NCBI GenBank assembly: GCA_031282385.1 | Contig: JAITDV010000477.1 | Location: 1 to 42,701, forward strand | DNA length: 42,701 nucleotides | Direction: 5' to 3' | Source of the DNA: Planctomycetaceae bacterium | GTDB taxonomy: Bacteria > Planctomycetota > Planctomycetia > Pirellulales > Thermoguttaceae | Part shown: piece by piece, positions 1 through 42,701 of the stretch | How positions within the stretch are numbered: position 1 is the first letter of the stretch | Layout of the letters: each line of letters begins with the position of its first letter | Notes under the pieces: generated by a model | Database searches by the model: none | What the model saw: only the letters and a program-made list of their open reading frames with translations | Told to the model about the DNA's origin: nothing | Translations under genes and position numbers: made by a program

Positions 1-213
1 AGGAATCAAAGTTTATAGAAATGAAATTCTTTTTTTACTAAAGGAATATTTACGCATTTGAAAATAAACAAATCTTAATTTTGGAAGATTTTGAACTCCC
101 TACCTTACAGGGTAAATGCAAAATTTTACATTGTGCAGTTTTAAAACACTAAATCCACTGAAATATTACGAAAACCGGAAATTGAAAAAGTGGAAATTAT
201 TTCACAACTTTTC

Positions 214-320
214 TATCTGATCGTACTACTAAATTGCGGGACTCAAGAGCATAAAAACCCGCTTGCCGAATAGGTAAGCAGGCGACGGTAATGGAAACTC
301 AAAGTGTGAACGGTTTATAA
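214..320 (+). mobile_element. M1 MITE copy
   Basis: Matches the M1 consensus TTATACTGTTCGTACTATAAATTGCGGGACTCAAGAGCGTAAAAGCCTGCTTTCCGATAGGTAAGCAGGCGGTGGTAAAGGAAATTTAAAGTGTGAACAGTTTAAA. Left end is diverged. Confidence 0.8.
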
Positions 321-388
321 TCTCTCAAAAAACGAAACAAGAAAAAACTATTCTCAAATTCCAATACCAAATTTTGGAATAAAAAAAA

Positions 389-619
389 TTACTCTTCTTT
401 TTTCTTTTTGGTATTGTATGGGGTGTTGCTGAATTTTGATTTGAATTTTTCAATGCGTCCTGCAGTATCGACGTACTTAAGTTTGCCCGTGTAGAATGGA
501 TGGCAGACATTGCAAATATCTACTTTTAGTTCCGGTTTTGTTGCACGAGTTTTAAACTTGTTGCCGCAACCGCAAGTTACCTGTGCCTCAACATATTTGG
601 GATGAATATTTTTCTGCAT
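389..619 (-). CDS. rpmE: 50S ribosomal protein L31 (Cys-containing type)
   Basis: 76 aa from ATG at 619 with GAGAGG SD about 5 nt upstream. MQKNIHPKY start and the CGCG / [10 protein letters not shown] motifs are typical of L31. The 128-aa ORF-track version runs upstream into a MITE fragment and is not believed. Confidence 0.9.
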
Positions 620-732
620 TTTAACCTCTCGTAAAATTTTATTTTTAGTAATTAAAATTGATTGACAATTGAACGAACAACTCTTGTCCGTCCCAACCAA
701 TTGCCAATTACTTCCGTACAAAATTGTGAATA

Positions 733-774
733 TTATACTGATCTCGCTATAATAAATTACGTGTCTCAAGTGCA
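733..774 (+). mobile_element. M1 fragment (left half only)
   Basis: TTATACTGATCTCGCTATAATAAATTACGTGTCTCAAGTGCA resembles the M1 left arm and abuts the next full copy. Confidence 0.55.
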
Positions 775-885
775 TATACTGTTCGTACTATAAATTGCAG
801 GACTCAAGGTCGCAAAAGCCTGCTTTCCGATAGGTAAGCAAACGGTGACAAACGGAATTTATTTTAAGCGTGAACAATTTATAAA
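775..885 (+). mobile_element. M1 MITE copy
   Basis: Full-length match with both TIRs and the GCCTGCTT/AAGCA hairpin. Ends 2 nt from the 3' end of tRNA-Pro. Confidence 0.9.
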
Positions 886-887
886 TA

Positions 888-962
<75 letters not shown>

Positions 963-1136
963 TTGTTCGGATTCAACATTTGAGGCAATTTCCCCAAATA
1001 ACCCAACTCCGACACGAAAAGAGCAAGAGTTTAACCGAATAACAAATTTACGCAATTACCACCCCCCGCCCAATTCAAAAAATTTACACTAACATCACCC
1101 AAAAAATAATTCTACTGTCTGATAAACAGATTAATT

Positions 1137-1694
1137 TTATTTAGGAGCAAGTGTACAAACTATTTGTCTGTTTGCTCTTTTAGGAGGCGATTCTATTTTG
1201 CCTACATCATCAAGAGCCTCGACCATTTTGTTCAACACTTTTGCGCCTTCCTCCATGTGTGCTAATTCGCGTCCTTTGAATTTGACTGTAATTTGAACTT
1301 TGTCCTTATTTTTTGTCAAAAACTCTCTTGCTTTGGCCACCTTTACGAGAATGTCATGTTCACCCGTTTTGGGATGTAGCCATACTTCTTTTGTTTTAGA
1401 TTGGTGAGTATGTTGTTTTGCTTGTTTCTTTTTTTGTTGATATTTATATTTGCCGTAATCCATGATGCGGCAAACCGGAGGCTTACTATCTGTTGAAACT
1501 TCAACAAGATCAAGCCCCATTGACTTCGCCTTGTTCAATGCCTCCGACGTATTCAACACTCCAAGCTGTTCGCCGTCGGCTGATACCAACCGAACTTGCG
1601 GAACACGAATCATTTCATTAATTCGTTGTTTTCCATTTGTTACAGCTGCCGACGTTTTAACGTCCCGCTGATTATCAATCCTCCTCAATACCAT
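1137..1694 (-). CDS. infC: translation initiation factor IF-3
   Basis: RINEMIRVPQVRLVSADGEQLGV and the C-terminal KFKGRELAHMEEG pattern are typical of IF-3. ATG at 1694 has GGAG about 9 nt upstream, so no non-AUG start needs to be invoked. Confidence 0.9.
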   Translation of the reverse strand: MVLRRIDNQRDVKTSAAVTNGKQRINEMIRVPQVRLVSADGEQLGVLNTSEALNKAKSMGLDLVEVSTDSKPPVCRIMDYGKYKYQQKKKQAKQHTHQSKTKEVWLHPKTGEHDILVKVAKAREFLTKNKDKVQITVKFKGRELAHMEEGAKVLNKMVEALDDVGKIESPPKRANRQIVCTLAPK

Positions 1695-2308
1695 TAGGTT
1701 CTCCGGTTTTTTAATTTAAACTACTCCTGAAATAAATGTTAAATTTCAGGTAACACTTATACCGAACTCATTTAATATCGTTAAAGTCAAAAACGCAAAA
1801 ATCGGTCTTTCACTCAAACCACATTCTAAATTCGGCAACACTAACACTCTGCCTATCACAAATTGATCTTCTAAAAACACGTAATATTTGACCAATTTAT
1901 TACACTATTGAATATAGGGAACTTCCAAAAATACAATTTGCCAAAAACAAATTTATTCGATTTCAGTCAACTGAATATCAAATAAATTTAATTTTTAGAA
2001 ATTCCATATAAATAAAAGCAAACTTTCTAATAGATAAACCTGCTCAAAATCCAAAGTGATTTATAAAAATTCTGTAACTATTCAGTTGCGAGTATAAAAT
2101 TTGACGATGTATTTCGTTTTGGAAAAACAGCGCAGACAACCCGCAACTTCACAAAGGAACAAAATCCCAATAATATCATTGCCCCGAAAGGACAGTAATA
2201 TGATCTTGCAACAAGTTTCTGCATTGCTCCTTGCGGAACGATATCAAAATATAAAACAACAAAGCCGTAATACCAAATTACTGAATTGTCGCCATTGAAT
2301 ATGCCCGA

Positions 2309-2416
2309 TTATACTGTTCGTACTATGAAATTGCGTGACTCAAGGTCGTAAAAGCCTGCTTTCCGATAGGTCAACAGGCGAAGGTGAACGAAATTTAAAG
2401 TGTAAACAGTTTAAAA
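2309..2416 (+). mobile_element. M1 MITE copy
   Basis: Full-length match, TA on both flanks. Confidence 0.9.
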
Positions 2417-2499
2417 CAATCGTCTGAACAGTTACAAAATTACAATAATTTATTTCGCGTAAATTTGTAGATAAAATGAGTCATTATCCATTTGTCAAA

Positions 2500-2526
2500 G
2501 GAATTTTCAATGTGAGCAGTTTAAAA
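2500..2526 (+). mobile_element. M1 solo right end
   Basis: GGAATTTTCAATGTGAGCAGTTTAAAA matches the M1 right TIR only. Confidence 0.5.
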
Positions 2527-2578
2527 GTTCAAATCATCTTCTCAATTCGTCCATAAACATTGTTAAATTTTCACGAAA

Positions 2579-2689
2579 TTATACTGTTCGTACCATAAAT
2601 TGCACGACTCAAGAGCGTAAAAGCTTGCTTTCCGATAGGTAGCCGGCAGGTGGTGGTGAAGGAAATTTAAAGTGTGAACAGTTTATAAA
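2579..2689 (+). mobile_element. M1 MITE copy
   Basis: Full-length match, TA on both flanks. Confidence 0.9.
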
Positions 2690-2706
2690 TATTATTTTCC
2701 TTATTT

Positions 2707-5136
2707 TTATTCGGCAAAATATTTACTCTTGTTGTTTTGGTTGTATTTATCTGAAGACAGTTGAATTGCTTTTAGTAGTTCGTTGCGGTCAATCGGTTTT
2801 GTCAAAACTGCATCGCAACCGGCTGCCCACGTTTCTGCTTCACTACCGAAATTTGCCGTAAGTGCAAGAATCGGTCTTTCAAACCCCCGCTGCCGCAATT
2901 CGCGTGTTGCTTCAAAACCGTCCATTACCGGCATTTGCATATCCATTAAAATAACATGAAACGGTTCACCCAACTCTTCACTTTCTACTACTTTTTCAAT
3001 TGCTGCCCGCCCATTTGTCGCCGTTTCTACTTTTGCGCCGGCGTCACGCAATTTCGCCTCCGCAACAAGCAAATTCACTACACCATCATCAACAACCAAC
3101 GCCCTAAAACCCGACAAAGGAAGCGAAACATCAACATCCTTGTCCTCCACCACAACCGAATTAACCGCATCAATAAAACTACTAAACACGGTATTTGAAA
3201 CCGGTGAAGTTGTGCCCATACGTCCTATTGGGGTTTTCGGTGTTAAAAAACCGGTTTGTAATGTTGACAACGAACCGGATGTTACGTTGTCTGGCAAACG
3301 AATTGGTAAAAGCAACGAAAATTTACTACCTTTACCAAGCTCGCTCTCAATCAAAATATCGCCGTGCATAAGTTGAGCTAATCCACGCGCAATTCCAAGC
3401 CCTAAACCCGTTCCACCGTACTTTCGTGTTGATGTTTCGTCAACTTGCGTGAACGGCTTAAATAAATAATTCACTTGCTCCGGCGTCATGCCAATTCCAG
3501 TATCAATAACATCAATACAAAGAATCGAAACATCAGGAAACATAGCTTGAAGGTCTGAAAGCGTTTGAGACGCTTTTATCAATAACGACGAAATCGTAAA
3601 TAACGACGAAATCGAATTTTGCAACTCCAAACTATCCGGCTGCTGCGTACCAAAAATACTGGTTGCAAGCACTGTCAAAAACGATTTATCAGTCTCAGGT
3701 TTAACTGTTTCTGGCACCGTAACTTTGAGTGCAGGAATAAATTGACAAACGATCTTGACATAACCTCGCTCCGTAAACTTTAACGCATTGCCGATAAGAT
3801 TAATCAAAATTTGCCTTATCCGCGTCGGATCGCCCAAAATCATCGGTGGAATTTTATCGTCAATTTCTACCAAAAATTCTACACCTACATTTTCTTCTAT
3901 CCTTGTCTGAAAAGTCTTTTTAATATCATTAATGACTCGTTTAATTGAAATCGGCACCATTTCTAATGTTATTCTGTTTGAATCCAACTTGGAAAAAGTC
4001 AACACGTCATCAATAATTGTCATCAGTTCTTTTCCGCTTTTGCGAATAATGTCAATAATTTCATTTTGTGTCAACCTTACTTTTTCACCCGCCGCCATCG
4101 CCGCCAACATATCAGAACAACCCAAAATCGCATTCATCGGTGTACGGATTTCATGCCCCATGTTCGCAAGAAAATGCCCCTTCGCTTGAACAGCAACCTC
4201 TGCATCACGCCGCGCTAACACCAGTTCCGTTACCGTCTTTTCCAACTCAATTGCATAACTCGTCAATCGCCTTTCTACTACTTGATGGGAAAACAAGAAT
4301 ACTTGAGCGCAAAAAAATAAAATAAGAAAAAGACCAAAAAACCACGTAGGCCAGAATTGCGCATCATGTATGCTCTCAATCCATTCCTCGCCCCAAAAAT
4401 CTACACCCAACACCGCTTCTACTGCTCCATTAGAATCATATACCGGCTCCGCAGCCGTAATCCAAAGTCCCCACCTGTCGCGTTCAGGTTTCTTGCTGAA
4501 ACTCGATTTGCCGTTGAATGCTTCAAGTATCTCAACAAACGTTTTAGGATCCGCTTCATACGTTTCGCCATTAGGAACTTCAGCCTCACGCTCATCCGAA
4601 AGAATATCGCCGGTGCCGCCATATTTATTGTCCCTGTTCAAATCTGCCGCCGGACAAAAAACAAACGCAAGCTCGTTGTCGCGAGTTTGACGCAAGGTAT
4701 AAATTGAAGCCGCAGAACCAATACGATCTTGCCACAATGACATCATATTTATTATCTTGACAAACTTCTGCTCTTCACGCGTAGTCTCAATTGTAATCTC
4801 CTCATGTCCCATGTTTTGAATCGCAATTGCAAAAGATTTGGACAAACCCGATAATTCATCCTTCTTCAATTTTTTTGCCCGTTCCGCCGACGCCAAAATA
4901 CAAAGCACGCCGAACACAAAAATTAAAAACAACAAAAACCAAGATACAAGCAAATACCTAACTTTAATCCGATGAGCCGAAATCGCCCAAAACGTTAATA
5001 CTAACATAAGTAATAACGAAAACATTATTATCGTTATCACAACCCAGTAATCATAAAAATAACCGGAAACCACCATACACATATCAAAAAAATTCTGCAT
5101 AGCCGATCCAAATAAGTTATTAAAAAAATAATTCAC
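2707..5136 (-). CDS. hybrid sensor histidine kinase / response regulator
   Basis: N-terminal TM segments flank a periplasmic-type sensor region. H-box [13 protein letters not shown]-box [11 protein letters not shown]-boxes DTGIGM and GGTGLGLGI, and a C-terminal receiver (VVDDG...[12 protein letters not shown]...ALTA). Start is uncertain: GTG at 5136 or ATG at 5100. Confidence 0.85.
3581..3616 (-). repeat. 18-bp tandem duplication inside the histidine kinase CDS
   Basis: AATAACGACGAAATCGTA followed by AATAACGACGAAATCGAA (17/18 identical), encoding [12 protein letters not shown]. Confidence 0.9.
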
Positions 5137-5235
5137 AATGTTTAAAATAATTGGTGTTGTTTATTAATCGTTTGCAGCGAATTCTAAAAACTTCATTTAA
5201 CCCGCGCATTTTCAATAAAAATTTATTCGTGCAAT

Positions 5236-5340
5236 TTTAAACAGTTCACACTCTAAATTTCCTTTACCGCCGCCTGCTTACCTATCGGAAAGCAGGATTT
5301 TACGCTTTTGAGTCGCGCAACTTATAGTACGAACAGGATA
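5236..5340 (-). mobile_element. M1 MITE copy
   Basis: Full-length reverse-complement match, about 100 nt upstream of the histidine kinase start. Confidence 0.9.
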
Positions 5341-5365
5341 GTAATTTCACAAATAAGATAAATTA

Positions 5366-6589
5366 TCATAAGCTCCTCAATTTTTGGGCGTCAAGAATCG
5401 GTTTAATTGCCCGATCCAAAATGCCAAGAGTGTAAGCAATTGCTAGACCATAATTTGTGATAGGAATATTTGCGTTCTGACAATACATGATTCTGCTCAA
5501 CATTTCACGCCGATTCCACATACACGCGCCGCAATGAATCACCAAATCGCAGTTAAAATTATCTGTAAGAAATTCATGCCCGCGAACATGTTTAAATTCC
5601 AATTCACCGCCGACAAACTGGCGTAATAACTTTGGGATTTTTATTGTTCCAATGTCTTCTTCAATTGGATGATGAGTACACGATTCGGCAATCAAGACAC
5701 GTGAACCGGCTTTAAGATTTTTGATAGTTTTAGCCCCTTCAATCATAATTCCTAAATCCGCCTTTTGCCGCGCGAACAAAATTGAAAATGAAGTAAGCGG
5801 AATTGATTGCGGTACATCGGCTGAAACTTTAACGAATGCTTGCGAGTCTGTTACTACAAGCGCAGGCGGCGGCGAAATTCGTTGCAACACGTCCGCAAGT
5901 TGAGTATCTTGCACAACAACACAAGAAAGATGAGCATCAAGAACTTCACGGATTGCCTGAACTTGCGGCAATATAAGACGCCCTTTCGGCGCTTCCTTGT
6001 CAACCGGAACAACTAAAACAACCATCGACTCAGGCGGAACAAGATCAACAAGAATAGGAGGCGGCACCAAAAAATCGTCAGGAACAGATCGCAATAACAC
6101 CTCATGAAGTTCAACAATTCCACGACCTGTGATTGCATCAGTTTTTACGTAAGGAATTTTGAGTGATTCGAGTTCGTCCAGCGTTTCGGGACACGGCTGG
6201 GCAACATCAATTTTATTAAGAACATAAATAACAGGAACCGACCGATTCCTAAACGCAACAATTAAATCCAACTCAAATCGCGTAATTGGCGCGTCAGCAT
6301 TTGAAACAATTATTCCTATTTCAGTACGGTCAAGTACAGATTTAGTTTTTTGGATTCGCAATTCACCAAGTGCGCCTTCGTCGTCAACTCCAGCAGTATC
6401 GATCCAAAGAACCGGACCTATCGGCAAAAGTTCCATTGGCTTCTCAACAGGATCAGTTGTCGTACCTGCAGTTTCGGAAACAATAGATGTAGCCTGGTGT
6501 GTAAGTGCATTTAGCAATGATGATTTTCCAACGTTACGGCGTCCGAAAATTCCTAAATGGAGCCGGAAACCTTTGGGAGTTGTTTGCAT
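5366..6589 (-). CDS. hydF: [FeFe]-hydrogenase maturation GTPase HydF
   Basis: N-terminal GTPase motifs GRRNVGKSS, DTAG, NKID. C-terminal CTHH...HCGAC matches the HydF CxHx(n)HCxxC cluster-binding signature. Confidence 0.8.
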   Translation of the reverse strand: MQTTPKGFRLHLGIFGRRNVGKSSLLNALTHQATSIVSETAGTTTDPVEKPMELLPIGPVLWIDTAGVDDEGALGELRIQKTKSVLDRTEIGIIVSNADAPITRFELDLIVAFRNRSVPVIYVLNKIDVAQPCPETLDELESLKIPYVKTDAITGRGIVELHEVLLRSVPDDFLVPPPILVDLVPPESMVVLVVPVDKEAPKGRLILPQVQAIREVLDAHLSCVVVQDTQLADVLQRISPPPALVVTDSQAFVKVSADVPQSIPLTSFSILFARQKADLGIMIEGAKTIKNLKAGSRVLIAESCTHHPIEEDIGTIKIPKLLRQFVGGELEFKHVRGHEFLTDNFNCDLVIHCGACMWNRREMLSRIMYCQNANIPITNYGLAIAYTLGILDRAIKPILDAQKLRSL

Positions 6590-6610
6590 TTTTAACGGGT
6601 TGGTTGGGAA

Positions 6611-6717
6611 TTATGCTGACTCGTACTATGAATCGTTAGACTCAAGATCGTAAAAAACTGCTTTCCAATAACTAAACAGGAGGCAGTAAAGGAAATTTAA
6701 AGTGTGAGCAGTTTAAA
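6611..6717 (+). mobile_element. M1 MITE copy
   Basis: Full-length match; left end lies 22 nt from the hydF start codon. Confidence 0.85.
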
Positions 6718-6978
6718 CTATTCGCATTTGAATTTTTTGTAGTGTGCGCGGATTATTTCATAACGTCTGTTCAACACTATTGCGCTGATAGATTCTAACA
6801 TACGGTTGGTATAAATTAAACAAGTGTTGGGCAATATTTGTTATATTAACAACAATTCATATCTGAATTATCTGCGTGTGATCAAAAAAGACAACGCAGA
6901 TTATTACTTATTAATACCATTTTGTAAATAGTTTGCCGCACCAACAGACTTTAATCTCTAAACAATTGTGTTGTTATT

Positions 6979-7119
6979 AGACCTTTTCTCTAACCTAAAA
7001 ATACATCAACGCAACAAAAAACCTACAATAAAAAACCGCCTTTAACTCCTCCGAGACCACCCCTAACCCCTCCGAAGGAGAGGTCAGGGGTGGTCTCCTA
7101 CAGGTTAGCGAAAAGGTCT
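6979..7119 (-). mobile_element. M2 MITE copy (141 bp, hairpin partly deleted), ATT/ATT flanks
   Basis: TIRs AGACCTTTTC(T/G)CTAACCT at both ends; direct ATT at 6976-6978 and 7120-7122. Confidence 0.9.
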
Positions 7120-8154
7120 ATTTTTGGTTGAGTCTGCAAAATATTTTACAATTATACTTACAACAATCAACTGCAACGCATGATAAAGCATAATCGGTAA
7201 AAGCAAAATTCCTACACTAGTCATTCCTGCAAATATTACTTTTGACATTGTGATTCCATGCACCAATGATTTCTTTGAACAACAAAATAAAGCCGTGATT
7301 GTGTCCGTGTTATTGAACCGCATTGCCCTACAACATACCAACGTTATCCCGTAAACACAAAAAAACAGCAACAACATTCCTATACAAAGAAACACTAATT
7401 GTGAGATTGTGAAACCGGCGAATGCGTTGCCAGCGAATGATTTTGAAAACGAGGTATATACGACTAACAAAATCACACTTTGATCAAAATATTTTAAATA
7501 TTTTCTATTTCTTGCCGCAAAATTACTAAGCCGCCGGTTGAAACACATCCCGACACCAAGCGGGAGAACAATAATAATCAACAAATCACGAATCGCACTA
7601 ATAACAGAAAAATTATTCGTATTAGCAATATTGGTGATAAAAAGACTCATCCAAATTGGCGTAACAAAAACTCCGATTATACCTGAAATGCTCGCATTAA
7701 AAATTGCTGCTGTAATATTGCCGCCTGCAAGTGATACCATTACTACTGACGACGAAACCGTTGATGGCAAAACCGACGTATAAAAAATCCCAAGCCATAA
7801 TTCCTGCGTTAATTCTGTTACAAAAAAGTGGCGGACAACAAGAACAATTATCGGAAAAATCAAAAAAGTTATTAGTTGAATTATGACATGTAATTTCCAA
7901 TTTGCCATTTCGTTTTTGACAATTGCCGGATTCATGCCGATTCCGTAACAAAAAAACATAACCCAAAAACCGCACCCCGCAATTTGCCCCACAACACGAT
8001 TAGCCCCAACTTGCGGACTCACATACGCCAAAAAAATCGCCATTCCAAGAAACCAAACTATGTTCGGACGAACACTAAAACAAACACTCTTCAAATTTCG
8101 GTAACACAAAATCTCTAAAGCAAACTTCCCAATACGTAAGTTCTCACGAATCAT
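7105..8154 (-). CDS. bile acid:Na+ symporter (BASS, YfeH-like) family transporter
   Basis: Polytopic membrane protein. LPSTVSSSVVMVSLAGGNITAAIFNASISGIIGVFVTP resembles the YfeH/SBF signature. I prefer the ATG at 8154, because the longer ORF to 8304 starts on a GTG inside repeat R3. The last four codons and the stop lie inside an M2 element. Confidence 0.7.
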   Translation of the reverse strand: MIRENLRIGKFALEILCYRNLKSVCFSVRPNIVWFLGMAIFLAYVSPQVGANRVVGQIAGCGFWVMFFCYGIGMNPAIVKNEMANWKLHVIIQLITFLIFPIIVLVVRHFFVTELTQELWLGIFYTSVLPSTVSSSVVMVSLAGGNITAAIFNASISGIIGVFVTPIWMSLFITNIANTNNFSVISAIRDLLIIIVLPLGVGMCFNRRLSNFAARNRKYLKYFDQSVILLVVYTSFSKSFAGNAFAGFTISQLVFLCIGMLLLFFCVYGITLVCCRAMRFNNTDTITALFCCSKKSLVHGITMSKVIFAGMTSVGILLLPIMLYHALQLIVVSIIVKYFADSTKNRPFR

Positions 8155-8280
8155 TGAAAGCACAAATGAGACCAGTTTGAAAATTATTGCAATAAGTTTG
8201 CAAACAATCCATAAAAATAATTTCATCACTCTACTAAAAAATTGGGATATACCGAACACACTATAGGTAACTTCTAAAAA

Positions 8281-8358
8281 CTCATTTTGTCCACGAATTT
8301 TCACGAAAGATCACTAATTAAATAATTTGTGCAAATTCGTGTCAATTCGTGGATAATA
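8281..8358 (-). repeat. R3 operator-like repeat, upstream of the BASS transporter gene
   Basis: Read on the minus strand: TTATCCACGAAT...TTTGCACAAATTATTTAATTAGTGATCTTTCGTGAAAATTCGTGGACAAAATGAG. Near-identical to the 41601-41669 copy apart from a 10-nt insertion. Confidence 0.7.
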
Positions 8359-8432
8359 TAAATTTATTGTCTAAGTTTGTCTATCCTGAAAATTTTGATA
8401 ATTCCGTCAAAAAATAGGTTCTTGGAAATTGC

Positions 8433-8543
8433 TTATAATACTGTTCGTACTATCAATCGCGTGGCTCAAGATCGTAAAAGCCCGCTTTCTGATTGGTAAG
8501 CATGCGGAGATAAAGGAAATTTAAAATGTGAACAATTTCAAAA
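8433..8543 (+). mobile_element. M1 MITE copy
   Basis: Full-length match. Confidence 0.85.
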
Positions 8544-8657
8544 TAGACGATTATTTTTTTATTTTTTCGTCACGTCTGGACAACTTGGTATAAATCATAG
8601 ACAATACATTAATGAATCGCAATTATATCAAACACATTTTAGAATACGCAAAGCACG

Positions 8658-8778
8658 CTGTTGATACTATAAATCAGTTAATACTATATAAATTGCAAAT
8701 CTCAAAAGCGTAAAAGCAAGTTTTTCAATTCGATAAACTTGGGCAAGTTGCCAAAAATTCAAGTGTGAACAATTTAAA
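8658..8778 (+). mobile_element. M1 MITE copy (divergent)
   Basis: Duplicated left-end motif. The central stem is replaced by the compensated pair CAAGTTT (8717-8723) / AAACTTG (8735-8741). Confidence 0.75.
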
Positions 8779-8885
8779 CTTCGACAAAAAAATTACTTTA
8801 TTTGATTTCAGTCGAATTTTATTTTCAGCCTCCAAAGATATGTTTTTATGAATTACTGTTGACTAATTTAATAGGAGTTTGAGTT

Positions 8886-9803
8886 ATGAATATTGACTTT
8901 AATGAGATTCCGGCGGATAACGAGTTATGGGGACAATTTGCACAAGATTTTTTGTGCAATCTTGGTTTTTCTATTGAACCGCAATTGTTTCGCGTGTCGG
9001 ATGATGGTTATGATTTTTGTGTTTTAGAACAGGTACCGGGGAAGTTTAATTTTGTTCCGTTCAAATGGCTTGTTAGTTGCCGACACAAGTCTCCGACACG
9101 TCTTGCCGTCAAGGAATCGGAAGAAGCTGATGTGCTTGAGCGGATATTGCGAAACAAGGTTGACGGGTTTATTGGCTTCTATTCAACTTCATCAGTGTTG
9201 GCACTTTCATTACATTTAGAATCGCTCAAAGCAAAAGGCAATATCAAAGATTACAAAATAATGGACGCAAAATTTATTGAATCTTATCTCATAACTCCCG
9301 GATTTGATTTGATTACTTCACATTTTTTTCCAAATTTCTCTTTGAGCAGGCAAGCTATCCACATTTATCAGGACAAATATTTACCAATACGTTGTGAGTT
9401 TTGTCAAAAGGATTTGCTTGAGACACTTTACACAAACAATAATCAAGGCGTTGTGGTTCGTTTAAGGTTACGCAAAAATGATCCAGATACAATGGATACG
9501 ATCTCAAAAGTATATTTTGCTTGCAAAGGTGATTGTGATGAGCAATTGCAAACTAAATATTGCCGGCATTATTCTCAAAGTACTGCAAGTTGGGCGTCTA
9601 TTTCTGATCTTGTTATTCCTGCGGCGTTTCTTGAACGTGCGGCTGTGTTATTGAATCAGATAGGTCGAGATGGAATTAGTTACGAACCTGAAGCGTTGGA
9701 AACGGAAATATATCTTTTGCGAGCTTTGGCGCAAAGAACTTTACGTCCGGCAGTGCCGGGCGAATTATTAAGAACAAAAAGAATGTTGATCAACGAAGAA
9801 TAA
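8886..9803 (+). CDS. hypothetical protein; N-terminal Mrr-like (PD-(D/E)xK) restriction-endonuclease fold and a Cys-rich C-terminal region
   Basis: Good SD (GGAG, 8 nt). The layout LGF...DDGYDF...EQ...WLVSCRHK...GFIGFYSTS resembles the Mrr_cat arrangement. CEFCQ...ACKGDCD suggests a zinc site. The fold assignment is by eye only. Confidence 0.5.
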   Translation: MNIDFNEIPADNELWGQFAQDFLCNLGFSIEPQLFRVSDDGYDFCVLEQVPGKFNFVPFKWLVSCRHKSPTRLAVKESEEADVLERILRNKVDGFIGFYSTSSVLALSLHLESLKAKGNIKDYKIMDAKFIESYLITPGFDLITSHFFPNFSLSRQAIHIYQDKYLPIRCEFCQKDLLETLYTNNNQGVVVRLRLRKNDPDTMDTISKVYFACKGDCDEQLQTKYCRHYSQSTASWASISDLVIPAAFLERAAVLLNQIGRDGISYEPEALETEIYLLRALAQRTLRPAVPGELLRTKRMLINEE

Positions 9804-9807
9804 CACA

Positions 9808-9914
9808 TTTTAAAACTGTTCACACTTGAAGTCCTGTTTACCTTCGCCTGCTTACCTACCTAAAAGCAGGCTTTTACGCTCTTGAGTCCCGCAATTTATC
9901 GTATGAGCAATGTA
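9808..9914 (-). mobile_element. M1 MITE copy
   Basis: Full-length reverse match starting 5 nt after the stop codon of the 8886-9803 gene. Confidence 0.85.
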
Positions 9915-10125
9915 GCAGTACATACACATTAAAATCGATTTTTCATTTTTTGTATCATTTCACTCGCTGACAGGATTTGTTTGAAATGATACTTTCATTT
10001 TTAGAGAATTTCTTTTACCGTTACATTTATTTGTTATGCCCCCTGTTGCTTTTTTGATTGGAATTGTAACAATGTTATTCCATGTTTTATTTTGACCGAG
10101 CTTTGATAATTATTCTTATATTTAC

Positions 10126-10231
10126 TATATGCTGATCGTACTGTAAGTTGCGTAACCCAATAGCGTAAAAACGCGTTTTCCGATAAGTAAGCAGGCAAAG
10201 GTAAACGGAATTTAAAGTGTGAACAGTTTAA
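10126..10231 (+). mobile_element. M1 MITE copy
   Basis: Full-length match ending 19 nt before the sigma-54 activator start. Confidence 0.85.
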
Positions 10232-10250
10232 GAAGTAATTAAATTTTCAT

Positions 10251-12311
10251 TTGCCAAAGAAATTAATCGATATTTCCATGATACTAACCCAATCAGAAAA
10301 CGCTTATTTAATCCGAATCCAAAACGGTGAACAAAAAGAATTAGTCCCATTCAATTCCAATACGGAAGTAACTATTGGTCGATCTATCGACAATAAAATT
10401 TCGCTTCTCGATGACAGATGCAGCCGTTTCCACGCAAAAATTTATTTTGATTCAGGTCAATGGATTCTACAAGACCTTGGCAGCCGTAACGGAACATTTG
10501 TTGATGGCAAGCAAGTATTGTCTGAATCATTTGAGTTGCACCAAGACAGCCTGATTCAAATCGGACACTCAACTCTAAAATTCGGTTACGGTACACACGA
10601 AAATATAGAAACGGTTGCCAGTTTGGAAGAAGACGAAATCCATTCTGGAGTGTTCGGCATTACCGGCGATATGCTTCGCGCACCAGAAGCCAACAACAAT
10701 GAAACCGCAACAGGAATTTTACGGCGTACATCACAAACTTCCTTGCTAAAAGTTGACTCTGACGATAAACCAACCTCACAACTCACCACCCGCGCCGGTC
10801 ACGGCGCTGTTGAACTTTGTCGTCTTGCGTATCAACTTGGTAAAGCCGGAGAAATTAATCAAATTGCCCGTGCAGCAATCGAAGGCTTACTCAAAGCAAC
10901 CGGCGCAGACGGCGCCGGACTCTGGTTGTTTCCGTATAATTTGAAGTCATCACAAAACGCATCTGATATTCGGCTTGTTGCTAACGCTACACTTGAAGAT
11001 TTGCAATATAACGTTATTACCGAAGCAATTGTTCGTACAATTTTTGACAAAAAAGAAGCTTGCCTGTTCCATGAACCTAATATCGATTCCAAAACCGGTT
11101 CAAAATCAAAACAACGCGAAGGAAGCGTAAATACTCTGGTCGCCCCGATCCGTTTCCAAAACGGAATTCAAGGACTAATTCACCTCTACACGGTCAAAGA
11201 AAATAAACAATTCGACGACGCAGATTTACAATATACCCTTGCTGTCGCTGACACTCTTGGTGTCGCATTGGCAAACATGAATAAACAGAAAGAACTCGCC
11301 GCAAATCTAAATCAAGTTCGTAAAGAAAATAATAATTTACGCGAAATGTTACAAATGAACAGCGAAATAATCGGTAAAAGCGACGCAATGGCACAAGTAA
11401 ACAATTTGATTTTACGTGCCGCGTCAGGCAAGGCGACAGTTTTAATTCGCGGTGAAAGCGGTGTTGGCAAGGAGCTTATTGCAAGAGCAATTCATCTTGC
11501 AAGTCCGCGTAAATCAAAACCGCTTATTTGTATGAATTGTGCGGCAATTTCGGAGAACCTTCTTGAGAGCGAATTATTCGGACATGAAAGAGGCGCATTT
11601 ACCGGTGCAACTGAACGTAAAATTGGTAAATTTGAAGCGGCAAATACCGGTACACTTTTTTTAGATGAGATTGGAGAAATGAGCCCATCATTGCAAGCAA
11701 AATTTTTGCGTGTACTTGAAGGCAGTGCTTTTGAGCGGGTTGGCGGAAATTCGTCGATAACGGTTGACGTGCGGGTTTTGGCGGCAACGAATCGTGATTT
11801 GGAAAAGGAAGTTGCGGAAGGACGTTTTAGACATGATTTATTTTTCAGGTTGCGTGTACTGGAAATAATCGTGCCGCCGTTACGTAAAAGGGCAGAAGAT
11901 ATTCCTTTGTTGGCGGAGTATTTTTTGGATCGGTATTGTAAAGAAACGGGACGGCGTTATGACGGATTTGATTCGGAGGCAATGAGAGTATTGATTAGTT
12001 ACAGGTGGCCAGGGAATATTCGGGAGTTGAAGAATGTAATTGAGCGTGCAGTTGTCTTGGGCAACGGTCAATACATACAAGAACAAGATTTATTGCTCTC
12101 AACATTAAACACAACAGGCGAATCTGGAATCCGTGCAATCAATGAACATCAAGACGTATTTATTCCGCTATCTCTTGAAGACATGGAACGTAACCATATT
12201 ATACGCACTCTCGAACATCTGCAATGGAACAAAAGTCTAGTCGCAAAACAACTAGGAATAGAACGTACAACTCTTGATCGAAAAATCAAACGATACGGTC
12301 TGGAAAAATAA
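10251..12311 (+). CDS. sigma-54-dependent transcriptional activator (FHA - GAF - AAA+ - Fis-type HTH)
   Basis: FHA (GRSIDNKISL...SRFHA...GSRNGTFV). AAA+ with GESGVGKE, the ESELFGHERGAFTGA GAFTGA motif and FLDEIGE. C-terminal HTH (LVAKQLGIERTTLDRKIKRYGL). TTG at 10251; alternative ATG at 10278. Confidence 0.9.
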   Translation: MPKKLIDISMILTQSENAYLIRIQNGEQKELVPFNSNTEVTIGRSIDNKISLLDDRCSRFHAKIYFDSGQWILQDLGSRNGTFVDGKQVLSESFELHQDSLIQIGHSTLKFGYGTHENIETVASLEEDEIHSGVFGITGDMLRAPEANNNETATGILRRTSQTSLLKVDSDDKPTSQLTTRAGHGAVELCRLAYQLGKAGEINQIARAAIEGLLKATGADGAGLWLFPYNLKSSQNASDIRLVANATLEDLQYNVITEAIVRTIFDKKEACLFHEPNIDSKTGSKSKQREGSVNTLVAPIRFQNGIQGLIHLYTVKENKQFDDADLQYTLAVADTLGVALANMNKQKELAANLNQVRKENNNLREMLQMNSEIIGKSDAMAQVNNLILRAASGKATVLIRGESGVGKELIARAIHLASPRKSKPLICMNCAAISENLLESELFGHERGAFTGATERKIGKFEAANTGTLFLDEIGEMSPSLQAKFLRVLEGSAFERVGGNSSITVDVRVLAATNRDLEKEVAEGRFRHDLFFRLRVLEIIVPPLRKRAEDIPLLAEYFLDRYCKETGRRYDGFDSEAMRVLISYRWPGNIRELKNVIERAVVLGNGQYIQEQDLLLSTLNTTGESGIRAINEHQDVFIPLSLEDMERNHIIRTLEHLQWNKSLVAKQLGIERTTLDRKIKRYGLEK

Positions 12312-12620
12312 AGGCATAAGAGCAAGTTGTGAGGCTTTGATTGCTGCTAATGGAATTTGATAAATAAAGATTGTTTACTTGATTATTGTGTTGTTATTTT
12401 GTGTTGTTTTTGTAACACAAGCGATTTCTATAGTATCCTGCTTGATAGGTATTATTTTGGTGATACAATTTGCGGCTTGTTGTTTCTGAACTGTTTTGTA
12501 AAACGTTGCGCTAATTGCGGGACAATGGGAACAGGAGGCAATTATTCTTGTGAATAAATTTGCCCGAACTCAGAATACTTGAACGTAATTTACCTGACTC
12601 AATAAATCAATTATCCCGAA

Positions 12621-12745
12621 ATATCAACGTACATTTATACCAACGTACATTAGAAGTTCGGCGACGTTAAAAACGTAAAAAGCAAGGCTTCAATTAGTCA
12701 AAACTTGTACGGATTGGCGTAGTTTCAGGTATGAACAATTTCAAA
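12621..12745 (+). mobile_element. M1 MITE copy (divergent)
   Basis: Recognisable CGTAAAAAGC core, a CAAG/CTTG replacement stem and the right end ATGAACAATTTCAAA. Confidence 0.6.
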
Positions 12746-12779
12746 TTCAAAAAACCATTAACAAATTGAATTAAAAATT

Positions 12780-13463
12780 ATGACACAAATTAACCGTTAT
12801 CTCGATCACGCTGTTCTTGTTCCGCAATTCACACGGCAAGAAGCTATTGACTGGATCAAAAAAGGTGTTGAATACAAAGTTAAAACAGTTTGCGTTCGAC
12901 CTTGTGATATTGATATTGCGAAACAACTCACGGCAGGTTCGGAAACTGAAGTCTCTGTCGTTCTCGGTTTCCCGCACGGTACACAACTCACCGAATCCAA
13001 AACCGCCGAATCTGAACTCTATTGCAAAAAAGGTGTGCAGGAAATTGATATGGTCGCTAACTACGGCTGGATCAAAAGTGAACTTTGGGAAGAAGTAAAA
13101 GCTGATATTAAAGCTGTTGTAGATGTTGCACACAAGCATAATGTGTTGGTCAAAGTGATATTTGAAACCGCGCAACTAAACACCGAACAAATCATCAAAA
13201 CAACTGAATTGTCTATTGAAGCCGGTGCAGATTTCGTCAAAACATCCACAGGATTCAATGGCGACGGCGCAAAAGAAGAAGACGTCGATACAATGCTCAA
13301 AACCGCAAAAGGAAAAATCAAAGTTAAACCATCCGGCGGAATAAGAGATAACGCAAGAGCAAAATTATTTGTTGACAAAGGCGCACACCGACTCGGCGTA
13401 AATTGCACAAGTACTCCAAAAATTTGCGACGGTGGAACCACCGACACAAAAACCGGATATTAG
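12780..13463 (+). CDS. deoC: deoxyribose-phosphate aldolase
   Basis: LDHAVL, VCVRP, GFPHG, EIDMV, FVKTSTGF and KPSGGIR motifs typical of DeoC class I aldolase. Confidence 0.85.
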   Translation: MTQINRYLDHAVLVPQFTRQEAIDWIKKGVEYKVKTVCVRPCDIDIAKQLTAGSETEVSVVLGFPHGTQLTESKTAESELYCKKGVQEIDMVANYGWIKSELWEEVKADIKAVVDVAHKHNVLVKVIFETAQLNTEQIIKTTELSIEAGADFVKTSTGFNGDGAKEEDVDTMLKTAKGKIKVKPSGGIRDNARAKLFVDKGAHRLGVNCTSTPKICDGGTTDTKTGY

Positions 13464-13524
13464 TAAACTATTCACACTTTAAATTTCCTTCACCTTCGCC
13501 TGCTTAGCTATCGGAAAGCAGGTT
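13464..13524 (-). mobile_element. M1 truncated copy (right TIR through hairpin)
   Basis: Starts immediately after the deoC stop codon and abuts the next full copy. Confidence 0.75.
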
Positions 13525-13629
13525 TTTAAACTGTTCACACTTTAATTTCCTTTACCTTCGCCTGCTTACCTATTGGAAAGCAGGCTTTTATGCTCTTGGG
13601 TCACACAATTTATAATACGAGCGGTACAA
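13525..13629 (-). mobile_element. M1 MITE copy
   Basis: Full-length reverse match. Confidence 0.85.
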
Positions 13630-13650
13630 ATCAATTTCCAAAAATAAATT

Positions 13651-13727
13651 TTGTTCACAAATTTCCACGAATCTTACACAAATTTTCTTTGTGAAAATTT
13701 ATGTGGATTCGCGGATAAAGAAATGAG
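13651..13727 (+). repeat. R3 repeat (divergent), 27 nt upstream of the 13754 gene
   Basis: TTCACAAATTTCCACGAATCTTACACAAATTTTCTTTGTGAAAATTTATGTGGATTCGCGGATAAAGAAATGAG. Confidence 0.6.
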
Positions 13728-13753
13728 TATGTAATTATAGGTTAAATGAATAT

Positions 13754-15313
13754 ATGAGAAAGTTGGTATTTATTTCTGTTCCGGGTTTACGCAGAATAGA
13801 TGTTGAGCGATTACCCGAGCTTCGCGCAATGACTTCTAGTGGCGGCATGGCAACTCTTACGTCTGGATTTCCGGCTGTTACTTGTCCGGTACAATCAAAT
13901 ATGACAACAGGCGTTCGCCCTGATCAACATGGAATAGTTGCAAATGGTTTATATCTCAAAAACGTTGATAAAGTTGATTTGGAATTGCGGTTGGAGTCGA
14001 AATTGTCGGGTGCAAAATTGTTCGGTAATATTGTTTCGAGTTGTAATTTTGATCCTGAAATTAAGCAGCCGGTTTGGCCTAAATCTGAAAATTTGCCATA
14101 TATTGAGATGTGGACTTCACCGAATTCAGCGGTGGAATCGCCCCAAATCTGGGACGTGTTACGCGGTAAACAAGACAATACATATCAACGGCAATTTAGA
14201 ATTCGGCGGCGCAAAAGTATTAATACAGGTTTGCCAATATTTCAGTCCGTGCGTATAAACAGAAATTCAAGGGTGAACAAGTTAAAATCTGCGGTTTGGT
14301 TTGCGTTATTGAGTAAATTTTGTCTTGCCGATTACGTGTGCAATTTTGCGCCGATTCATAATCCTGACGGTAGTGAATCGTTGTGGTGTTATACCAGACC
14401 GTATCTTTTTTATGGCGGCTTGCGGGACAAGTTGGGGCATTTTCCTGTTCAAGGTTACTGGGGACCGCTGGCTGGACAATCCGCGTCGGAATGGATAGTT
14501 GATTCTGCGATTATCGGCGCAAATAAATTTAAGCCGGATTATTTTTACGTATATGTACCGCGTCTTGATTACACGCCGCAAAAATTCGGTGCAAACGCTT
14601 CGGAACTTTCGGCGGACTTGGCGGATTTGAATAAGTTGTTTGTCAAATTACGTGCGGGATTCACTGAAGCATTGGGTTGCGAACCGACTTGGTTGATTGC
14701 GGGCGAGTATGCGGTAACTGATGTTAGTTCTGTTGTTTATCCGAATCGGATTTTGCGGGAGATGGGCTTGCTGTCTATCGAAGAACGCAATGGGCAAGAG
14801 TATTTGTTGCCGAGCAAGTCGCGTTGTTTTGCACTGTGCGATCATCAATTTTCACACATCCATTTTAATGACGCCGATCCGCAATTGATGCAACGTGTTG
14901 CAGATAAATTCCGTAACGAGTCCGGGATTGACGAAGTGTTGGTCGGAGATGAAAGGGCAAAATATAACTTGACGCATCGGAGAAGCGGAGAAATCATACT
15001 CATTTCAGAACCAGACAGTTGGCAAGCGTATTATTTTTGGAATGATGATTCAAAAGTGCCGGAATACGCACGCAAAGTTGATATTCATCGTAAACCGGGT
15101 TATGATCCGGTGGAGCTTTTTTTTGATCGCGAAACAATGTCTGTACCGCTCGATGCAAATTTGATTCGCGGTTCTCACGGCGCACCGGCTCGCGATAATT
15201 CGCAGAAAACTGTTGTTCTTGCAAGTAAACCGGAATTACTTGCAGACAAAAAACAATTCGATGATATTGATATGTTCAATATCGTAAATCAATTCTTTAA
15301 GGGAAAAGTTTAG
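13754..15313 (+). CDS. alkaline-phosphatase superfamily / nucleotide pyrophosphatase-phosphodiesterase family protein
   Basis: N-terminal VFISVPGLR...SGFPAVTCPVQSNMTTG...HGIVANG is typical of the type I phosphodiesterase (Phosphodiest) family. The ORF contains a basic, low-complexity insert that looks MITE-derived (see findings). Confidence 0.6.
   Translation: MRKLVFISVPGLRRIDVERLPELRAMTSSGGMATLTSGFPAVTCPVQSNMTTGVRPDQHGIVANGLYLKNVDKVDLELRLESKLSGAKLFGNIVSSCNFDPEIKQPVWPKSENLPYIEMWTSPNSAVESPQIWDVLRGKQDNTYQRQFRIRRRKSINTGLPIFQSVRINRNSRVNKLKSAVWFALLSKFCLADYVCNFAPIHNPDGSESLWCYTRPYLFYGGLRDKLGHFPVQGYWGPLAGQSASEWIVDSAIIGANKFKPDYFYVYVPRLDYTPQKFGANASELSADLADLNKLFVKLRAGFTEALGCEPTWLIAGEYAVTDVSSVVYPNRILREMGLLSIEERNGQEYLLPSKSRCFALCDHQFSHIHFNDADPQLMQRVADKFRNESGIDEVLVGDERAKYNLTHRRSGEIILISEPDSWQAYYFWNDDSKVPEYARKVDIHRKPGYDPVELFFDRETMSVPLDANLIRGSHGAPARDNSQKTVVLASKPELLADKKQFDDIDMFNIVNQFFKGKV
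14181..14287 (+). mobile_element. candidate degenerate M1 copy embedded in frame in the 13754-15313 CDS
   Basis: Right end AGAAATTCAAGGGTGAACAAGTTAAAA matches GGAAATTTAAAGTGTGAACAGTTTAAAA at about 21/27 positions. GCGCAAAAG matches the GCGTAAAAG core. Total length is 107 nt as in canonical copies. Left half is weak. Confidence 0.35.
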
Positions 15314-15348
15314 GGGTTAGGAACGAAGCAGACGAAAACGCGGCGTTC

Positions 15349-15622
15349 TATACTGTTCGGACTACAATTTGTGTGACTCAAGAGTGTAAAAGCCCGCTTT
15401 CCGATAGGTAAGCAGGCGGTGGTAAAAGAAAATTAAAGTTGACCTTTTCGCTAACCTGTAGGAGACCACCCCTAACCCCTCCGAAGGAGGGGAATTATTC
15501 CCCACCTTCGGAGGGGTTAGGGGTGGTCTCGGAGGAGTTAAAGGCGGTTTTTCGTTGTAGGTTTTTTGTTGCGTTGATGTATTTTTAGGTTAGAGAAAAG
15601 GTCTAGTGTAAACAGTTTAAAA
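15349..15622 (+). mobile_element. M1 MITE copy split by an M2 insertion
   Basis: M1 left part 15349-15439 and right part 15605-15622, interrupted by M2 (15440-15604). Ends 3 nt before the YitJ-type gene start. Confidence 0.9.
15440..15604 (+). mobile_element. M2 MITE copy (165 bp) nested in M1, AGT/AGT flanks
   Basis: Near-consensus copy: AGACCTTTTCGCTAACCTGTAGGAGACCACCCCTAACCCCTCCGAAGGAGGGGAATTATTCCCCACCTTCGGAGGGGTTAGGGGTGGTCTCGGAGGAGTTAAAGGCGG...TTTTTAGGTTAGAGAAAAGGTCT. Confidence 0.95.
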
Positions 15623-15625
15623 ATC

Positions 15626-17473
15626 ATGTTGAAAAATAATTCGCGTAAATTTATTGAAACGTTAAATAGTAGATTGCTTGTTTTTGATGGGGCGATGGGG
15701 ACAGAGCTTTATCGGCAACATGTATTTACGAATCGTTGTTTTGAGGAGTTGAATTTATCTGAACCTGAATTGATAAGCGGAATTACCCGTTCTTATCGTG
15801 ACGCCGGAGCAGACGTGTTGACGACCAACACGTTTGGCGCAAATCGTATTCGTCTTGAGAAGTATGGTCTTGTGGAGCGTTTGGTGGAGATAAATCGTGC
15901 AGGTGCCGGTATTGCGCGTGAGGTTGCGGGTGATAGCGGTGAATTATTTGTTGCGGGTTCGGTGGGTCAATTTCCGGCGTCAGGTTACACGGACGATGAG
16001 ATTGAGACTTTCATTCTTGAGCAAGTTGATACTCTTTGGGAAGGCGGTGTTGACTTTATAATTTTTGAGACTCAATTATCGCGTGAAGCAATGAGACGTT
16101 GTGCGGCGGCGATGCTCAAACGGGTTGAAATTCCGTTTGTGCTTTCTTGTGCGGTAATTTCAGGCAATGAATCAGCGGCGGGCGAATCTGTGCCGCGTCT
16201 TTTGATGCCGTTTGGGGATGATGTCGGCAAGCCTGTAGCGATGGGCTTGAATTGCGGTTCGGGACCGGAAGGGCTTTTGCAAGCTGCTGAAATTGCGGTC
16301 AAGGTTAATCCGTTGCCGCTTATTGTTCAACCCAATGCGGGAATACCCAAAGAATTTGATGGTCGTCAGATTTATTATTCGTCGCCGGAGTATGCGGCTT
16401 CTTATGCAATGCGGTTGGTGTCATTGGGAGTAGCTGCGGTGGGTGGTTGTTGTGGAATTTCGCCGGAGCATATTCGTGAAATTGCAAAGATGATCAAACC
16501 GCTTGCCAAAGCTCGATCAACACATTCGATTTTGCAAGCAGTTGAGTCAGACGTGACGGAACAACCGGAGTTATTGTTTCAGGAACGGTCGCGGTTTGCG
16601 TGGAAACTTTCGCGGCGTGAATGGACGACTAGTGTTGAAATTGTGCCGCCGCGCGGATATGACATGGAAAGTACGATTGAGAAAAGTAAAAAATTGCATC
16701 GTCAAGGAATAGATGCGATTAATTTACCGGATGGTCCCAGAGCAAGTTCAAGGGTTTCGTCGATTGCGGTTGCGAGCAGGATTTTGAGCGAGGCGCATAT
16801 TGAGCCGATTTTACATTTTTGTTGTCGGGACAAAAATCTGATTGGGATGCAAGCTGATCTTCTTGGTTGTGCGGCGTTGGGGATTAGAAATTTACTTTTT
16901 ATTACGGGTGATCCGCCGAAACTTGGTTCGTATCCGAATGCAACTGGTGTTTTTGATACTGATTCAATTGGAATTTGTTCATTGCAACGCCGTCTTAATC
17001 GTGGTGTTGATCTTGGAGGTCAAGCGATTGTGCCGCCGACGAATGCTGTAATTGGGGTTGGTCTTGATCCGAATGCGTTGGATCGGAAACGTGAGGTTGA
17101 CAGATTTAGGCAAAAGATTGATGCAGGTGCAAATTTCGCAATTACGCAACCAGTATTTGATCCTGAAGCGTTGATTAGATTTTTGGATGAGGTTGGTGAT
17201 TGTCCGATTCCGATTTTAGCGGGGATATGGCCATTGGCAAGTTTTCGCAATGCGGAATTTATGCAGAATGAAGTTCCGGGCGTGATTGTTCCTGATGCGA
17301 CAATGAACAGGATGGAAGCGGTTTCAAAACGATCAAAGGAAGAACAAGTTATGGTTGGAATTGAGATCGCCGGTGAAATGATTTCGGTAGTCAAAGACAG
17401 AGTGAACGGCGTGCAAGTTAGCGCACCTTTTGGAAAAATAGAAATTGCCCTAGCTGTATTAAACAACACATAA
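15626..17473 (+). CDS. bifunctional homocysteine S-methyltransferase / 5,10-methylenetetrahydrofolate reductase (YitJ-type)
   Basis: N-terminal LVFDGAMGTELY...GGCCG homocysteine-methyltransferase domain fused to a C-terminal MTHFR domain (SVEIVPPRG...LFITGDPP...ITQPVFD). Confidence 0.85.
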   Translation: MLKNNSRKFIETLNSRLLVFDGAMGTELYRQHVFTNRCFEELNLSEPELISGITRSYRDAGADVLTTNTFGANRIRLEKYGLVERLVEINRAGAGIAREVAGDSGELFVAGSVGQFPASGYTDDEIETFILEQVDTLWEGGVDFIIFETQLSREAMRRCAAAMLKRVEIPFVLSCAVISGNESAAGESVPRLLMPFGDDVGKPVAMGLNCGSGPEGLLQAAEIAVKVNPLPLIVQPNAGIPKEFDGRQIYYSSPEYAASYAMRLVSLGVAAVGGCCGISPEHIREIAKMIKPLAKARSTHSILQAVESDVTEQPELLFQERSRFAWKLSRREWTTSVEIVPPRGYDMESTIEKSKKLHRQGIDAINLPDGPRASSRVSSIAVASRILSEAHIEPILHFCCRDKNLIGMQADLLGCAALGIRNLLFITGDPPKLGSYPNATGVFDTDSIGICSLQRRLNRGVDLGGQAIVPPTNAVIGVGLDPNALDRKREVDRFRQKIDAGANFAITQPVFDPEALIRFLDEVGDCPIPILAGIWPLASFRNAEFMQNEVPGVIVPDATMNRMEAVSKRSKEEQVMVGIEIAGEMISVVKDRVNGVQVSAPFGKIEIALAVLNNT

Positions 17474-17527
17474 AAAATTCGTCTTACTTTCATGCGAATT
17501 TTGTATTTGGTTGCGATGATACGAAAT

Positions 17528-18238
17528 TTAGTTGCGGGTTGTTATAACGGTTGCGTTCCAGAGGAAATCGTAGAGCGGTTTCAACAATATAAAATTGCCA
17601 ATCAGAAAATCAACAAGTTTTGCCGAAAACAGAATTTTATCCGGTTTACGGTTTCCAAGAACGGCAATAGATTTGCTTTGATACCATTTATCAATTATTG
17701 CGGGATGCTCGGACGGAATGCGGCGTTTATAGCAATCGGATTCTAGTTTAAGATTTCTGGTTCGTTGTATTGGTTCAATAATTCTACGAAATTGTTCTGG
17801 ATTTTCGTCAATCATTCTGCGAAAATTCCGCATTGTTGTTGCTTGTGCGGAGTACATGCCCATTCCGAACATGTATTCGTACTCATCAAATTGAAAAAAA
17901 TAAGTAGGCATTGCTGTCCAACACTCAACATTACGCTTGAAAGCAAACCAAACTCGCGGACGATACGGAGACTTGTCCGCAGAAAAACGTGTGTCCCGAT
18001 AAATACGCGAAACAACACGATGCGGCGACGTTATCACCAACGAATCAAGTTCTGAAATCATTGGTGAAATTGTTTGTACAAGTTGTTTCATTGGATCGGA
18101 AACAAAACGAACATATCGATCCCGATTATCGGAAAACCATTCGCGGTTATTGTGGCGGCTCAAATCATGGAAAAAATTAATTCCAGATTGGGAAAATCCA
18201 TTGAACAATGAAGTATCAAAACTTACTTTAGCTGACAT
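17528..18238 (-). CDS. DUF2461 (TIGR02453) family protein
   Basis: FFHDLSRHNNREWF...YRDTRFSADKSPYRP pattern characteristic of this conserved hypothetical family. Confidence 0.65.
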   Translation of the reverse strand: MSAKVSFDTSLFNGFSQSGINFFHDLSRHNNREWFSDNRDRYVRFVSDPMKQLVQTISPMISELDSLVITSPHRVVSRIYRDTRFSADKSPYRPRVWFAFKRNVECWTAMPTYFFQFDEYEYMFGMGMYSAQATTMRNFRRMIDENPEQFRRIIEPIQRTRNLKLESDCYKRRIPSEHPAIIDKWYQSKSIAVLGNRKPDKILFSAKLVDFLIGNFILLKPLYDFLWNATVITTRN

Positions 18239-18324
18239 ATTAAAATATTGTAACTATTCAGCCGATGGATGTCTTCAATCCAAAAAAAACACAATTGTTT
18301 GGAAAGTTAGTGTCTCCAAAGGAT

Positions 18325-18355
<31 letters not shown>

Positions 18356-18374
18356 ATTCTTACAAATTCTGCAA

Positions 18375-21300
18375 TTATAATGTTGCCAGTAGTGAGCGTA
18401 CGCGGATTTTTACTGCGCCTAGTTGTGCGCCTTCGTCAATTTTCAGCAACGTGTGTGTTTTGCCTTTGTATGCAAGTATTTCTTCAACCTGTTCTGCGGT
18501 TACAGCGTCAAGTCCGCAGCCAAATGAATTTAATTGAATTAGTTGGAAACCGGCGGGTTGATTTGCTACGAATGTTGCTGCTCTATACAATCTTGCATGA
18601 TAACTCCATTGATCAACTACTCGCAACGGAAACATCAATTCGCTGCCTAAGTGGGCGATTGAGTCTCCTGATAAAACTGCTGCGCCGCTTGAAACAATCA
18701 ATTCAGGTATTCCATGATGTATCATCGGGTCTAAATGATACGGACGTCCAACCAACACAATTACTGTCAGTTCTTTATTCGACTCGCATGATTTTACAAA
18801 CTCTTCACCTTTGTCCCGAACTTCTTTGCGGTAATTATTCTGCAGCTCTATTGCTTTTGCCAACGCGTTTTTGATTTCGCGGTATGAAACATCGAAACCG
18901 TGAAACTCTTCGTAAAGACGTTTGGTTAAAATTTTCGCATCCGCCGCCGGCAAAAAAGGCGAAATAAATTCAATTCCGCCATCACGTATTTCATCTATAT
19001 TCAATCGCAATAATTCAGGATAAGAACCTACTACCGGACAATTATGTGTAAAAAGAGTATCCGAAAATTCACGTTGTTCAAATGGTAATGCCGGATGAAA
19101 TATCCGTTTCACGCCGCGTTCAATTAAATTTATAATATGACCATGTGCTAACTTGGCAGGAAAACAAAGCGTTTGCGACGGAATGCTGCTCAAGCCTTTG
19201 TTGTACAATTTAGGTGTTGAAGGTGCGGACAACACGACTCTGAATCCTAATTCCGTTAAAAAACCGAACCAAAACGGATAAATCTCGAACATATTCAAAA
19301 TACGCGGTACTCCGATCTCGCCGCGTATCGACTTGTGCAAGTCAAGCGGCTCGTAGAAATTAAACAAGCGGTCGTATTGATACCGGAAAAAATTCGGTAA
19401 TTGAACACGGCTTGAATTTTCAGTCCACACAACTGAATCTGTAATCGAAGGTGAATTTTCTGTTACAGTAATTGGTTTCGTGGGGGCAACATTTCCAACG
19501 GCGGATTTTAATTTCGTATTAGGAACCGGATCAATTGCAAATTTACTCGGACCGCGTTCACATTTATTACCTGACACAAATACGCGGTTATCTGGAAAAG
19601 AGTGAACGGCAAGCAGACATTTATTTGAGCATCCGGGACAACGTTTTAATTTTGAATCCATTTTGAAGGCGGGCAAATCATCGCGTGAAATAATTCCGGA
19701 AATCAATTTATACGGTTTATCGGCTGCACGTTCACGGGCAATAAGCGATGCGCCGAATGCTCCCATCATGCCGGCAATATCTGTGCGATAAACTTCGCGA
19801 TCTATTAAAAATTCAAGCGCACGAAGTACTGCGGGGTTGTTGAATGTGCCGCCTTGAACCATGATGTTTTTACCGAGTTCGTTGAAGTCGGTTATTTTTA
19901 ATACTTTGTAGAGCGCATTTTTCGCAACTGAATAAGCCAAACCCGCGGAAATATCTGCAACTGAAGCATTTTCTTTTTGGGCTTGTTTTACTTTTGAATT
20001 CATGAAAACTGTGCAGCGTGTACCGAGGTCAATAGGCGACGCCGCGAACAACGCTTCTTTGGCAAAAGAAACAATATCGTATCCAAGCGAACCCGCAAAC
20101 GTTTCAAGAAAAGAACCGCAACCGGAAGAACACGCTTCGTTCAGAATTATTTTGTCAACTTTATCATTTTTGATACCAATACATTTTATATCTTGTCCGC
20201 CGATATCAAGAATAAACGAAACATCAGGCACGAAATATTTTGCCGCGCGGAAGTGAGCAAGCGTTTCAACTTCGCCGTCATCGATTCCCAACGCGGCTTT
20301 GAGTATGGTTTCGCCGTAACCTGTAACGCATCCGCGGCGAAGCCGTGATTCTCTTGGAATTTGGGAGTAAATATCTGCAATAATCTTTAGGACGGCGTTG
20401 ATTGGATCGCCTTCGTTGGGACCGTACCAGGTTGCGAGTATTTGTGAATCTGCATTGATCAAGACGGCTTTAGTTGTTGTTGAGCCTGCGTCAATTCCAA
20501 GAAACAAGTCGCCTGATGCTGTTGAAATATCGGCGCGTTTGGCTTTGAATGAATTGTGTCGTGCTGTAAATTTAGTAAATTCTTCTTGCGACATAAACAA
20601 TGGTGCAAGTCGCATTGTTTCTTCGTAGTTATTGTGGTCGAGTACGTTATTGACGCGGCAGCAGAGTTCGGCGGCGGGGATTGCGCGGTCGTTTTCGGAA
20701 AGAATTGCAGCTCCGAGCGCAACATAATAATGTGAATCTTCAGGCACGATTATACTGTTTTCATTCAAGCCTAATGTTTCTGTAAATCGTTTACGCAATT
20801 CGGGCAAAAAATGTAGAGGTCCGCCCAAAAAAGCCGTAGGACCGCATATTTTACGTCCGCAAGCGAGTCCGCCGATGGTTTGATCGACTACGGCTTGCAG
20901 AACGCTTGCGGCAACATCTTCGCGGGAAGCGCCTTCGTTTAGCAGCATGGTAACATCGGACTTGGTGAATACTCCGCAGCGTGCTGCTATTGGGTAAATT
21001 GTTTTATGGCGTGAGGCGAGATCGTTTATACCTGCAGCGTCGGTTTTGAGAGTTACGGCAATTTGGTCAATAAATGCACCGGTACCGCCAGCGCAAGTTT
21101 CGTTCATACGTTGGTCAATACTTCCTTCGAGAAAAGTTACTTTTGCGTCTTCGCCGCCTAATTCGATTGCGACTGTGGTTTCGGGGATGAATGTTGTGAT
21201 TGCGTGAAGAGCTGCAACAACTTCTTGAACAAACGGGATTCCTAATTTTTGGGAAACGCCGATTCCTGCGGAACCTGTCATGGCGAGTGTGAAAGCTTTA

Positions 21301-21497
21301 TCTGGGAAAACTTGGAAAACTTCGGATACAAGTTTAGCCAACGCTTGAAAAACACCGGAAAAATGACGAGTGTAACGCGACCAAACTATTTCGCCTCGTA
21401 CCGCGTCAAAAACTACTGCTTTCACTGTCGTTGAACCAACATCCAATCCAAGCCGGAATTGAGAAATTTCTTCAGTACCTGATTTCATTGACAACAT
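18375..21497 (-). CDS. acyl-CoA dehydratase activase-related protein (two BcrAD/BadFG ATPase domains plus a DUF2229-like C-terminal domain)
   Basis: Two acetate/sugar-kinase-type ATPase repeats (LGLDVGSTTVKAV and LGIDAGSTTTKAV, each followed by a GG(E/Q)D motif), then a long C-terminal domain as in CoA-substrate-specific enzyme activases. Confidence 0.75.
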   Translation of the reverse strand: MLSMKSGTEEISQFRLGLDVGSTTVKAVVFDAVRGEIVWSRYTRHFSGVFQALAKLVSEVFQVFPDKAFTLAMTGSAGIGVSQKLGIPFVQEVVAALHAITTFIPETTVAIELGGEDAKVTFLEGSIDQRMNETCAGGTGAFIDQIAVTLKTDAAGINDLASRHKTIYPIAARCGVFTKSDVTMLLNEGASREDVAASVLQAVVDQTIGGLACGRKICGPTAFLGGPLHFLPELRKRFTETLGLNENSIIVPEDSHYYVALGAAILSENDRAIPAAELCCRVNNVLDHNNYEETMRLAPLFMSQEEFTKFTARHNSFKAKRADISTASGDLFLGIDAGSTTTKAVLINADSQILATWYGPNEGDPINAVLKIIADIYSQIPRESRLRRGCVTGYGETILKAALGIDDGEVETLAHFRAAKYFVPDVSFILDIGGQDIKCIGIKNDKVDKIILNEACSSGCGSFLETFAGSLGYDIVSFAKEALFAASPIDLGTRCTVFMNSKVKQAQKENASVADISAGLAYSVAKNALYKVLKITDFNELGKNIMVQGGTFNNPAVLRALEFLIDREVYRTDIAGMMGAFGASLIARERAADKPYKLISGIISRDDLPAFKMDSKLKRCPGCSNKCLLAVHSFPDNRVFVSGNKCERGPSKFAIDPVPNTKLKSAVGNVAPTKPITVTENSPSITDSVVWTENSSRVQLPNFFRYQYDRLFNFYEPLDLHKSIRGEIGVPRILNMFEIYPFWFGFLTELGFRVVLSAPSTPKLYNKGLSSIPSQTLCFPAKLAHGHIINLIERGVKRIFHPALPFEQREFSDTLFTHNCPVVGSYPELLRLNIDEIRDGGIEFISPFLPAADAKILTKRLYEEFHGFDVSYREIKNALAKAIELQNNYRKEVRDKGEEFVKSCESNKELTVIVLVGRPYHLDPMIHHGIPELIVSSGAAVLSGDSIAHLGSELMFPLRVVDQWSYHARLYRAATFVANQPAGFQLIQLNSFGCGLDAVTAEQVEEILAYKGKTHTLLKIDEGAQLGAVKIRVRSLLATL

Positions 21498-21741
21498 TTG
21501 AAATTATTGTTATTTCGTTGATATACCGAAAGCCCGAATGTGAGCAACTAAAAAATAAAACAGTCAGTGGAATTTTCGTAACAGTATCATTATTTTTGAA
21601 GTGGAGATGCTGTGTGACCGAGTGGTTGTTTATATTTTAGCGTTTCCGTGATGATGTATCAATCGCCTACGGGATGAGGGTTAGATTTTGGAACTATTTG
21701 GTTTCAATATTTTTTGTTTTATTGGGGAATTTATTTGTAAT

Positions 21742-21933
21742 AGACCTTTTCGATAACCTGTAGGAGACCATCCCTGACTCCTCCGAGGGGCGGGAATTAT
21801 TCCCATTACGCGGAGGCGTATTCTTATTCCTCACCTTCGGAGGGGTTAGTGGGGGGATCGGAGGAGTTAAAGGCAGTTTTTCGTTGTGGTTTTTTTGTTG
21901 TGTTGATGTATTTTTAGGTTAGCGAAAAGGTTT
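21742..21933 (+). mobile_element. M2 MITE copy (192 bp, enlarged irregular hairpin), AAT/AAT flanks
   Basis: Both TIRs present, tail conserved, direct AAT on both sides. Confidence 0.85.
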
Positions 21934-22067
21934 AATGTAAGCCGTGGGGGCGGTGAAATGGAAAAACTCTTTATTTTTTGCCAAGTTGCGGATATGTGGG
22001 AAACGTGGCGGATTTGAAATTAATTTAAGTTATCAAAATTGGTCTTGTGTTGTTTGGCGGGAAATTG

Positions 22068-22145
22068 TTATACTTCGTTTGGGGCGGATTTCTGGCGGGT
22101 GTGCGGTTGGTGGTAAATGAAATTTAAAATGTGAACGGTGTAAAA
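22068..22145 (+). mobile_element. M1 degenerate copy
   Basis: TTATACTTCG left end and GGTAAATGAAATTTAAAATGTGAACGGTGTAAAA right end; the middle is replaced or degraded. Confidence 0.5.
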
Positions 22146-22154
22146 TAATTGAAA

Positions 22155-23255
22155 ATGCAAGAAAAAATTCGATATGAAGGCAAAATTCCGCGGATAAGGC
22201 GGATTTTGATAATCTGTTTTGCGGATGTTGTAAACATTGTCCAAGGTTTACCGATTGTGCCGGCGATCAGGTTACGTTTTCCTCATGTGGAGATTGCGTG
22301 GTTGGTGGAGGAAGCGAATGCGCCGTTGTTGAACAGGCTTATTTCGCTGGATCGTTTAATAATTGTCAAGGATCGTTGTTTACATTCGTGGGGTGAGATT
22401 GGGGAGTTACGGAGGCGGTTAAGGGCGTTTGCGCCGGACGTTACGATTGATTTGCAAGGTAGATTTAGGAGTGCGTTTTCGGCGTGGATTTCGGGTTCAA
22501 ATATTAGGATAGGGTTTGGAGGCAATGATGGGCGTGAGGGGAGTCGTTGGTTGAACAATTGTCTTGTAACGCCGGATGCCGAGCATATTGTGGAGCGGAA
22601 CATGCAGTTATTGCAGCATTTCGGCATTTGTGGGTCGAGTATTAGTTTTGATTTATTTGAGAACGAGATTGATCGTTATTGTGCGGAGTTGATATTGAGC
22701 CGTTGCGGGTTGCATGGCAATTTTGCGATTATGTGTGTGGGGGCGGATGTGGAGTCGCGGTTATGGCGGGAGGAGCGGTATGCGGGGGTGGCGGAGTATT
22801 TAGCGGAGCAATGGAATCTTCCGTCATTTGTGGTGTGGGGTAACGGGTGTGAGCAAAAGTTTGCGGAGCGGGTGTTGAGTGGTGTTGCGGGGGGGGCGGC
22901 GATAATTGCGCCGGCGGTTACGGTCAACGAATTTGCGGCGATTGCGAGGAGGTCAACGCTTGTTGTGGGGTCGGAGTCGGTGCAATTGCATGTTGCGGCG
23001 GCGGTCGGGGCGAGGTGTTTGGGGTTATTGGGGGCAACAGATATGAAGCGGAATGCGCCTTATGGAGAGAAAAATTGCTCAATACAGAAAGCAAACGGAA
23101 GCTTGCGCTCTAACCGCAACGATAGAATTTTAATGGACGCTATCGACACAACTTCTGTGTGTGATGTCTGTGATAGAATGTTGGCAGAAATACTTGAATC
23201 TCCGCAAATCATTACGAATTTCAAGAAAACAACAAACGGACAAAAAGTCGCGTAA
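22155..23255 (+). CDS. glycosyltransferase family 9 (heptosyltransferase-like)
   Basis: RILIICFADVVNIVQGLP...IAWLVEE N-terminus and overall GT9 layout. ATG at 22155 preferred over TTG at 22149. Confidence 0.75.
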   Translation: MQEKIRYEGKIPRIRRILIICFADVVNIVQGLPIVPAIRLRFPHVEIAWLVEEANAPLLNRLISLDRLIIVKDRCLHSWGEIGELRRRLRAFAPDVTIDLQGRFRSAFSAWISGSNIRIGFGGNDGREGSRWLNNCLVTPDAEHIVERNMQLLQHFGICGSSISFDLFENEIDRYCAELILSRCGLHGNFAIMCVGADVESRLWREERYAGVAEYLAEQWNLPSFVVWGNGCEQKFAERVLSGVAGGAAIIAPAVTVNEFAAIARRSTLVVGSESVQLHVAAAVGARCLGLLGATDMKRNAPYGEKNCSIQKANGSLRSNRNDRILMDAIDTTSVCDVCDRMLAEILESPQIITNFKKTTNGQKVA

Positions 23256-23470
23256 TCATTTTGAGTTGTTTTTGAGTCGGGTCTTATTTGTTTTTGGCGT
23301 ATTCTAATTTTTGTTGTGTTTTGGCGCGTCTTTGGTCAAAATGGATTGATAGGCTAATTTGATTGCGGCACGTGTTTTTTTGTAATATTTCTGTGGTGCA
23401 ATTATATATTGTGTTGGAATTAGTTTTTTGTTCTTTTTTTGCAAAATTTAATTATCGGGGAGTAGAAAAT

Positions 23471-23583
23471 AGACCTTTTCGATAACCTGTAGGAGACCAC
23501 CCCTAACCCTTCCGAATGTGGGGAATTATTCCACTCCTTCGGAGGTGGCAATGGTGGTCTCTTACAGGTTAACGAAAAGGTCT
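23471..23583 (+). mobile_element. M2 short palindromic variant (113 bp), AAT/AAT flanks
   Basis: Left arm and hairpin are directly followed by an inverted copy of the left arm; the T-rich tail is missing. Confidence 0.85.
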
Positions 23584-23672
23584 AATACTAATTTCTCCAT
23601 ATTAGCTAATAACTTTCATCTATACGCTAATTAATCGGAAAAATCACCTAACCTCTGGTATTTACATTTCTC

Positions 23673-24335
23673 TCAAGGCACAATAGCTTTTTCAATTCCG
23701 CTTATGGGTCCTTTTTCTCCTTTTTCGTTTTGCCAACAAATAGCGAAATATGCGTATTTTCCGCGTTCATTGTCGTTGAATTGAAAAATATGCGGAGTTC
23801 TTGTTGCCAACACCGAATGTATTAATTCCTCAACACCATTCGGAGGCTTGTCCAACACGGCAAACATAATCACCGCTCCGTCTATTCCATAAGGTTTTGC
23901 TTTTCCTGCGACGCCTGATTCGCTAAAAGATAACATCAACCTGCGTACATCTAAAACATTGATTACAAATTTCGGATGAGAGCTCGGCACTGGAATTGGG
24001 GTTCTATAAAATTTCCGTGCGCGTAAACCCATTGAGACGCGTTGTGCATTTGTGATAACCGGATTCCGTAACCGATAATTCACCAATTCGCGAATTTTAG
24101 ATTTGAGTATTTGTTTTGCGGTATTCTTTTCCTGCACGGTGATTTTACTTTTTTCTGGCGTTGATGATTGTATTTGTAGAAATTTGAAGTTTAAGTAAGC
24201 GTTTTTCAGGTCTAGTTGTTCTTTTTCTGTAATTCCCCAAGCAGCGGCGTTGTCGAGGACAACATTAGTAAAGTTTCCGCTCCAATCAACAAGTTCTAAT
24301 TCTGTTGTCGGCAAATAGTCTTTTGAATGGGCCAT
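23673..24335 (-). CDS. hypothetical protein (220 aa)
   Basis: Strong SD (AAGGAG, 8 nt before the ATG) and an intact ORF. No motif I can name; the C-terminal half looks beta-rich. Confidence 0.6.
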   Translation of the reverse strand: MAHSKDYLPTTELELVDWSGNFTNVVLDNAAAWGITEKEQLDLKNAYLNFKFLQIQSSTPEKSKITVQEKNTAKQILKSKIRELVNYRLRNPVITNAQRVSMGLRARKFYRTPIPVPSSHPKFVINVLDVRRLMLSFSESGVAGKAKPYGIDGAVIMFAVLDKPPNGVEELIHSVLATRTPHIFQFNDNERGKYAYFAICWQNEKGEKGPISGIEKAIVP

Positions 24336-24520
24336 AATGAAATCTCCTTTCGGTTAAAATCAATTGAAATTAAAATTAGACATGAAAGTGAAAAAACTAA
24401 TTAATTTTAATGTACATTATAACAAATAAATTTCAAAACGAAATAGATGACTTTTAGAAAAAAACAATAGTAATACAAAAAAAGACAAAAAAAAATTGCA
24501 AAAAGACAGATCAAAATCCT

Positions 24521-24815
24521 ATTAAAACAGAAAAATTACTAAACAAAACCTAAAATTTCCGAAAAAAGACCGAATTTTTTCAGATTAAAACAGAAAAAGT
24601 TTAGAACAAGACCGGAAAATTTTAGATTAAAACAGAAACATAATAGATTAAAACCGGATTGTTTCAAATTATAACCGGAAATTTTTAGATTAAAACCGGA
24701 ATAGTTTGAATTAAAACAGGAATGCAGTAGATTAAGACAGGAAAATATTAAAATAATAGAGGAATTTCTTCGATTAAAACAGGAATATTTTGAATTTATA
24801 CAGGATTATTTAAGC
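24521..24815 (+). repeat. 14-unit degenerate direct-repeat array with 21-bp period
   Basis: The motif ATTAAAAC(A/C)GGAA and variants starts at 24521, 24543, 24563, 24584, 24604, 24626, 24647, 24668, 24689, 24710, 24731, 24752, 24773 and 24794. Confidence 0.85.
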
Positions 24816-25142
24816 CGTAAGTGTAACTGTAAATGATTTTGTTATATGTAATTAATTTGACAATATATCTTGTTCAAAAACAACTTTGTGCAGTTGTTAA
24901 CTGCATTGCAATTGAGACAAAATACAACAATTACTACTCAACCAAAGTGCGGGCATATTATATTTCATGTTTCGGTTGAATTTCTCTTGAGGGGATAATT
25001 TTGATTTTAGTATTTTCAAATCAAATTTCTACAGGATTATACAAATTGCCCTTTTCATTCTTAAAGAAAAATATACAATTGTACTAAAAATAATCAAATT
25101 TGAGTCATACGCATATTCATTAAAATCACAACTATTTAGATT

Positions 25143-25307
25143 AAACCTTTTCGCTAACCTGTAGGAGACCACCCCTGACCCCTCTGAAGGTGGGGAATTA
25201 TTCTCCTCCTTCGGAGGGGTTAGGGGTGGTCTCGGAGGAGTTAAAGGCGGTTTTTTGTTGTAGTTTTTTTGTTTTGTTGATGTATTTTTAGGTTAGAGAA
25301 AAGGTCT
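25143..25307 (+). mobile_element. M2 MITE copy, ATT/ATT flanks
   Basis: 165 bp, full match. Confidence 0.9.
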
Positions 25308-25385
25308 ATTTCGTTTATTTTCCTGTTGTCCGTGAGAGAAAATATTGAAATAAAAATAATTCCTAAACATGAATACTTCAAAAAT

Positions 25386-25550
25386 AGACCTTTTCGCTAA
25401 CTTGTAGGAGACCACCACTGACCCCTCCGAAGGATGTGAATTATTCACCTCCTTCGGAGTGGTTAGGGGTGATCTCTGTGGAGTTAAAAGCGGTTTTTTG
25501 TTGTAGGTTTTTTGTTGCGTTAATGTATTTTTAGGTTAGAGAAAAGGTAT
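25386..25550 (+). mobile_element. M2 MITE copy, AAT/ATT flanks
   Basis: 165 bp, full match; flanks differ at one base. Confidence 0.9.
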
Positions 25551-25687
25551 ATTATTTATTTTTATATTTTATTGCCGGAAATTTATAGTATTTGAATATA
25601 TTTTTTCAATGCGCAAAAATTTTTTTGTGAAAGATTTTGAGCAATGGTAGTTGACTGATTGTTTTTTATTGAGATAATAACAATAGT

Positions 25688-25852
25688 AGATCTTATTGCT
25701 AACCTGTAGGAAACCATACCTGACCCCTCCGAAGGTGGAGAATTATTCCCCTCATTTGGAGTGGTTAGGGGTGGTCTCGGAGGTGTTAAAGGCGATTTTT
25801 TATTTCAGGTTTTTTGTTGTATTGATGTATTTTTAGATTAGAGAAAAGGTCT
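25688..25852 (+). mobile_element. M2 MITE copy, AGT/AGT flanks
   Basis: 165 bp, more diverged. Confidence 0.85.
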
Positions 25853-25960
25853 AGTAATTATTCCTACAGAAGAACAATAAATTATTTTTAGAGAAATAAT
25901 TATTGATAAACTATAAATAAATTATTCATAAAGTACCGAAATTATTGTCAGCATACTATT

Positions 25961-26125
25961 AGACCTTTTCCCTAACCTAAAAATATATCGACGCAACAAA
26001 AAATTTACAACGGAAAACAGCCTTTAACTCCTCCGAGACCACCTCTAACCACTCCAAAGGAGGGGAATAATTCCCCACATTAGGATGGGTCAGATGTGGT
26101 CTCATACAGGTTAGCGAAAAGGTCT
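25961..26125 (-). mobile_element. M2 MITE copy, ATT/ATT flanks
   Basis: 165 bp reverse match. Confidence 0.9.
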
Positions 26126-26350
26126 ATTATTCTGAAAATTTCAATTAAACCGGCGATAATTTGTATGCGTGTTTTAGTTTGGAAAACTTGCCGAATTTAT
26201 TTGACTCAATGACGGATACGAAATAATTGTTATCAATTTCAGAAACATATTTACAATAGACAAATTTAACTAAACACAAATTATCGGAATATTACAACTA
26301 ATTAGATTCTACATCGTTTGAAAAAGATTTATTGTGTTTGAAATAATATT

Positions 26351-26662
26351 AGAACTTTTCGCTAACCTAAAAATACATTAACGCAACAGAAAAACTACAA
26401 CAAAAAACCGCCTTTAACCCCTCCGAAACCACCCTTAACCCCTCCGAAACCACCCTTAACACCTCCGAAACCACCCCTAACCCCTCCGAAATCACCCTTA
26501 ACCCCTCCGAAACCACCCCTAACCCCTCCGAAACCACCCCTAACCCCTCCGAAATCACCCTTAACCCCTCCGAAATCACCCCTAACCCATCCGAAGGAGG
26601 GGAATTATTCCCATCCTTCGGAGGGGTCAGGGGTGGTTTCCTACAGGTTAGCGAAAAGGTCT
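26351..26662 (-). mobile_element. M2 MITE copy expanded to 312 bp by an internal 21-nt tandem repeat, ATT/ATT flanks
   Basis: Normal termini; one hairpin arm is amplified 8-fold. Confidence 0.9.
26420..26587 (+). repeat. 8 x 21-nt perfect-phase tandem repeat CCTCCGAA(A/T)CACCC(C/T)TAAC(C/A)
   Basis: Eight head-to-tail units counted directly, inside the M2 copy 26351-26662. Confidence 0.95.
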
Positions 26663-26728
26663 ATTTATAGGGTTGTGAATAATATTTTTGTAAAAAGAAC
26701 TTAAAAACATTAACCAAATCTAAACATT

Positions 26729-28243
26729 ATGATCATTTCATACGACTTGGGAACCGGCGGAAATAAGGCGTCGTTGTTTGACAATGACGGCAGTAGAATT
26801 GCGTCCGTGTTTGAATCTTATCCAACACTTTACCCCGCAAAAGGCAGGCACGAACAACGCCCCGCCGATTGGTTGGATGCAATTTCAAAAAGCACTCATC
26901 TACTCTTGACCGCCGCTAAAGCACGTAAAATTTCGGCGAAAGAAATTAGTTGTCTCGCGATTTCAGGTCACAGTCTCGGCTGCATCCCGCTAGACGCGGA
27001 CGGCAACCTACTACGCGAAACAACTCCAATTTGGTCAGACCGGCGGGCAGAATTAGAATCCGCGTACTTCTTTGAAAACTCCTTCGATCAAAACGTCTGG
27101 TACAACAGAACAGGTAACGGATTTCCCGCAGCTCATTATACTTTATTCAAAGTCCTCTGGTACAAAAAAAACGAGCCTGAACTCTTCACAAAAATCAATA
27201 AAATCGTCGGTACTAAAGATTACATCAATTACTATCTCACCGGAGTCTTGGCAACAGACTATAGCTACGCATCCGGCTTAGGGGCATACAGGTTGACCGA
27301 CTGGGCTTACGATAATGAAATACTTCAGGCTTCAGGGCTGCCGCCGGAGCTTTTCCCGCCCATCGTTCCTTCAACCAAAATACTCGGTACAATTAAACCT
27401 GACATTGCAACAAAACTCGGACTCGCTCCAACTACTCAGGTTGCAGCCGGCGGAGTTGATAATTCCTGTATGGCACTCGGCGCAGGTTGTTTTCGAACTT
27501 CGCAACTATACGCATCATTAGGCTCATCATCTTGGATAGCCGTCACCGACACAAAACCACTTCGCGATAACATCGCTAAACCTTACGTTTTCGCACACGT
27601 AGTCCCAACTCAATTCGTTTCAGCATTGTCAATCTTCTCCAGCGGAAGCACGTACCGTTGGATAAGAGACCAACTCTGCCGCGACCTCCAAATCCAATCA
27701 CAACACGACCAAACAGACGTCTATGAACTAATGCTTAACGAAGCTCAAGACTCCCCGCTCGGCTCAAACGGAGTTGCGTTCAACCCATCCCTCGGCGGAG
27801 GCACACCGCTTGACGGTACAGAGATACGCGGTGCATTCTTGGGTTTAGATTTAAGCCACACAAGAGCAGATATGATTCGTGCGTGTATGGAAGGAATAGC
27901 GTTGAATTTGCGTGTTGTTTTGGATGCGTTCCGCAAGTTGAGCAACGTCCAAGATACAATGAATATAGTCGGCGGCGGAGCTAAAAGCCAGTTATGGCGT
28001 CAAATTTACGCCGACACACTAAACATTAATATAGCAAAAATAAACATCGGGCAAGACGCTGCCGCTTTGGGCGCCGCCGCACTTGCCGCGGTTGGCTCCG
28101 GCTTGTGGAATAATTTTGACCAAATCGACAACATTCTCACCATCGACGACCAACAAACACCTCAAAAACAAAATACCGAAAGATACGACCAGTTGCTAAA
28201 ACAGTTTCAACAAGACGCAAACTTCCTCGCAAAACGCTCGTAA
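26729..28243 (+). CDS. FGGY-family carbohydrate kinase (xylulokinase-like)
   Basis: N-terminal YDLGTGGNKA and C-terminal GGGAKSQLWRQIYADTL motifs of FGGY kinases. Confidence 0.8.
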   Translation: MIISYDLGTGGNKASLFDNDGSRIASVFESYPTLYPAKGRHEQRPADWLDAISKSTHLLLTAAKARKISAKEISCLAISGHSLGCIPLDADGNLLRETTPIWSDRRAELESAYFFENSFDQNVWYNRTGNGFPAAHYTLFKVLWYKKNEPELFTKINKIVGTKDYINYYLTGVLATDYSYASGLGAYRLTDWAYDNEILQASGLPPELFPPIVPSTKILGTIKPDIATKLGLAPTTQVAAGGVDNSCMALGAGCFRTSQLYASLGSSSWIAVTDTKPLRDNIAKPYVFAHVVPTQFVSALSIFSSGSTYRWIRDQLCRDLQIQSQHDQTDVYELMLNEAQDSPLGSNGVAFNPSLGGGTPLDGTEIRGAFLGLDLSHTRADMIRACMEGIALNLRVVLDAFRKLSNVQDTMNIVGGGAKSQLWRQIYADTLNINIAKINIGQDAAALGAAALAAVGSGLWNNFDQIDNILTIDDQQTPQKQNTERYDQLLKQFQQDANFLAKRS

Positions 28244-28423
28244 CCTTGATAAATCACGCCGGCAACACCTGTGAACTCCAAAAAGTTGAATCTGTTTTTG
28301 AACTTGATAATTTCGTCAACACAAAACAGAAATCAAAATTGACCGCGTCTAAAACAACTTTATCACAAGATCACAATTAAAAATATTGCCTGACGAACAA
28401 AAATTACAAATCGAGGCGAAAAT

Positions 28424-28915
28424 ATGATTGACCAATTTAGAATTGGTATCGGGCATGATACGCACCGCTTAGGTGAGGGAACATTTCTCACGATAGGCGG
28501 TGTTCAAATCAATTATCCGCGCCGACTCTTGGGGCATAGCGATGCAGATGTGTTGCTGCACGCAATATCCGACGCGCTTCTTGGCGCGTCAGGCTTGGGC
28601 GATATTGGCGAAATGTTCCCCGACACAGATCCGCAAAATCACAACCTCGACTCCGCAATTATTCTCCAATCAATTTGCACAAAGATTTACGCCGAAGGTT
28701 GGAATATTGTAAATATCGATACTATAATTTTTGCAGAAAAACCAAAGTTGTCACCGTACAAGGAACAAATCCGCAACAGAATTGCCGAGATCACTTCAAT
28801 ACAACCCTCACAAGTTAACGTTAAGGCTAAAACCGGAGAACAAATCGGCATCATCGGTCAAGAAGAAGCTATCGCCGCAGAATGTATTGTTCTCCTGCAA
28901 AAAAATAAACCATAA
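28424..28915 (+). CDS. ispF: 2-C-methyl-D-erythritol 2,4-cyclodiphosphate synthase
   Basis: RIGIGHDTHRL, GHSDADVLLHAISDALLGA and GDIGEMFPDTDP are the IspF signatures. GAGG SD present. Confidence 0.9.
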   Translation: MIDQFRIGIGHDTHRLGEGTFLTIGGVQINYPRRLLGHSDADVLLHAISDALLGASGLGDIGEMFPDTDPQNHNLDSAIILQSICTKIYAEGWNIVNIDTIIFAEKPKLSPYKEQIRNRIAEITSIQPSQVNVKAKTGEQIGIIGQEEAIAAECIVLLQKNKP

Positions 28916-29107
28916 ACAAACACCCTCTAAAATTAACCGCAAAAAAACTATTACAAAAGAAATCCCATAATAATTTGCTTGCGCCTAATTCTTATTCTGT
29001 TGTGCAATTTTATGATTTTCACTTGCTTATAAAGTACAGTCTTACGGCAATTGTTGAAACGTTTCCCAGCTTCCAATTAAACACCTTCTTTACTCTCACA
29101 ACAAATT

Positions 29108-29272
29108 AGACCTTTTCTCTAACCTAAAAATACATCAACGCAACAAAAAAATTACAACAAAAAACCGCCTTTAACTCCTCCGATACCACCCCTAATCCCT
29201 CCGAAGTAGGTGAATTATTCCCCTACTTCGGAGGGGGCATTTGGGATCTCCCACAGGTTAGAGAAAAGGTCT
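29108..29272 (-). mobile_element. M2 MITE copy, ATT/ATT flanks
   Basis: 165 bp reverse match. Confidence 0.9.
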
Positions 29273-29685
29273 ATTGAAATCATCAATTTGAATCCCCGCA
29301 ATTACTCCCGCACTAACCGCCTTTTACACAAAAACGTAACAAATTTACTCTCTCAAATTACGCTTTCTACTACTCAAACGCCAAGACGACAGTTCACTCA
29401 AAGCAGTGAAATAACTCCAATCCCGCCGGTTAATTATACTGTACAACCTTCCCCGACGCTAAAAGCGTAACGTAAATTTTAGTTGCTATTAGTTTTTTCC
29501 GTAACAAAACTAAACCAGATAAGGTTGACGCGAAAAAAAACGAAAGAACGGATTCAAAATATGCTGGTCTCAATAGATAACAACAGCACCGGCAAAATAA
29601 TAAAACACCAAAAAATAATCGCCAATTTGAGAGATGTATATCTAAACTCGTTTTTTTTGCACGCGCCGTTCATGCGTAACACATA

Positions 29686-29748
29686 TTAAAACAGACTTCC
29701 GCACTCTTGAGCCGAACAACTTATAGAATTAACAGCATATCTCTTGCA
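29686..29748 (-). mobile_element. M1 internally deleted copy
   Basis: TTAAAACAG joined to ACTCTTGAGCCGAACAACTTATAGAATTAACAGCATA; the hairpin region is missing. Confidence 0.55.
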
Positions 29749-29752
29749 GAAA

Positions 29753-29896
29753 AGACCTTTTCTCTAACCTAAACATACAACACCACAACAAAAAACCTAC
29801 AACAAAAAACCGCCTTTAACCCCTCCGAATGAAAGGAATAATTCCCCTCCTTCGGAGAGGTTATGTGTGGTTTCGGAGGGGTTAGCGAAAAGGTCT
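29753..29896 (-). mobile_element. M2 MITE copy (144 bp, hairpin partly deleted), AAA/AAA flanks
   Basis: Both TIRs present; direct AAA on both sides. Confidence 0.85.
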
Positions 29897-30031
29897 AAAG
29901 AACAAACTTGCAGAATTTACAGATGAAAATATTGTCTGTAAATTCTGCAACTCCTACTGATTTCTCCAATTTCAGTCAAAATAACAACATTGCCAAACTC
30001 CCGCCTCCAACTTCATACAGAATAAACAACC

Positions 30032-31603
30032 CTAAAAATCCTTTAGAGATTCCGGTACCGGAATTAGTATTGGCGTTATTTTCAGGCAAATAGCGTGTTG
30101 ACTCGGCTTCGTTTCAGGCAACACGACATGCAACGCGTCATCCTTTTGCTCAAATTTCAACTCGCCTTCCGCCCCCAACATACTTACCGATTTTATCCTG
30201 TAATAAATTTTCTCCGCAAAAGTTTTTATTGCAACTTTGTCCGTCTGCGTCCCACACACAAAAACATAAACCGTATCTCCCTTAGTAGTGAAACGAAAAT
30301 CCTGCGCAGTCAATGTCGCCATTCGGGTAAAATAACCGCCGCTAACCTTGGTCGGTCCTTCTCCAAAAACAGAATACGGACGAGTTCCATAAATTCCCTC
30401 ACCATTAACCTTGAGCCACTTGCCTATTTCCTTGAGCAACACAACCGCATTGTCATCAAGCGTCCCATCCGCCCTCGGCGGCACATTCAACAAAAGATTC
30501 CCGTTCTTGCTGACAATGTCAATCAATTGATCAATAACATACTTTGGACTGCTGTATTTGCACCCTTTTGTCCAGAACCAATCACCTATCGAAGTGTCCG
30601 TCTGCCACGGTAAATCCTTAATCCTGTCCGATTGCCCGCTCTCCACATCACAAACAGCCACATCCCCCCGCAAACCATCCCCATGAAATCCACCATGTAC
30701 GTAGTTCTTAATACACATTACCGCTTCCAATTTTCCTCCGTGATTTGCGATATTCGTATTGTAATAGTAAGCAAGCAACTTTCTCCCAGTTTCGCCAAAC
30801 GGTATGCCTCCGTCAAAATAAAACAAATCAGGCTTGTGTTGGTCAATCAAATCCTTTATTCGACGAACATAATCCTCTATCACTTCACGAGGCGGATTCA
30901 TCGCATAATGATAATTGTCCTCCTTGTGTCCGGCATACTCTTTGAAATAAAGCCCCGCATATTTCGGATCAACACCGTCATAAGAAACTCCTGCAAATTC
31001 ACCTTTCTTGTCCGCACCATGACTCACCGCAAGCCAATTCCACGACCTCTCCAAATGCGAAGTCACTCCCCAACGTAACCCCGATTTCCGCACAGCAGCT
31101 TCCCATTTGCCTATAATATTCTGACGCGGTCCGTGATTTACACTGTTCCATTCGTGATGCTTGGAATTCCAAAGATCAAAGTTGTCGTGGTGCGCAGCCA
31201 TCGCAACAATATATTTTGCCCCCGCCTCCTTGAACAAATCAACCAAGTTGTCCGGATCAAAATTTTCACCTTTCCACATTTCTATAATGTCCTTGTACCC
31301 TACTTTTGACGGATGCCCATAATTTTTGATATGAAACTTGTAATGCGCCGAACCTTCAATATACATATTTCTCGCATACCAATCGCCAACAGCAGGAACC
31401 GTGTAAGGATTCCAACAAGTCCAAATCCCAAACTTCGCATCCCGAAACCAATCAGGACAACTATAACGCCCCAACGATTCCCAAGAACCGTCAAACGTTT
31501 TTTGTTGCGCGTGCAAGCCGCCCGGCACAGCCGAAAACAAGACAACAACAACACACAACAAAAACAATTCCGCCATTTGCGAAAAAATACAAAATTTTCT
31601 CAT
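30032..31603 (-). CDS. alpha-L-fucosidase (GH29), secreted
   Basis: DWFRDAKFGIW...HHDNFDLW pattern typical of GH29. Signal peptide follows the MRKF start (31603); the ORF track starts 7 codons earlier at 31624. Confidence 0.85.
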   Translation of the reverse strand: MRKFCIFSQMAELFLLCVVVVLFSAVPGGLHAQQKTFDGSWESLGRYSCPDWFRDAKFGIWTCWNPYTVPAVGDWYARNMYIEGSAHYKFHIKNYGHPSKVGYKDIIEMWKGENFDPDNLVDLFKEAGAKYIVAMAAHHDNFDLWNSKHHEWNSVNHGPRQNIIGKWEAAVRKSGLRWGVTSHLERSWNWLAVSHGADKKGEFAGVSYDGVDPKYAGLYFKEYAGHKEDNYHYAMNPPREVIEDYVRRIKDLIDQHKPDLFYFDGGIPFGETGRKLLAYYYNTNIANHGGKLEAVMCIKNYVHGGFHGDGLRGDVAVCDVESGQSDRIKDLPWQTDTSIGDWFWTKGCKYSSPKYVIDQLIDIVSKNGNLLLNVPPRADGTLDDNAVVLLKEIGKWLKVNGEGIYGTRPYSVFGEGPTKVSGGYFTRMATLTAQDFRFTTKGDTVYVFVCGTQTDKVAIKTFAEKIYYRIKSVSMLGAEGELKFEQKDDALHVVLPETKPSQHAICLKITPILIPVPESLKDF

Positions 31604-31637
31604 TTTCAAATCTCCATTTCTCATAAAATTTAGTTGC

Positions 31638-31746
31638 TATACTCTTCAAATTTGCTTTTGAATTTCAGCTTTCCCTTTTTAACTTCCTTCCAAAAGACAA
31701 GCAGACAACAGTAAAGTAAAGTTAGAACATGAACAATTTCAAACCC
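31638..31746 (+). mobile_element. M1 MITE copy (divergent)
   Basis: TATACTCTTCAAATTTGC left end, AAGCAGAC, and right end GTTAGAACATGAACAATTTCAAAC. Length is 109 nt. Confidence 0.6.
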
Positions 31747-32056
31747 CCAACTCCACAACCAATATCATTGTCTCAAGAAAGTTATACTCTATGAGGATAA
31801 TACCATTTTTTATTTTTTTGAAAATACCAGGATTAGTGTTGTGCTTTTTTGCAATTTAACTTATAATTCCGCTCTGCGTTGGTTGACGCAGTGCAAGGTT
31901 GCCGGATTTAGAATTTTTGTAACAAAAAAATCCGGCAATGTTAAGTTGCGGAAAAGTTGGTTGAGTTCTGTCTAAATTGTGTTTGTACAGAAAGAGAACT
32001 TTCCGTACCAATCAGTCAGTTATTGCAATTACTTTTCATACTGTTCAGAAAAAAAA

Positions 32057-32160
32057 TTAAACTGCTCACACTTGAAATTTCCTTCACCGCCGCCCGCTTG
32101 ACTACATACAAGCAAGCTTTGACACTCTTGAGCCGCACAATTCATAGTACGAAATGTATA
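32057..32160 (-). mobile_element. M1 MITE copy
   Basis: Reverse match. The stem is replaced by the compensated pair GCTTG (32096-32100) / CAAGC (32109-32113). Confidence 0.8.
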
Positions 32161-32219
32161 TTGCAATAATTTTTGTAACGTTTAATTCAATTCACTAACA
32201 AATTGAAAAGGAGACGAAA

Positions 32220-33315
32220 ATGAAAAAAACAAATTTAAAGTTCGATAGTTGCGTTTTCAGTGTAAAAATAGGAACGACTCATGTTAAAATAGGCGGGGGG
32301 GGGGGGGCTGCATAAAAATCAAAATTGCCAAGATTACCGTAACAATAATCTTCTGGGGATTTCTCCCAAGCCTATTCTTGGTTTTACTCTTGTTGAGCTT
32401 CTTGTTGTAATAGCAATTATCGGCGTTTTAATTGCGCTGCTCTTGCCCGCAATTCAATCGGCACGCGAAGCGGCACGCAGATCAAAATGCTCAAATAACC
32501 TAAAACAATGGGCGCTTTCCGCACACACACATGCTGACGCAAACAAAGGTTGGCTTAATATTGCCGGCTGCCCCGACAGCCGAACCGCACAAAACGGTAA
32601 ATCCTACAACAGACTCTCATGGCCTACTGAACTTTGGGCTTTTATTGAACAATTACCGCTTGCCGAAAAATACAATTACAGTCAACACTTTTATCAAGGC
32701 ACTAACTTAGAAACTTATCGAGTTCGTATCCCCGCATATTATTGTCCTTCCGATAAACCTAATGCAGTTGAAAAGCCTGAGTTCACTACTTATTGGACAG
32801 TTTTAGGAAATTATGTAGTCAACGTAGGAAATACACATCTTCATGTTGACTCGACAGACTTAGCAATTCAAACAGGCGCCCCGTATGGTATCGGTAACGT
32901 ACACGGACTGGAATCTATCATTGACGGCACGTCAAATACTGCTGCTTTTTCTGAAGTTTTAATTCTTGCGGATAAGAAAACTGCCGCAGACGCAGACGCC
33001 CGCGGAGCAATCTTAAATGACAGCGGAACTCCCTGTTTTATGTCAATTCTCACACCAAACTCAAAAAGTCCCGACGAAGTTAGATGGTGTTTGAACGGCA
33101 CGACAGACACAAGTAACAGCTTGTACAAAAAATATCCGTGTTCTGTTGCTCCCAATAATAACAAAGTACAAAACGCCGCACGAAGTAATCACCCCGGCGG
33201 CGTAAATGTCAGTATGTGCGACAGCGGCGTCAAGTTTGTTACAGATAGTATTGCTCATTCAATTTGGCAAGCAGGACTCTCCGCATACGGCAGAGAATCC
33301 GAAACTTTGCCATAA
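32220..33315 (+). pseudogene. DUF1559 protein with prepilin-type N-terminal methylation motif, frame-interrupted at a G13 tract (phase-variable or pseudogene)
   Basis: [34 protein letters not shown] is encoded at 32380-32480, in the frame of the 32443-33315 ORF. That frame has no ATG/GTG/TTG upstream of the motif. An SD+ATG at 32220 lies in the adjacent frame and stops at 32313, just after the G13 run (32295-32307). Confidence 0.7.
32295..32307 (+). repeat. G13 homopolymer tract
   Basis: Thirteen consecutive G counted in AGGC-GGGGGGGGGGGGG-CTG. This is exceptional in a low-GC window. Confidence 0.95.
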
Positions 33316-33357
33316 CACAATGTACAAATAAACGTGATTTTTTTGAAAGGAGATTTT

Positions 33358-33786
33358 ATGAATTTGAAAATATATTTTATCGGTTTGTTGTTGGCAGTAG
33401 TTGTAATATTTTCGGGTTGCGGATCAAAGGGCGTGCAAACTGTCAAAGTAACAGGAAACATAACAATTGACGGTAACCAAATTGAACAAGGTTCGGTCAA
33501 GTTTATTGATGTTGAAGGAAAAACTCCGACAGGAGGCGGAAGTATTTCCAAAGGAACTTATGCCGCAAATGTTCCTTTGGGCAAAAAAAAGATTCTCGTT
33601 TTAGGGACGAAATTAGTCGGCAAAGAGCCCTTATTTGCAGATATGCCGGATAGTCCTGTCAACGACAAATACGAACAAGTTACTCCCGACGCTTACAACA
33701 GTTTTGAATTGACACCGTTAGAAGCAGAGATAACCGCTGCAATTGACAATTTGAATTTTGATTTGTTGTCAAAATTCAGAAAGTAA
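33358..33786 (+). CDS. small putative lipoprotein
   Basis: AAAGGAGA SD before the ATG at 33358. Signal peptide ends in the lipobox-like VIFSGC. Mature part is beta-rich (VKVTGNITIDG...). Confidence 0.6.
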   Translation: MNLKIYFIGLLLAVVVIFSGCGSKGVQTVKVTGNITIDGNQIEQGSVKFIDVEGKTPTGGGSISKGTYAANVPLGKKKILVLGTKLVGKEPLFADMPDSPVNDKYEQVTPDAYNSFELTPLEAEITAAIDNLNFDLLSKFRK

Positions 33787-33850
33787 ACAAATTGTCCATA
33801 AACTTTCACAAACTTACATTAATTTTTTGTGAGAATTTATTTATCCATTA
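33787..33850 (+). repeat. R3-related repeat, directly upstream of the SD of the DUF1559 gene at 33876
   Basis: CTTTCACAAACTTACATTAATTTTTTGTGAGAATTTATTTATCCATTA shares the CACAAA...TTTGTGA(R)AATTTAT...ATCC layout. Confidence 0.45.
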
Positions 33851-33875
33851 ATCAAATTTACAAAGGAGAAATATT

Positions 33876-34988
33876 ATGAAAAATTTGACAAAGAAAAATG
33901 GGTTCACACTTGTTGAACTTTTAGTTGTGATAGCGATCATTGGTGTTTTGATTGCTATTCTTTTGCCCGCAGTACAAGCGGCACGGGAAGCATCCCGACG
34001 CACACAATGCAGCAACAAATTAAGACAATTCGCACTTACATTGCACAACCACCATGACACGCAAGGAACGTTACCCTGTGCTTCAAACGGTTACGGCGGT
34101 ACTGATCAAAATAAACATCGAATCAGTGCATTTATGCCGTTGTTGCCGTTTATTGAAATGACAACACTCTATGAACGCTTTACCGGTTCATATTCTTCAA
34201 TTTCACCTTGGGCAAGTAACGGTAACGTGTTTTTTACGGATTTAAGCGAGATATTTGGTTGTCCGTCTGATCCGTTTCGTACCAGCAAAGTAAATGAAAC
34301 CGCCAAAACCAGTTATCGTATATCGTTTGGAGATTGGGCGGATCGATGTAATCAACACACTGATGACAATCCGCGCGGCGCTTTCGTCGGTAAAATTGGC
34401 GTATCGCGAGATTTTACCGCCGTTACAGATGGAACAAGTAATACTATTGCGTTGTCCGAAGCAACAATAGCAATGAAAAAAGGAGCTTTCTTACAAGGGA
34501 CTGTTGCCAAAAAAATAACATCGTTACCTACAGAAAACCAAAAACCGGACAGTACATTCGACTACAATAGTTGTTTCAATACCGCTAATTGGAAGTCTTA
34601 CAACTCCGGAGTTACGGTTTTCAACGATCAGAGTGGAACACGTTGGGGAGATTGTTATGTGATATTTACGGGTTTTTCAACAATATTCCCGCCAAATTCG
34701 CCTTCATGTGCAAGAGATGACTCTGCATACACTGCCGAACACATTCTACGTACAATCGACAGCAAACAGGTCAATAAAGCCAACAATGTTACCATCATGT
34801 CCGCTTCAAGCTACCACACCAATGGAGTCAATGCAGCATTTTTGGATGGAACAGTACGTTTCGTCAACAATGGAGTCGATTCAGGAACCGACCGAACATT
34901 GAAGTGTCCGACATCCGGTCAATCGCCATTTGGAGTTTGGGGCGCTTGCGGTTCAATAAATGGTGAAGAAACAGCTGCAATACCATAA
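33876..34988 (+). CDS. DUF1559 domain protein with prepilin-type N-terminal cleavage/methylation motif
   Basis: [51 protein letters not shown] is the canonical planctomycete DUF1559 N-terminus. AAGGAGA SD present. Confidence 0.85.
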
Positions 34989-35107
34989 ATATTATTACAG
35001 CTTATTGTATTCCATTAGTAAAGCTTCTTTCACTAATCACAAAAATAGTATATCAGAATTACTAATTTCAAAAAAAACTCCATGCTTGTTTTTATTTTGG
35101 TATTGTT

Positions 35108-35268
35108 ATATACTGCCCGTCCTATAAATTGTGAGACTCAAGAGCGCACACTGCTCGGACAATAAAATAAATTGCGCGATTGCAGAGCGTAAAAGCATGA
35201 TTTCCAATAGAGGAACAGGCGGCGGCAAAAGAAACACCAAGTGTGAACGGTTTAAACTGTTCACACTT
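35108..35268 (+). mobile_element. M1 copy with internal duplication plus an inverted solo right TIR
   Basis: The ATAAATTG(T/C)G..AGAGCG segment occurs twice. The right end is followed head-to-head by a second right TIR, giving the palindrome AAGTGTGAACGGTTTAAACTGTTCACACTT. Confidence 0.75.
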
Positions 35269-35336
35269 GTGTTTTTGATAACAAATTTGGACTTGTCTTT
35301 CTTTCACTTCCCACAACCTACTTACAAAAAGCCAAA

Positions 35337-37019
35337 ATGAAAAACTTCCGTTTCAAACAGATCAATCATATTTTTGTGATATTGTTACTAATATTTGTTG
35401 CCAATCTTTTTTTTATCACGGGCAATTCAATTGAATATTGTTCGGCACAAGAAAGCGATTTATCCAATGTTGTTACACGAGTTGTTTCTTCTGATGTTGC
35501 CCATCGACCGGTTGTTTTGCCGCGTAATTTGTTTGAATCCGGAGAAGAGTTTCGGGCGGCTTGCCGTATTGATGAGATTTTGATCAAGGCTCTTAAACGT
35601 TACAATCTTGAACCCGCACCAATTTGCAGCGACGAAGTATTTATTCGCCGTGTCTATTTTGACGTTATCGGGACGTTGCCGACACAACAAGAAGTCAAAA
35701 GATTTCTCAATGACCAATCGCCGAATAAACGTACAAAAATTATCGATGCCGTTCTGAATCGCAATGAATTTGCCGATTATTGGGCAATGAAATGGTCGGA
35801 CTTGCTTCGGGTAAAGGCGGAATTTCCAGTGAATTTGTGGCCCAACGGCGCAGTGAATTATTACAATTGGATTCACGACGCAATACGCACTAATATGCCT
35901 TACGACCGTTTTGCCCAAACCCTCCTAACCGCTAGCGGAAGCAATTTCCGAAACGGCGCCGTCAACTTCTACCGTGCTGTTCCCGCCAAAGACCCAGATA
36001 CATTAGCAGAAATAACCGTACAAACCTTTCTCGGCGCGCGTACCGCAACTTGGTCGCAGCAAAAACGTAATGATATTGCAAAATTTTTCTCTCGAATAAG
36101 ATACAAAGAAACCGCACAATGGAAAGAAGAAATCGTTTTCTGGTTACAAAAACCGCTTGACTCGCACGATGTTGTGTTTCCCGACGGTTCCCGCGCAACC
36201 ATTCCTGAAAATCATGACCCTCGCGAAATATTCGCAAAATGGCTCATTTCGCCGGAAAATAAAAACTTCAGCCAAAATATCACAAACAGAATTTGGTTTT
36301 GGTTGTTCGGATTCGGAATCGTTCATGAACCGGATAATTTTTGCAGCGACAACCCGCCCGTTTATCCCGAATTACTCGATTATCTTTGTACCGAGTTGGT
36401 CAAATCAAAATATAACCTTAAACATATCTATCGCCTCATTCTCACGTCCAACACTTATCAACAATCTTCCATTCCAAAAATAAATAAAAAACAAAATCGC
36501 GATGTTGAATTATTTGCTTCGTATCCAATTCGCCGTCTTGAAGCGGAAGTGTTACAAGATGCGTTAGCGCAAATTTTTGACGTGCAAGTTGTCTATCAGA
36601 GCGAAGTGCCGGAACCATTCACCAGAATTCCAGCTCGATACCGCACAATCGTTTTACCCGACGCAAGCGTAACAAGCTCCTTCCTCGAAATGTTCGGACG
36701 CGCCTCAAGAGATACCGGTCTTGAATCTGATAGAAATAATAACGTTACCGAAGCACAACAACTGTTCATGCTCAACTCAACAGAAATAAATAATTGGATA
36801 AAACGATACGCTTCAAAAATAAAATTTAACCGAATACAAAACAAAAAAAATCAATCGCTCGACTCCATCTGGTTGACTATCCTATCACGTTACCCAACAG
36901 AAACAGAACTAAAAATCATCGAAAAAGATTTCCAACAAAAAGAAATTCCAACACCTCAAAAAATTCAAGACTTAATCTGGGCAATAATAAACTCAAAAGA
37001 ATTTTTTTGTAAACATTGA
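35337..37019 (+). CDS. DUF1549 / DUF1553 domain protein
   Basis: RVYFDVIGTLPTQQEVKRFL...NEFADYWAMKWSDLLRV (DUF1549), and a C-terminal LFMLNS...LSRYPTETEL...IWAIINSKEF (DUF1553-like). N-terminal signal or anchor. Confidence 0.8.
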   Translation: MKNFRFKQINHIFVILLLIFVANLFFITGNSIEYCSAQESDLSNVVTRVVSSDVAHRPVVLPRNLFESGEEFRAACRIDEILIKALKRYNLEPAPICSDEVFIRRVYFDVIGTLPTQQEVKRFLNDQSPNKRTKIIDAVLNRNEFADYWAMKWSDLLRVKAEFPVNLWPNGAVNYYNWIHDAIRTNMPYDRFAQTLLTASGSNFRNGAVNFYRAVPAKDPDTLAEITVQTFLGARTATWSQQKRNDIAKFFSRIRYKETAQWKEEIVFWLQKPLDSHDVVFPDGSRATIPENHDPREIFAKWLISPENKNFSQNITNRIWFWLFGFGIVHEPDNFCSDNPPVYPELLDYLCTELVKSKYNLKHIYRLILTSNTYQQSSIPKINKKQNRDVELFASYPIRRLEAEVLQDALAQIFDVQVVYQSEVPEPFTRIPARYRTIVLPDASVTSSFLEMFGRASRDTGLESDRNNNVTEAQQLFMLNSTEINNWIKRYASKIKFNRIQNKKNQSLDSIWLTILSRYPTETELKIIEKDFQQKEIPTPQKIQDLIWAIINSKEFFCKH

Positions 37020-37024
37020 ATATT

Positions 37025-37216
37025 AGACCTTTTCGCTAACCTGTAGGAGACCACCCCTAACCCCTCCGAAGGAGGGGAGTAAGAAGATGTCTCCGAAGGG
37101 GGGGAGTAATTCCCCTCCATCGGAGGGGTTAGGGGTGGTCTCGGAGGAGTTAAAGGCAGTTTTTTGTTGTAGTTTTTTTGTTGCGTTGATGTATTTTTAG
37201 GTTAGAGAAAAGGTCT
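37025..37216 (+). mobile_element. M2 MITE copy (192 bp, insertion in the hairpin loop), ATT/AAT flanks
   Basis: Starts 5 nt after the stop codon of the DUF1549/DUF1553 gene. Confidence 0.9.
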
Positions 37217-37605
37217 AATAGTAATATTTCAGTTGCGGGATTCAGTTGTTTAGGAAAAAGGGTTTTGGGAATAGGAACGAAGCAGACAAAAAAGCAGCGT
37301 TCTAAAGTAAACAACCCTTATTTGTCCAAATTCCCTCAGTAGCAGACAACGCCCTCTAATGATGCTCCTATTTTTCCGATGGCGGTGCATAAGACAATAT
37401 CAAACAAACATAAGGGCGAGTTGGGGAGAATTTTGGGCTACTAATGGTAATTTGACAAAAGGATTGGAATATTAGAGCCGCTCGGGAAATTATGTTGTTC
37501 CGCTCGGATTTATTGGGCTTGAGTAACAGAATTGTTGACGATAATAAACATGCGACTGAATGGATACGATTAGAGATAACCATTAAAAATTTTGGAGATA
37601 AAAAT

Positions 37606-38904
37606 ATGAAGCGTCGTGAATTTTTGTCGGCGGGACTTGGCGGAGTTTTGTTGGGTTCGTTGGATAAAGTGGGTTTGGCGGCGGAGTCGAAACCTACGTT
37701 CAAAGCGGGCAAGGCGAAATCAGTGATTCAAATTTGGATGTGGGGAGGTCCTTCGCATCTTGAGACTTTTGATCCGAAGCCTGGTGCCGGTTACGATTAT
37801 TGCGGTCAATGGGATAAACCGATTCAGACCAATGTTTCAAGAATTGAGATTAGTCAATCGCTTCCGATGTTGTCGCGATGTGCTGATTTATATTCTGTGA
37901 TACGTGGGATGACGCATGGAACGAATCACCATGAACAAGCATCTTACGTTATGCAAACCGGACGAATGCCCGGCGGCGGTGTTGTTTATCCGTGTGTTGG
38001 TGCGGTTATTGCCAAAGTTAAGGGATATGATGCGGGTTATGATTTAGCGATTCCGCCTTATATTGTGCTGACAACATCGCAGGGGCGGTTTTCAGAATGC
38101 GGTTTTTTGGGACCGAAGTACAAACCGTTTATTACGGGCGGCGATCCGAGTAAAACGCCGTTTTTAGTTTCCGGTTATGTTGTCGAAGGCATAACTGATA
38201 AACGGCAACGTGAACGTAAAGAACTTCTCAATAGACTTGATTTATTCGGCAAGGCTGCTGAAACTAATTCGCTGATCGGCGAGGTTGAGGCGGCTCGCGA
38301 AAATGCGTTTAATCTGATTTTCGGTAACACGGTAAAGATTTTTGATATTAGCAAGGAATCGGAAAAAAGACGTAATGATTACGGAATGAATTGGTTTGGT
38401 CAAGCATGTTTGATGGCGCGGCGATTGGTGCAAAACGGCGTTCCGTACATAACGATTAATTATCGCGGTTGGGACACGCACAAACGGCATTTTGAAACAT
38501 TAACACGGCGGCAAGTTGAATGGGATCGCGGATTATCAATGTTGTTACGTGAACTTGCGGATTTGGGCTTGTTGGACTCGACAATTGTGTGGTGGGGCGG
38601 TGAATTTGGGAGAACGCCAAAAATTGATTGGGCGGCTCCTTGGCTTGGCGGACGCGGACATTTTGGGCGTTGTTTCAATGTCTTGCTTGCCGGCGGCGGA
38701 TTTAAAGGCGGATGCGTTGTTGGTGAAACAGACAAAACAGGGGAAAATATCATTGCAAGACCGGTCTATCCGCAAGATTTGCTCGGCAGCATCTATCAAA
38801 TGTTAGGAATAAATCCCGACGAAAAATTGCCCAACGAAAAAGGATTCAACGTACCAGCAATGCCGCCGGCGTCAAAATCAGGACGATTAAATGAACTGGT
38901 TTAA
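37606..38904 (+). CDS. DUF1501 domain protein (Tat signal, sulfatase-like)
   Basis: GGAGA SD and ATG at 37606. Twin-arginine MKRREFLSAGLGG, then WMWGGPSHLETFDPKP and WGGEFGRTP motifs typical of DUF1501. Confidence 0.85.
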   Translation: MKRREFLSAGLGGVLLGSLDKVGLAAESKPTFKAGKAKSVIQIWMWGGPSHLETFDPKPGAGYDYCGQWDKPIQTNVSRIEISQSLPMLSRCADLYSVIRGMTHGTNHHEQASYVMQTGRMPGGGVVYPCVGAVIAKVKGYDAGYDLAIPPYIVLTTSQGRFSECGFLGPKYKPFITGGDPSKTPFLVSGYVVEGITDKRQRERKELLNRLDLFGKAAETNSLIGEVEAARENAFNLIFGNTVKIFDISKESEKRRNDYGMNWFGQACLMARRLVQNGVPYITINYRGWDTHKRHFETLTRRQVEWDRGLSMLLRELADLGLLDSTIVWWGGEFGRTPKIDWAAPWLGGRGHFGRCFNVLLAGGGFKGGCVVGETDKTGENIIARPVYPQDLLGSIYQMLGINPDEKLPNEKGFNVPAMPPASKSGRLNELV

Positions 38905-38980
38905 GAAATTCGGAGTTATAATTTGGAATTGTTGTCGTGAAAAAGCACGTGACTGAATAGTTTTTTTTTACAATTTAACG

Positions 38981-41518
38981 ATGAACCGTATATTATTTTT
39001 TACAACGTTTATTATTTTATTTGGGATGAATTTCTTGCCGGTTGCGATTGTTTTTGCGCAGTCGCGTGATCCGAAAATCGCGTATATTTATCCGGCGGGC
39101 GGGCAACGCGGAACAACATTTGAGGCGTTACTTGGCGGTAGATTGATTACCAAGCCGGTTGATGTATTAATTTCGGGCAACGGTGTTCGTGCAAAAATTG
39201 TAAAAAGTGTTAACGGTGTTGTCATCAATGATCAAGCAGCCAATAAAGTTGCAAGAGACATTTACGACGACGCAAAAAAACAACTCGAAGCCAATTCATT
39301 GCCGAATAAAAATGAGACAAAAAAACAAATTCGCAACGAAAATTCAGATTCAAAACAAGAAAGTAAAATCGACAAAAAGATTTCTGATAACAAAAATTCT
39401 GAAGAAGTGGAGTTACCGTCTCGTAATGAGATTATGCAGAAGTATTTGTATTTTGACCGTCTTTTGCAACCTTCGGCGGATGATTTGCAATTTATTTTTT
39501 ACGAATATTTTTCACCGCGTCCGAACAAGAGACCGGTTGAAGGAATGACGCAAGGCGTGGTGATTGAGGTAACGATTGATGCGGATGCTGTGATTGGCGA
39601 GCGGGAGTTGCGTTTGTTTACTGCAACCGGAATGACTAAGCCGATCAAGTTTATTGTTAGTGATATTCGTGAAGTGCGTGAGTTTGAGCCGAATGATTTT
39701 GATGCGGTGCCGAATAAACAGTTTGAGGCGATGGGTCAAATACGTTCAGATATTTTACCGAAAAATTTACGTTGTCTTGAACCGCAAGACTTACCGGTGA
39801 TTTTCAATGGTCAGATTCGCAATGGCGATGTTGATCGTTTTTCTTTTAGGGCGGTTGCCGGACAAAAGGTAGTTATTGGAGTGCAAGCTCGTCAATTGAT
39901 TCCTTATCTTGCGGATGCGGTTCCGGGTTGGTTTCAAGCGGCGGTAACGCTTTTTGATTCGGCGGGCAAAAAAATTACTTCGGCGGCGTCGTATCGTTTT
40001 AATCCTGATCCGGTGATTTTTTTCGACGTACCTCAAAGCGGGATTTATCAAGTTGAGGTTAGGGATTCGGTTTTTCGCGGGCGTGATGATTTTGTGTATC
40101 GTTTATCGGTTGGGGAGACTGCTGTTGTTACGTCAATTTTTCCGTTGGGCGGTAAGTCGGGAACACCGACAACCGCTCAGATTGAAGGTTGGAATTTACC
40201 GTCGAAAACAGTACGTTTTGATACCAACCCCGATAAAAAAGGAGTCCAAACAATATCCGTGTTGCACAAAAAAACGTTATTGAATCCGATACATTATGTT
40301 GTTGATGATTTACCGGAGTTGGTAGAGTTGGAATCGAATGACCGTATGGAGTCGGCGCAAAAAATAAAGTTACCGGTTGTTGTCAATGGTCGGATTGATT
40401 CGCGAAGAGATGTTGATTATTTTTCGTTTGCGGGCAAGTCGGGTGAAACGGTAATGCTTGACGTTATGGCGTTATCGCTTGGATCGCCGTTGGATTTAAG
40501 TTTGGAAGTTTTGGATTCGGCGGGCAAATTTGTTGCGGGAAACGATGATCATGCCGGAAGTGATGGATTGAATGTTGGATTGGAAACGCATCATGCGGAT
40601 CCGTATTTAGTGTTTCGGATTCCGGTTGATGGGATTTATTTTGTCAGGTTATGCAATTTACTACAGGAAGGCGGCAAAGAATTTTCTTACAGAATTAACG
40701 TTACAAATAAACGGAATAAAGTTACCGTTTACACAGAAACGTCAACTCTAAACTTACAGGCGGCAACACAATCAATTAAATTTTTCGCGGACAGACGCGG
40801 CGGATTTGATGGGGAAATAAGAGTAAGGTTGGCGGAAAATCAATCGGATGAATTTATTTTGGATGGTACAAAATTTCAACGTGATTCCGATGAAGTTGTG
40901 GGAACGTTATCGGTTTTGAATTTTAGCGGTGCTGGTAAATTTGTTCCGGTTTTTTTTGAGGCTGTTCTTGAAACGGCGAATGGCGAAGAGGTTTTTCCTG
41001 TTATTGCAACGGATGATTTTGAGCAAGCGTTTATTTATCATCATTTGGTACCGGCGGAGAATTTTTTTGTTGTGAGACCGCGAAACTGGCAGATACAGCG
41101 AAGTTTAGGATTTGCTTTTAAGGAAGTTATTGATAACGAGAGGAATGAATTATTTTTTATTACGTTAATTCAGGGCGGTAAATCTGAACTTCGTTTACCG
41201 TTTGGCGGCAAGTCGGCGGGGAAGAATAATATCAAAGAAAACAAAGAACGAAAAAAAACGTCGGCGATTACTTTTCCGCAAGATGATTTGAACAAAGTTT
41301 CGTTTATGTTATCAGAACCGCCGGAGGGAATAACGTTGGAGAAAGCGAGTTTCGACAAAAAGGAATTAAAACTAACTTTCGCCGCAACAAAATCAATCAA
41401 AAAAAACACAACCGGAAATATTATCGTCAACATAAATTTCCAACCCGATAAAAACAAACCAACAACTCAATCACTAGGAACATTACCGGCAATAAAATTC
41501 AAAATAAATAACCCGTAA
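38981..41518 (+). CDS. secreted hypothetical protein with two pre-peptidase C-terminal (PPC)-like domains
   Basis: Signal peptide. Two units of the pattern EPND/ESND...NG(Q/R)I...DVD(R/Y)FSF...G...V, as in PPC domains. A K/N/E-rich low-complexity insert lies at about aa 75-150. Confidence 0.55.
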   Translation: MNRILFFTTFIILFGMNFLPVAIVFAQSRDPKIAYIYPAGGQRGTTFEALLGGRLITKPVDVLISGNGVRAKIVKSVNGVVINDQAANKVARDIYDDAKKQLEANSLPNKNETKKQIRNENSDSKQESKIDKKISDNKNSEEVELPSRNEIMQKYLYFDRLLQPSADDLQFIFYEYFSPRPNKRPVEGMTQGVVIEVTIDADAVIGERELRLFTATGMTKPIKFIVSDIREVREFEPNDFDAVPNKQFEAMGQIRSDILPKNLRCLEPQDLPVIFNGQIRNGDVDRFSFRAVAGQKVVIGVQARQLIPYLADAVPGWFQAAVTLFDSAGKKITSAASYRFNPDPVIFFDVPQSGIYQVEVRDSVFRGRDDFVYRLSVGETAVVTSIFPLGGKSGTPTTAQIEGWNLPSKTVRFDTNPDKKGVQTISVLHKKTLLNPIHYVVDDLPELVELESNDRMESAQKIKLPVVVNGRIDSRRDVDYFSFAGKSGETVMLDVMALSLGSPLDLSLEVLDSAGKFVAGNDDHAGSDGLNVGLETHHADPYLVFRIPVDGIYFVRLCNLLQEGGKEFSYRINVTNKRNKVTVYTETSTLNLQAATQSIKFFADRRGGFDGEIRVRLAENQSDEFILDGTKFQRDSDEVVGTLSVLNFSGAGKFVPVFFEAVLETANGEEVFPVIATDDFEQAFIYHHLVPAENFFVVRPRNWQIQRSLGFAFKEVIDNERNELFFITLIQGGKSELRLPFGGKSAGKNNIKENKERKKTSAITFPQDDLNKVSFMLSEPPEGITLEKASFDKKELKLTFAATKSIKKNTTGNIIVNINFQPDKNKPTTQSLGTLPAIKFKINNP

Positions 41519-41600
41519 ATTTTCCAAAATCCGCCGTATCAAATATTTTGTTTTTTGTTGTGTATTTTGAAGAAGGATTGGCAAGTTTAGACAATAATTT

Positions 41601-41669
41601 ATTTTATCCGCGAATTTGCACAAATTATTTAATTCGTGATCTTTCGTGAAAATTCGTGGATAAAATGAG
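41601..41669 (+). repeat. R3 repeat between two convergent genes
   Basis: ATTTTATCCGCGAATTTGCACAAATTATTTAATTCGTGATCTTTCGTGAAAATTCGTGGATAAAATGAG, with three TCGTG(A/G) motifs exactly 10 bp apart. Confidence 0.7.
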
Positions 41670-41696
41670 TTTTTAGAAGTTCCATTTGGTAATTTT

Positions 41697-42701
41697 TTAG
41701 AATAAACCTGTGATTTGGTTGTTGTCATTGATGTCTATTCTTTCTGCTGCCGGAGATCGGGATAAACCCGGCATTGTCATAATGTCGCCCGTCAACACAA
41801 CAACAAATCCTGCACCTGCTGAAATTTTTGCATCGCGAACAGGTACCGTAAATCCAGACGGACAACCTCGTAACGTAGGATCAGTTGAAAATGAATACTG
41901 CGTCTTGGCAATACAAATCGGTAACTTGTCAAATCCAAGTTCGCTGAATTGATCAAATTTCTTCTTAACATTTTTGTCAATATCAATTCCAGACGCACCA
42001 TAAATTTTACGGCAAACCGTTTCAACTTTTTCCAATAACGGCATCTCATCAGGATAAAGTAATTTAAATTCTTGCGTTTTATTTGACGCCGCATTTGCTG
42101 TCGCCTCCGCAACCTCTTCCGCACCTGCACTGCCCAAAGCCCAATGATTTGCGCGTATTGCACGAACTCCGATTGCTGTTGATTTGTCGATCAATAGTTG
42201 TGTTTCTTCATCCGTATCACTTGGGAATGCGTTTATGGCAACAACTACCGGCAATCCGTATTGCAACATGTTTCCTACATGTTTGGACAAATTCACAAAA
42301 CCCGTTTCCAACGCTTTAAGATTCGGAATTTGCAAATCTTTTACATCAACACCGCCATGATATTTCAAAGCGCGTACGGTTGCGACTATAACTACGGCGT
42401 CAGGTTTAAGTCCGGCTTGTCTGCATTTAATATCAAAAAATTTCTCCGCACCCAAATCTGCACCGAAACCGGCTTCGGTAACAACGAAATCTGAATTTTT
42501 TATTGCGAATTTTGTTGCAAGAATTGAGTTGCAGCCGTGAGCGATATTGGCAAAAGGACCGCCGTGAATGATGGCGGGATTACCTTCGAGTGTTTGGACA
42601 AGATTTGGTTTCAAAGCATCGCGTAACAACACTGCCATTGCGCCGTCTGCTTTCAAATTTGCTGCCGATACGGGTTCGCCGTTATTCTTTTTGTAACCGA
42701 T
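41697..42701 (-). CDS. fhs: formate--tetrahydrofolate ligase (partial; N-terminus lies beyond the window end)
   Basis: [21 protein letters not shown] and the C-terminal ITGLF are typical of Fhs. The frame stays open to the window edge. Confidence 0.9.

Follow-up and report, generated by a model that had tools for sequence, protein, structure and literature searches.

In Borrelia burgdorferi, strand-specific mutational bias is the main determinant of codon usage. The same conclusion has been drawn for Lawsonia intracellularis, according to the accessible part of that report (PMC2671203). As far as that part goes, the locus described here resembles both systems in having two mirror-image codon dialects, one G/T-ending and one C/A-ending, which depend on the strand and not on expression; it differs in that their dialects track the present leading or lagging strand of each replichore, whereas here both dialects are mixed on one contig. 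Local reversals of GC skew have been taken as traces of past gene inversion (Merrikh and Merrikh, 2018, PMC6220195): genes or fragments with a skew opposing that of their surroundings are regarded as having evolved in the opposite orientation and as drifting to a new equilibrium. A similar drift of skew towards a new equilibrium was observed here in two orthologous lineages (L081 and L082). In that framework, however, whole genes or fragments are concerned and an inversion suffices, whereas the present reversal lies inside an intact open reading frame, for which reason inversion is not its cause. The original prediction was correct on this point, having excluded inversion because it cannot flip a bias inside an ORF.

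The penicillin-binding protein genes of Streptococcus and Neisseria are mosaics formed by recombination between diverged lineages. In these mosaics, as at the present locus, an intact gene contains blocks, each a few hundred base pairs long, that have another history, and the block edges vary from relative to relative; donors have been identified there and divergence jumps at the blocks, whereas here divergence is uniform, no donor was found and the blocks are seen by their strand signature only. Mosaic genes produced by recombination are also the subject of a methods paper (PMC3241670, judged by its accessible part). A literature search returned no paper describing skew flips within genes, or a mosaic of this kind, in planctomycetes.

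The skew reversal in the activator gene

The material consisted of one 42.7-kb contig (hereafter the window, meaning the whole stretch of DNA analysed) and of loci of at most 22 kb from relatives. The gene of a sigma-54-dependent transcriptional activator is located at positions 10251 to 12311 of the plus strand (686 aa from TTG at 10251; the database start is ATG at 10278, giving 677 aa). Pfam assigns an FHA domain to residues 40-105, a GAF domain to residues 202-340, the AAA+ sigma-54 interaction domain (Sigma54_activat, PF00158, E=1.8e-69) to residues 373-539, AAA_lid_14 to residues 545-618 and a C-terminal Fis-type HTH (HTH_8, E=5.8e-16) to residues 641-682. A Walker A motif (GESGVGKE), a GAFTGA loop and a Walker B motif (LFLDEIGE) are all present in the translation. 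Judged by these sequence features (AAA+ domain, motifs and C-terminal HTH), the product is a predicted bacterial enhancer-binding protein. It shares the AAA+ domain with GAFTGA and Walker A/B motifs and the Fis-type HTH with the NtrC family, from which it differs in carrying FHA and GAF domains instead of a receiver domain as its N-terminal sensory part. This N-terminus has no bearing on the compositional finding, and the skew flip implies nothing unusual about the regulator's own function.

GC3 skew in the gene is approximately -0.5 at first, reaches up to +0.85 over codons ~385-599 (nt ~11404-12046) and then falls to approximately -0.45. When followed by codon, the sliding skew lies between -0.3 and -0.8 up to codon ~360, at ~+0.1 to +0.2 over codons 380-470, at +0.55 to +0.85 over codons 460-600 and at -0.45 beyond. 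The block was delimited as codons 407-598 (nt 11469-12044) by the maximal G3-C3 segment, as codons 379-603 (nt 11385-12059) by CUSUM and as nt 11404-12046 by a two-state HMM; its left edge is gradual and its right edge sharp, within ~10 codons. The plus-strand stretch from 10251 to 11403, which encodes the FHA and GAF domains and the linker, is of C3/A3 type (amino-rich; GC3 skew ~-0.5) and has a mean codon log-likelihood ratio of -0.31 bits, matching the C3-class genes of the window (mean -0.23 to -0.40). The plus-strand patch from 11404 to 12046, which encodes the AAA+ core and most of the lid, is of G3/T3 type (keto-rich) with a mean ratio of +0.35, matching the G3-class genes (0.34-0.66); its strongest sub-block spans 11673 to 12044 on the same strand (codons 475-598; G3:C3 = 42:7 over codons 481-600). 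The 3' part of the gene (12047 to 12311, plus strand; end of the lid and HTH) is again of C3/A3 type (-0.37). This last assignment may be due in part to a general shift towards C/A-ending codons at gene 3' ends, which was found in 39 of 46 genes (p=1e-8) and which halts at the stop codon.

The flip of synonymous-site bias that had been proposed from line-by-line counts is thereby real, as the sliding skew and the amino-acid-controlled tests described below both indicate. The counts themselves were reproduced exactly (G 9, C 23 in 10741-10800; G 24, C 8 in 11761-11820; G 20, C 6 in 11941-12000; G 9, C 14 in 12061-12120). Seven of the eight C residues in 11761-11820 do lie within CpG, as read directly from the sequence, but this location is trivial: it corresponds to C at codon position 1 or 2 in front of the preferred G. 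The change in codon choice that had been claimed is borne out for CTC and CTA, which account for none of 22 Leu codons inside the patch and 17 of 58 outside, but TTG is not exclusive to the block (45% of Leu codons inside vs 21% outside). Likewise, the proposed coincidence of the block with the AAA+ module is a good fit to the Pfam limits in the window gene, but the patch edges vary among the orthologues.

The flip persisted when amino acid identity was controlled. At four-fold sites, G:C was 25:5 inside the patch and 18:56 outside (Fisher 3.5e-8); among two-fold codons, G made up 47% of the purine-ending ones inside vs 15% outside (p=1.9e-5), and T 83% of the pyrimidine-ending ones inside vs 50% outside (p=3.2e-5). 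When synonymous codons were shuffled within amino acids, 0 of 5000 shuffles reached the observed segment score of 40 (maximum 20); when they were shuffled within amino acid plus next base, the flip still stood at z=5.9; and a context model trained on other genes predicted an offset of +0.06 bits/codon, compared with ~+0.8 observed. Amino acid composition was ruled out as the cause by these results. Translational or accuracy selection at conserved residues was also ruled out, the dialect score within the AAA+ region being equal at invariant and variable residues (0.222 vs 0.217) and the conserved HTH being C-type. Slower silent evolution in the patch, with lagging equilibration, was discarded since silent change is not slowed there, and a bisulfite-like or C-deamination artefact was discarded since C is intact at codon positions 1 and 2 and A-to-G changes would be required as well.

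Two mirror-image dialects across the window

Base compositions at four-fold sites were A32 C6 G31 T31 in the patch and A34 C25 G8 T33 in the rest of the gene; in the same comparison, G ended 47% vs 13% of purine-ending codons and T 80% vs 48% of pyrimidine-ending ones. The G3- and C3-class genes of the window differ from each other in the same way and are near mirror images, the reverse-complement predictions for silent sites holding to within a few percentage points. With a patch of the G3/T3 class set in flanks of the C3/A3 class, the gene has the form expected from evolution under opposite strand biases, as had been suggested. Intergenic DNA follows the local polarity: over 18 intergenic regions, plus-strand GC skew correlated with the GC3 polarity of the flanking genes (Pearson r=0.74, p=4e-4; Spearman 0.63, p=0.005). 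Polarity is a property of the DNA and not solely of its codons. Since the two dialects nearly mirror each other and the polarity extends into intergenic DNA, the mosaic is more indicative of strand-asymmetric mutation than of codon selection.

Neither the AAA+ domain nor this gene is special in the respect that had first been proposed. Intragenic polarity switches at p<0.001 were found in 5 of 24 window genes, relatives with similarly low G+C show them too, and the two-state HMM divided the 42.7 kb into 27 polarity segments, with a reversal every ~1.6 kb on average. An HMM of plus-strand polarity (27 segments, 1427.9 bits) and one of coding-strand type (31 segments, 1428.8 bits) fitted equally well. 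The sign of the plus-strand skew was kept at four of the five changes of gene strand in the window, and in the relatives at one such change (L081) and not at another (L085). Each polarity accounts for about half of the contig, which is unlike a stable replichore, and both dialects occur on both strands and within single genes. Whole genes may also be of one type, as in L085, in which a housekeeping gene (3131-5035) is C3/A3-type throughout with a skew of -0.80 along 634 codons.

Downstream of the activator gene, a deoC-family aldolase gene (12780 to 13463, plus strand) is of C3/A3 type with a GC3 skew of -0.49, the same polarity as the activator-gene flanks. Immediately 5' of the activator gene lie two inverted copies of a dispersed intergenic repeat of ~105 nt (9804-9915, plus; 10133-10229, minus), and a polarity border at ~9760 adjoins this pair (9804 to 10229). 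Two tandem copies of the same repeat (13465 to 13622, plus strand) directly follow the deoC stop, at a polarity border near 13456. When all 26 polarity borders of the window were considered, 4 lay within 150 nt of a repeat copy, and no significant enrichment was found (p=0.38).

Age of the patch and direction of recent change

Majority-rule third bases of seven orthologues gave GC3 skews of -0.60 for the N-terminal part, +0.41 for codons 375-474, +0.33 for codons 475-598 and -0.55 for the C-terminal part. Because this consensus is already mosaic, the flip is older than the lineage of the window, and a recent event in that lineage is not supported. Lineage-specific synonymous changes towards G/T and A/C numbered 10:42 in L081, 54:5 in L082 and 24:9 in L084, and in each lineage their direction was gene-wide, the AAA+ region not differing from its flanks (Fisher 0.49, 0.15 and 1.0, respectively); in L081 the patch is under erosion, with changes of 0:13 in codons 375-474. 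Segment-specific change was seen in L086 (24:3 in the N-terminal part vs 4:12 in AAA+, p=4e-5), in L085 (1:9 in the core vs 9:0 in the C-terminal part, p=1e-4) and in L087 (p=0.004). Patch maps differ among the orthologues, as do the neighbouring genes in all ten orthologues with readable neighbours, and dispersed repeats, lying in either orientation, flank the genes. Of 11 orthologues, which represent only about four independent lineages, 10 have an AAA+ region that is more G-type than their N-terminal half; this regularity could reflect a persistent local cause.

One such cause would be a strand-specific process of mutation or repair acting in place on patches, for example transcription-linked damage of the non-template strand, with sense and antisense units setting a polarity over 0.15-5 kb. 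The fineness and pervasiveness of the mosaic, the local polarity of intergenic DNA, the joint variation of patch maps and neighbours among orthologues, the systematic 3'-end effect and the 10 of 11 AAA+ regions all accord with such a process. However, the parallel recent change of patch and flanks in L081, L082 and L084, together with the erasure of the patch in L081, argues against a patch-only process, and the 3'-end effect halts where the reading frame does. Antisense transcription would have to exceed sense transcription over whole C3/A3 housekeeping genes such as that of L085; no excess of promoter- or terminator-like sites was found overall, and none at the patch edges; and the ORF list holds no antisense ORF of at least 80 aa within the activator gene, by which an antisense gene in the patch was ruled out as the cause. 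The patch-wise mutation process that had been offered as an alternative is disfavoured by the parallel changes, and we regard a process acting in place as unlikely, though it deserves some weight.

A persistent local cause might also be silent-site selection that keeps the AAA+ region G/T-ending and its flanks C/A-ending, for reasons such as mRNA structure, Rho sensitivity or translation rate. C/A-ending codons give RNA with little pairing potential, and it is towards these codons that gene 3' ends shift; moreover, the skew profiles of the window gene and L088 correlate (r=+0.62) at a distance of 0.57, near third-position saturation. Against this stand the equal dialect of invariant and variable AAA+ residues, the C-type HTH, which is equally conserved, and the opposite types of codons 375-474 in the window (+0.1) and L081 (-0.6) at 95% protein identity. 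Amino acid and neighbour context predict almost no offset, non-coding DNA has the same polarity, the two classes are mirror images, and the count of 10 in 11 rests on few lineages. Selection of this kind appears rather improbable as the explanation.

Possible sources of the patch

The nearest relative of the window gene changes along its length: the N- and C-terminal parts are closest to L081, codons 375-474 to L085 (95% bootstrap on positions 1+2) and codons 475-598 to L082. Derived residues 493, 502 and 576 are common only to the window protein and P0004 (the L082 protein), and residues 40, 45, 279 and 447 only to the window protein and P0002; this change of partner by segment gave a Fisher value of ~0.03. 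Islands of 26-nt identity with L081 lie at both patch edges (codons 375-383 and 605-613). The MaxChi test gave p=0.4-0.7 on codon positions 1+2, and on all sites p=0.01 for codons 491-518, a signal that could stem from convergence in composition. Of the domain-scale recombination that had been proposed, exchange with an allele of the orthologous gene is still the most plausible origin of the patch, although the composition-robust tests are weak.

The best DNA identities to the patch were 83.4% (L082) and 82.2% (L081), with protein identities of at most 96%. No donor with much higher identity to the patch was found among the sampled relatives, and no closer sequence in the protein clusters; a search of genome contigs for relatives gave nothing closer than 58%, and a scan of metagenome contigs gave none. 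Local identity does not exceed ~92% for any pair, or 89% for the window, and recent import from a sampled relative was ruled out on this basis. There is no jump in silent-site divergence at the patch edges, synonymous codon identity being 45-70% along the whole gene; this uniformity fits an old event and lends no positive support to recombination.

Conversion of the AAA+ region by an oppositely oriented paralogous sigma-54 activator was the main proposal of the original prediction. In its favour, AAA+ domains are what paralogues have in common, the patch agrees with the Pfam domain limits of the window gene, and intergenic positions 12329-12711 show marginal inverted similarity to positions 10854-11412 of the gene (score reached by 1 of 200 shuffles). 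A downstream pseudogene copy in inverted orientation was nevertheless ruled out as the donor, the similarity being only marginal and leaving no protein-level trace, and tblastn of the window gave no other copy or fragment (E>=1.3). In protein, the patch and the AAA+ regions of the orthologues are 91-96% identical, above the rest of the gene, whereas other retrieved activators do not exceed ~54% even in the segment that matches best and are too diverged for conversion; patch edges differ among orthologues, and patches of this kind also occur in unrelated genes. A paralogous donor is thus unsupported, and we consider conversion of this type very unlikely.

Conserved domains are where chimeric joins happen, and a metagenome assembler could have spliced the AAA+ segment from a related, co-occurring strain into the contig: all of the sequences are from metagenome assemblies, and several related orthologues co-occur in one project, two of them in one sample. 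However, exact runs shared with any sampled orthologue measure at most 35 nt, which is too short for joins at usual final k-mer sizes, seven orthologues assembled independently yield a consensus with the same mosaic, and ~26 switches in one 42.7-kb contig would be an implausible number of mis-joins. An assembly chimera is highly unlikely.

The explanation that we prefer, at somewhat less than even confidence, is that the activator gene has long been a mosaic composed of two mirror-image strand-asymmetric mutation signatures, produced by an orientation-dependent pressure, a shuffled gene order and the replacement of a homologous segment long ago. In this low-G+C clade of planctomycetes, one strand would gain G and T at silent sites and its complement C and A; we infer that this pressure is linked to replication and that recombination was the source of the patch. 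With gene order shuffled down to single genes, the orientation of a gene, and with it the direction in which its coding strand is pushed, would vary with lineage and time. The pressure would act on the entire gene, so that a sub-genic flip needs a segment-specific event: homologous recombination may have replaced the AAA+-coding segment, or its flanks, with the counterpart from another allele of this gene, one that had long sat in the opposite orientation. Such a replacement would have preceded the divergence of the seven sampled close relatives and been inherited by the lineage of the window. Against this explanation counts the frequency of the switches (27 segments in 42.7 kb), since recombination between alleles of opposite type should be rare, such alleles differing at most silent sites and sharing only the short exact runs given above.

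Skew reversals are usually read as inversions; a reversal within an intact ORF marks a recombination tract or a local mutational process instead. Per-gene skew, when used as a record of inversion, averages over mosaics of this kind, and a composition common to patches can mimic or mask recombination signals in standard tests. A more far-reaching possibility, to which we give a low probability, is that genomes of the low-G+C Planctomycetaceae clade carry a heritable patchwork of mirror-image signatures, 150 bp to 5 kb in size and lying inside intact genes, that does not arise from known processes, its cause being either strand-asymmetric mutagenesis or repair in place or intense sub-genic exchange among re-oriented genomes. 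If sub-genic exchange is the true cause, the strand signature is a built-in tracer of recombination tracts. The signature (GC3 skew up to ±0.8) is strong enough for ancestry to be painted on silent sites over stretches as short as a few hundred base pairs, and direct measurements of recombination, of gene re-orientation and of the rate at which composition re-equilibrates could become possible in uncultured planctomycetes.

Silent-site flip within the activator gene

The gene under study (10251-12311, + strand, 686 codons) encodes a sigma-54-dependent activator with an FHA domain (residues 40-105), a GAF domain (residues 202-340), an AAA+ sigma-54 interaction domain (residues 373-539), an AAA lid (residues 545-618) and a Fis-type HTH (residues 641-682); GAFTGA, Walker A and Walker B can be read in the translation. 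The source organism is an uncultured planctomycete (G+C ~40%), named relatives in the databases are for the most part Planctomycetaceae MAGs, and DUF1559, DUF1553/1549 and DUF1501 domains occur in the adjoining genes.

The original prediction was that silent-site strand bias flips inside this single gene. Its four base counts were reproduced exactly, and the flip proved real in third-position skew under amino-acid-class and shuffle controls. As far as codon ~360, sliding GC3 skew (G versus C at third codon positions) lay between -0.3 and -0.8; it was slightly positive over codons 380-470, and climbed as far as +0.55 to +0.85 within codons 460-600 before returning to ~-0.45. Three methods placed the block at 11469-12044, 11385-12059 and 11404-12046. 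At four-fold sites G:C was 25:5 in the block versus 18:56 outside (p=3.5e-8); G made up 47% versus 15% of purine-ending two-fold codons, and T 83% versus 50% of pyrimidine-ending ones. The block was reproduced by none of 5000 synonymous-codon shuffles, kept a signal of z=5.9 when the next base was also fixed, and showed an offset per codon of ~+0.8 bits, versus +0.06 bits from a context model trained on genes other than the activator. The remark that C survives in the block almost entirely within CpG is right yet trivial, the residual C occupying codon positions 1 and 2 and then being followed by the preferred G. Inversion is excluded as the cause of the flip, as had been argued.

Selection at conserved residues was rejected as a cause, because invariant and variable AAA+ columns share one dialect and because the conserved HTH is C-type. 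Lagging equilibration was rejected because silent divergence in the patch is not lower.

Polarity across the window and the two codon dialects

Sorted by silent third base, window genes form two classes, G3/T3 with GC3 skew between +0.2 and +0.6 and C3/A3 with skew between -0.2 and -0.5, and each class is present on both strands. Intragenic switches at p<0.001 were found in 5 of 24 window genes, the strongest in the activator gene (z=7.4), followed in order by the genes at 18375-21497, 22149-23255, 41697-42656 and 38981-41518. A two-state HMM yielded 27 polarity segments across 42.7 kb, many with intragenic borders. Relatives' loci at 35-44% G+C show like swings, even within gyrB of locus L082; in relatives at ~50% G+C or above, skews were weak and patches absent. 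The supposed tie of the flip to the AAA+ domain as such was not borne out, and the block is one patch among many.

In composition, the patch equals the window's G3/T3 genes and its flanks the C3/A3 genes, with mean log-likelihood ratios (patch +0.35; flanks -0.31 and -0.37) that all match the class ranges. At four-fold and two-fold sites each class is nearly the reverse-complement mirror image of the other, and + strand GC skew of intergenic DNA tracks the polarity of the silent sites beside it (r=0.74, p=4e-4). Mirror symmetry together with non-coding DNA of the same polarity indicates that the two states reflect strand-asymmetric mutation rather than translational selection; the flip carries the signature of evolution under opposite strand bias. 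The asymmetry may be tied to replication. The sign of + strand skew is unchanged at 4 of 5 gene-strand changes in the window; however, strand-based and gene-based polarity fit equally well in the HMM, and both polarities take up similar shares of the contig.

A long + strand G-type domain (13459-23782) is separated from a long C-type domain (26823-37000) by 2.4 kb (24336-26728) without any ORF >70 aa and, along most of the stretch, at 24-32% G+C; the sign change is terminus-like. Two 21-nt tandem arrays lie there: one at 24569-24811 has ~11 copies with 65-75% matches, and the other, at 26405-26595, is strongly C-rich and has 9.1 copies with 92% matches.

At four-fold sites of all window genes the identity of the third base varies strongly with the base that follows (A in 43% before A; T in 43% before T; G in 36% and C in just 9% before C) and also with the second base (T in 51% after T). 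Over the window and L081-L088, loci of relatives bearing activator orthologues, 39 of 46 genes shift toward codons ending in C or A within their last ~40-60 codons (Wilcoxon p=1.3e-8); GC3 skew is +0.11 in the middle of genes and -0.27 over the final 40 codons. The sense strand of the last 60 nt is A-rich (AT skew +0.27) with G+C down to 0.35, and the shift ceases at the stop codon.

Gene shuffling, age of the flip and direction of silent change

Orthologue DNA comprised ten orthologues (protein identity 61-92%). Neighbouring genes differ in all ten with readable neighbours (L081-L090), so gene order in this group is shuffled down to single genes; the polarity map, too, differs from orthologue to orthologue. 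Dispersed repeats flank genes in the window (one family of ~105 nt, 16 copies) and, as other families, in L081, L082, L084 and L085.

Copies of the window family are 70-84% identical, solely intergenic and in both orientations (230-316, 780-886, 2315-2416, 2585-2690, 5232-5335, 6620-6717, 8442-8544, 8688-8778, 9804-9915, 10133-10229, 13465-13528, 13523-13622, 15348-15426, 32059-32158 and 35167-35260; fragments near 35124-35146 and 35251-35269), most lying in the first 15.5 kb. One directly adjoins a tRNA gene (888-962, - strand), the sole Rfam match in the window at the gathering threshold; the repeat itself has no Rfam match. Its ends are short and inverted (ACTGTTC / GAACAGT), and within it TTTT follows a hairpin (GCCTGC...GCAGGC) in which some copies show compensatory changes. 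The repeat may belong among REP- or MITE-like elements and provide a rearrangement substrate. Several genes in L081-L090 are bracketed by near-identical repeats: direct ones (95%) at L085 2703-2804 and 5374-5475 surround a gene whose GC3 skew is -0.80, and inverted ones (89%) at L081 12226-12428 and 13906-14106 bracket another. In L089 (relative's G+C 49%), a 364-aa DnaA-family gene (10560-11654) lies two genes from the activator orthologue, with no clear skew switch visible near it. A 48-nt tandem repeat (~6 copies, 89-94% identity) occupies L088 6243-6526 within a large gene (5225-7852, - strand).

The majority-rule third base across seven close orthologues gave consensus GC3 skews of -0.60 (N-terminal part), +0.41 (codons 375-474), +0.33 (475-598) and -0.55 (C-terminal part). 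Since this consensus is already mosaic, the flip is inherited from the clade ancestor and is not recent in the window's lineage. The same mosaic in the consensus of independently assembled orthologues makes an assembly chimera unlikely as the source of the patch, as do exact runs of <=35 nt in common with any sampled orthologue and the ~26 mis-joins needed in one contig. A modest, persistent local cause may make the AAA+ region more G-type: profiles correlate even when silent divergence is nearly saturated, and in 10 of 11 orthologues G-type character is stronger in AAA+ than in the N-terminal half, although this count stands for just ~4 independent lineages.

Lineage-unique silent third-position changes were counted only where five or more of the remaining six lineages agreed. 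Changes toward G/T versus A/C numbered 10:42 in L081 (toward A/C), and 54:5 in L082 and 24:9 in L084 (both toward G/T). Their direction was the same in AAA+ and flanks (Fisher 0.49, 0.15 and 1.0, respectively); the pressure is thus gene-wide, its direction set by lineage. L081 is erasing the patch (0:13 in codons 375-474), and the window lineage stands at 17:7 toward G/T, patch and flanks alike (not significant). Such pressure is the expectation from changed gene orientation; a mutation process confined to the patch, as once proposed, is hard to reconcile with recent changes that are equal in patch and flanks. Direction was segment-specific in L086 (24:3 vs 4:12, p=4e-5), L085 (1:9 vs 9:0, p=1e-4) and L087 (p=0.004), so segmental events recur.

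Possible recombination and the origin of the patch

What speaks for the patch as a recombination tract is no more than suggestive. The nearest relative of the window changes along the gene: L081 is closest in the N- and C-terminal parts, L085 in codons 375-474 (95% bootstrap, positions 1+2, on just 3 vs 7 differences) and L082 in codons 475-598. Derived residues 493, 502 and 576 of the window protein are common only to P0004 (the L082 protein), residues 40, 45, 279 and 447 only to P0002 (the L081 protein), and both patch edges carry 26-nt identity islands with L081 (codons 375-383 and 605-613). The evidence against a tract is substantial: recombination was not significant by MaxChi at codon positions 1+2 (p=0.4-0.7), the value over all sites (p=0.01) is explicable by shared composition, no divergence jump was found along the gene, and the closest DNA match to the patch reaches 83%. 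No support was found for a paralogue donor: the patch protein is 91-96% identical to orthologues' AAA+ domains, other activators reach <=~54% in the best-matching segment, and a second copy or fragment is absent from the window.

The downstream intergenic region (12329-12711) contains several short, partly colinear inverted matches to 10854-11412 in the activator's N-terminal half (best 37 nt at 76%), and the alignment score was attained by only 1 of 200 shuffles; no protein-level pseudogene trace was found in it.

From the original interpretation, the opposite-strand-bias signature and the absence of inversion are retained; AAA+ specificity and the paralogue donor are not, and the flip is old. 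A combined account is put forward tentatively, at slightly under an even chance: strand pressure would act gene-wide with its direction set by gene orientation, the shuffled gene order of these genomes would alter that orientation, and ancient homologous recombination would have replaced a gene segment. The closest published framework reads past inversions from local reversals of GC skew (PMC6220195); the present finding differs from it in that the reversals are sub-genic and dense.

Follow-up and report, generated by a model that had tools for sequence, protein, structure and literature searches.

A probable in-frame insertion of the M1 repeat in the gene of an NPP-type enzyme from a termite-gut planctomycete

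Background

The Correia elements of Neisseria (CREE or nemis) belong to a size class of about 105 nt and duplicate TA. These elements reach a high copy number, are mostly intergenic and lie by gene starts, and their insertions in coding sequences are disruptive and variable among strains (PMC10969869). According to a 2024 review, it is "not unusual" for MITEs to be fused in frame to genes, the Rickettsia palindromic elements (RPEs) being the most extreme example (PMC10969869); in some RPE families, close to half of the elements are located inside ORFs, by that review's account of Ogata et al. 2000 (PMC10969869). In Coxiella burnetii, QMITE1 and QMITE2 are found in frame within ORFs or overlapping them and give rise to very basic peptides, with a pI of about 12 (PMC5896051). 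The first-pass annotation of the DNA analyzed here considered in-frame survival of MITEs to be rare outside Rickettsia; the assessment in the review (PMC10969869), the Coxiella QMITEs (PMC5896051) and the repeats that are present in the same loop in other planctomycetes (see below) contradict this view.

The window, i.e., the whole stretch of DNA that was analyzed (42.7 kb), comes from a termite-gut metagenome and represents an uncultured planctomycete whose intergenic regions are saturated with a short repeat denoted M1. The first-pass annotation of the window proposed that one M1 copy is inserted in frame in an enzyme gene, and this proposal is supported by the present analysis. The preferred reading, to which a probability of roughly 0.88 is assigned, is that M1 was inserted into the codons of a surface loop in the gene of an NPP-type enzyme and that the segment is a genuine, partly decayed, in-frame MITE insertion. 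The relevant features are listed in Table 1.

The resemblance of this M1 copy to the RPEs, as these are portrayed in the review, is that a short, non-coding mobile repeat is found in frame in a conserved metabolic gene and is translated into an additional peptide, at a site that is compatible with the fold, with the host gene remaining intact. However, M1 differs from the RPEs in sequence and length, so that homology is not to be expected, and its host belongs to another phylum (Planctomycetota, from a termite gut). Furthermore, M1 is overwhelmingly intergenic, with only one of the approximately 19 copies in the window located in an ORF compared with the nearly half that the review gives for some RPE families; it has no conserved open frame (most copies contain one or two stops), and the palindromic character of the in-gene copy is lost. 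On this comparison, the in-gene copy would be best described as behaving like an RPE, but it is not one.

In its anatomy, M1 is closest to the Correia-type, TA-flanked MITEs, with which it shares the size of about 105 nt, inverted repeats beginning with TATA, TA at both ends, and the high copy number and mostly intergenic location by gene starts. Sequence similarity to Correia elements is lacking, and the in-gene M1 copy forms an in-frame loop whereas Correia insertions in coding sequences are disruptive (PMC10969869). As with QMITE1 and QMITE2, a MITE that is in frame in an ORF yields a very basic peptide, but the in-frame QMITEs are mostly found in hypothetical proteins or at gene ends (PMC5896051), whereas the M1 copy is located midway in a well-conserved enzyme, with orthologous empty sites for comparison. 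The phenomenon is already known, and the M1 case is a solid further example that involves no new mechanism. Its particular features are that the element is AT-rich, possesses terminal inverted repeats and is almost always intergenic, and that it has lost its own structure inside the gene while the host frame is open. The case is a clean and well-controlled one of a fragment of a transposable element that has become part of an apparently working enzyme, in a bacterium other than Rickettsia, where the classic examples are found. It is controlled by the empty orthologous sites, a profile from which the candidate was excluded, and a variant copy that bridges the candidate and the consensus.

Table 1. 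Positions of the host gene, the in-gene M1 copy and associated features in the window, and palindromic repeats at homologous loci
Feature	Position	Strand	Details
Pair of adjoining M1 copies, a full and a partial one, in the intergenic region immediately upstream of the host gene	13462..13628	-	nhmmer E 1.4e-28 and 2.6e-17
Host gene, NPP-type alkaline-phosphatase-superfamily protein, 519 aa	13754..15313	+	PF01663 match, intact frame
Older clade-wide 43-aa segment, residues 74-116	13973..14101	+	in 18/120 homologues, conserved DPxxxxPxWPK motif
Net inserted block, 34 codons (102 nt), encodes DNTYQRQFRIRRRKSINTGLPIFQSVRINRNSRV	14174..14275	+	protein and codon alignment; boundaries ambiguous by about 12 nt
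M1-homologous span (model 1-105, extrapolated from the ungapped register)	14182..14286	+	aligned 14200-14285, envelope 14184-14287
Centre-left part of the in-gene copy	14203..14239	+	32/37 identical to the M1 variant copy on a second contig, run X1
Right terminal inverted repeat remnant (ATTCAAGGGTGAACAAGTTAAA), translated ..NSRVNKLK	14265..14286	+	17/22 vs consensus model 84-105
Intergenic M1 copy just downstream of the host gene, interrupted by an M2 element	15349..15452	+	nhmmer E 3.2e-26, model 1-97
L012 (P0064), 78-nt hairpin			108-nt loop-coding segment containing the hairpin folds at -61.5 kcal/mol
L007 (P0072), GGGGACAGTCCC...GGGACAGTCCCC hairpin and CCCTCTCCCgaaGGGAGAGGG			two further occurrences of CCCTCTCCCgaaGGGAGAGGG in the adjacent downstream intergenic region
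L010 and L008, related CCCTCTCCC-type palindromes			

The M1 repeat family

M1 is a real repeat family. A repeat search detects this family of about 105 nt scattered over almost every intergenic region of the window, and an nhmmer profile that was built from six seed copies and then iterated identifies 15 near-full copies (E from 1e-15 to 1e-32) along with fragments, with about 19 M1 matches in the window. The consensus contains 22-nt terminal inverted repeats that are complementary in 18 of the 22 positions (TATACTGTTCGTACTATAAATT on the left, aligned to the right end in reverse complement). An 8-bp hairpin (GCCTGCTT...AAGCAGGC) occupies the centre, and the entire 105-nt element folds at -34.3 kcal/mol. 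The length of the copies is between 104 and 110 nt, and most of the intergenic copies start as TA/TAC... and end as ...TTTA/TA or /AA. Stop codons are present in most frames of M1. Among the matches with E below 1e-4 in the window, the candidate excepted, none is located inside a long ORF, and none of the M1 matches in four further loci (L003-L006) lies in a frame of at least 120 aa. Thus, M1 displays the generic traits of bacterial MITEs, being short, non-coding and present in multiple copies, with terminal inverted repeats and empty orthologous sites (in L001-L003), and is probably a non-autonomous transposable element that generates a TA target duplication.

The family is not confined to the window. 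For the M1 copy at 15349, which overlaps the repeat families D1 and D5, the contigs of the source run have a summed depth of 648, compared with 8.5 for unique sequence; by this measure, the source metagenome contains dozens of M1 copies. Relatives of M1 are present in three other loci from termite-gut Planctomycetaceae MAGs (L004-L006). The 21-mer from the right end of M1 matches three Planctomycetaceae MAG loci in the genome contig collection and nothing in the metagenome contig collection, and a search of both collections with the pattern CTGTTCGTAC-N(25-40)-GCTTTCCGATAGGT yields zero matches. No M1 copy is found in the 14.4-kb contig that carries the closest orthologue of the host gene. Rfam contains no family for M1 and identifies only a tRNA in the window.

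The host gene and its integrity

The Pfam profile PF01663 (type I phosphodiesterase/nucleotide pyrophosphatase) matches the host protein with a score of 100.8 bits (cut-off 23, E 1.5e-28). An AlphaFold2 model based on an alignment of 120 sequences has a pLDDT of 90.8 and a pTM of 0.91 (an earlier model from 17 sequences, with a pLDDT of 63, was discarded as poor), and a Foldseek search identifies similarity of the host fold to autotaxin, phosphonoacetate hydrolase (PhnA) and ENPP6 with E of about 1e-16. The assignment to the NPP (nucleotide pyrophosphatase/phosphodiesterase) family is based on both the PF01663 score, which is above the curated cut-off, and the NPP-like fold; a search of NCBIfam returned no name for this enzyme. 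The motif FPAVTCP, which contains the Thr nucleophile, aligns to YPSLTFP of 2gsn. At the bimetallo site, the host family has Pro in place of the Asp of SIDGLR and Gln in place of the His of VDEAGH of 2gsn; these replacements are family-wide and are not a result of the M1 insertion. The upstream neighbour of the host gene is DeoC, and the synteny is retained in the orthologous loci L001-L003. The nearest relatives of the host protein are annotated as deriving from Planctomycetaceae MAGs.

The host gene is intact. The ORF is full-length and free of frameshifts, and none of the 68 positions that are invariant in an alignment of 120 homologues has changed in the protein. The terminal branch leading to the host protein (0.088) is not accelerated compared with those of its sisters (0.06-0.085). 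Fourfold-degenerate sites are only 46-55% identical between the host gene and its orthologues, which is near saturation, while the proteins are 82-85% identical, indicating purifying selection along the host lineage. Given these observations, it is very improbable that the gene is a pseudogene or in the process of becoming one, with the enzyme inactivated by the insertion and the open frame a mere leftover, although M1 copies usually carry stops in the frame that is used here, so that the original insertion may have been disruptive. The gene appears to be a working one, and the encoded enzyme is likely to be active.

The inserted block

Residues 141-174 of the host protein are an insertion. 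These residues face a gap in all six of the closest orthologues (P0002-P0007, 73-85% identical), and the close orthologues that are identified in a protein search are 467-499 aa long. At the codon level, three orthologous loci (L001, L002 and L003) read IWDVLRGK[PKQ]NP[VI]KSAVWF, whereas the sequence in the window is IWDVLRGKQ-DNTYQ...NSRV-NKLKSAVWF, corresponding to a net increase of 102 nt. The loop between W133 and W182 consists of 48 aa in the host protein compared with 14 aa in 92 of the 120 homologues. In a phylogenetic tree that was computed with the variable loops taken out, the host protein (P0001) belongs to a seven-member clade with 99% support, in which the other six members possess the 14-aa loop; because the host protein is nested among these, the insertion is derived and maps to the terminal branch of the window. 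The insertion had been placed at 14181-14287 in the first-pass annotation, and this placement agrees with both the block that is defined by the orthologues and the envelope of the M1 match (Table 1). The net 102 nt correspond to a 104-nt M1 copy, which is inside the observed range of lengths, minus one TA; in the codon alignments with L001-L003, the junctions of the in-gene copy are too diverged for TA to be called at the ends.

Homology of the in-gene segment to M1

The in-gene segment is homologous to M1. An nhmmer search with a profile of 15 intergenic M1 copies, from which the candidate was left out, identifies a match on the plus strand at positions 14200-14285 with 22.1 bits and an E of 4.2e-6 for the window (bias term 5.0). 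The alignment extends without gaps from position 19 to position 104 of the 105-position model, and with all filters off, this is the sole M1 match in the host gene. When the window was shuffled 200 times with preservation of its dinucleotides (8.5 Mb in total), the best match reached only 11.8 bits. The six-seed profile detects the same segment with an E of 6.5e-4; a second-iteration profile that contained the candidate (E 2e-12) was dropped as circular. Thus, the match that was anticipated in the first-pass annotation is significant with the candidate-free profile, collinear, and located exactly on the insertion that is defined by the orthologues.

The in-gene copy is identical to the M1 consensus in 51 of 86 positions (59%), and the similarity is uneven along its length. 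In the profile register, the right end carries the M1-like repeat that the first-pass annotation had noticed (17 of 22 positions), whereas the left inverted repeat matches the consensus in 7 of 22 positions without gaps; in a hand alignment, the left end is identical to that of a variant M1 copy, described below, in about 15 of 22 positions. The match between GCGCAAAAG and the M1 core GCGTAAAAG, which had also been proposed, does not hold: the profile sets GCGCAAAAG opposite model ACTCAAGAG, and the proposed pairing is outside the register of both the profile and a global alignment and is probably coincidental. The central hairpin is not recognizable in the in-gene copy, its 3' arm being gone while the 5' arm and the loop resemble those of the variant (ACAGGTTTGCCAATA), and the corresponding 132-nt region has a minimum free energy of -15.4 kcal/mol compared with -34.3 kcal/mol for the 105-nt consensus. 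The loss of the hairpin is consistent with decay after insertion.

The variant copy is found in a contig of run X1 from the same metagenome (780 nt, depth 8.0), which differs from the centre-left part of the in-gene copy in 5 of 37 nt. The match in this contig is preceded by TATACTGAACGTACTTTAAAA, an M1 left end (17 of 21 positions identical to the consensus), and followed by GGTAAACCAACACGG..., which resembles M1 from model position 59 onward, and the register of the variant copy is exactly that of the profile alignment. This copy is absent from the window and from every other locus whose DNA was compared. With an ordinary M1 variant standing between the consensus and the in-gene copy, the divergence of the latter from the consensus is due in part to a subfamily difference rather than to decay. 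These results make it highly unlikely that the loop grew in some other way, e.g., by slippage, by insertion of another repeat or through a recombination patch, with a coincidental or compositional likeness to M1. Such an origin would be compatible with the low identity to the consensus, with the AT-rich sequence that is rich in A-runs and has a bias term of 5.0 in nhmmer, and with the growth of the same loop by other routes in other lineages. It is difficult to reconcile, however, with a score of 22.1 bits against a shuffle maximum of 11.8 bits, with a collinear, ungapped match of the right length that falls exactly on the insertion, and with the existence of a variant copy that has M1 termini on both sides and agrees with the in-gene copy, without any shift of register, in 32 of 37 positions.

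Properties of the inserted peptide

The inserted peptide has a pI of 12.0, in agreement with the basic character that the first-pass annotation had ascribed to the segment, and shifts the pI of the whole protein from 6.05 to 8.25. In the AlphaFold2 model, residues 141-170 have a pLDDT of 54-57 compared with 90.8 overall; a helix that spans residues 132-149 runs into the insert and is followed by coil up to a strand at residues 179-182. Thus, the insert is predicted to be a 34-residue, arginine-rich loop that is probably disordered. Exposure of the insert at the surface is suggested by the low pLDDT together with the variability of the loop.

The insert is likely to be neutral to the host protein. 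The contrary possibility, that it was co-opted, e.g., to bind substrates such as nucleic acids or anionic lipids, to localize the enzyme or to regulate it, could explain why the frame stayed open while the DNA features of the element itself decayed, and is compatible with the change in the pI of the protein and with the single modelled helix that enters the insert. Nevertheless, co-option appears quite unlikely. The open frame is already accounted for by selection on the downstream 345 residues; the pLDDT of the insert is only about 55; and basic peptides are a common by-product of translated AT-rich MITEs, e.g., QMITE1 with a pI of 12.4 (PMC5896051). Furthermore, the insert is carried by a single sequence.

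Proposed history of the insertion

The preferred reading, an in-frame M1 insertion that is carried as a passenger, can be cast as a succession of events, with transposition as the likely mechanism of the gain. M1 would have been inserted after the lineage of the window split from its nearest sampled relatives, and the net gain of 102 nt would have preserved the reading frame. In the frame that is used in the host gene, most M1 copies contain one or two stop codons and the in-gene copy contains none, so that either an open copy or early repair has to be assumed: the source copy may already have been free of stops in this frame, or the stops may have been lost soon afterwards. Some M1 copies differ at the stop positions, the upstream TGA being absent from several of them and the TAA being replaced by TTCAAG in others, so that the source copy may plausibly have been open, or almost so, in this frame. 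The DNA-level features would then have ceased to be maintained, with decay of the central hairpin and of the left inverted repeat, and the copy would now be merely translated as a 34-residue loop. The frame presumably remains open because a stop codon would truncate an enzyme that is still under selection.

Two loops that accommodate insertions

In the alignment of 120 homologues, internal insertions of at least 12 residues are confined to two places, one following residue 70-73 and the other following residue 140. The first of these contains an older segment of 43 aa that is shared by 18 homologues, including all members of the clade of the window. The first-pass annotation had noticed that the spacing between the HGIVANG and IWD motifs is 40-45 aa longer than expected. 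This is indeed the case, the distance being 54 residues (from G65 to W120) compared with 11 in 99 of the 120 homologues, but the excess is clade-wide and is not detectably derived from M1. The same annotation suggested a second, weaker M1 relic at about 14015-14120; nhmmer run with --max and E up to 1000 detects no M1 match on either strand of this region. The candidate relic was rejected for lack of M1 signal, the segment being the older, clade-wide insertion that is conserved at the protein level.

The place after residue 140 contains 16-34 extra residues in ten proteins from at least four lineages, including that of the window; the insertions in the nine other homologues, which are located in the same loop as the M1 copy, are 16-31 aa long. 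At the loci for which the DNA was read (L007, L008, L010 and L012), these inserts are palindromic repeats (Table 1). Thus, the loop after residue 140 is a permissive hot spot, which in three or more other lineages of planctomycetes is occupied by unrelated palindromic repeats that are GC-rich and in frame. The palindromes at these four loci and at L013 are similar to the M1 case in that a repeat is translated in a permissive loop, with repeat families that differ by lineage. In contrast to the GC-rich hairpins of the other planctomycetes, the element of the window, M1, is a MITE that is rich in AT and carries terminal inverted repeats, and inside the gene its structure has decayed. Together, M1 and the unrelated palindromes in the same loop provide a natural map of the tolerance of this fold for insertions of 20-35 residues, and are further evidence that loops in proteins of Planctomycetota commonly grow by the insertion of repeats.

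A broader reading can be envisaged, in which the two loops are recurrent retention sites for unrelated selfish repeats and, in its boldest form, residues 74-116 themselves are a long-domesticated repeat insertion. This reading is unlikely; if its boldest form were true, the insertion of selfish repeats would regularly supply proteins of Planctomycetota with new structured segments. The reading would encompass M1 in the window, an AT-rich MITE bounded by terminal inverted repeats, together with two or more families of GC-rich hairpins elsewhere. The 43-residue segment itself is now conserved, partly helical and common to the whole clade of the window.

The distribution of the hairpin of the P0064 group is patchy in a clade of 18 members and requires four changes on the tree. 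In an AU test, in which the five proteins with the KTGTG hairpin were constrained to one clade, a single origin is not rejected (p 0.105), so that multiple gains of this hairpin are not demonstrated. In P0101 (L013), a hairpin is located in the other loop and shares its arms (AAACGGGGACAGGCACC / GGAGCCAGTCCCCGTTT) with the hairpin of L012; one hairpin family would have entered both loops, in different lineages.

Spread and age of the M1 repeat

M1, an AT-rich repeat of about 105 nt with terminal inverted repeats, is present in at least one copy in most intergenic regions of the window (examples are listed in the table), where its orientation relative to the neighboring genes shows no clear bias (approximately 7 copies point towards a gene start and approximately 6 away from it). 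The 14.4-kb contig of the closest relative (L001) contains no M1 copies; the repeat therefore expanded in the lineage of the window. The M1-like relic in a relative (L003), which is weak, intergenic and located directly downstream of the orthologous gene, hints that M1 itself predates the split between these lineages.

Coordinates of repeats and hairpins (the M1-bearing intergenic stretches are examples)
Feature	Location	Score
M1-bearing stretch	window 213-319	
M1-bearing stretch	window 775-883	
M1-bearing stretch	window 2310-2687	
M1-bearing stretch	window 5236-5340	
M1-bearing stretch	window 6612-6717	
M1-bearing stretch	window 8437-8778	
M1-bearing stretch	window 9810-10232	
M1-bearing stretch	window 13462-13628	
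M1-bearing stretch	window 15349-15452	
M1-bearing stretch	window 32056-32160	
M1-bearing stretch	window 35109-35256	
M1-like relic	L003:2504-2566	13.7 bits, E 8e-4
GC-rich hairpin, in frame	L012:~2165-2245	MFE -61.5 kcal/mol
GC-rich hairpin, in frame	L013:4905-4997	MFE -45.4 kcal/mol
P0072 loop insert and intergenic palindrome copies	L007:10290-10390	
P0072 loop insert and intergenic palindrome copies	L007:11442-11568	

Active site and loop inserts of the NPP-like family

The planctomycete NPP-like family, which includes the product of window 13754-15313 and for which NCBIfam has no model, was compared with the Xanthomonas NPP (PDB entry 2gsn) in protein alignment A2. Throughout the family, one metal-ligand Asp of the Xanthomonas enzyme is replaced by Pro (SIDGLR vs SIPGLR) and one metal-ligand His by Gln (VDEAGH vs LDYxxQ). 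DHQ..H, GSHG and the motif with the nucleophilic Thr are all retained. A non-canonical metal site is possible.

The older, clade-specific 43-aa segment (residues 74-116 of P0001, the protein encoded in the window) is missing in P0014 and P0016 but present in their sister P0008 (alignments A1 and A2), and therefore it, too, was secondarily lost on at least one occasion.

In an 18-member clade, a hairpin insert is found in 5 proteins (P0022, P0026, P0029, P0064 and P0068) and is absent from the 13 close relatives, a distribution that amounts to 4 state changes on the tree; monophyly of the 5 hairpin-bearing proteins is not rejected by the AU test (p 0.105). This patchiness may stem from precise losses that happened repeatedly, from recombination or from re-insertion. 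The GC-rich hairpins in the genes for P0064 (L012) and P0101 (L013) belong to one family, with the arms AAACGGGGACAGGCACC / GGAGCCAGTCCCCGTTT and the peptide signature (K/E)TGTGT...EPVPV. The loops that these hairpins occupy are not the same in the two homologous NPP-like proteins, which come from separate planctomycete lineages.

P0072 (L007) carries a composite loop insert, made up of a GGGGACAGTCCC...GGGACAGTCCCC hairpin and a CCCTCACCC..CCCTCTCCCgaaGGGAGAGGG palindrome; two more copies of the latter are intergenic, directly 3' of the same gene. With its sister P0089 (L010), P0072 has only this second module in common.

Follow-up and report, generated by a model that had tools for sequence, protein, structure and literature searches.

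Silent codon positions of a termite-gut planctomycete contig alternate between two mirror-image regimes on a kilobase scale

The question raised by this locus is why neighboring genes, even on the same strand, should use opposite synonymous codons. The window, that is, the whole stretch of 42.7 kb that was analyzed, carries 23 genes and comes from a termite-gut planctomycete lineage of approximately 40% G+C. Its silent codon positions clearly alternate, at intervals of 0.2-8 kb, between a G/T-rich regime and its A/C-rich mirror image. The base counts given for four 60-base lines in the preliminary description were exact on recount: 15901-15960 (G 25, C 8), 27121-27180 (G 8, C 15), 22741-22800 (G 33, C 7, with G following all seven C), and 23101-23160 (G 12, C 15). 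At 4-fold degenerate sites, the per-gene G:C counts reach 91:13 in GT9 and 11:37 in DUF1559a, and the coding-strand GC skew runs from +0.75 (GT9), +0.65 (fucosidase), and +0.63 (YitJ) down to -0.46 (FGGY), -0.52 (DeoC), and -0.54 (DUF1559a), a heterogeneity among the 23 genes with a chi-square of 323 (22 df, p=3e-55). When pooled, the 4-fold sites of the G/T-ending class hold G.345, T.332, A.212, and C.112, and those of the A/C-ending class G.140, T.279, A.324, and C.257. The mirror symmetry of the two regimes is of the transition type and is present in every codon family. All 18 degenerate amino acids move the same way between the two gene classes, and for this reason an amino-acid effect is ruled out as the cause of the regimes.

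Segmentation of the third positions gave 23 change-points in the 42.7 kb. Their density, 7.4 in 10 kb of coding DNA, compares with approximately 0.5 in the controls (52 loci from other phyla and 52 from other planctomycetes). Counted on the same scale, sign flips number 5.15 in the window, 0.13 in the other phyla, and 0.12 in the other planctomycetes, while related loci from independent assemblies show 1.17, with four flips in 11.6 kb of relative L001 and four in 9.3 kb of relative L008. At the level of blocks, polarity flips at least five times within the 42.7 kb. Changes within genes were evaluated by shuffling synonymous codons among the positions of the same amino acid in each gene. Internal heterogeneity was found at p<=0.005 in 10 of the 23 window genes, and p<=0.01 was reached by 41% of the window genes, by 17% of the genes at related planctomycete loci, and by 3% of 312 genes from other phyla. 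Segmentation and shuffling also recovered the intragenic switches that had been proposed near 35880 (found at 35910), about 38700 (38428 and 38691), about 41250 (41353), 20000-20260 (20271), and about 23050 (23061).

It is the DNA strand, not the orientation of the genes, that carries the polarity. Among planctomycete loci, the skews of adjacent genes are correlated when these have the same orientation (r=+0.38, p=0.0016) and anticorrelated when they have opposite orientations (r=-0.44, p=0.0065). The clearest picture is provided by the contig JAUNBR010000002.1 of a relative, which was stitched without conflict and keeps a single polarity over 64 kb, with a G-rich plus strand across all 29 genes of both orientations and 0.4 sign flips per 10 kb. 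Its 16 plus-strand genes have a mean skew of +0.59 (SD 0.09) and its 13 minus-strand genes a mean of -0.12 (SD 0.14), from which the strand term comes to 0.35 and the coding-strand term to 0.24. An offset toward G/T on the coding strand is present in the window as well, at about 0.1 (a rough estimate from class means): the G/T-rich class is more extreme (G.345, C.112) than the mirrored A/C-rich class (C.257, G.140), and approximately 40% of genes have an A/C-rich coding strand. The claim that the pattern does not follow gene orientation thus holds for its sign but not for this offset. The skew of the A/C-ending genes of the window, as low as -0.54, lies below that of the lagging-type genes of the relative (mean -0.12), an observation that runs against the explanation preferred below. 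No marker of an origin or terminus was recognized in the window, where a fuzzy search for dif-like sites gave nothing convincing.

Read on the plus strand, the window begins with an A/C-rich block at 1473-8164, delimited by third-position segmentation and per-gene 4-fold counts, in which the minus-strand 5' part of IF3, histidine kinase, HydF, and SBF have G/T-rich coding strands; its most extreme patch is at 7948-8164 (keto-amino -0.67). A short G/T-rich block with hyp305 follows (8167-9758, from segmentation), flanked by an inverted pair of M1 MITEs at 8438-8542 (+) and 9809-9909 (-). This bracketing fits a repeat-mediated inversion, but a block of a single gene cannot tell an inversion from a coding-strand effect. 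The next block is A/C-rich (9761-13457, from 4-fold counts, the shuffle test, and segmentation) and contains the sigma-54 activator and DeoC, both on the plus strand and both A/C-ending, with M1 copies at 10128 (+) and 13524 (-) on its flanks; inverted M1 pairs accordingly flank 8.4-9.9 kb and 10.1-13.6 kb. Inside this block lie a G/T-rich patch over the AAA+ domain (11405-12047) and an extreme A/C-rich tail (13166-13457). The start of the patch at 11405 falls within one independent Logan contig piece (10202-11817) and its end at 12050 within another (11799-13486).

The G/T-rich block at 13460-23063 (4-fold counts and segmentation) holds Phosphodiest, YitJ, and GT9, which are G/T-ending on the plus strand, and the minus-strand activase, which is A/C-ending over its 5' 408 codons. 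A neutral zone occupies 17302-20268, and the switches at 17302 and 20271 both lie within one 5113-nt Logan piece that runs from 15583 to about 20695, the latter calculated from its length. The extreme G/T regime ends in the 3' tail of GT9 (23066-23255, plus strand), where the keto-amino value is +0.59 before codon 304 and -0.17 after it. A long A/C-rich block occupies 24261-37001 (4-fold counts and segmentation), with FGGY, IspF, DUF1559a, DUF1559b, and DUF1549/1553 A/C-ending on the plus strand and the fucosidase G/T-ending on the minus strand; it is weaker over 32622-36611, has an extreme tail at 36614-37001, and has its left edge in a gene-free island rich in M2 MITEs (24336-26728). Segmentation places DUF1501 and PPC in a last G/T-rich block (37004-41350), and the 3' tail of PPC (41353-41506, plus strand) is A/C-rich at all three codon positions, with a keto-amino value of -0.69, inside one 3157-nt Logan piece spanning 38469-41625. 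Each of the six major block edges lies within about 150 bp of an intergenic region.

The edge at 37004 deserves separate attention. It coincides with the M2 copy at 37026-37216, which separates two members of an intact conserved cluster, and across it the skew passes from -0.24 in DUF1549/1553, whose last 130 codons have a keto-amino value of -0.54, to +0.30 in DUF1501 and +0.51 in PPC. Co-oriented genes of JAUNBR010000002.1 differ far less from one another (SD 0.09) than the genes on the two sides of this edge. Given that the order and orientation of DUF1549/1553 followed by DUF1501 are kept in 40 planctomycete loci, with PPC next in two of them, this edge was not made by a simple inversion, and a local strand-specific process therefore stays a candidate, if a tentative one.

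Gene order elsewhere is unstable. The activase has a 4-fold GC skew of -0.26 in the window and of +0.49 and +0.53 in its orthologues from relatives L001 and L002; given that these have 85-87% protein identity and carry the opposite sign, the regime is not intrinsic to the gene. Identity at 4-fold sites in these comparisons is 0.37-0.40, which means that the silent sites are saturated. Synteny is lost at 80-90% protein identity, with none of the 4 testable activase neighbors conserved in the window's group and none of 49 in the sister group, although scrambling gauged from activase neighbors alone may be overstated if the activase itself is mobile. At 81-85% identity, orthologues of DUF1501 no longer have either of their cluster partners beside them. 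With none of these 53 activase neighbors kept, no relative is collinear enough with the window to orient its blocks by comparison.

Within genes, many of the apparent switches belong instead to a profile that is conserved between orthologues. The residual profiles of the activase have a mean correlation of r=0.24 among 18 planctomycete sequences against 0.03 among 62 orthologues from other phyla, and the DUF1501 profile, A/C-rich tail included, is common to three orthologues with differing gene-wide offsets. The clearest part of this profile is at the gene ends, where the last 50 codons or so are A-rich and G-poor, of which the GT9 tail is one case. The difference between tail and body at 4-fold sites has p=1e-14 in the window and p=5e-21 in the nearest relatives. 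On the RNA-like strand, the main change is that A rises from.25 to.41 while T falls, and the tails are strongly G-poor and somewhat enriched in C. This bias reaches all three codon positions and the amino-acid composition, and no matching effect was found at gene heads, only the tail departing from the body. That profiles are kept across saturated silent-site divergence points to an ongoing local force and not only to history, which is a point against the explanation given next.

The best explanation, to which we assign a probability of about one half, is an extreme mutation bias of the replication type combined with very frequent rearrangement of gene order. In this lineage, transitions would be biased with unusual strength: one DNA strand would gain C-to-T and A-to-G changes, making its silent sites G/T-rich and those of its complement A/C-rich. 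A strand polarity that holds over at least 64 kb whatever the direction of the genes, as in the unscrambled relative, would be of the leading/lagging type, and a smaller second term would always favor G/T on the coding strand. If rearrangement in the window lineage alters gene order and orientation at roughly the pace of silent-site saturation, blocks one to several genes long would keep the polarity of an earlier orientation, or be part-way to a new equilibrium, giving sign changes on the kilobase scale with the major edges in intergenic DNA. The conserved gene-internal profile would be superimposed on the block term and, where this is weak or opposite, could cross zero and mimic an intragenic switch. 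Two steps in this reading are inferred: the link between the strand term and replication forks, and the assignment of each block's sign to rearrangement instead of a local process. Replication bias with rearrangement had been proposed from the outset; the single polarity of the relative and the scrambled order speak for it as regards multi-gene blocks, but it does not account for the sub-genic switches or the flip at 37004. MITEs, which had been suggested as the substrates of rearrangement, are not needed, given that L001, L006, and L008 are patchy yet lack them (one 28-bp M2-like match in L001, no M1 or M2 match in L006 and L008). The polarity step at intergenic gaps is equal with or without a MITE. 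Non-coding MITE copies are enriched in transitions of the kind expected from the polarity of their block (6.9% against 3.8%, p=0.0006), a signal that comes mostly from one site class, with consensus G, and that is only marginal when singletons alone are counted (2.7% against 1.5%, p=0.04).

Several other explanations have to be weighed. A contig mis-joined at high-copy MITEs would have stitched together blocks from other places or orientations of the genome, or from a sister species. The word depth of the organism is indeed only about 8x, nearly every intergenic region has a repeat with a word depth of hundreds to tens of thousands, and independent Logan contigs stop at every MITE, so that no join across one is confirmed; by hand tally, MITEs are found in 7 of 7 gaps with a polarity flip and in 8 of 15 without (Fisher p=0.05). 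Nonetheless, each of the sub-genic switches is contained in one Logan piece, which excludes the suggested chimeric assembly as the source of these patches, and joining across the M2 copy at 37026-37216 restores the gene order conserved in 40 loci. Depth over unique sequence is even (7-10x), a second strain at 95-99% likeness is absent from the sample, relatives from other samples and assemblers are also patchy, and mis-joining would reshuffle the two regimes without generating them. A chimeric assembly is improbable as the main source of the mosaic, and little weight is given to mis-joining at MITEs. Translational selection or expression level, under which A/C-ending codons would pair in Watson-Crick fashion with GNN and UNN anticodons and G/T-ending ones by wobble, finds some support in the use of NNC and NNA codons, the optimal set in many bacteria, throughout the A/C-ending class. 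It is already contradicted by activase orthologues of 85-87% identity in the opposite regime, by the anticorrelation of oppositely oriented neighbors, and by non-coding MITE copies that follow block polarity; IF3 is neutral, and high expression would have to be assumed for a sugar kinase and the DUF1559 genes. This explanation is very improbable.

Imports by homologous recombination, or conversions between paralogues, from a source copy oppositely oriented to replication would flip the polarity of a 0.3-10 kb tract and leave genes and clusters intact. The patches have the size of recombination tracts, edges could fall anywhere, including inside genes and the conserved cluster, and the sample holds relatives at 80-85% nucleotide likeness, or paralogues, at comparable depth; in planctomycetes, DUF1549/1553, DUF1501, DUF1559, and sigma-54 activators form multi-copy families. 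Against this, the ranking of activase identity to L001, L002, and L003 is the same in nearly every bin along the gene, across the switch, with no sign of imported DNA or mosaic ancestry in this single-copy gene. Independent imports would not yield activase and DUF1501 profiles common to orthologues, and exchange would presumably be rare between opposite-regime alleles that differ at many silent sites. This source is improbable. A possible but less probable alternative to bias with rearrangement is a persistent local strand-specific mutational process that makes the patches in situ, independently of fork direction, for example through DNA left single-stranded by R-loops or by sense and antisense transcription in a lineage with poor repair of deaminated bases. 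In that case the patch edges would be places where transcription, or another local DNA transaction, starts and ends, and not rearrangement scars. A search for RNA runs containing this stretch returned none. The flip at 37004 inside an intact cluster and the intragenic profiles shared despite saturated divergence agree with it, as do gene tails altered at three codon positions and in amino acids, which are expected from a mutational force. In addition, plus-strand keto skew rises across most intergenic gaps, 17 of 22 for the window (p=0.003) and 11 of 12 for the nearest relatives (p=0.001), those between convergent genes included. However, the 64-kb contig of the relative is explained by strand and coding-strand terms alone; FGGY, IspF, and DUF1559a, A/C-rich throughout, would require more antisense than sense transcription, IspF being an essential enzyme; and with no head effect the step at gaps is asymmetric, unlike the prediction from bidirectional firing.

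Compared with known systems, the gene ends bring to mind the rut regions of Rho-dependent terminators, which are C-rich, G-poor, and unstructured in the RNA. The likeness, which is an analogy only, lies in the strong depletion of G and slight enrichment of C at the 3' ends of genes here; unlike in rut regions, the gain of A and loss of T dominate. To our knowledge, A-rich, G-poor last codons (about 50) are not part of the description of skews caused by cytosine deamination. The combined replication- and transcription-associated skews of this kind have been quantified (PMC2031905), and they resemble the additive strand and coding-strand terms of the relative (0.35 and 0.24) and the C to T and A to G transitions seen here, while the skews here have a very large amplitude, reaching 0.75 for GC skew at 4-fold sites. 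Skew anomalies mediated by repeats are known, for example in Yersinia pestis. Local reversals of GC skew have been taken as a record of the inversion of genes or segments (Merrikh & Merrikh 2018, PMC6220195), and the window shares with them neighboring blocks of opposite sign, edges in repeat-bearing intergenic DNA, and unstable gene order. It differs in that the reversals are far denser, that some fall within intact genes or the conserved cluster, where a breakpoint is not possible, and that the pattern is partly conserved between orthologues. In the genomes of Borrelia, Chlamydia, and Lawsonia with a codon-usage dichotomy, the sign is not known to change anywhere but at the origin and terminus. 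Such a leading/lagging dichotomy under strong replication skew has been described for Chlamydia muridarum (PMC2089121) and Lawsonia intracellularis (PMC2671203), and is also found in Borrelia burgdorferi. The two mirror regimes, G/T-ending and A/C-ending and set by the strand, are alike, and the 64-kb contig of the relative is organized in exactly this way, whereas the window shows about 5 sign changes in every 10 kb of coding DNA, with changes inside genes as well.

Silent codon positions in the window follow two opposite regimes, one ending preferentially in G or T and the other in A or C. The preliminary description had illustrated this opposition with four counts on 60-base lines, all of which were exact on recounting, and counts at 4-fold degenerate sites confirmed it, with heterogeneity among the 23 genes at p=3e-55 for G/C and p=1e-7 for A/T. 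On the coding strand, the G-rich extreme is represented by GT9 and YitJ (4-fold G:C of 91:13 and 110:25) and the C-rich extreme by FGGY and DUF1559a (29:79 and 11:37). All degenerate amino acids move jointly, with GAG, AAG, CAG, NNT, and NCG raised in one class and GAA, AAA, CAA, and NNC raised in the opposite class. Given this joint shift, the two classes are near mirror images that differ by transitions (G/A and T/C), the pooled 4-fold composition being G.345, T.332, A.212, and C.112 for the G/T-ending class and G.140, T.279, A.324, and C.257 for the A/C-ending class. Such a transition-type mirror shift is what C-to-T and A-to-G changes leave when they accumulate mainly on one strand. Amino-acid composition is ruled out as the cause by the 4-fold counts, the joint codon shift, and synonymous shuffling.

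The regime is not a property of the gene. The 4-fold GC skew of the activase gene is -0.26 in the window versus +0.49 and +0.53 in orthologues of 85-87% protein identity, with which its silent sites are saturated (4-fold identity of 0.37-0.40), and that of DUF1501 is +0.30 versus -0.04 and +0.52 in orthologues at 81% and 84% identity. It is a property of the DNA strand: among neighbouring genes of the window and its planctomycete relatives, skews correlate positively for the same orientation (r=0.38) and negatively for opposite orientations (r=-0.44, p=0.0065). Non-coding copies of the repeat elements (MITEs) M1 and M2 carry an excess of the transitions predicted by the polarity of their block (odds ratio 1.9, p=0.0006; p=0.04 with singletons only), and therefore the force acts on DNA and not on codons. 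In a relative with clean polarity (contig JAUNBR010000002.1), 64 kb of the 116-kb contig were stitched by walking, with no conflict. Its plus strand is G-rich over the whole 64 kb, with means of +0.59 (SD 0.09) for 16 plus-strand genes and -0.12 (SD 0.14) for 13 minus-strand genes, which gives a strand term of 0.35 and a coding-strand term of 0.24; all change-points fall at runs of minus-strand genes. This uniform polarity indicates that strand asymmetry in the clade is very strong and of the classical replication kind.

The patchiness of the window was compared with that of other loci, the whole analysis being based on the window and 168 fetched loci. The genes of the window include families typical of planctomycetes (DUF1549/1553, DUF1501, DUF1559) as well as housekeeping enzymes, and its nearest relatives are Planctomycetaceae and Thermoguttaceae genomes from termite-gut metagenomes. 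An exact search for two of its proteins found neither on record, and a search for RNA runs containing this DNA found none. A single termite-gut metagenome run contains 84% of the sampled words of one 8-kb stretch, and the word depth of unique window DNA in that run is about 8. When third positions on the plus strand were divided by binary segmentation, 24 segments resulted, ranging from 0.15 to 8.4 kb; each 10 kb of coding DNA has on average 7.4 change-points and 5.15 sign flips. These two densities are 2.4 and 1.2 in 13 related loci, compared with 0.52 and 0.12 for other planctomycetes (52 loci) and 0.49 and 0.13 for other phyla from similar habitats (also 52 loci). The most similar relatives (loci L001, L006, L008, and L167), which come from other samples and other assemblies, are equally patchy. 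Two gene calls also deserve mention. An rpmE frame (ribosomal protein L31) at 389-620 on the minus strand, downstream of infC, lies within a longer ORF call and is flanked on either side by M1 copies. The DUF1501 ORF as called (37492-38904) encodes 470 aa, compared with 425-445 aa in its closest homologues; the true initiation codon probably lies some 30-38 codons past 37492.

Switches of regime inside genes, also proposed previously, were evaluated by permuting synonymous codons among positions with the same amino acid. Ten of the 23 window genes are heterogeneous at p<=0.005, at the places that had been named, and p<=0.01 is reached by 41% of window genes, compared with 17% of those in relatives and 3% of those in other phyla. 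Each switch falls within one contig piece of an independent assembly of the public run, and none is thus an assembly join. The intragenic profiles are common to orthologues despite saturated silent sites. For activase, the residual profile has a mean r of 0.24 among 18 planctomycete sequences versus 0.03 among 62 from other phyla, and comparing the window profile with the average over its relatives gives r=0.71. The mean of the 62 orthologues from other phyla is flat (r=-0.01 versus the planctomycete profile), which rules out a protein-sequence context shared across phyla as the cause of the activase profile. For DUF1501, three orthologues that differ in gene-wide offset have the profile in common, A/C-rich end included. 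A context-dependent block term added to a conserved gene-internal profile accounts for most of the intragenic switches without separate events.

Part of this profile is a signature of gene ends. Over the last ~50 codons, the share of A at 4-fold sites is.41, up from.25, and that of G is.15, down from.27; the contrast of tail with body has p=1e-14 for the window and p=5e-21 for its nearest relatives, and it appears in both gene classes and whatever the regime of the body. This A-rich, G-poor end was seen across all window genes and in loci L001-L003, L167, and L168; the clean-polarity relative lacks it (p=0.29), and other phyla show a slight form of it. No smooth 5'-to-3' gradient was found along genes, the departure being confined to the last tenth. 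As a consequence of the tail effect, plus-strand skew steps upward at 17 of the 22 intergenic gaps of the window (p=0.003), convergent gene pairs included. In several tails, the bias extends to all three codon positions, for example at what we recognise as the conserved C-terminal motif of the DUF1553 domain. Candidate causes of both the conserved profile and the gene-end signature are Rho-type termination signals and transcription that is antisense or read-through.

Gene order in this group is extraordinarily unstable. None of the four testable activase neighbours within ±2 genes is kept in the window's group (80-87% identity), and none of 49 in the sister group (85-90%). The order DUF1549/1553 then DUF1501 is kept in 40 planctomycete loci, with PPC after DUF1501 in two. 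The window retains the whole cluster, whereas DUF1501 in its two closest relatives has neither partner left. These losses of neighbours and partners imply rearrangement at least as fast as silent-site saturation, which is the condition for old polarities to survive as blocks. DUF2461 and activase adjoin on the same strand both in L004 (2-4092) and in the window (17528-21497), in reversed order, a local gene swap with orientation unchanged.

Expressed on the plus strand, the gene-level signs define about six blocks, with edges within ~150 bp of intergenic DNA, and two blocks are bracketed by inverted M1 pairs. The edge at 37004 separates two genes of the conserved cluster, which is intact here, and is therefore not an inversion breakpoint. 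MITEs are rejected as the direct cause, given that the patchy loci L006 and L008 contain neither M1 nor M2 and that L001 has only a single 28-bp M2-like match (M1-like copies are present in L167); averaged over per-gap values, polarity steps by about +0.3 at gaps with and without a MITE alike. Break-and-resection at hairpin repeats was set aside, since on reasoning the polarity that it would produce is opposite to that seen at gaps. M2 orientation tracks the polarity of the adjacent genes: in six of six unambiguous copies (6979-37216), the G/T-rich strand of M2 coincides with that of the block (binomial p=0.03). The gene-free island at 24.3-26.7 kb holds three plus-strand M2 copies followed by three minus-strand copies, and no convincing match to a dif-like terminus site was found in it. 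Unmatched 3-bp target duplications occur only at the M2 copies 25387-25548 and 37026-37216, which bracket the A/C-rich block at 25.5-37.0 kb, with reciprocal mismatches (AAT|ATT and ATT|AAT). Recombination of two direct M2 copies could have produced them, as could two chance point changes; the pattern is suggestive but too weak to serve as proof of recombination. Word depth in the source run sums to ~43,000 for the M2 core (36988-37198), compared with ~8 for unique DNA, and the sample therefore contains thousands of M2 copies or close variants.

The reading that we favor, with a probability of about 0.5, combines three layers: a replication-type strand bias, its scrambling by rearrangement, and the conserved gene-internal profile. 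The sign of a block would then be polarity kept from an earlier orientation under strand bias and rapid gene-order change. Replication-strand bias with frequent rearrangement, the first explanation offered in the preliminary description, is the best supported for the blocks; it leaves uncovered the conserved profiles, the gene ends, and the 37004 edge. A local strand-specific process behind the patches is a live, if less probable, rival. In a specific form that we consider unlikely, silent-site polarity would be set by strand-specific single-strand damage anchored at gene boundaries, and the patches would be maintained in place instead of being relics of rearrangement. Such damage might, with similarly low probability, account for patches of both kilobase and sub-genic scale, as well as for the flip within the intact cluster and the A-rich ends of genes. 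Its sources could include R-loops, or transcription that is antisense or read-through, if the lineage repairs deaminated bases poorly; the state of the sequence would then be inherited and might reinforce itself.

Import of segments by recombination is improbable, given that protein identity of activase to three relatives is similarly ranked along nearly the whole gene, with no mosaic ancestry at the protein level. Public contigs are broken at every MITE and span none of the window's joins across these repeats. Nonetheless, a chimeric assembly has little chance of being the main cause of the mosaic, because the gene order across M2 at 37 kb is the conserved one, depth is even, a second close strain is absent from the sample, and independent assemblies of relatives are patchy too. 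Translational selection, in which codon choice follows expression, is contradicted by the opposite-sign activase orthologues and by the anticorrelated neighbours of opposite orientation, and is highly implausible.

If rearrangement explains the mosaic, this is an extreme case in which strand mutational bias and gene-order change are both so high that the past orientation of each gene can be read from its silent sites. The rate at which skew re-equilibrates could be measured in such a natural system, which would also test the disputed inference of inversions from GC skew. Such genomes would mislead codon-usage-based calls of foreign DNA, of expression level, and of contig binning. The orthologue-conserved profiles, the A-rich gene ends, and the flip within the intact cluster lie outside the standard picture of replication plus inversion; should they prove mutational and local, they would point to a strand-specific process tied to gene boundaries that is not known to have been described in bacteria. 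The asymmetry of the clade itself is like that of Borrelia, Chlamydia, and Lawsonia, being of the classical replication type (PMC2089121, PMC2671203, PMC2031905).

Follow-up and report, generated by a model that had tools for sequence, protein, structure and literature searches.

A run of 13 G residues in the leader-coding part of a DUF1559 pseudopilin gene from a Planctomycetaceae bacterium is probably a slipped-strand contingency tract, and in the phase in which it has been assembled the gene would be OFF. An on/off switch is the most likely reading because more than 100 related genes share the G run in differing frame states, and from the comparison of these genes we conclude that it belongs to a large family of such cassettes. 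The DNA analysed, called the window throughout, is the whole 42,701-nt stretch of contig JAITDV010000477.1, and all of the features described below lie on its forward (+) strand.

The G tract and its reading frames

The tract extends from 32295 to 32307 and, read directly from the sequence, consists of exactly 13 G. It is the sole G/C run longer than 8 nt across the window, which has a GC content of 40.5%. Given the window G frequency of 0.204, a G13 is expected by chance about 4 × 10−5 times per strand of the window. G/C homopolymers of about 7–8 nt or more that lie within an ORF or promoter and exceed the compositional expectation count as repeat tracts, and G13 is one of these.

Upstream of the tract, a Shine-Dalgarno sequence, AAAGGAGA (32207–32214), ends 5 nt before an ATG at 32220. 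Equivalents, GGAGG or GGAGGAG, precede the leader ATG in the related loci L001, L004, L038, L039, and L040. The frame set by the ATG runs into the tract and stops at TAA 32313–32315. That is, in the G13 phase there is a leader ORF (32220–32315) of 31 codons ending GGGGGAA, followed by TAA, with 117 homologous stand-alone leader ORFs in public assemblies. The DUF1559 frame, or pilin frame, is open from 32293, immediately after a TAG at 32290–32292, and stops at 33313–33315; it contains no ATG, GTG, or TTG from 32293 onward until TTG 32443. G13 is one G too long for the pilin frame, and the loss of one G or the gain of two (G12 or G15) joins the two frames to encode a 364-aa protein with a 53-aa leader. 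The initial annotation had described the two frames, their joining by a change of minus one or plus two G, and the improbability of such a run; the frames agree with our reading to the base, and the other two points hold as well. As at a contingency locus, then, a change in tract length shifts a functional ORF in or out of frame.

Directly 5′ of the tract is a conserved DNA motif, ATGTTAAAATAGGC (32281–32294), which was identified by alignment of the related loci and reads ..VKIG in the leader frame. The motif is kept in all of the related loci aligned, and also in short-leader relatives. Read with a one-base shift, the motif gives ATG-TTA-AAA-TAG, in which the TAG at 32290–32292 closes an alternative ATG; no Shine-Dalgarno sequence precedes this ATG in the window. 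Among different proteins the motif is translated in two frames, as NVK[IM]G or as ML[KI]W. It seems to be conserved as DNA, which hints at some function. Farther upstream, about 70 nt 5′ of the leader ATG, a consensus scan found TTGACA-18 nt-CATAGT (32119–32148), with 10 of 12 matches; since such sites are no commoner in the region than expected from shuffling, we treat it as a candidate promoter.

The joined frames encode a class III (prepilin) signal (32380–32445), for which peptidase cleavage is predicted after G54. Residues 54–75 of the fused protein match Pfam N_methyl (PF07963; 26.5 bits, cut-off 21.2) and TIGR02532 (22.3 bits, cut-off 16.3). This segment has the N-terminal G|FTLxE motif and a hydrophobic helix that matches those in solved structures of type IV pilins and GspG. 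The predicted cleavage site has Gly at −1, Phe at +1, and Glu at +5. The mature part (32380–33315), a DUF1559/H-X9-DG pseudopilin-like protein of 311 intact codons plus stop, matches PF07596 (DUF1559/SBP_bac_10) with 139.5 bits over profile positions 1–266 of 268, and the NCBIfam H-X9-DG domain, TIGR04294, with 26.8 bits (cut-off 19). In the H-X9-DG motif of the window protein S replaces G; close relatives have DG.

The leader is 53 aa long in the window and 53–72 aa long in the relatives. To our knowledge, characterised prepilin leaders are about 5–30 aa in length, and none is as long as 53 aa. Because such a leader falls outside the short basic type that defines class III signals, cleavage by the prepilin peptidase is offered here as a prediction. 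The leader length of about 53 aa had been given correctly in the initial annotation, which saw in it a reason to keep pseudogenisation and sequencing error as alternatives; the long leader is a conserved feature of the family and does not arise artificially from the fusion. Its post-tract part (32308–32379; 24 residues) has just two open frames, the pilin frame and the frame one base downstream of it, and is homologous to counterparts in L002, L003, L004, L039, L040, and the protein P0089.

Downstream of the pilin frame is a gene for a predicted lipoprotein of 142 aa with a lipobox-like ...VIFSGC... (33358–33786), for which no Pfam or NCBIfam match was found. It is syntenic with the tract-bearing DUF1559 gene: the same gene, encoding 137–147 aa, is found 3′ of that gene in L001, L002, L003, and L038. 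The lipoprotein gene is possibly co-transcribed with the tract-bearing gene. It is followed by a second DUF1559 paralogue (33876–34988), useful as an internal comparison, which has an ordinary 8-aa leader, MKNLTKKN|GFTLVELL, and no tract. The same two-paralogue arrangement is present in L003 and L038.

Length, frame, and conservation of the tract in related genes

Relatives were found by way of the mature domain, within which they are 78–81% identical. In these loci a pure G tract lies at the same position of the same long leader, and it is kept in relatives with synonymous sites near saturation. With the window counted, the homologous lengths are G13 (three times), G14 (twice), G15 (twice), and G17, in loci that are paralogous or diverged and not clonal descendants, and, coming from short-read metagenome assemblies, the G13–G17 calls may be off by one. 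The tract is in frame in L001 (G14; P0002, 372 aa), L038 (G15), and L039 (G14), and out of frame in L003 (G15), L004 (G13), L040 (G13), and L041 (G17). At the DNA level, five out-of-frame loci were checked, the window among them, and each has exactly one G in excess. The L002 contig ends in its tract, the break following some 60 nt of C-rich junk. Two of the loci have the same immediate flanks and differ in phase, AAAC-G14-CAACC being in frame (L039) and AAAC-G15-CAACC out of frame (L003). In seven of seven loci, the ATG frame is the only one open before the tract, and beyond it the pilin frame stays open, the 72–105 nt from the tract to G|F included.

A search with a profile of the pre-tract leader returned stand-alone short ORFs only, its word index evidently favouring short sequences, and among them were 117 different leader ORFs that stand alone and contain a run of Gly, with several contributed by a single MAG (locus tags LBK06, five; LBP59, three; LBJ00, three). 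Ninety-nine of the 117 are one G too long and 14 are in the other wrong frame, an excess that simple unbiased slippage does not predict, so a technical bias or a decoded state could underlie it. Because the search missed full-length in-frame proteins, several of which were in the query alignment, no unbiased ON:OFF ratio can be derived from these counts. In-frame long-leader proteins include P0089, P0121, P0122, and P0136, and the SD-ATG, tract, and pilin are translated continuously in P0002, P0072, P0089, and P0136. Of the 150 top representatives at 50% identity, about 29 read through the tract in frame, 9 use the other frame there, and 18 have their start beyond it. In L040 (P0123) and nine "MLKW..." representatives, no stop closes the alternative ATG.

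The recurring arrangement opens with the SD-ATG and about 25 leader codons; next come the motif AATGTTAA..T.GGC and a pure G tract, and about 25–35 further leader codons complete it. This cassette precedes many DUF1559 paralogues in low-GC Planctomycetaceae MAGs. The initial annotation had proposed a slipped-strand ON/OFF switch and had suggested a survey of other DUF1559 paralogues. Many do carry the tract, several per MAG, and together with the conserved position of the tract and the differences in length and frame, including those between identical flanks, they lend the proposal support.

Searches elsewhere gave the following. The genome-contig collection, searched with the fused protein, returned only an unrelated Muribaculaceae pilin and no close relative. 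In the metagenome-contig collection, a mature-domain alignment query found DUF1559 genes alone, none above 38% identity; the close relatives come from JGI samples that are apparently absent from this collection. Four mid-GC metagenome loci have in-frame G9–G12 tracts in short leaders, and no G tracts were found in metagenome DUF1559 loci above 52% GC. A leader-plus-helix profile search returned short partial proteins only.

Codon usage and composition bear on what is selected. Of the Gly codons of the window 11.6% are GGG, codons are mixed in every other run of three or more Gly, and the probability of four consecutive GGG codons is about 2 × 10−4. In 86 kb of lineage DNA, G/C runs of at least 9 nt occur only at the leader tracts, the junk at the L002 contig end excluded, and the leader tracts are always G on the sense strand. 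Judged by these sequence patterns, the tract is selected as DNA and not as poly-Gly.

The mature domain is under purifying selection, with dN/dS of 0.12–0.15 between the window and the four relatives L001–L004 and of 0.13–0.27 between loci that are both OFF (dS 0.35–1.0). Like the gene of a contingency locus, it is intact, here over 311 codons, and the tract and the leader frames are conserved across dS of about 1. In the leader halves pN/pS is about 0.4–1.1, values too noisy to prove translation; because constraint on the leader peptide is weak, the support for its translation comes from frame conservation.

A candidate switch and its alternatives

We propose the SD-ATG at 32220 as the start of translation. 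If the tract has 12 or 15 G, the ribosome would read four or five GGG (Gly) codons and continue into ...SPKPIL-G|FTLVELL, and this in-frame phase would give a full-length prepilin-type protein to be cut by prepilin peptidase after G54. With 13 G, the ribosome would halt two codons past the tract, and the gene would be OFF because the pilin frame is then without a start codon. Replication slippage on so long a G run would change its length frequently and reversibly, and hence each lineage would toggle the gene. Since the leader carrying the tract would be cut off, in-frame changes of ±3 G would leave the mature protein unaltered. The likely outcome is independent stochastic expression of the members of a large surface/pseudopilus family, and this would presumably serve a selective purpose.

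It is tempting to go further and to regard the cassette as a dedicated, modular three-state switch that gates dozens of DUF1559 paralogues per genome in low-GC, probably anaerobic Planctomycetaceae, a suggestion that we make tentatively and consider possible though doubtful. Such a cassette would include the alternative ATG embedded in AATGTTAA..T.GGC as well as a G12–17 tract. The in-frame state would be ON, and a tract one G longer would be a safe OFF, with a stop within three codons. In some paralogues the plus-one state would lead to low-level or alternative-start expression, through +1 slippage or the second ATG. A tract one G shorter would be counter-selected.

The predominance of plus-one tracts might also arise from sequencing. 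If the true tract were G12 (or G15), the gene would be intact, the tract would be poly-Gly in a long leader, and the apparent frameshift would be a short-read G-homopolymer artefact. Long G runs are difficult for short-read chemistry and assemblers, the L002 contig ending in its tract being an example, and the related loci were recovered from a few samples that are numbered consecutively at JGI and may belong to one project. A systematic plus-one overcall would yield the five of five loci and the 99 of 117 leader ORFs. We nevertheless consider a miscall unlikely. The same samples yielded in-frame tracts of similar or greater length (G14, G14, and G15), and an overcall, if there is one, is therefore not systematic; the other wrong frame is found in 14 leader ORFs. 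Ten 8-nt homopolymer runs in the window lie within intact ORFs, in frame, and the assembly is therefore not generally error-prone at homopolymers. Even if the tract here were G12, a pure G run of 12–17 nt kept against codon usage would still be hypermutable, and thus a miscall would alter the phase of the allele, not the nature of the element. The over-representation of the plus-one state, in the leader ORFs and in the five loci alike, would also be accounted for if that state were decoded, by RNA polymerase slippage or by a +1 slip of tRNA-Gly on GGG-G; the tract would then set the expression level and not a heritable ON/OFF state. GGG is a rare codon, runs of identical codons permit perfect re-pairing after a slip, and long homopolymers are, as a general statement, known sites of transcriptional slippage, although the documented cases are A/T runs (PMC3711429). 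In seven of seven loci, moreover, the frame read in the plus-one state has three to six stops past the tract. Genes with a programmed frameshift are normally fixed in the shifted arrangement, whereas here there is an in-frame allele with the same flanks (L039 against L003) and in-frame homologues are common. At prfB-type +1 sites, the stop is adjacent to the slippery site, whereas here the zero-frame stop is 2–3 codons beyond the run. The locus thus does not resemble a programmed +1 ribosomal frameshift of the prfB/oaz type, and decoding of the plus-one state appears quite improbable.

The remaining alternatives concern the gene as a whole. The NCBI pipeline product of the contig, P0134 (313 aa), begins at an ATT at 32374 (M-L-G|FTLVELL), and if the gene did start there, the SD-ATG ORF with the tract would be a separate upstream ORF or a 5′ leader, in keeping with the many stand-alone leader ORFs. 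This is very improbable: the ATT is without a Shine-Dalgarno sequence, a two-residue prepilin leader would be atypical, and relatives translate the SD-ATG through the tract into the pilin, as in the four proteins named above. Also, the 72–105 nt after the tract would not have stayed open in seven of seven loci as a non-coding AT-rich spacer. Pseudogenisation, named as an alternative in the initial annotation, would make the gene a frameshifted, decaying DUF1559 paralogue. It is true that, as assembled, canonical starts give no full-length product and that redundancy in the family is high, with 68 paralogues in P. limnophila (PMC10632474). Yet a dead gene is scarcely credible, and the dN/dS of 0.12–0.15 contradicts it, as do the 311 intact codons downstream of the tract, which is the only lesion. 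The same single-lesion pattern is seen in L003 and L004, with downstream ORFs intact (in L040 the contig ends); in-frame sister alleles exist; and the tract and leader frames have been kept over dS of about 1.

Roles for nucleic acid structure were considered as well. An RNA attenuator or terminator in the post-tract leader was rejected, as a consensus fold of −3.7 kcal/mol with one covarying pair is not convincing; a terminator-like hairpin at 32366–32381 is weak, with 5 pairs. Rfam gave nothing near the locus, only a chance snoRNA match (E = 0.26). A G-quadruplex role was set aside, the pure-G run and the frame logic being sufficient.

Relation to known contingency loci

A slipped-strand switch of the kind proposed here is already known as a mechanism; the gene family and the phylum would be new for it. 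In the literature searched, we found no description of phase variation in DUF1559 genes or in Planctomycetes. A near parallel is pilC. The pilC1 and pilC2 genes of Neisseria gonorrhoeae and N. meningitidis have a homo-guanine tract in the signal-peptide region, and frameshifts there switch the gene RecA-independently, according to the part of PMC5354566 that cites Jonsson et al. 1991. The window gene and pilC share a G tract in the signal-peptide or leader region of a type IV pilus-related gene. In both, the tract is in an N-terminal peptide that is, or here would be, cleaved, so in-frame length changes spare the mature protein. In contrast, PilC, encoded twice per genome, is a tip adhesin that depends on Sec, whereas the window encodes a DUF1559 pseudopilin with a class III signal. 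Here the tract lies in an unusually long, conserved leader extension, there are many paralogues, the phylum is another, and switching is predicted from sequence.

The opa genes of Neisseria have a (CTCTT)n repeat in the leader-peptide region. They form a multi-paralogue surface family with a 5′ repeat tract per copy, independent switching, and most copies out of frame (PMC5354566). The many out-of-frame leader ORFs per MAG found here are similar. The opa repeat is a pentamer, however, and Opa is an outer-membrane β-barrel with a Sec signal, whereas the window tract is a homopolymer in an unrelated taxon and fold. In Campylobacter jejuni, the mutability of polyG/C tracts climbs with length, and the pattern of insertions and deletions is length-dependent, with preferred length pairs (PMC3401435). 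There, as here, homopolymeric G/C tracts lie within ORFs of surface-structure genes, but the modal C. jejuni tract is G9, against G13–G17 in the long-leader group, and its targets are mostly glycosyltransferases and the like, against pilin-like proteins. In long C. jejuni tracts most mutations were deletions, a bias that alone does not account for the plus-one excess. The lic1 locus of Haemophilus influenzae, with (CAAT)n and alternative start codons, was reportedly described by Weiser and colleagues in 1989. Two or more ATGs in different frames closely precede its repeat, and two of three phases are therefore translatable. Similarly, the conserved motif A-ATG-TTA-AAA-T(A/G)G provides a second ATG in the plus-one frame; unlike in lic1, the alternative ATG of the window is closed by TAG and has no Shine-Dalgarno sequence. 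The lic1 repeat is a tetranucleotide and the locus concerns phosphorylcholine decoration of LOS, whereas the window has a G homopolymer.

DUF1559 proteins constitute the largest paralogous family in planctomycete genomes, and the family has no known function (PMC10632474). If many copies are each hypermutable, these proteins would be surface or pseudopilus components that are varied stochastically, as Opa and PilC are. The proposal, if true, would extend contingency loci to the Planctomycetota, including uncultured, apparently anaerobic, glycan-degrading members, and hundreds of "truncated" DUF1559 genes and "hypothetical" ORFs of 37–41 aa in MAGs would be out-of-phase alleles, not pseudogenes or junk. 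There is a practical warning in this, as such tracts break assemblies and mislead gene callers, the ATT start chosen here by the NCBI pipeline being a case in point. Should the cassette prove to be a three-state switch, it would give combinatorial, heritable surface variation to a phylum in which phase variation has not been described, and it would point strongly to exposure of DUF1559 proteins and to fluctuating selection on them, for example by phages, predators, or a host.

The G13 tract and the gene it divides

Apart from the G13 tract at 32295–32307, no G/C homopolymer in the window (GC 40.5%) exceeds 8 nt. A G frequency of 0.204 predicts about 4e-5 such runs on each window strand, in keeping with the initial annotation's view that chance is an unlikely source of it in DNA this AT-rich. 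A Shine–Dalgarno sequence, AAAGGAGA (32207–32214, + strand), lies upstream of an ATG at 32220, from which a frame of 31 codons extends to a TAA at 32313–32315 as assembled. The neighbouring frame, that of G|FTLVELL and DUF1559 (the pilin frame), is open from 32293, past a TAG at 32290–32292, to a stop at 33313–33315, with no ATG, GTG or TTG upstream of the TTG at 32443. The initial annotation had described the tract and both frames in these terms, and correctly so; its statement that the loss of one G or the gain of two fuses the ATG to the full-length protein is also confirmed. The 364-aa fusion matches Pfam N_methyl (residues 54–75), DUF1559/SBP_bac_10 (139.5 bits) and the NCBIfam H-X9-DG domain. 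If the assembly's G count is right, the window allele is the OFF phase. The NCBI pipeline starts the gene at an ATT at 32374, with a 2-residue leader (P0134), and JGI at the TTG at 32443, inside the hydrophobic helix (P0001); both calls conceal the frameshift from readers of the protein records alone.

Pseudogenisation, which had been raised as an alternative, is not borne out, as the gene is otherwise intact and constrained. The dN/dS of the mature domain, the DUF1559 body after the cleavage motif, is 0.12–0.15 between the window and the homologous loci L001–L004 (dS about 0.9–1.0), and 0.13–0.27 where both members of a pair are out of frame. In 7/7 long-leader loci, only the ATG frame is open between the ATG and the tract, and the pilin frame is open between the tract and G|F; past the tract, the frame reached when the tract is one G too long (the plus-one state) has 3–6 stops in the seven. 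A dead or decaying gene is rejected on the mature-domain ratio and on the frames kept open on either side of the tract. Constraint on the leader peptide is weak (pN/pS about 0.4–1.1), which is compatible with a peptide that is cut off, and is no proof of translation.

Downstream of the tract gene are a 142-aa lipoprotein gene and then a second DUF1559 gene with an ordinary 8-aa leader and no tract, an order also found in L003 and L038. The window neighbours (DUF1549/DUF1553, DUF1501, fucosidase, HydF, FTHFS and a BcrAD-type activase) are compatible with an anaerobic planctomycete, and every named relative is a “MAG: Planctomycetaceae bacterium”.

Tract length and frame among relatives

Relatives were sought via the mature domain, in a search unbiased as to frame state. 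The five closest clusters have 78–81% mature-domain identity to the window. Protein P0002 (372 aa) is continuous from MKKT... via ...NVKIGNGGGGGK... into GFTLVELL, and the called starts of P0003, P0004, P0005 and the window's own product lie within the hydrophobic helix, without an N_methyl match. The tract is G14 and in frame in L001, G15 and one G too long in L003, and G13 and one G too long in both L004 and the window. Further loci include L038 (P0072; overall identity 39%), G15 and in frame; L039, encoding P0136 with a different mature domain, G14 and in frame; L040 (GCA_031266565.1), G13 and out of frame from the SD-ATG; and L041, G17 and out of frame, where a 45-aa leader ORF accompanies a DUF1559 gene without an N_methyl call. 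Identical flanks accompany different lengths: AAAC-G14-CAACC is in frame in L039 and AAAC-G15-CAACC out of frame in L003. The protein P0089 carries nearly the window's leader (MKKTNLTF...VKIGRGGGVHKEQNCPNYRYDNFLRISPKPFLG) on a body of 40% identity, so the leader is a module common to quite different DUF1559 paralogues. In the small unbiased sample, three are in frame (L001, L038, P0089), four one G too long (window, L003, L004, L041) and none one G too short.

Short leaders with in-frame G9–G12 occur in four mid-GC loci from other metagenomes, where GTTAAAATGGGG... precedes the tract (MKNVKMGGGGNSS|AFTLVELL). Two 12-nt G tracts lie in the leaders of two divergent prepilin-type genes in one 5-kb stretch of L035 (64–75, minus strand, and 1092–1103), with the products GKMGGGGNQG|AFTLV... 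and VKMGGGGNVR|AFTLVELL. Among the loci examined, no leader tract was found in DUF1559 loci above 52% GC. P0126 (L041 10001–10189) has the same leader type (...NRNYCNDNS...) without a G tract (..FDARNSGTPDK..), apparently lost or never present.

A search of 1.84 billion representatives at 50% identity used a profile of the leader plus helix. Of the best 150, about 29 are in frame across the tract (...NVK[IM]G.GGGG...), 9 use the other reading frame of the conserved motif (ML[KE]W...GGG...) and 18 start just past the tract. With the pre-tract leader alone as profile, all 120 matches listed (P0283–P0402) are “hypothetical proteins” of 31–78 aa, that is, stand-alone leader ORFs, and 117 have a Gly run of at least 3. 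Of these 117, 99 end within 12 residues of the run, mostly after exactly 3 (SNM*, ATI*, AVM*), 14 run on in the third frame, with a hydrophobic tail, for 33–43 residues, and 4 are intermediate; as the known in-frame proteins are not among the matches, these counts give no ON:OFF ratio. The initial annotation had proposed a survey of other paralogues, and tracts do recur in them, several per MAG by NCBI locus tag among the matches listed (LBK06, 5; LBP59, 3; LBJ00, 3). Many leader-bearing NCBI proteins are “partial” at contig ends (P0121–P0133).

Conservation of the tract and its flanks as DNA

A pure G run is present in every relative. In the window genes, only 11.6% of glycine codons are GGG, the other Gly runs of at least 3 residues use mixed codons (5/5), and four consecutive GGG codons have a probability of about 2e-4. 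In 86 kb of lineage DNA, G/C runs of at least 9 are confined to the leader tracts, always with G on the sense strand, apart from junk at the end of the L002 contig. A G8 at 22889–22896, second in length among the window's G/C runs, is within an intact GT9 (heptosyltransferase) ORF (22149–23255); in other bacteria, genes for LPS/LOS glycosyltransferases are classic cases of poly-G phase variation. A G7 (37098–37104) is intergenic, upstream of a DUF1501 gene (37492–38904).

Directly 5′ of the tract (window 32281–32294) is the motif AATGTTAA(A/T)(A/T)T(A/G)GGC, found in long and short leaders, the mid-GC loci included, with equivalents in L025, L026, L030, L035, L040 and L041. It is read in two frames among the proteins (NVK[IM]G vs ML[KI]W), and a duplicated form occurs in some (VNLGVNLGK in L041; NVKIDEENVKIGK in P0395 and P0401); from these sequences, it looks to be conserved as DNA rather than as peptide. 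The motif carries an ATG in the plus-one-state frame, closed by TAG in the window, L003, L004 and L041, and open (TGG) in L040, which gives P0123 (“MLIWANRGGGG...”), and in the “MLKW” proteins. Given this open ATG, some paralogues may have two translatable phases, by analogy with H. influenzae lic1, which has two.

DNA conservation extends over about 250 nt ahead of the leader ATG in paralogues whose mature domains differ (L001 1–240, L004 1–240, L039 300–537, L040 7250–7491), the window having the proximal blocks only (about 32130–32219). Within this stretch are a TTGCGT-N17-TATAAT-like site, about 240 nt ahead of the ATG, and a block TTGACCGCACAATA...TTTTTGCAACGTTTATCAAATCC; the stretch has no Rfam match and could be a common promoter or an extended 5′ UTR. 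In the post-tract leader is a small palindrome, GGGGATTTCTCCC (window 32355–32367; TAGGAGTTCTCCTA in L003 and L039), with one pair altered on both sides in two sequences and a consensus fold of only -3.7 kcal/mol.

A probable slipped-strand switch and its rivals

The simplest account of these observations, and probably the correct one, is that the tract acts as a slipped-strand contingency switch within the part of the gene that encodes the leader. It is inherently hypermutable, is kept pure despite codon usage and holds its position over deep divergence. All three frame states are found across homologues, the genes are otherwise intact and constrained, and the tract is present in many copies among paralogues. 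The initial annotation's reading of it as such a device is thus supported by a pure, conserved tract of varying length and frame in a constrained gene with many paralogues. Slipped-strand mispairing would join the leader frame to the pilin frame or part the two, and since the tract is within the cleaved leader, changes of three Gs would be neutral for the mature protein. The leader, which had been thought unusually long, is 53 aa in the window and 53–72 aa in relatives; to our knowledge, all characterised class III leaders are shorter, and prepilin-type cleavage is for that reason something we infer.

At the window locus, the tract may have been miscalled by plus or minus one G. The L002 contig starts (L002 1–70) in about 60 nt of C-rich, low-complexity junk that leads into the tract, a break which indicates that such tracts trouble assembly; ten 8-nt runs in the window sit within intact ORFs, so homopolymer frameshifts are not a general fault of this assembly. 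The out-of-frame states are strongly skewed, with 99 plus-one against 14 other-frame leader ORFs among the matches listed, and plus-one in 5/5 out-of-frame loci checked at the DNA level (window, L003, L004, L040, L041). This excess could reflect selection against the hydrophobic product of a tract one G too short, insertion-biased slippage, a technical plus-one bias, or partial decoding of the plus-one state via transcriptional or +1 ribosomal slippage. A classical programmed frameshift is argued against by in-frame alleles with identical flanks and by the stop 2–3 codons past the run.

The switch mechanism itself, phase variation through a homopolymer within a signal or leader region, is already known. 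Among the closest precedents for the leader G tract are pilC, with its homo-guanine tract likewise in the signal-peptide region (PMC5354566), and the polyG loci of C. jejuni, in which mutability is about 10-fold higher for a longer tract and the balance of insertions and deletions varies with length (PMC3401435). DUF1559 proteins, of unknown function, are the largest paralogue group in P. limnophila (PMC10632474), and the literature searched, including papers naming DUF1559, yielded no description of phase variation in Planctomycetes. The interest of the window tract lies in the phylum and the gene family, in a dedicated leader cassette that is conserved, and in a scale of over 100 distinct loci.
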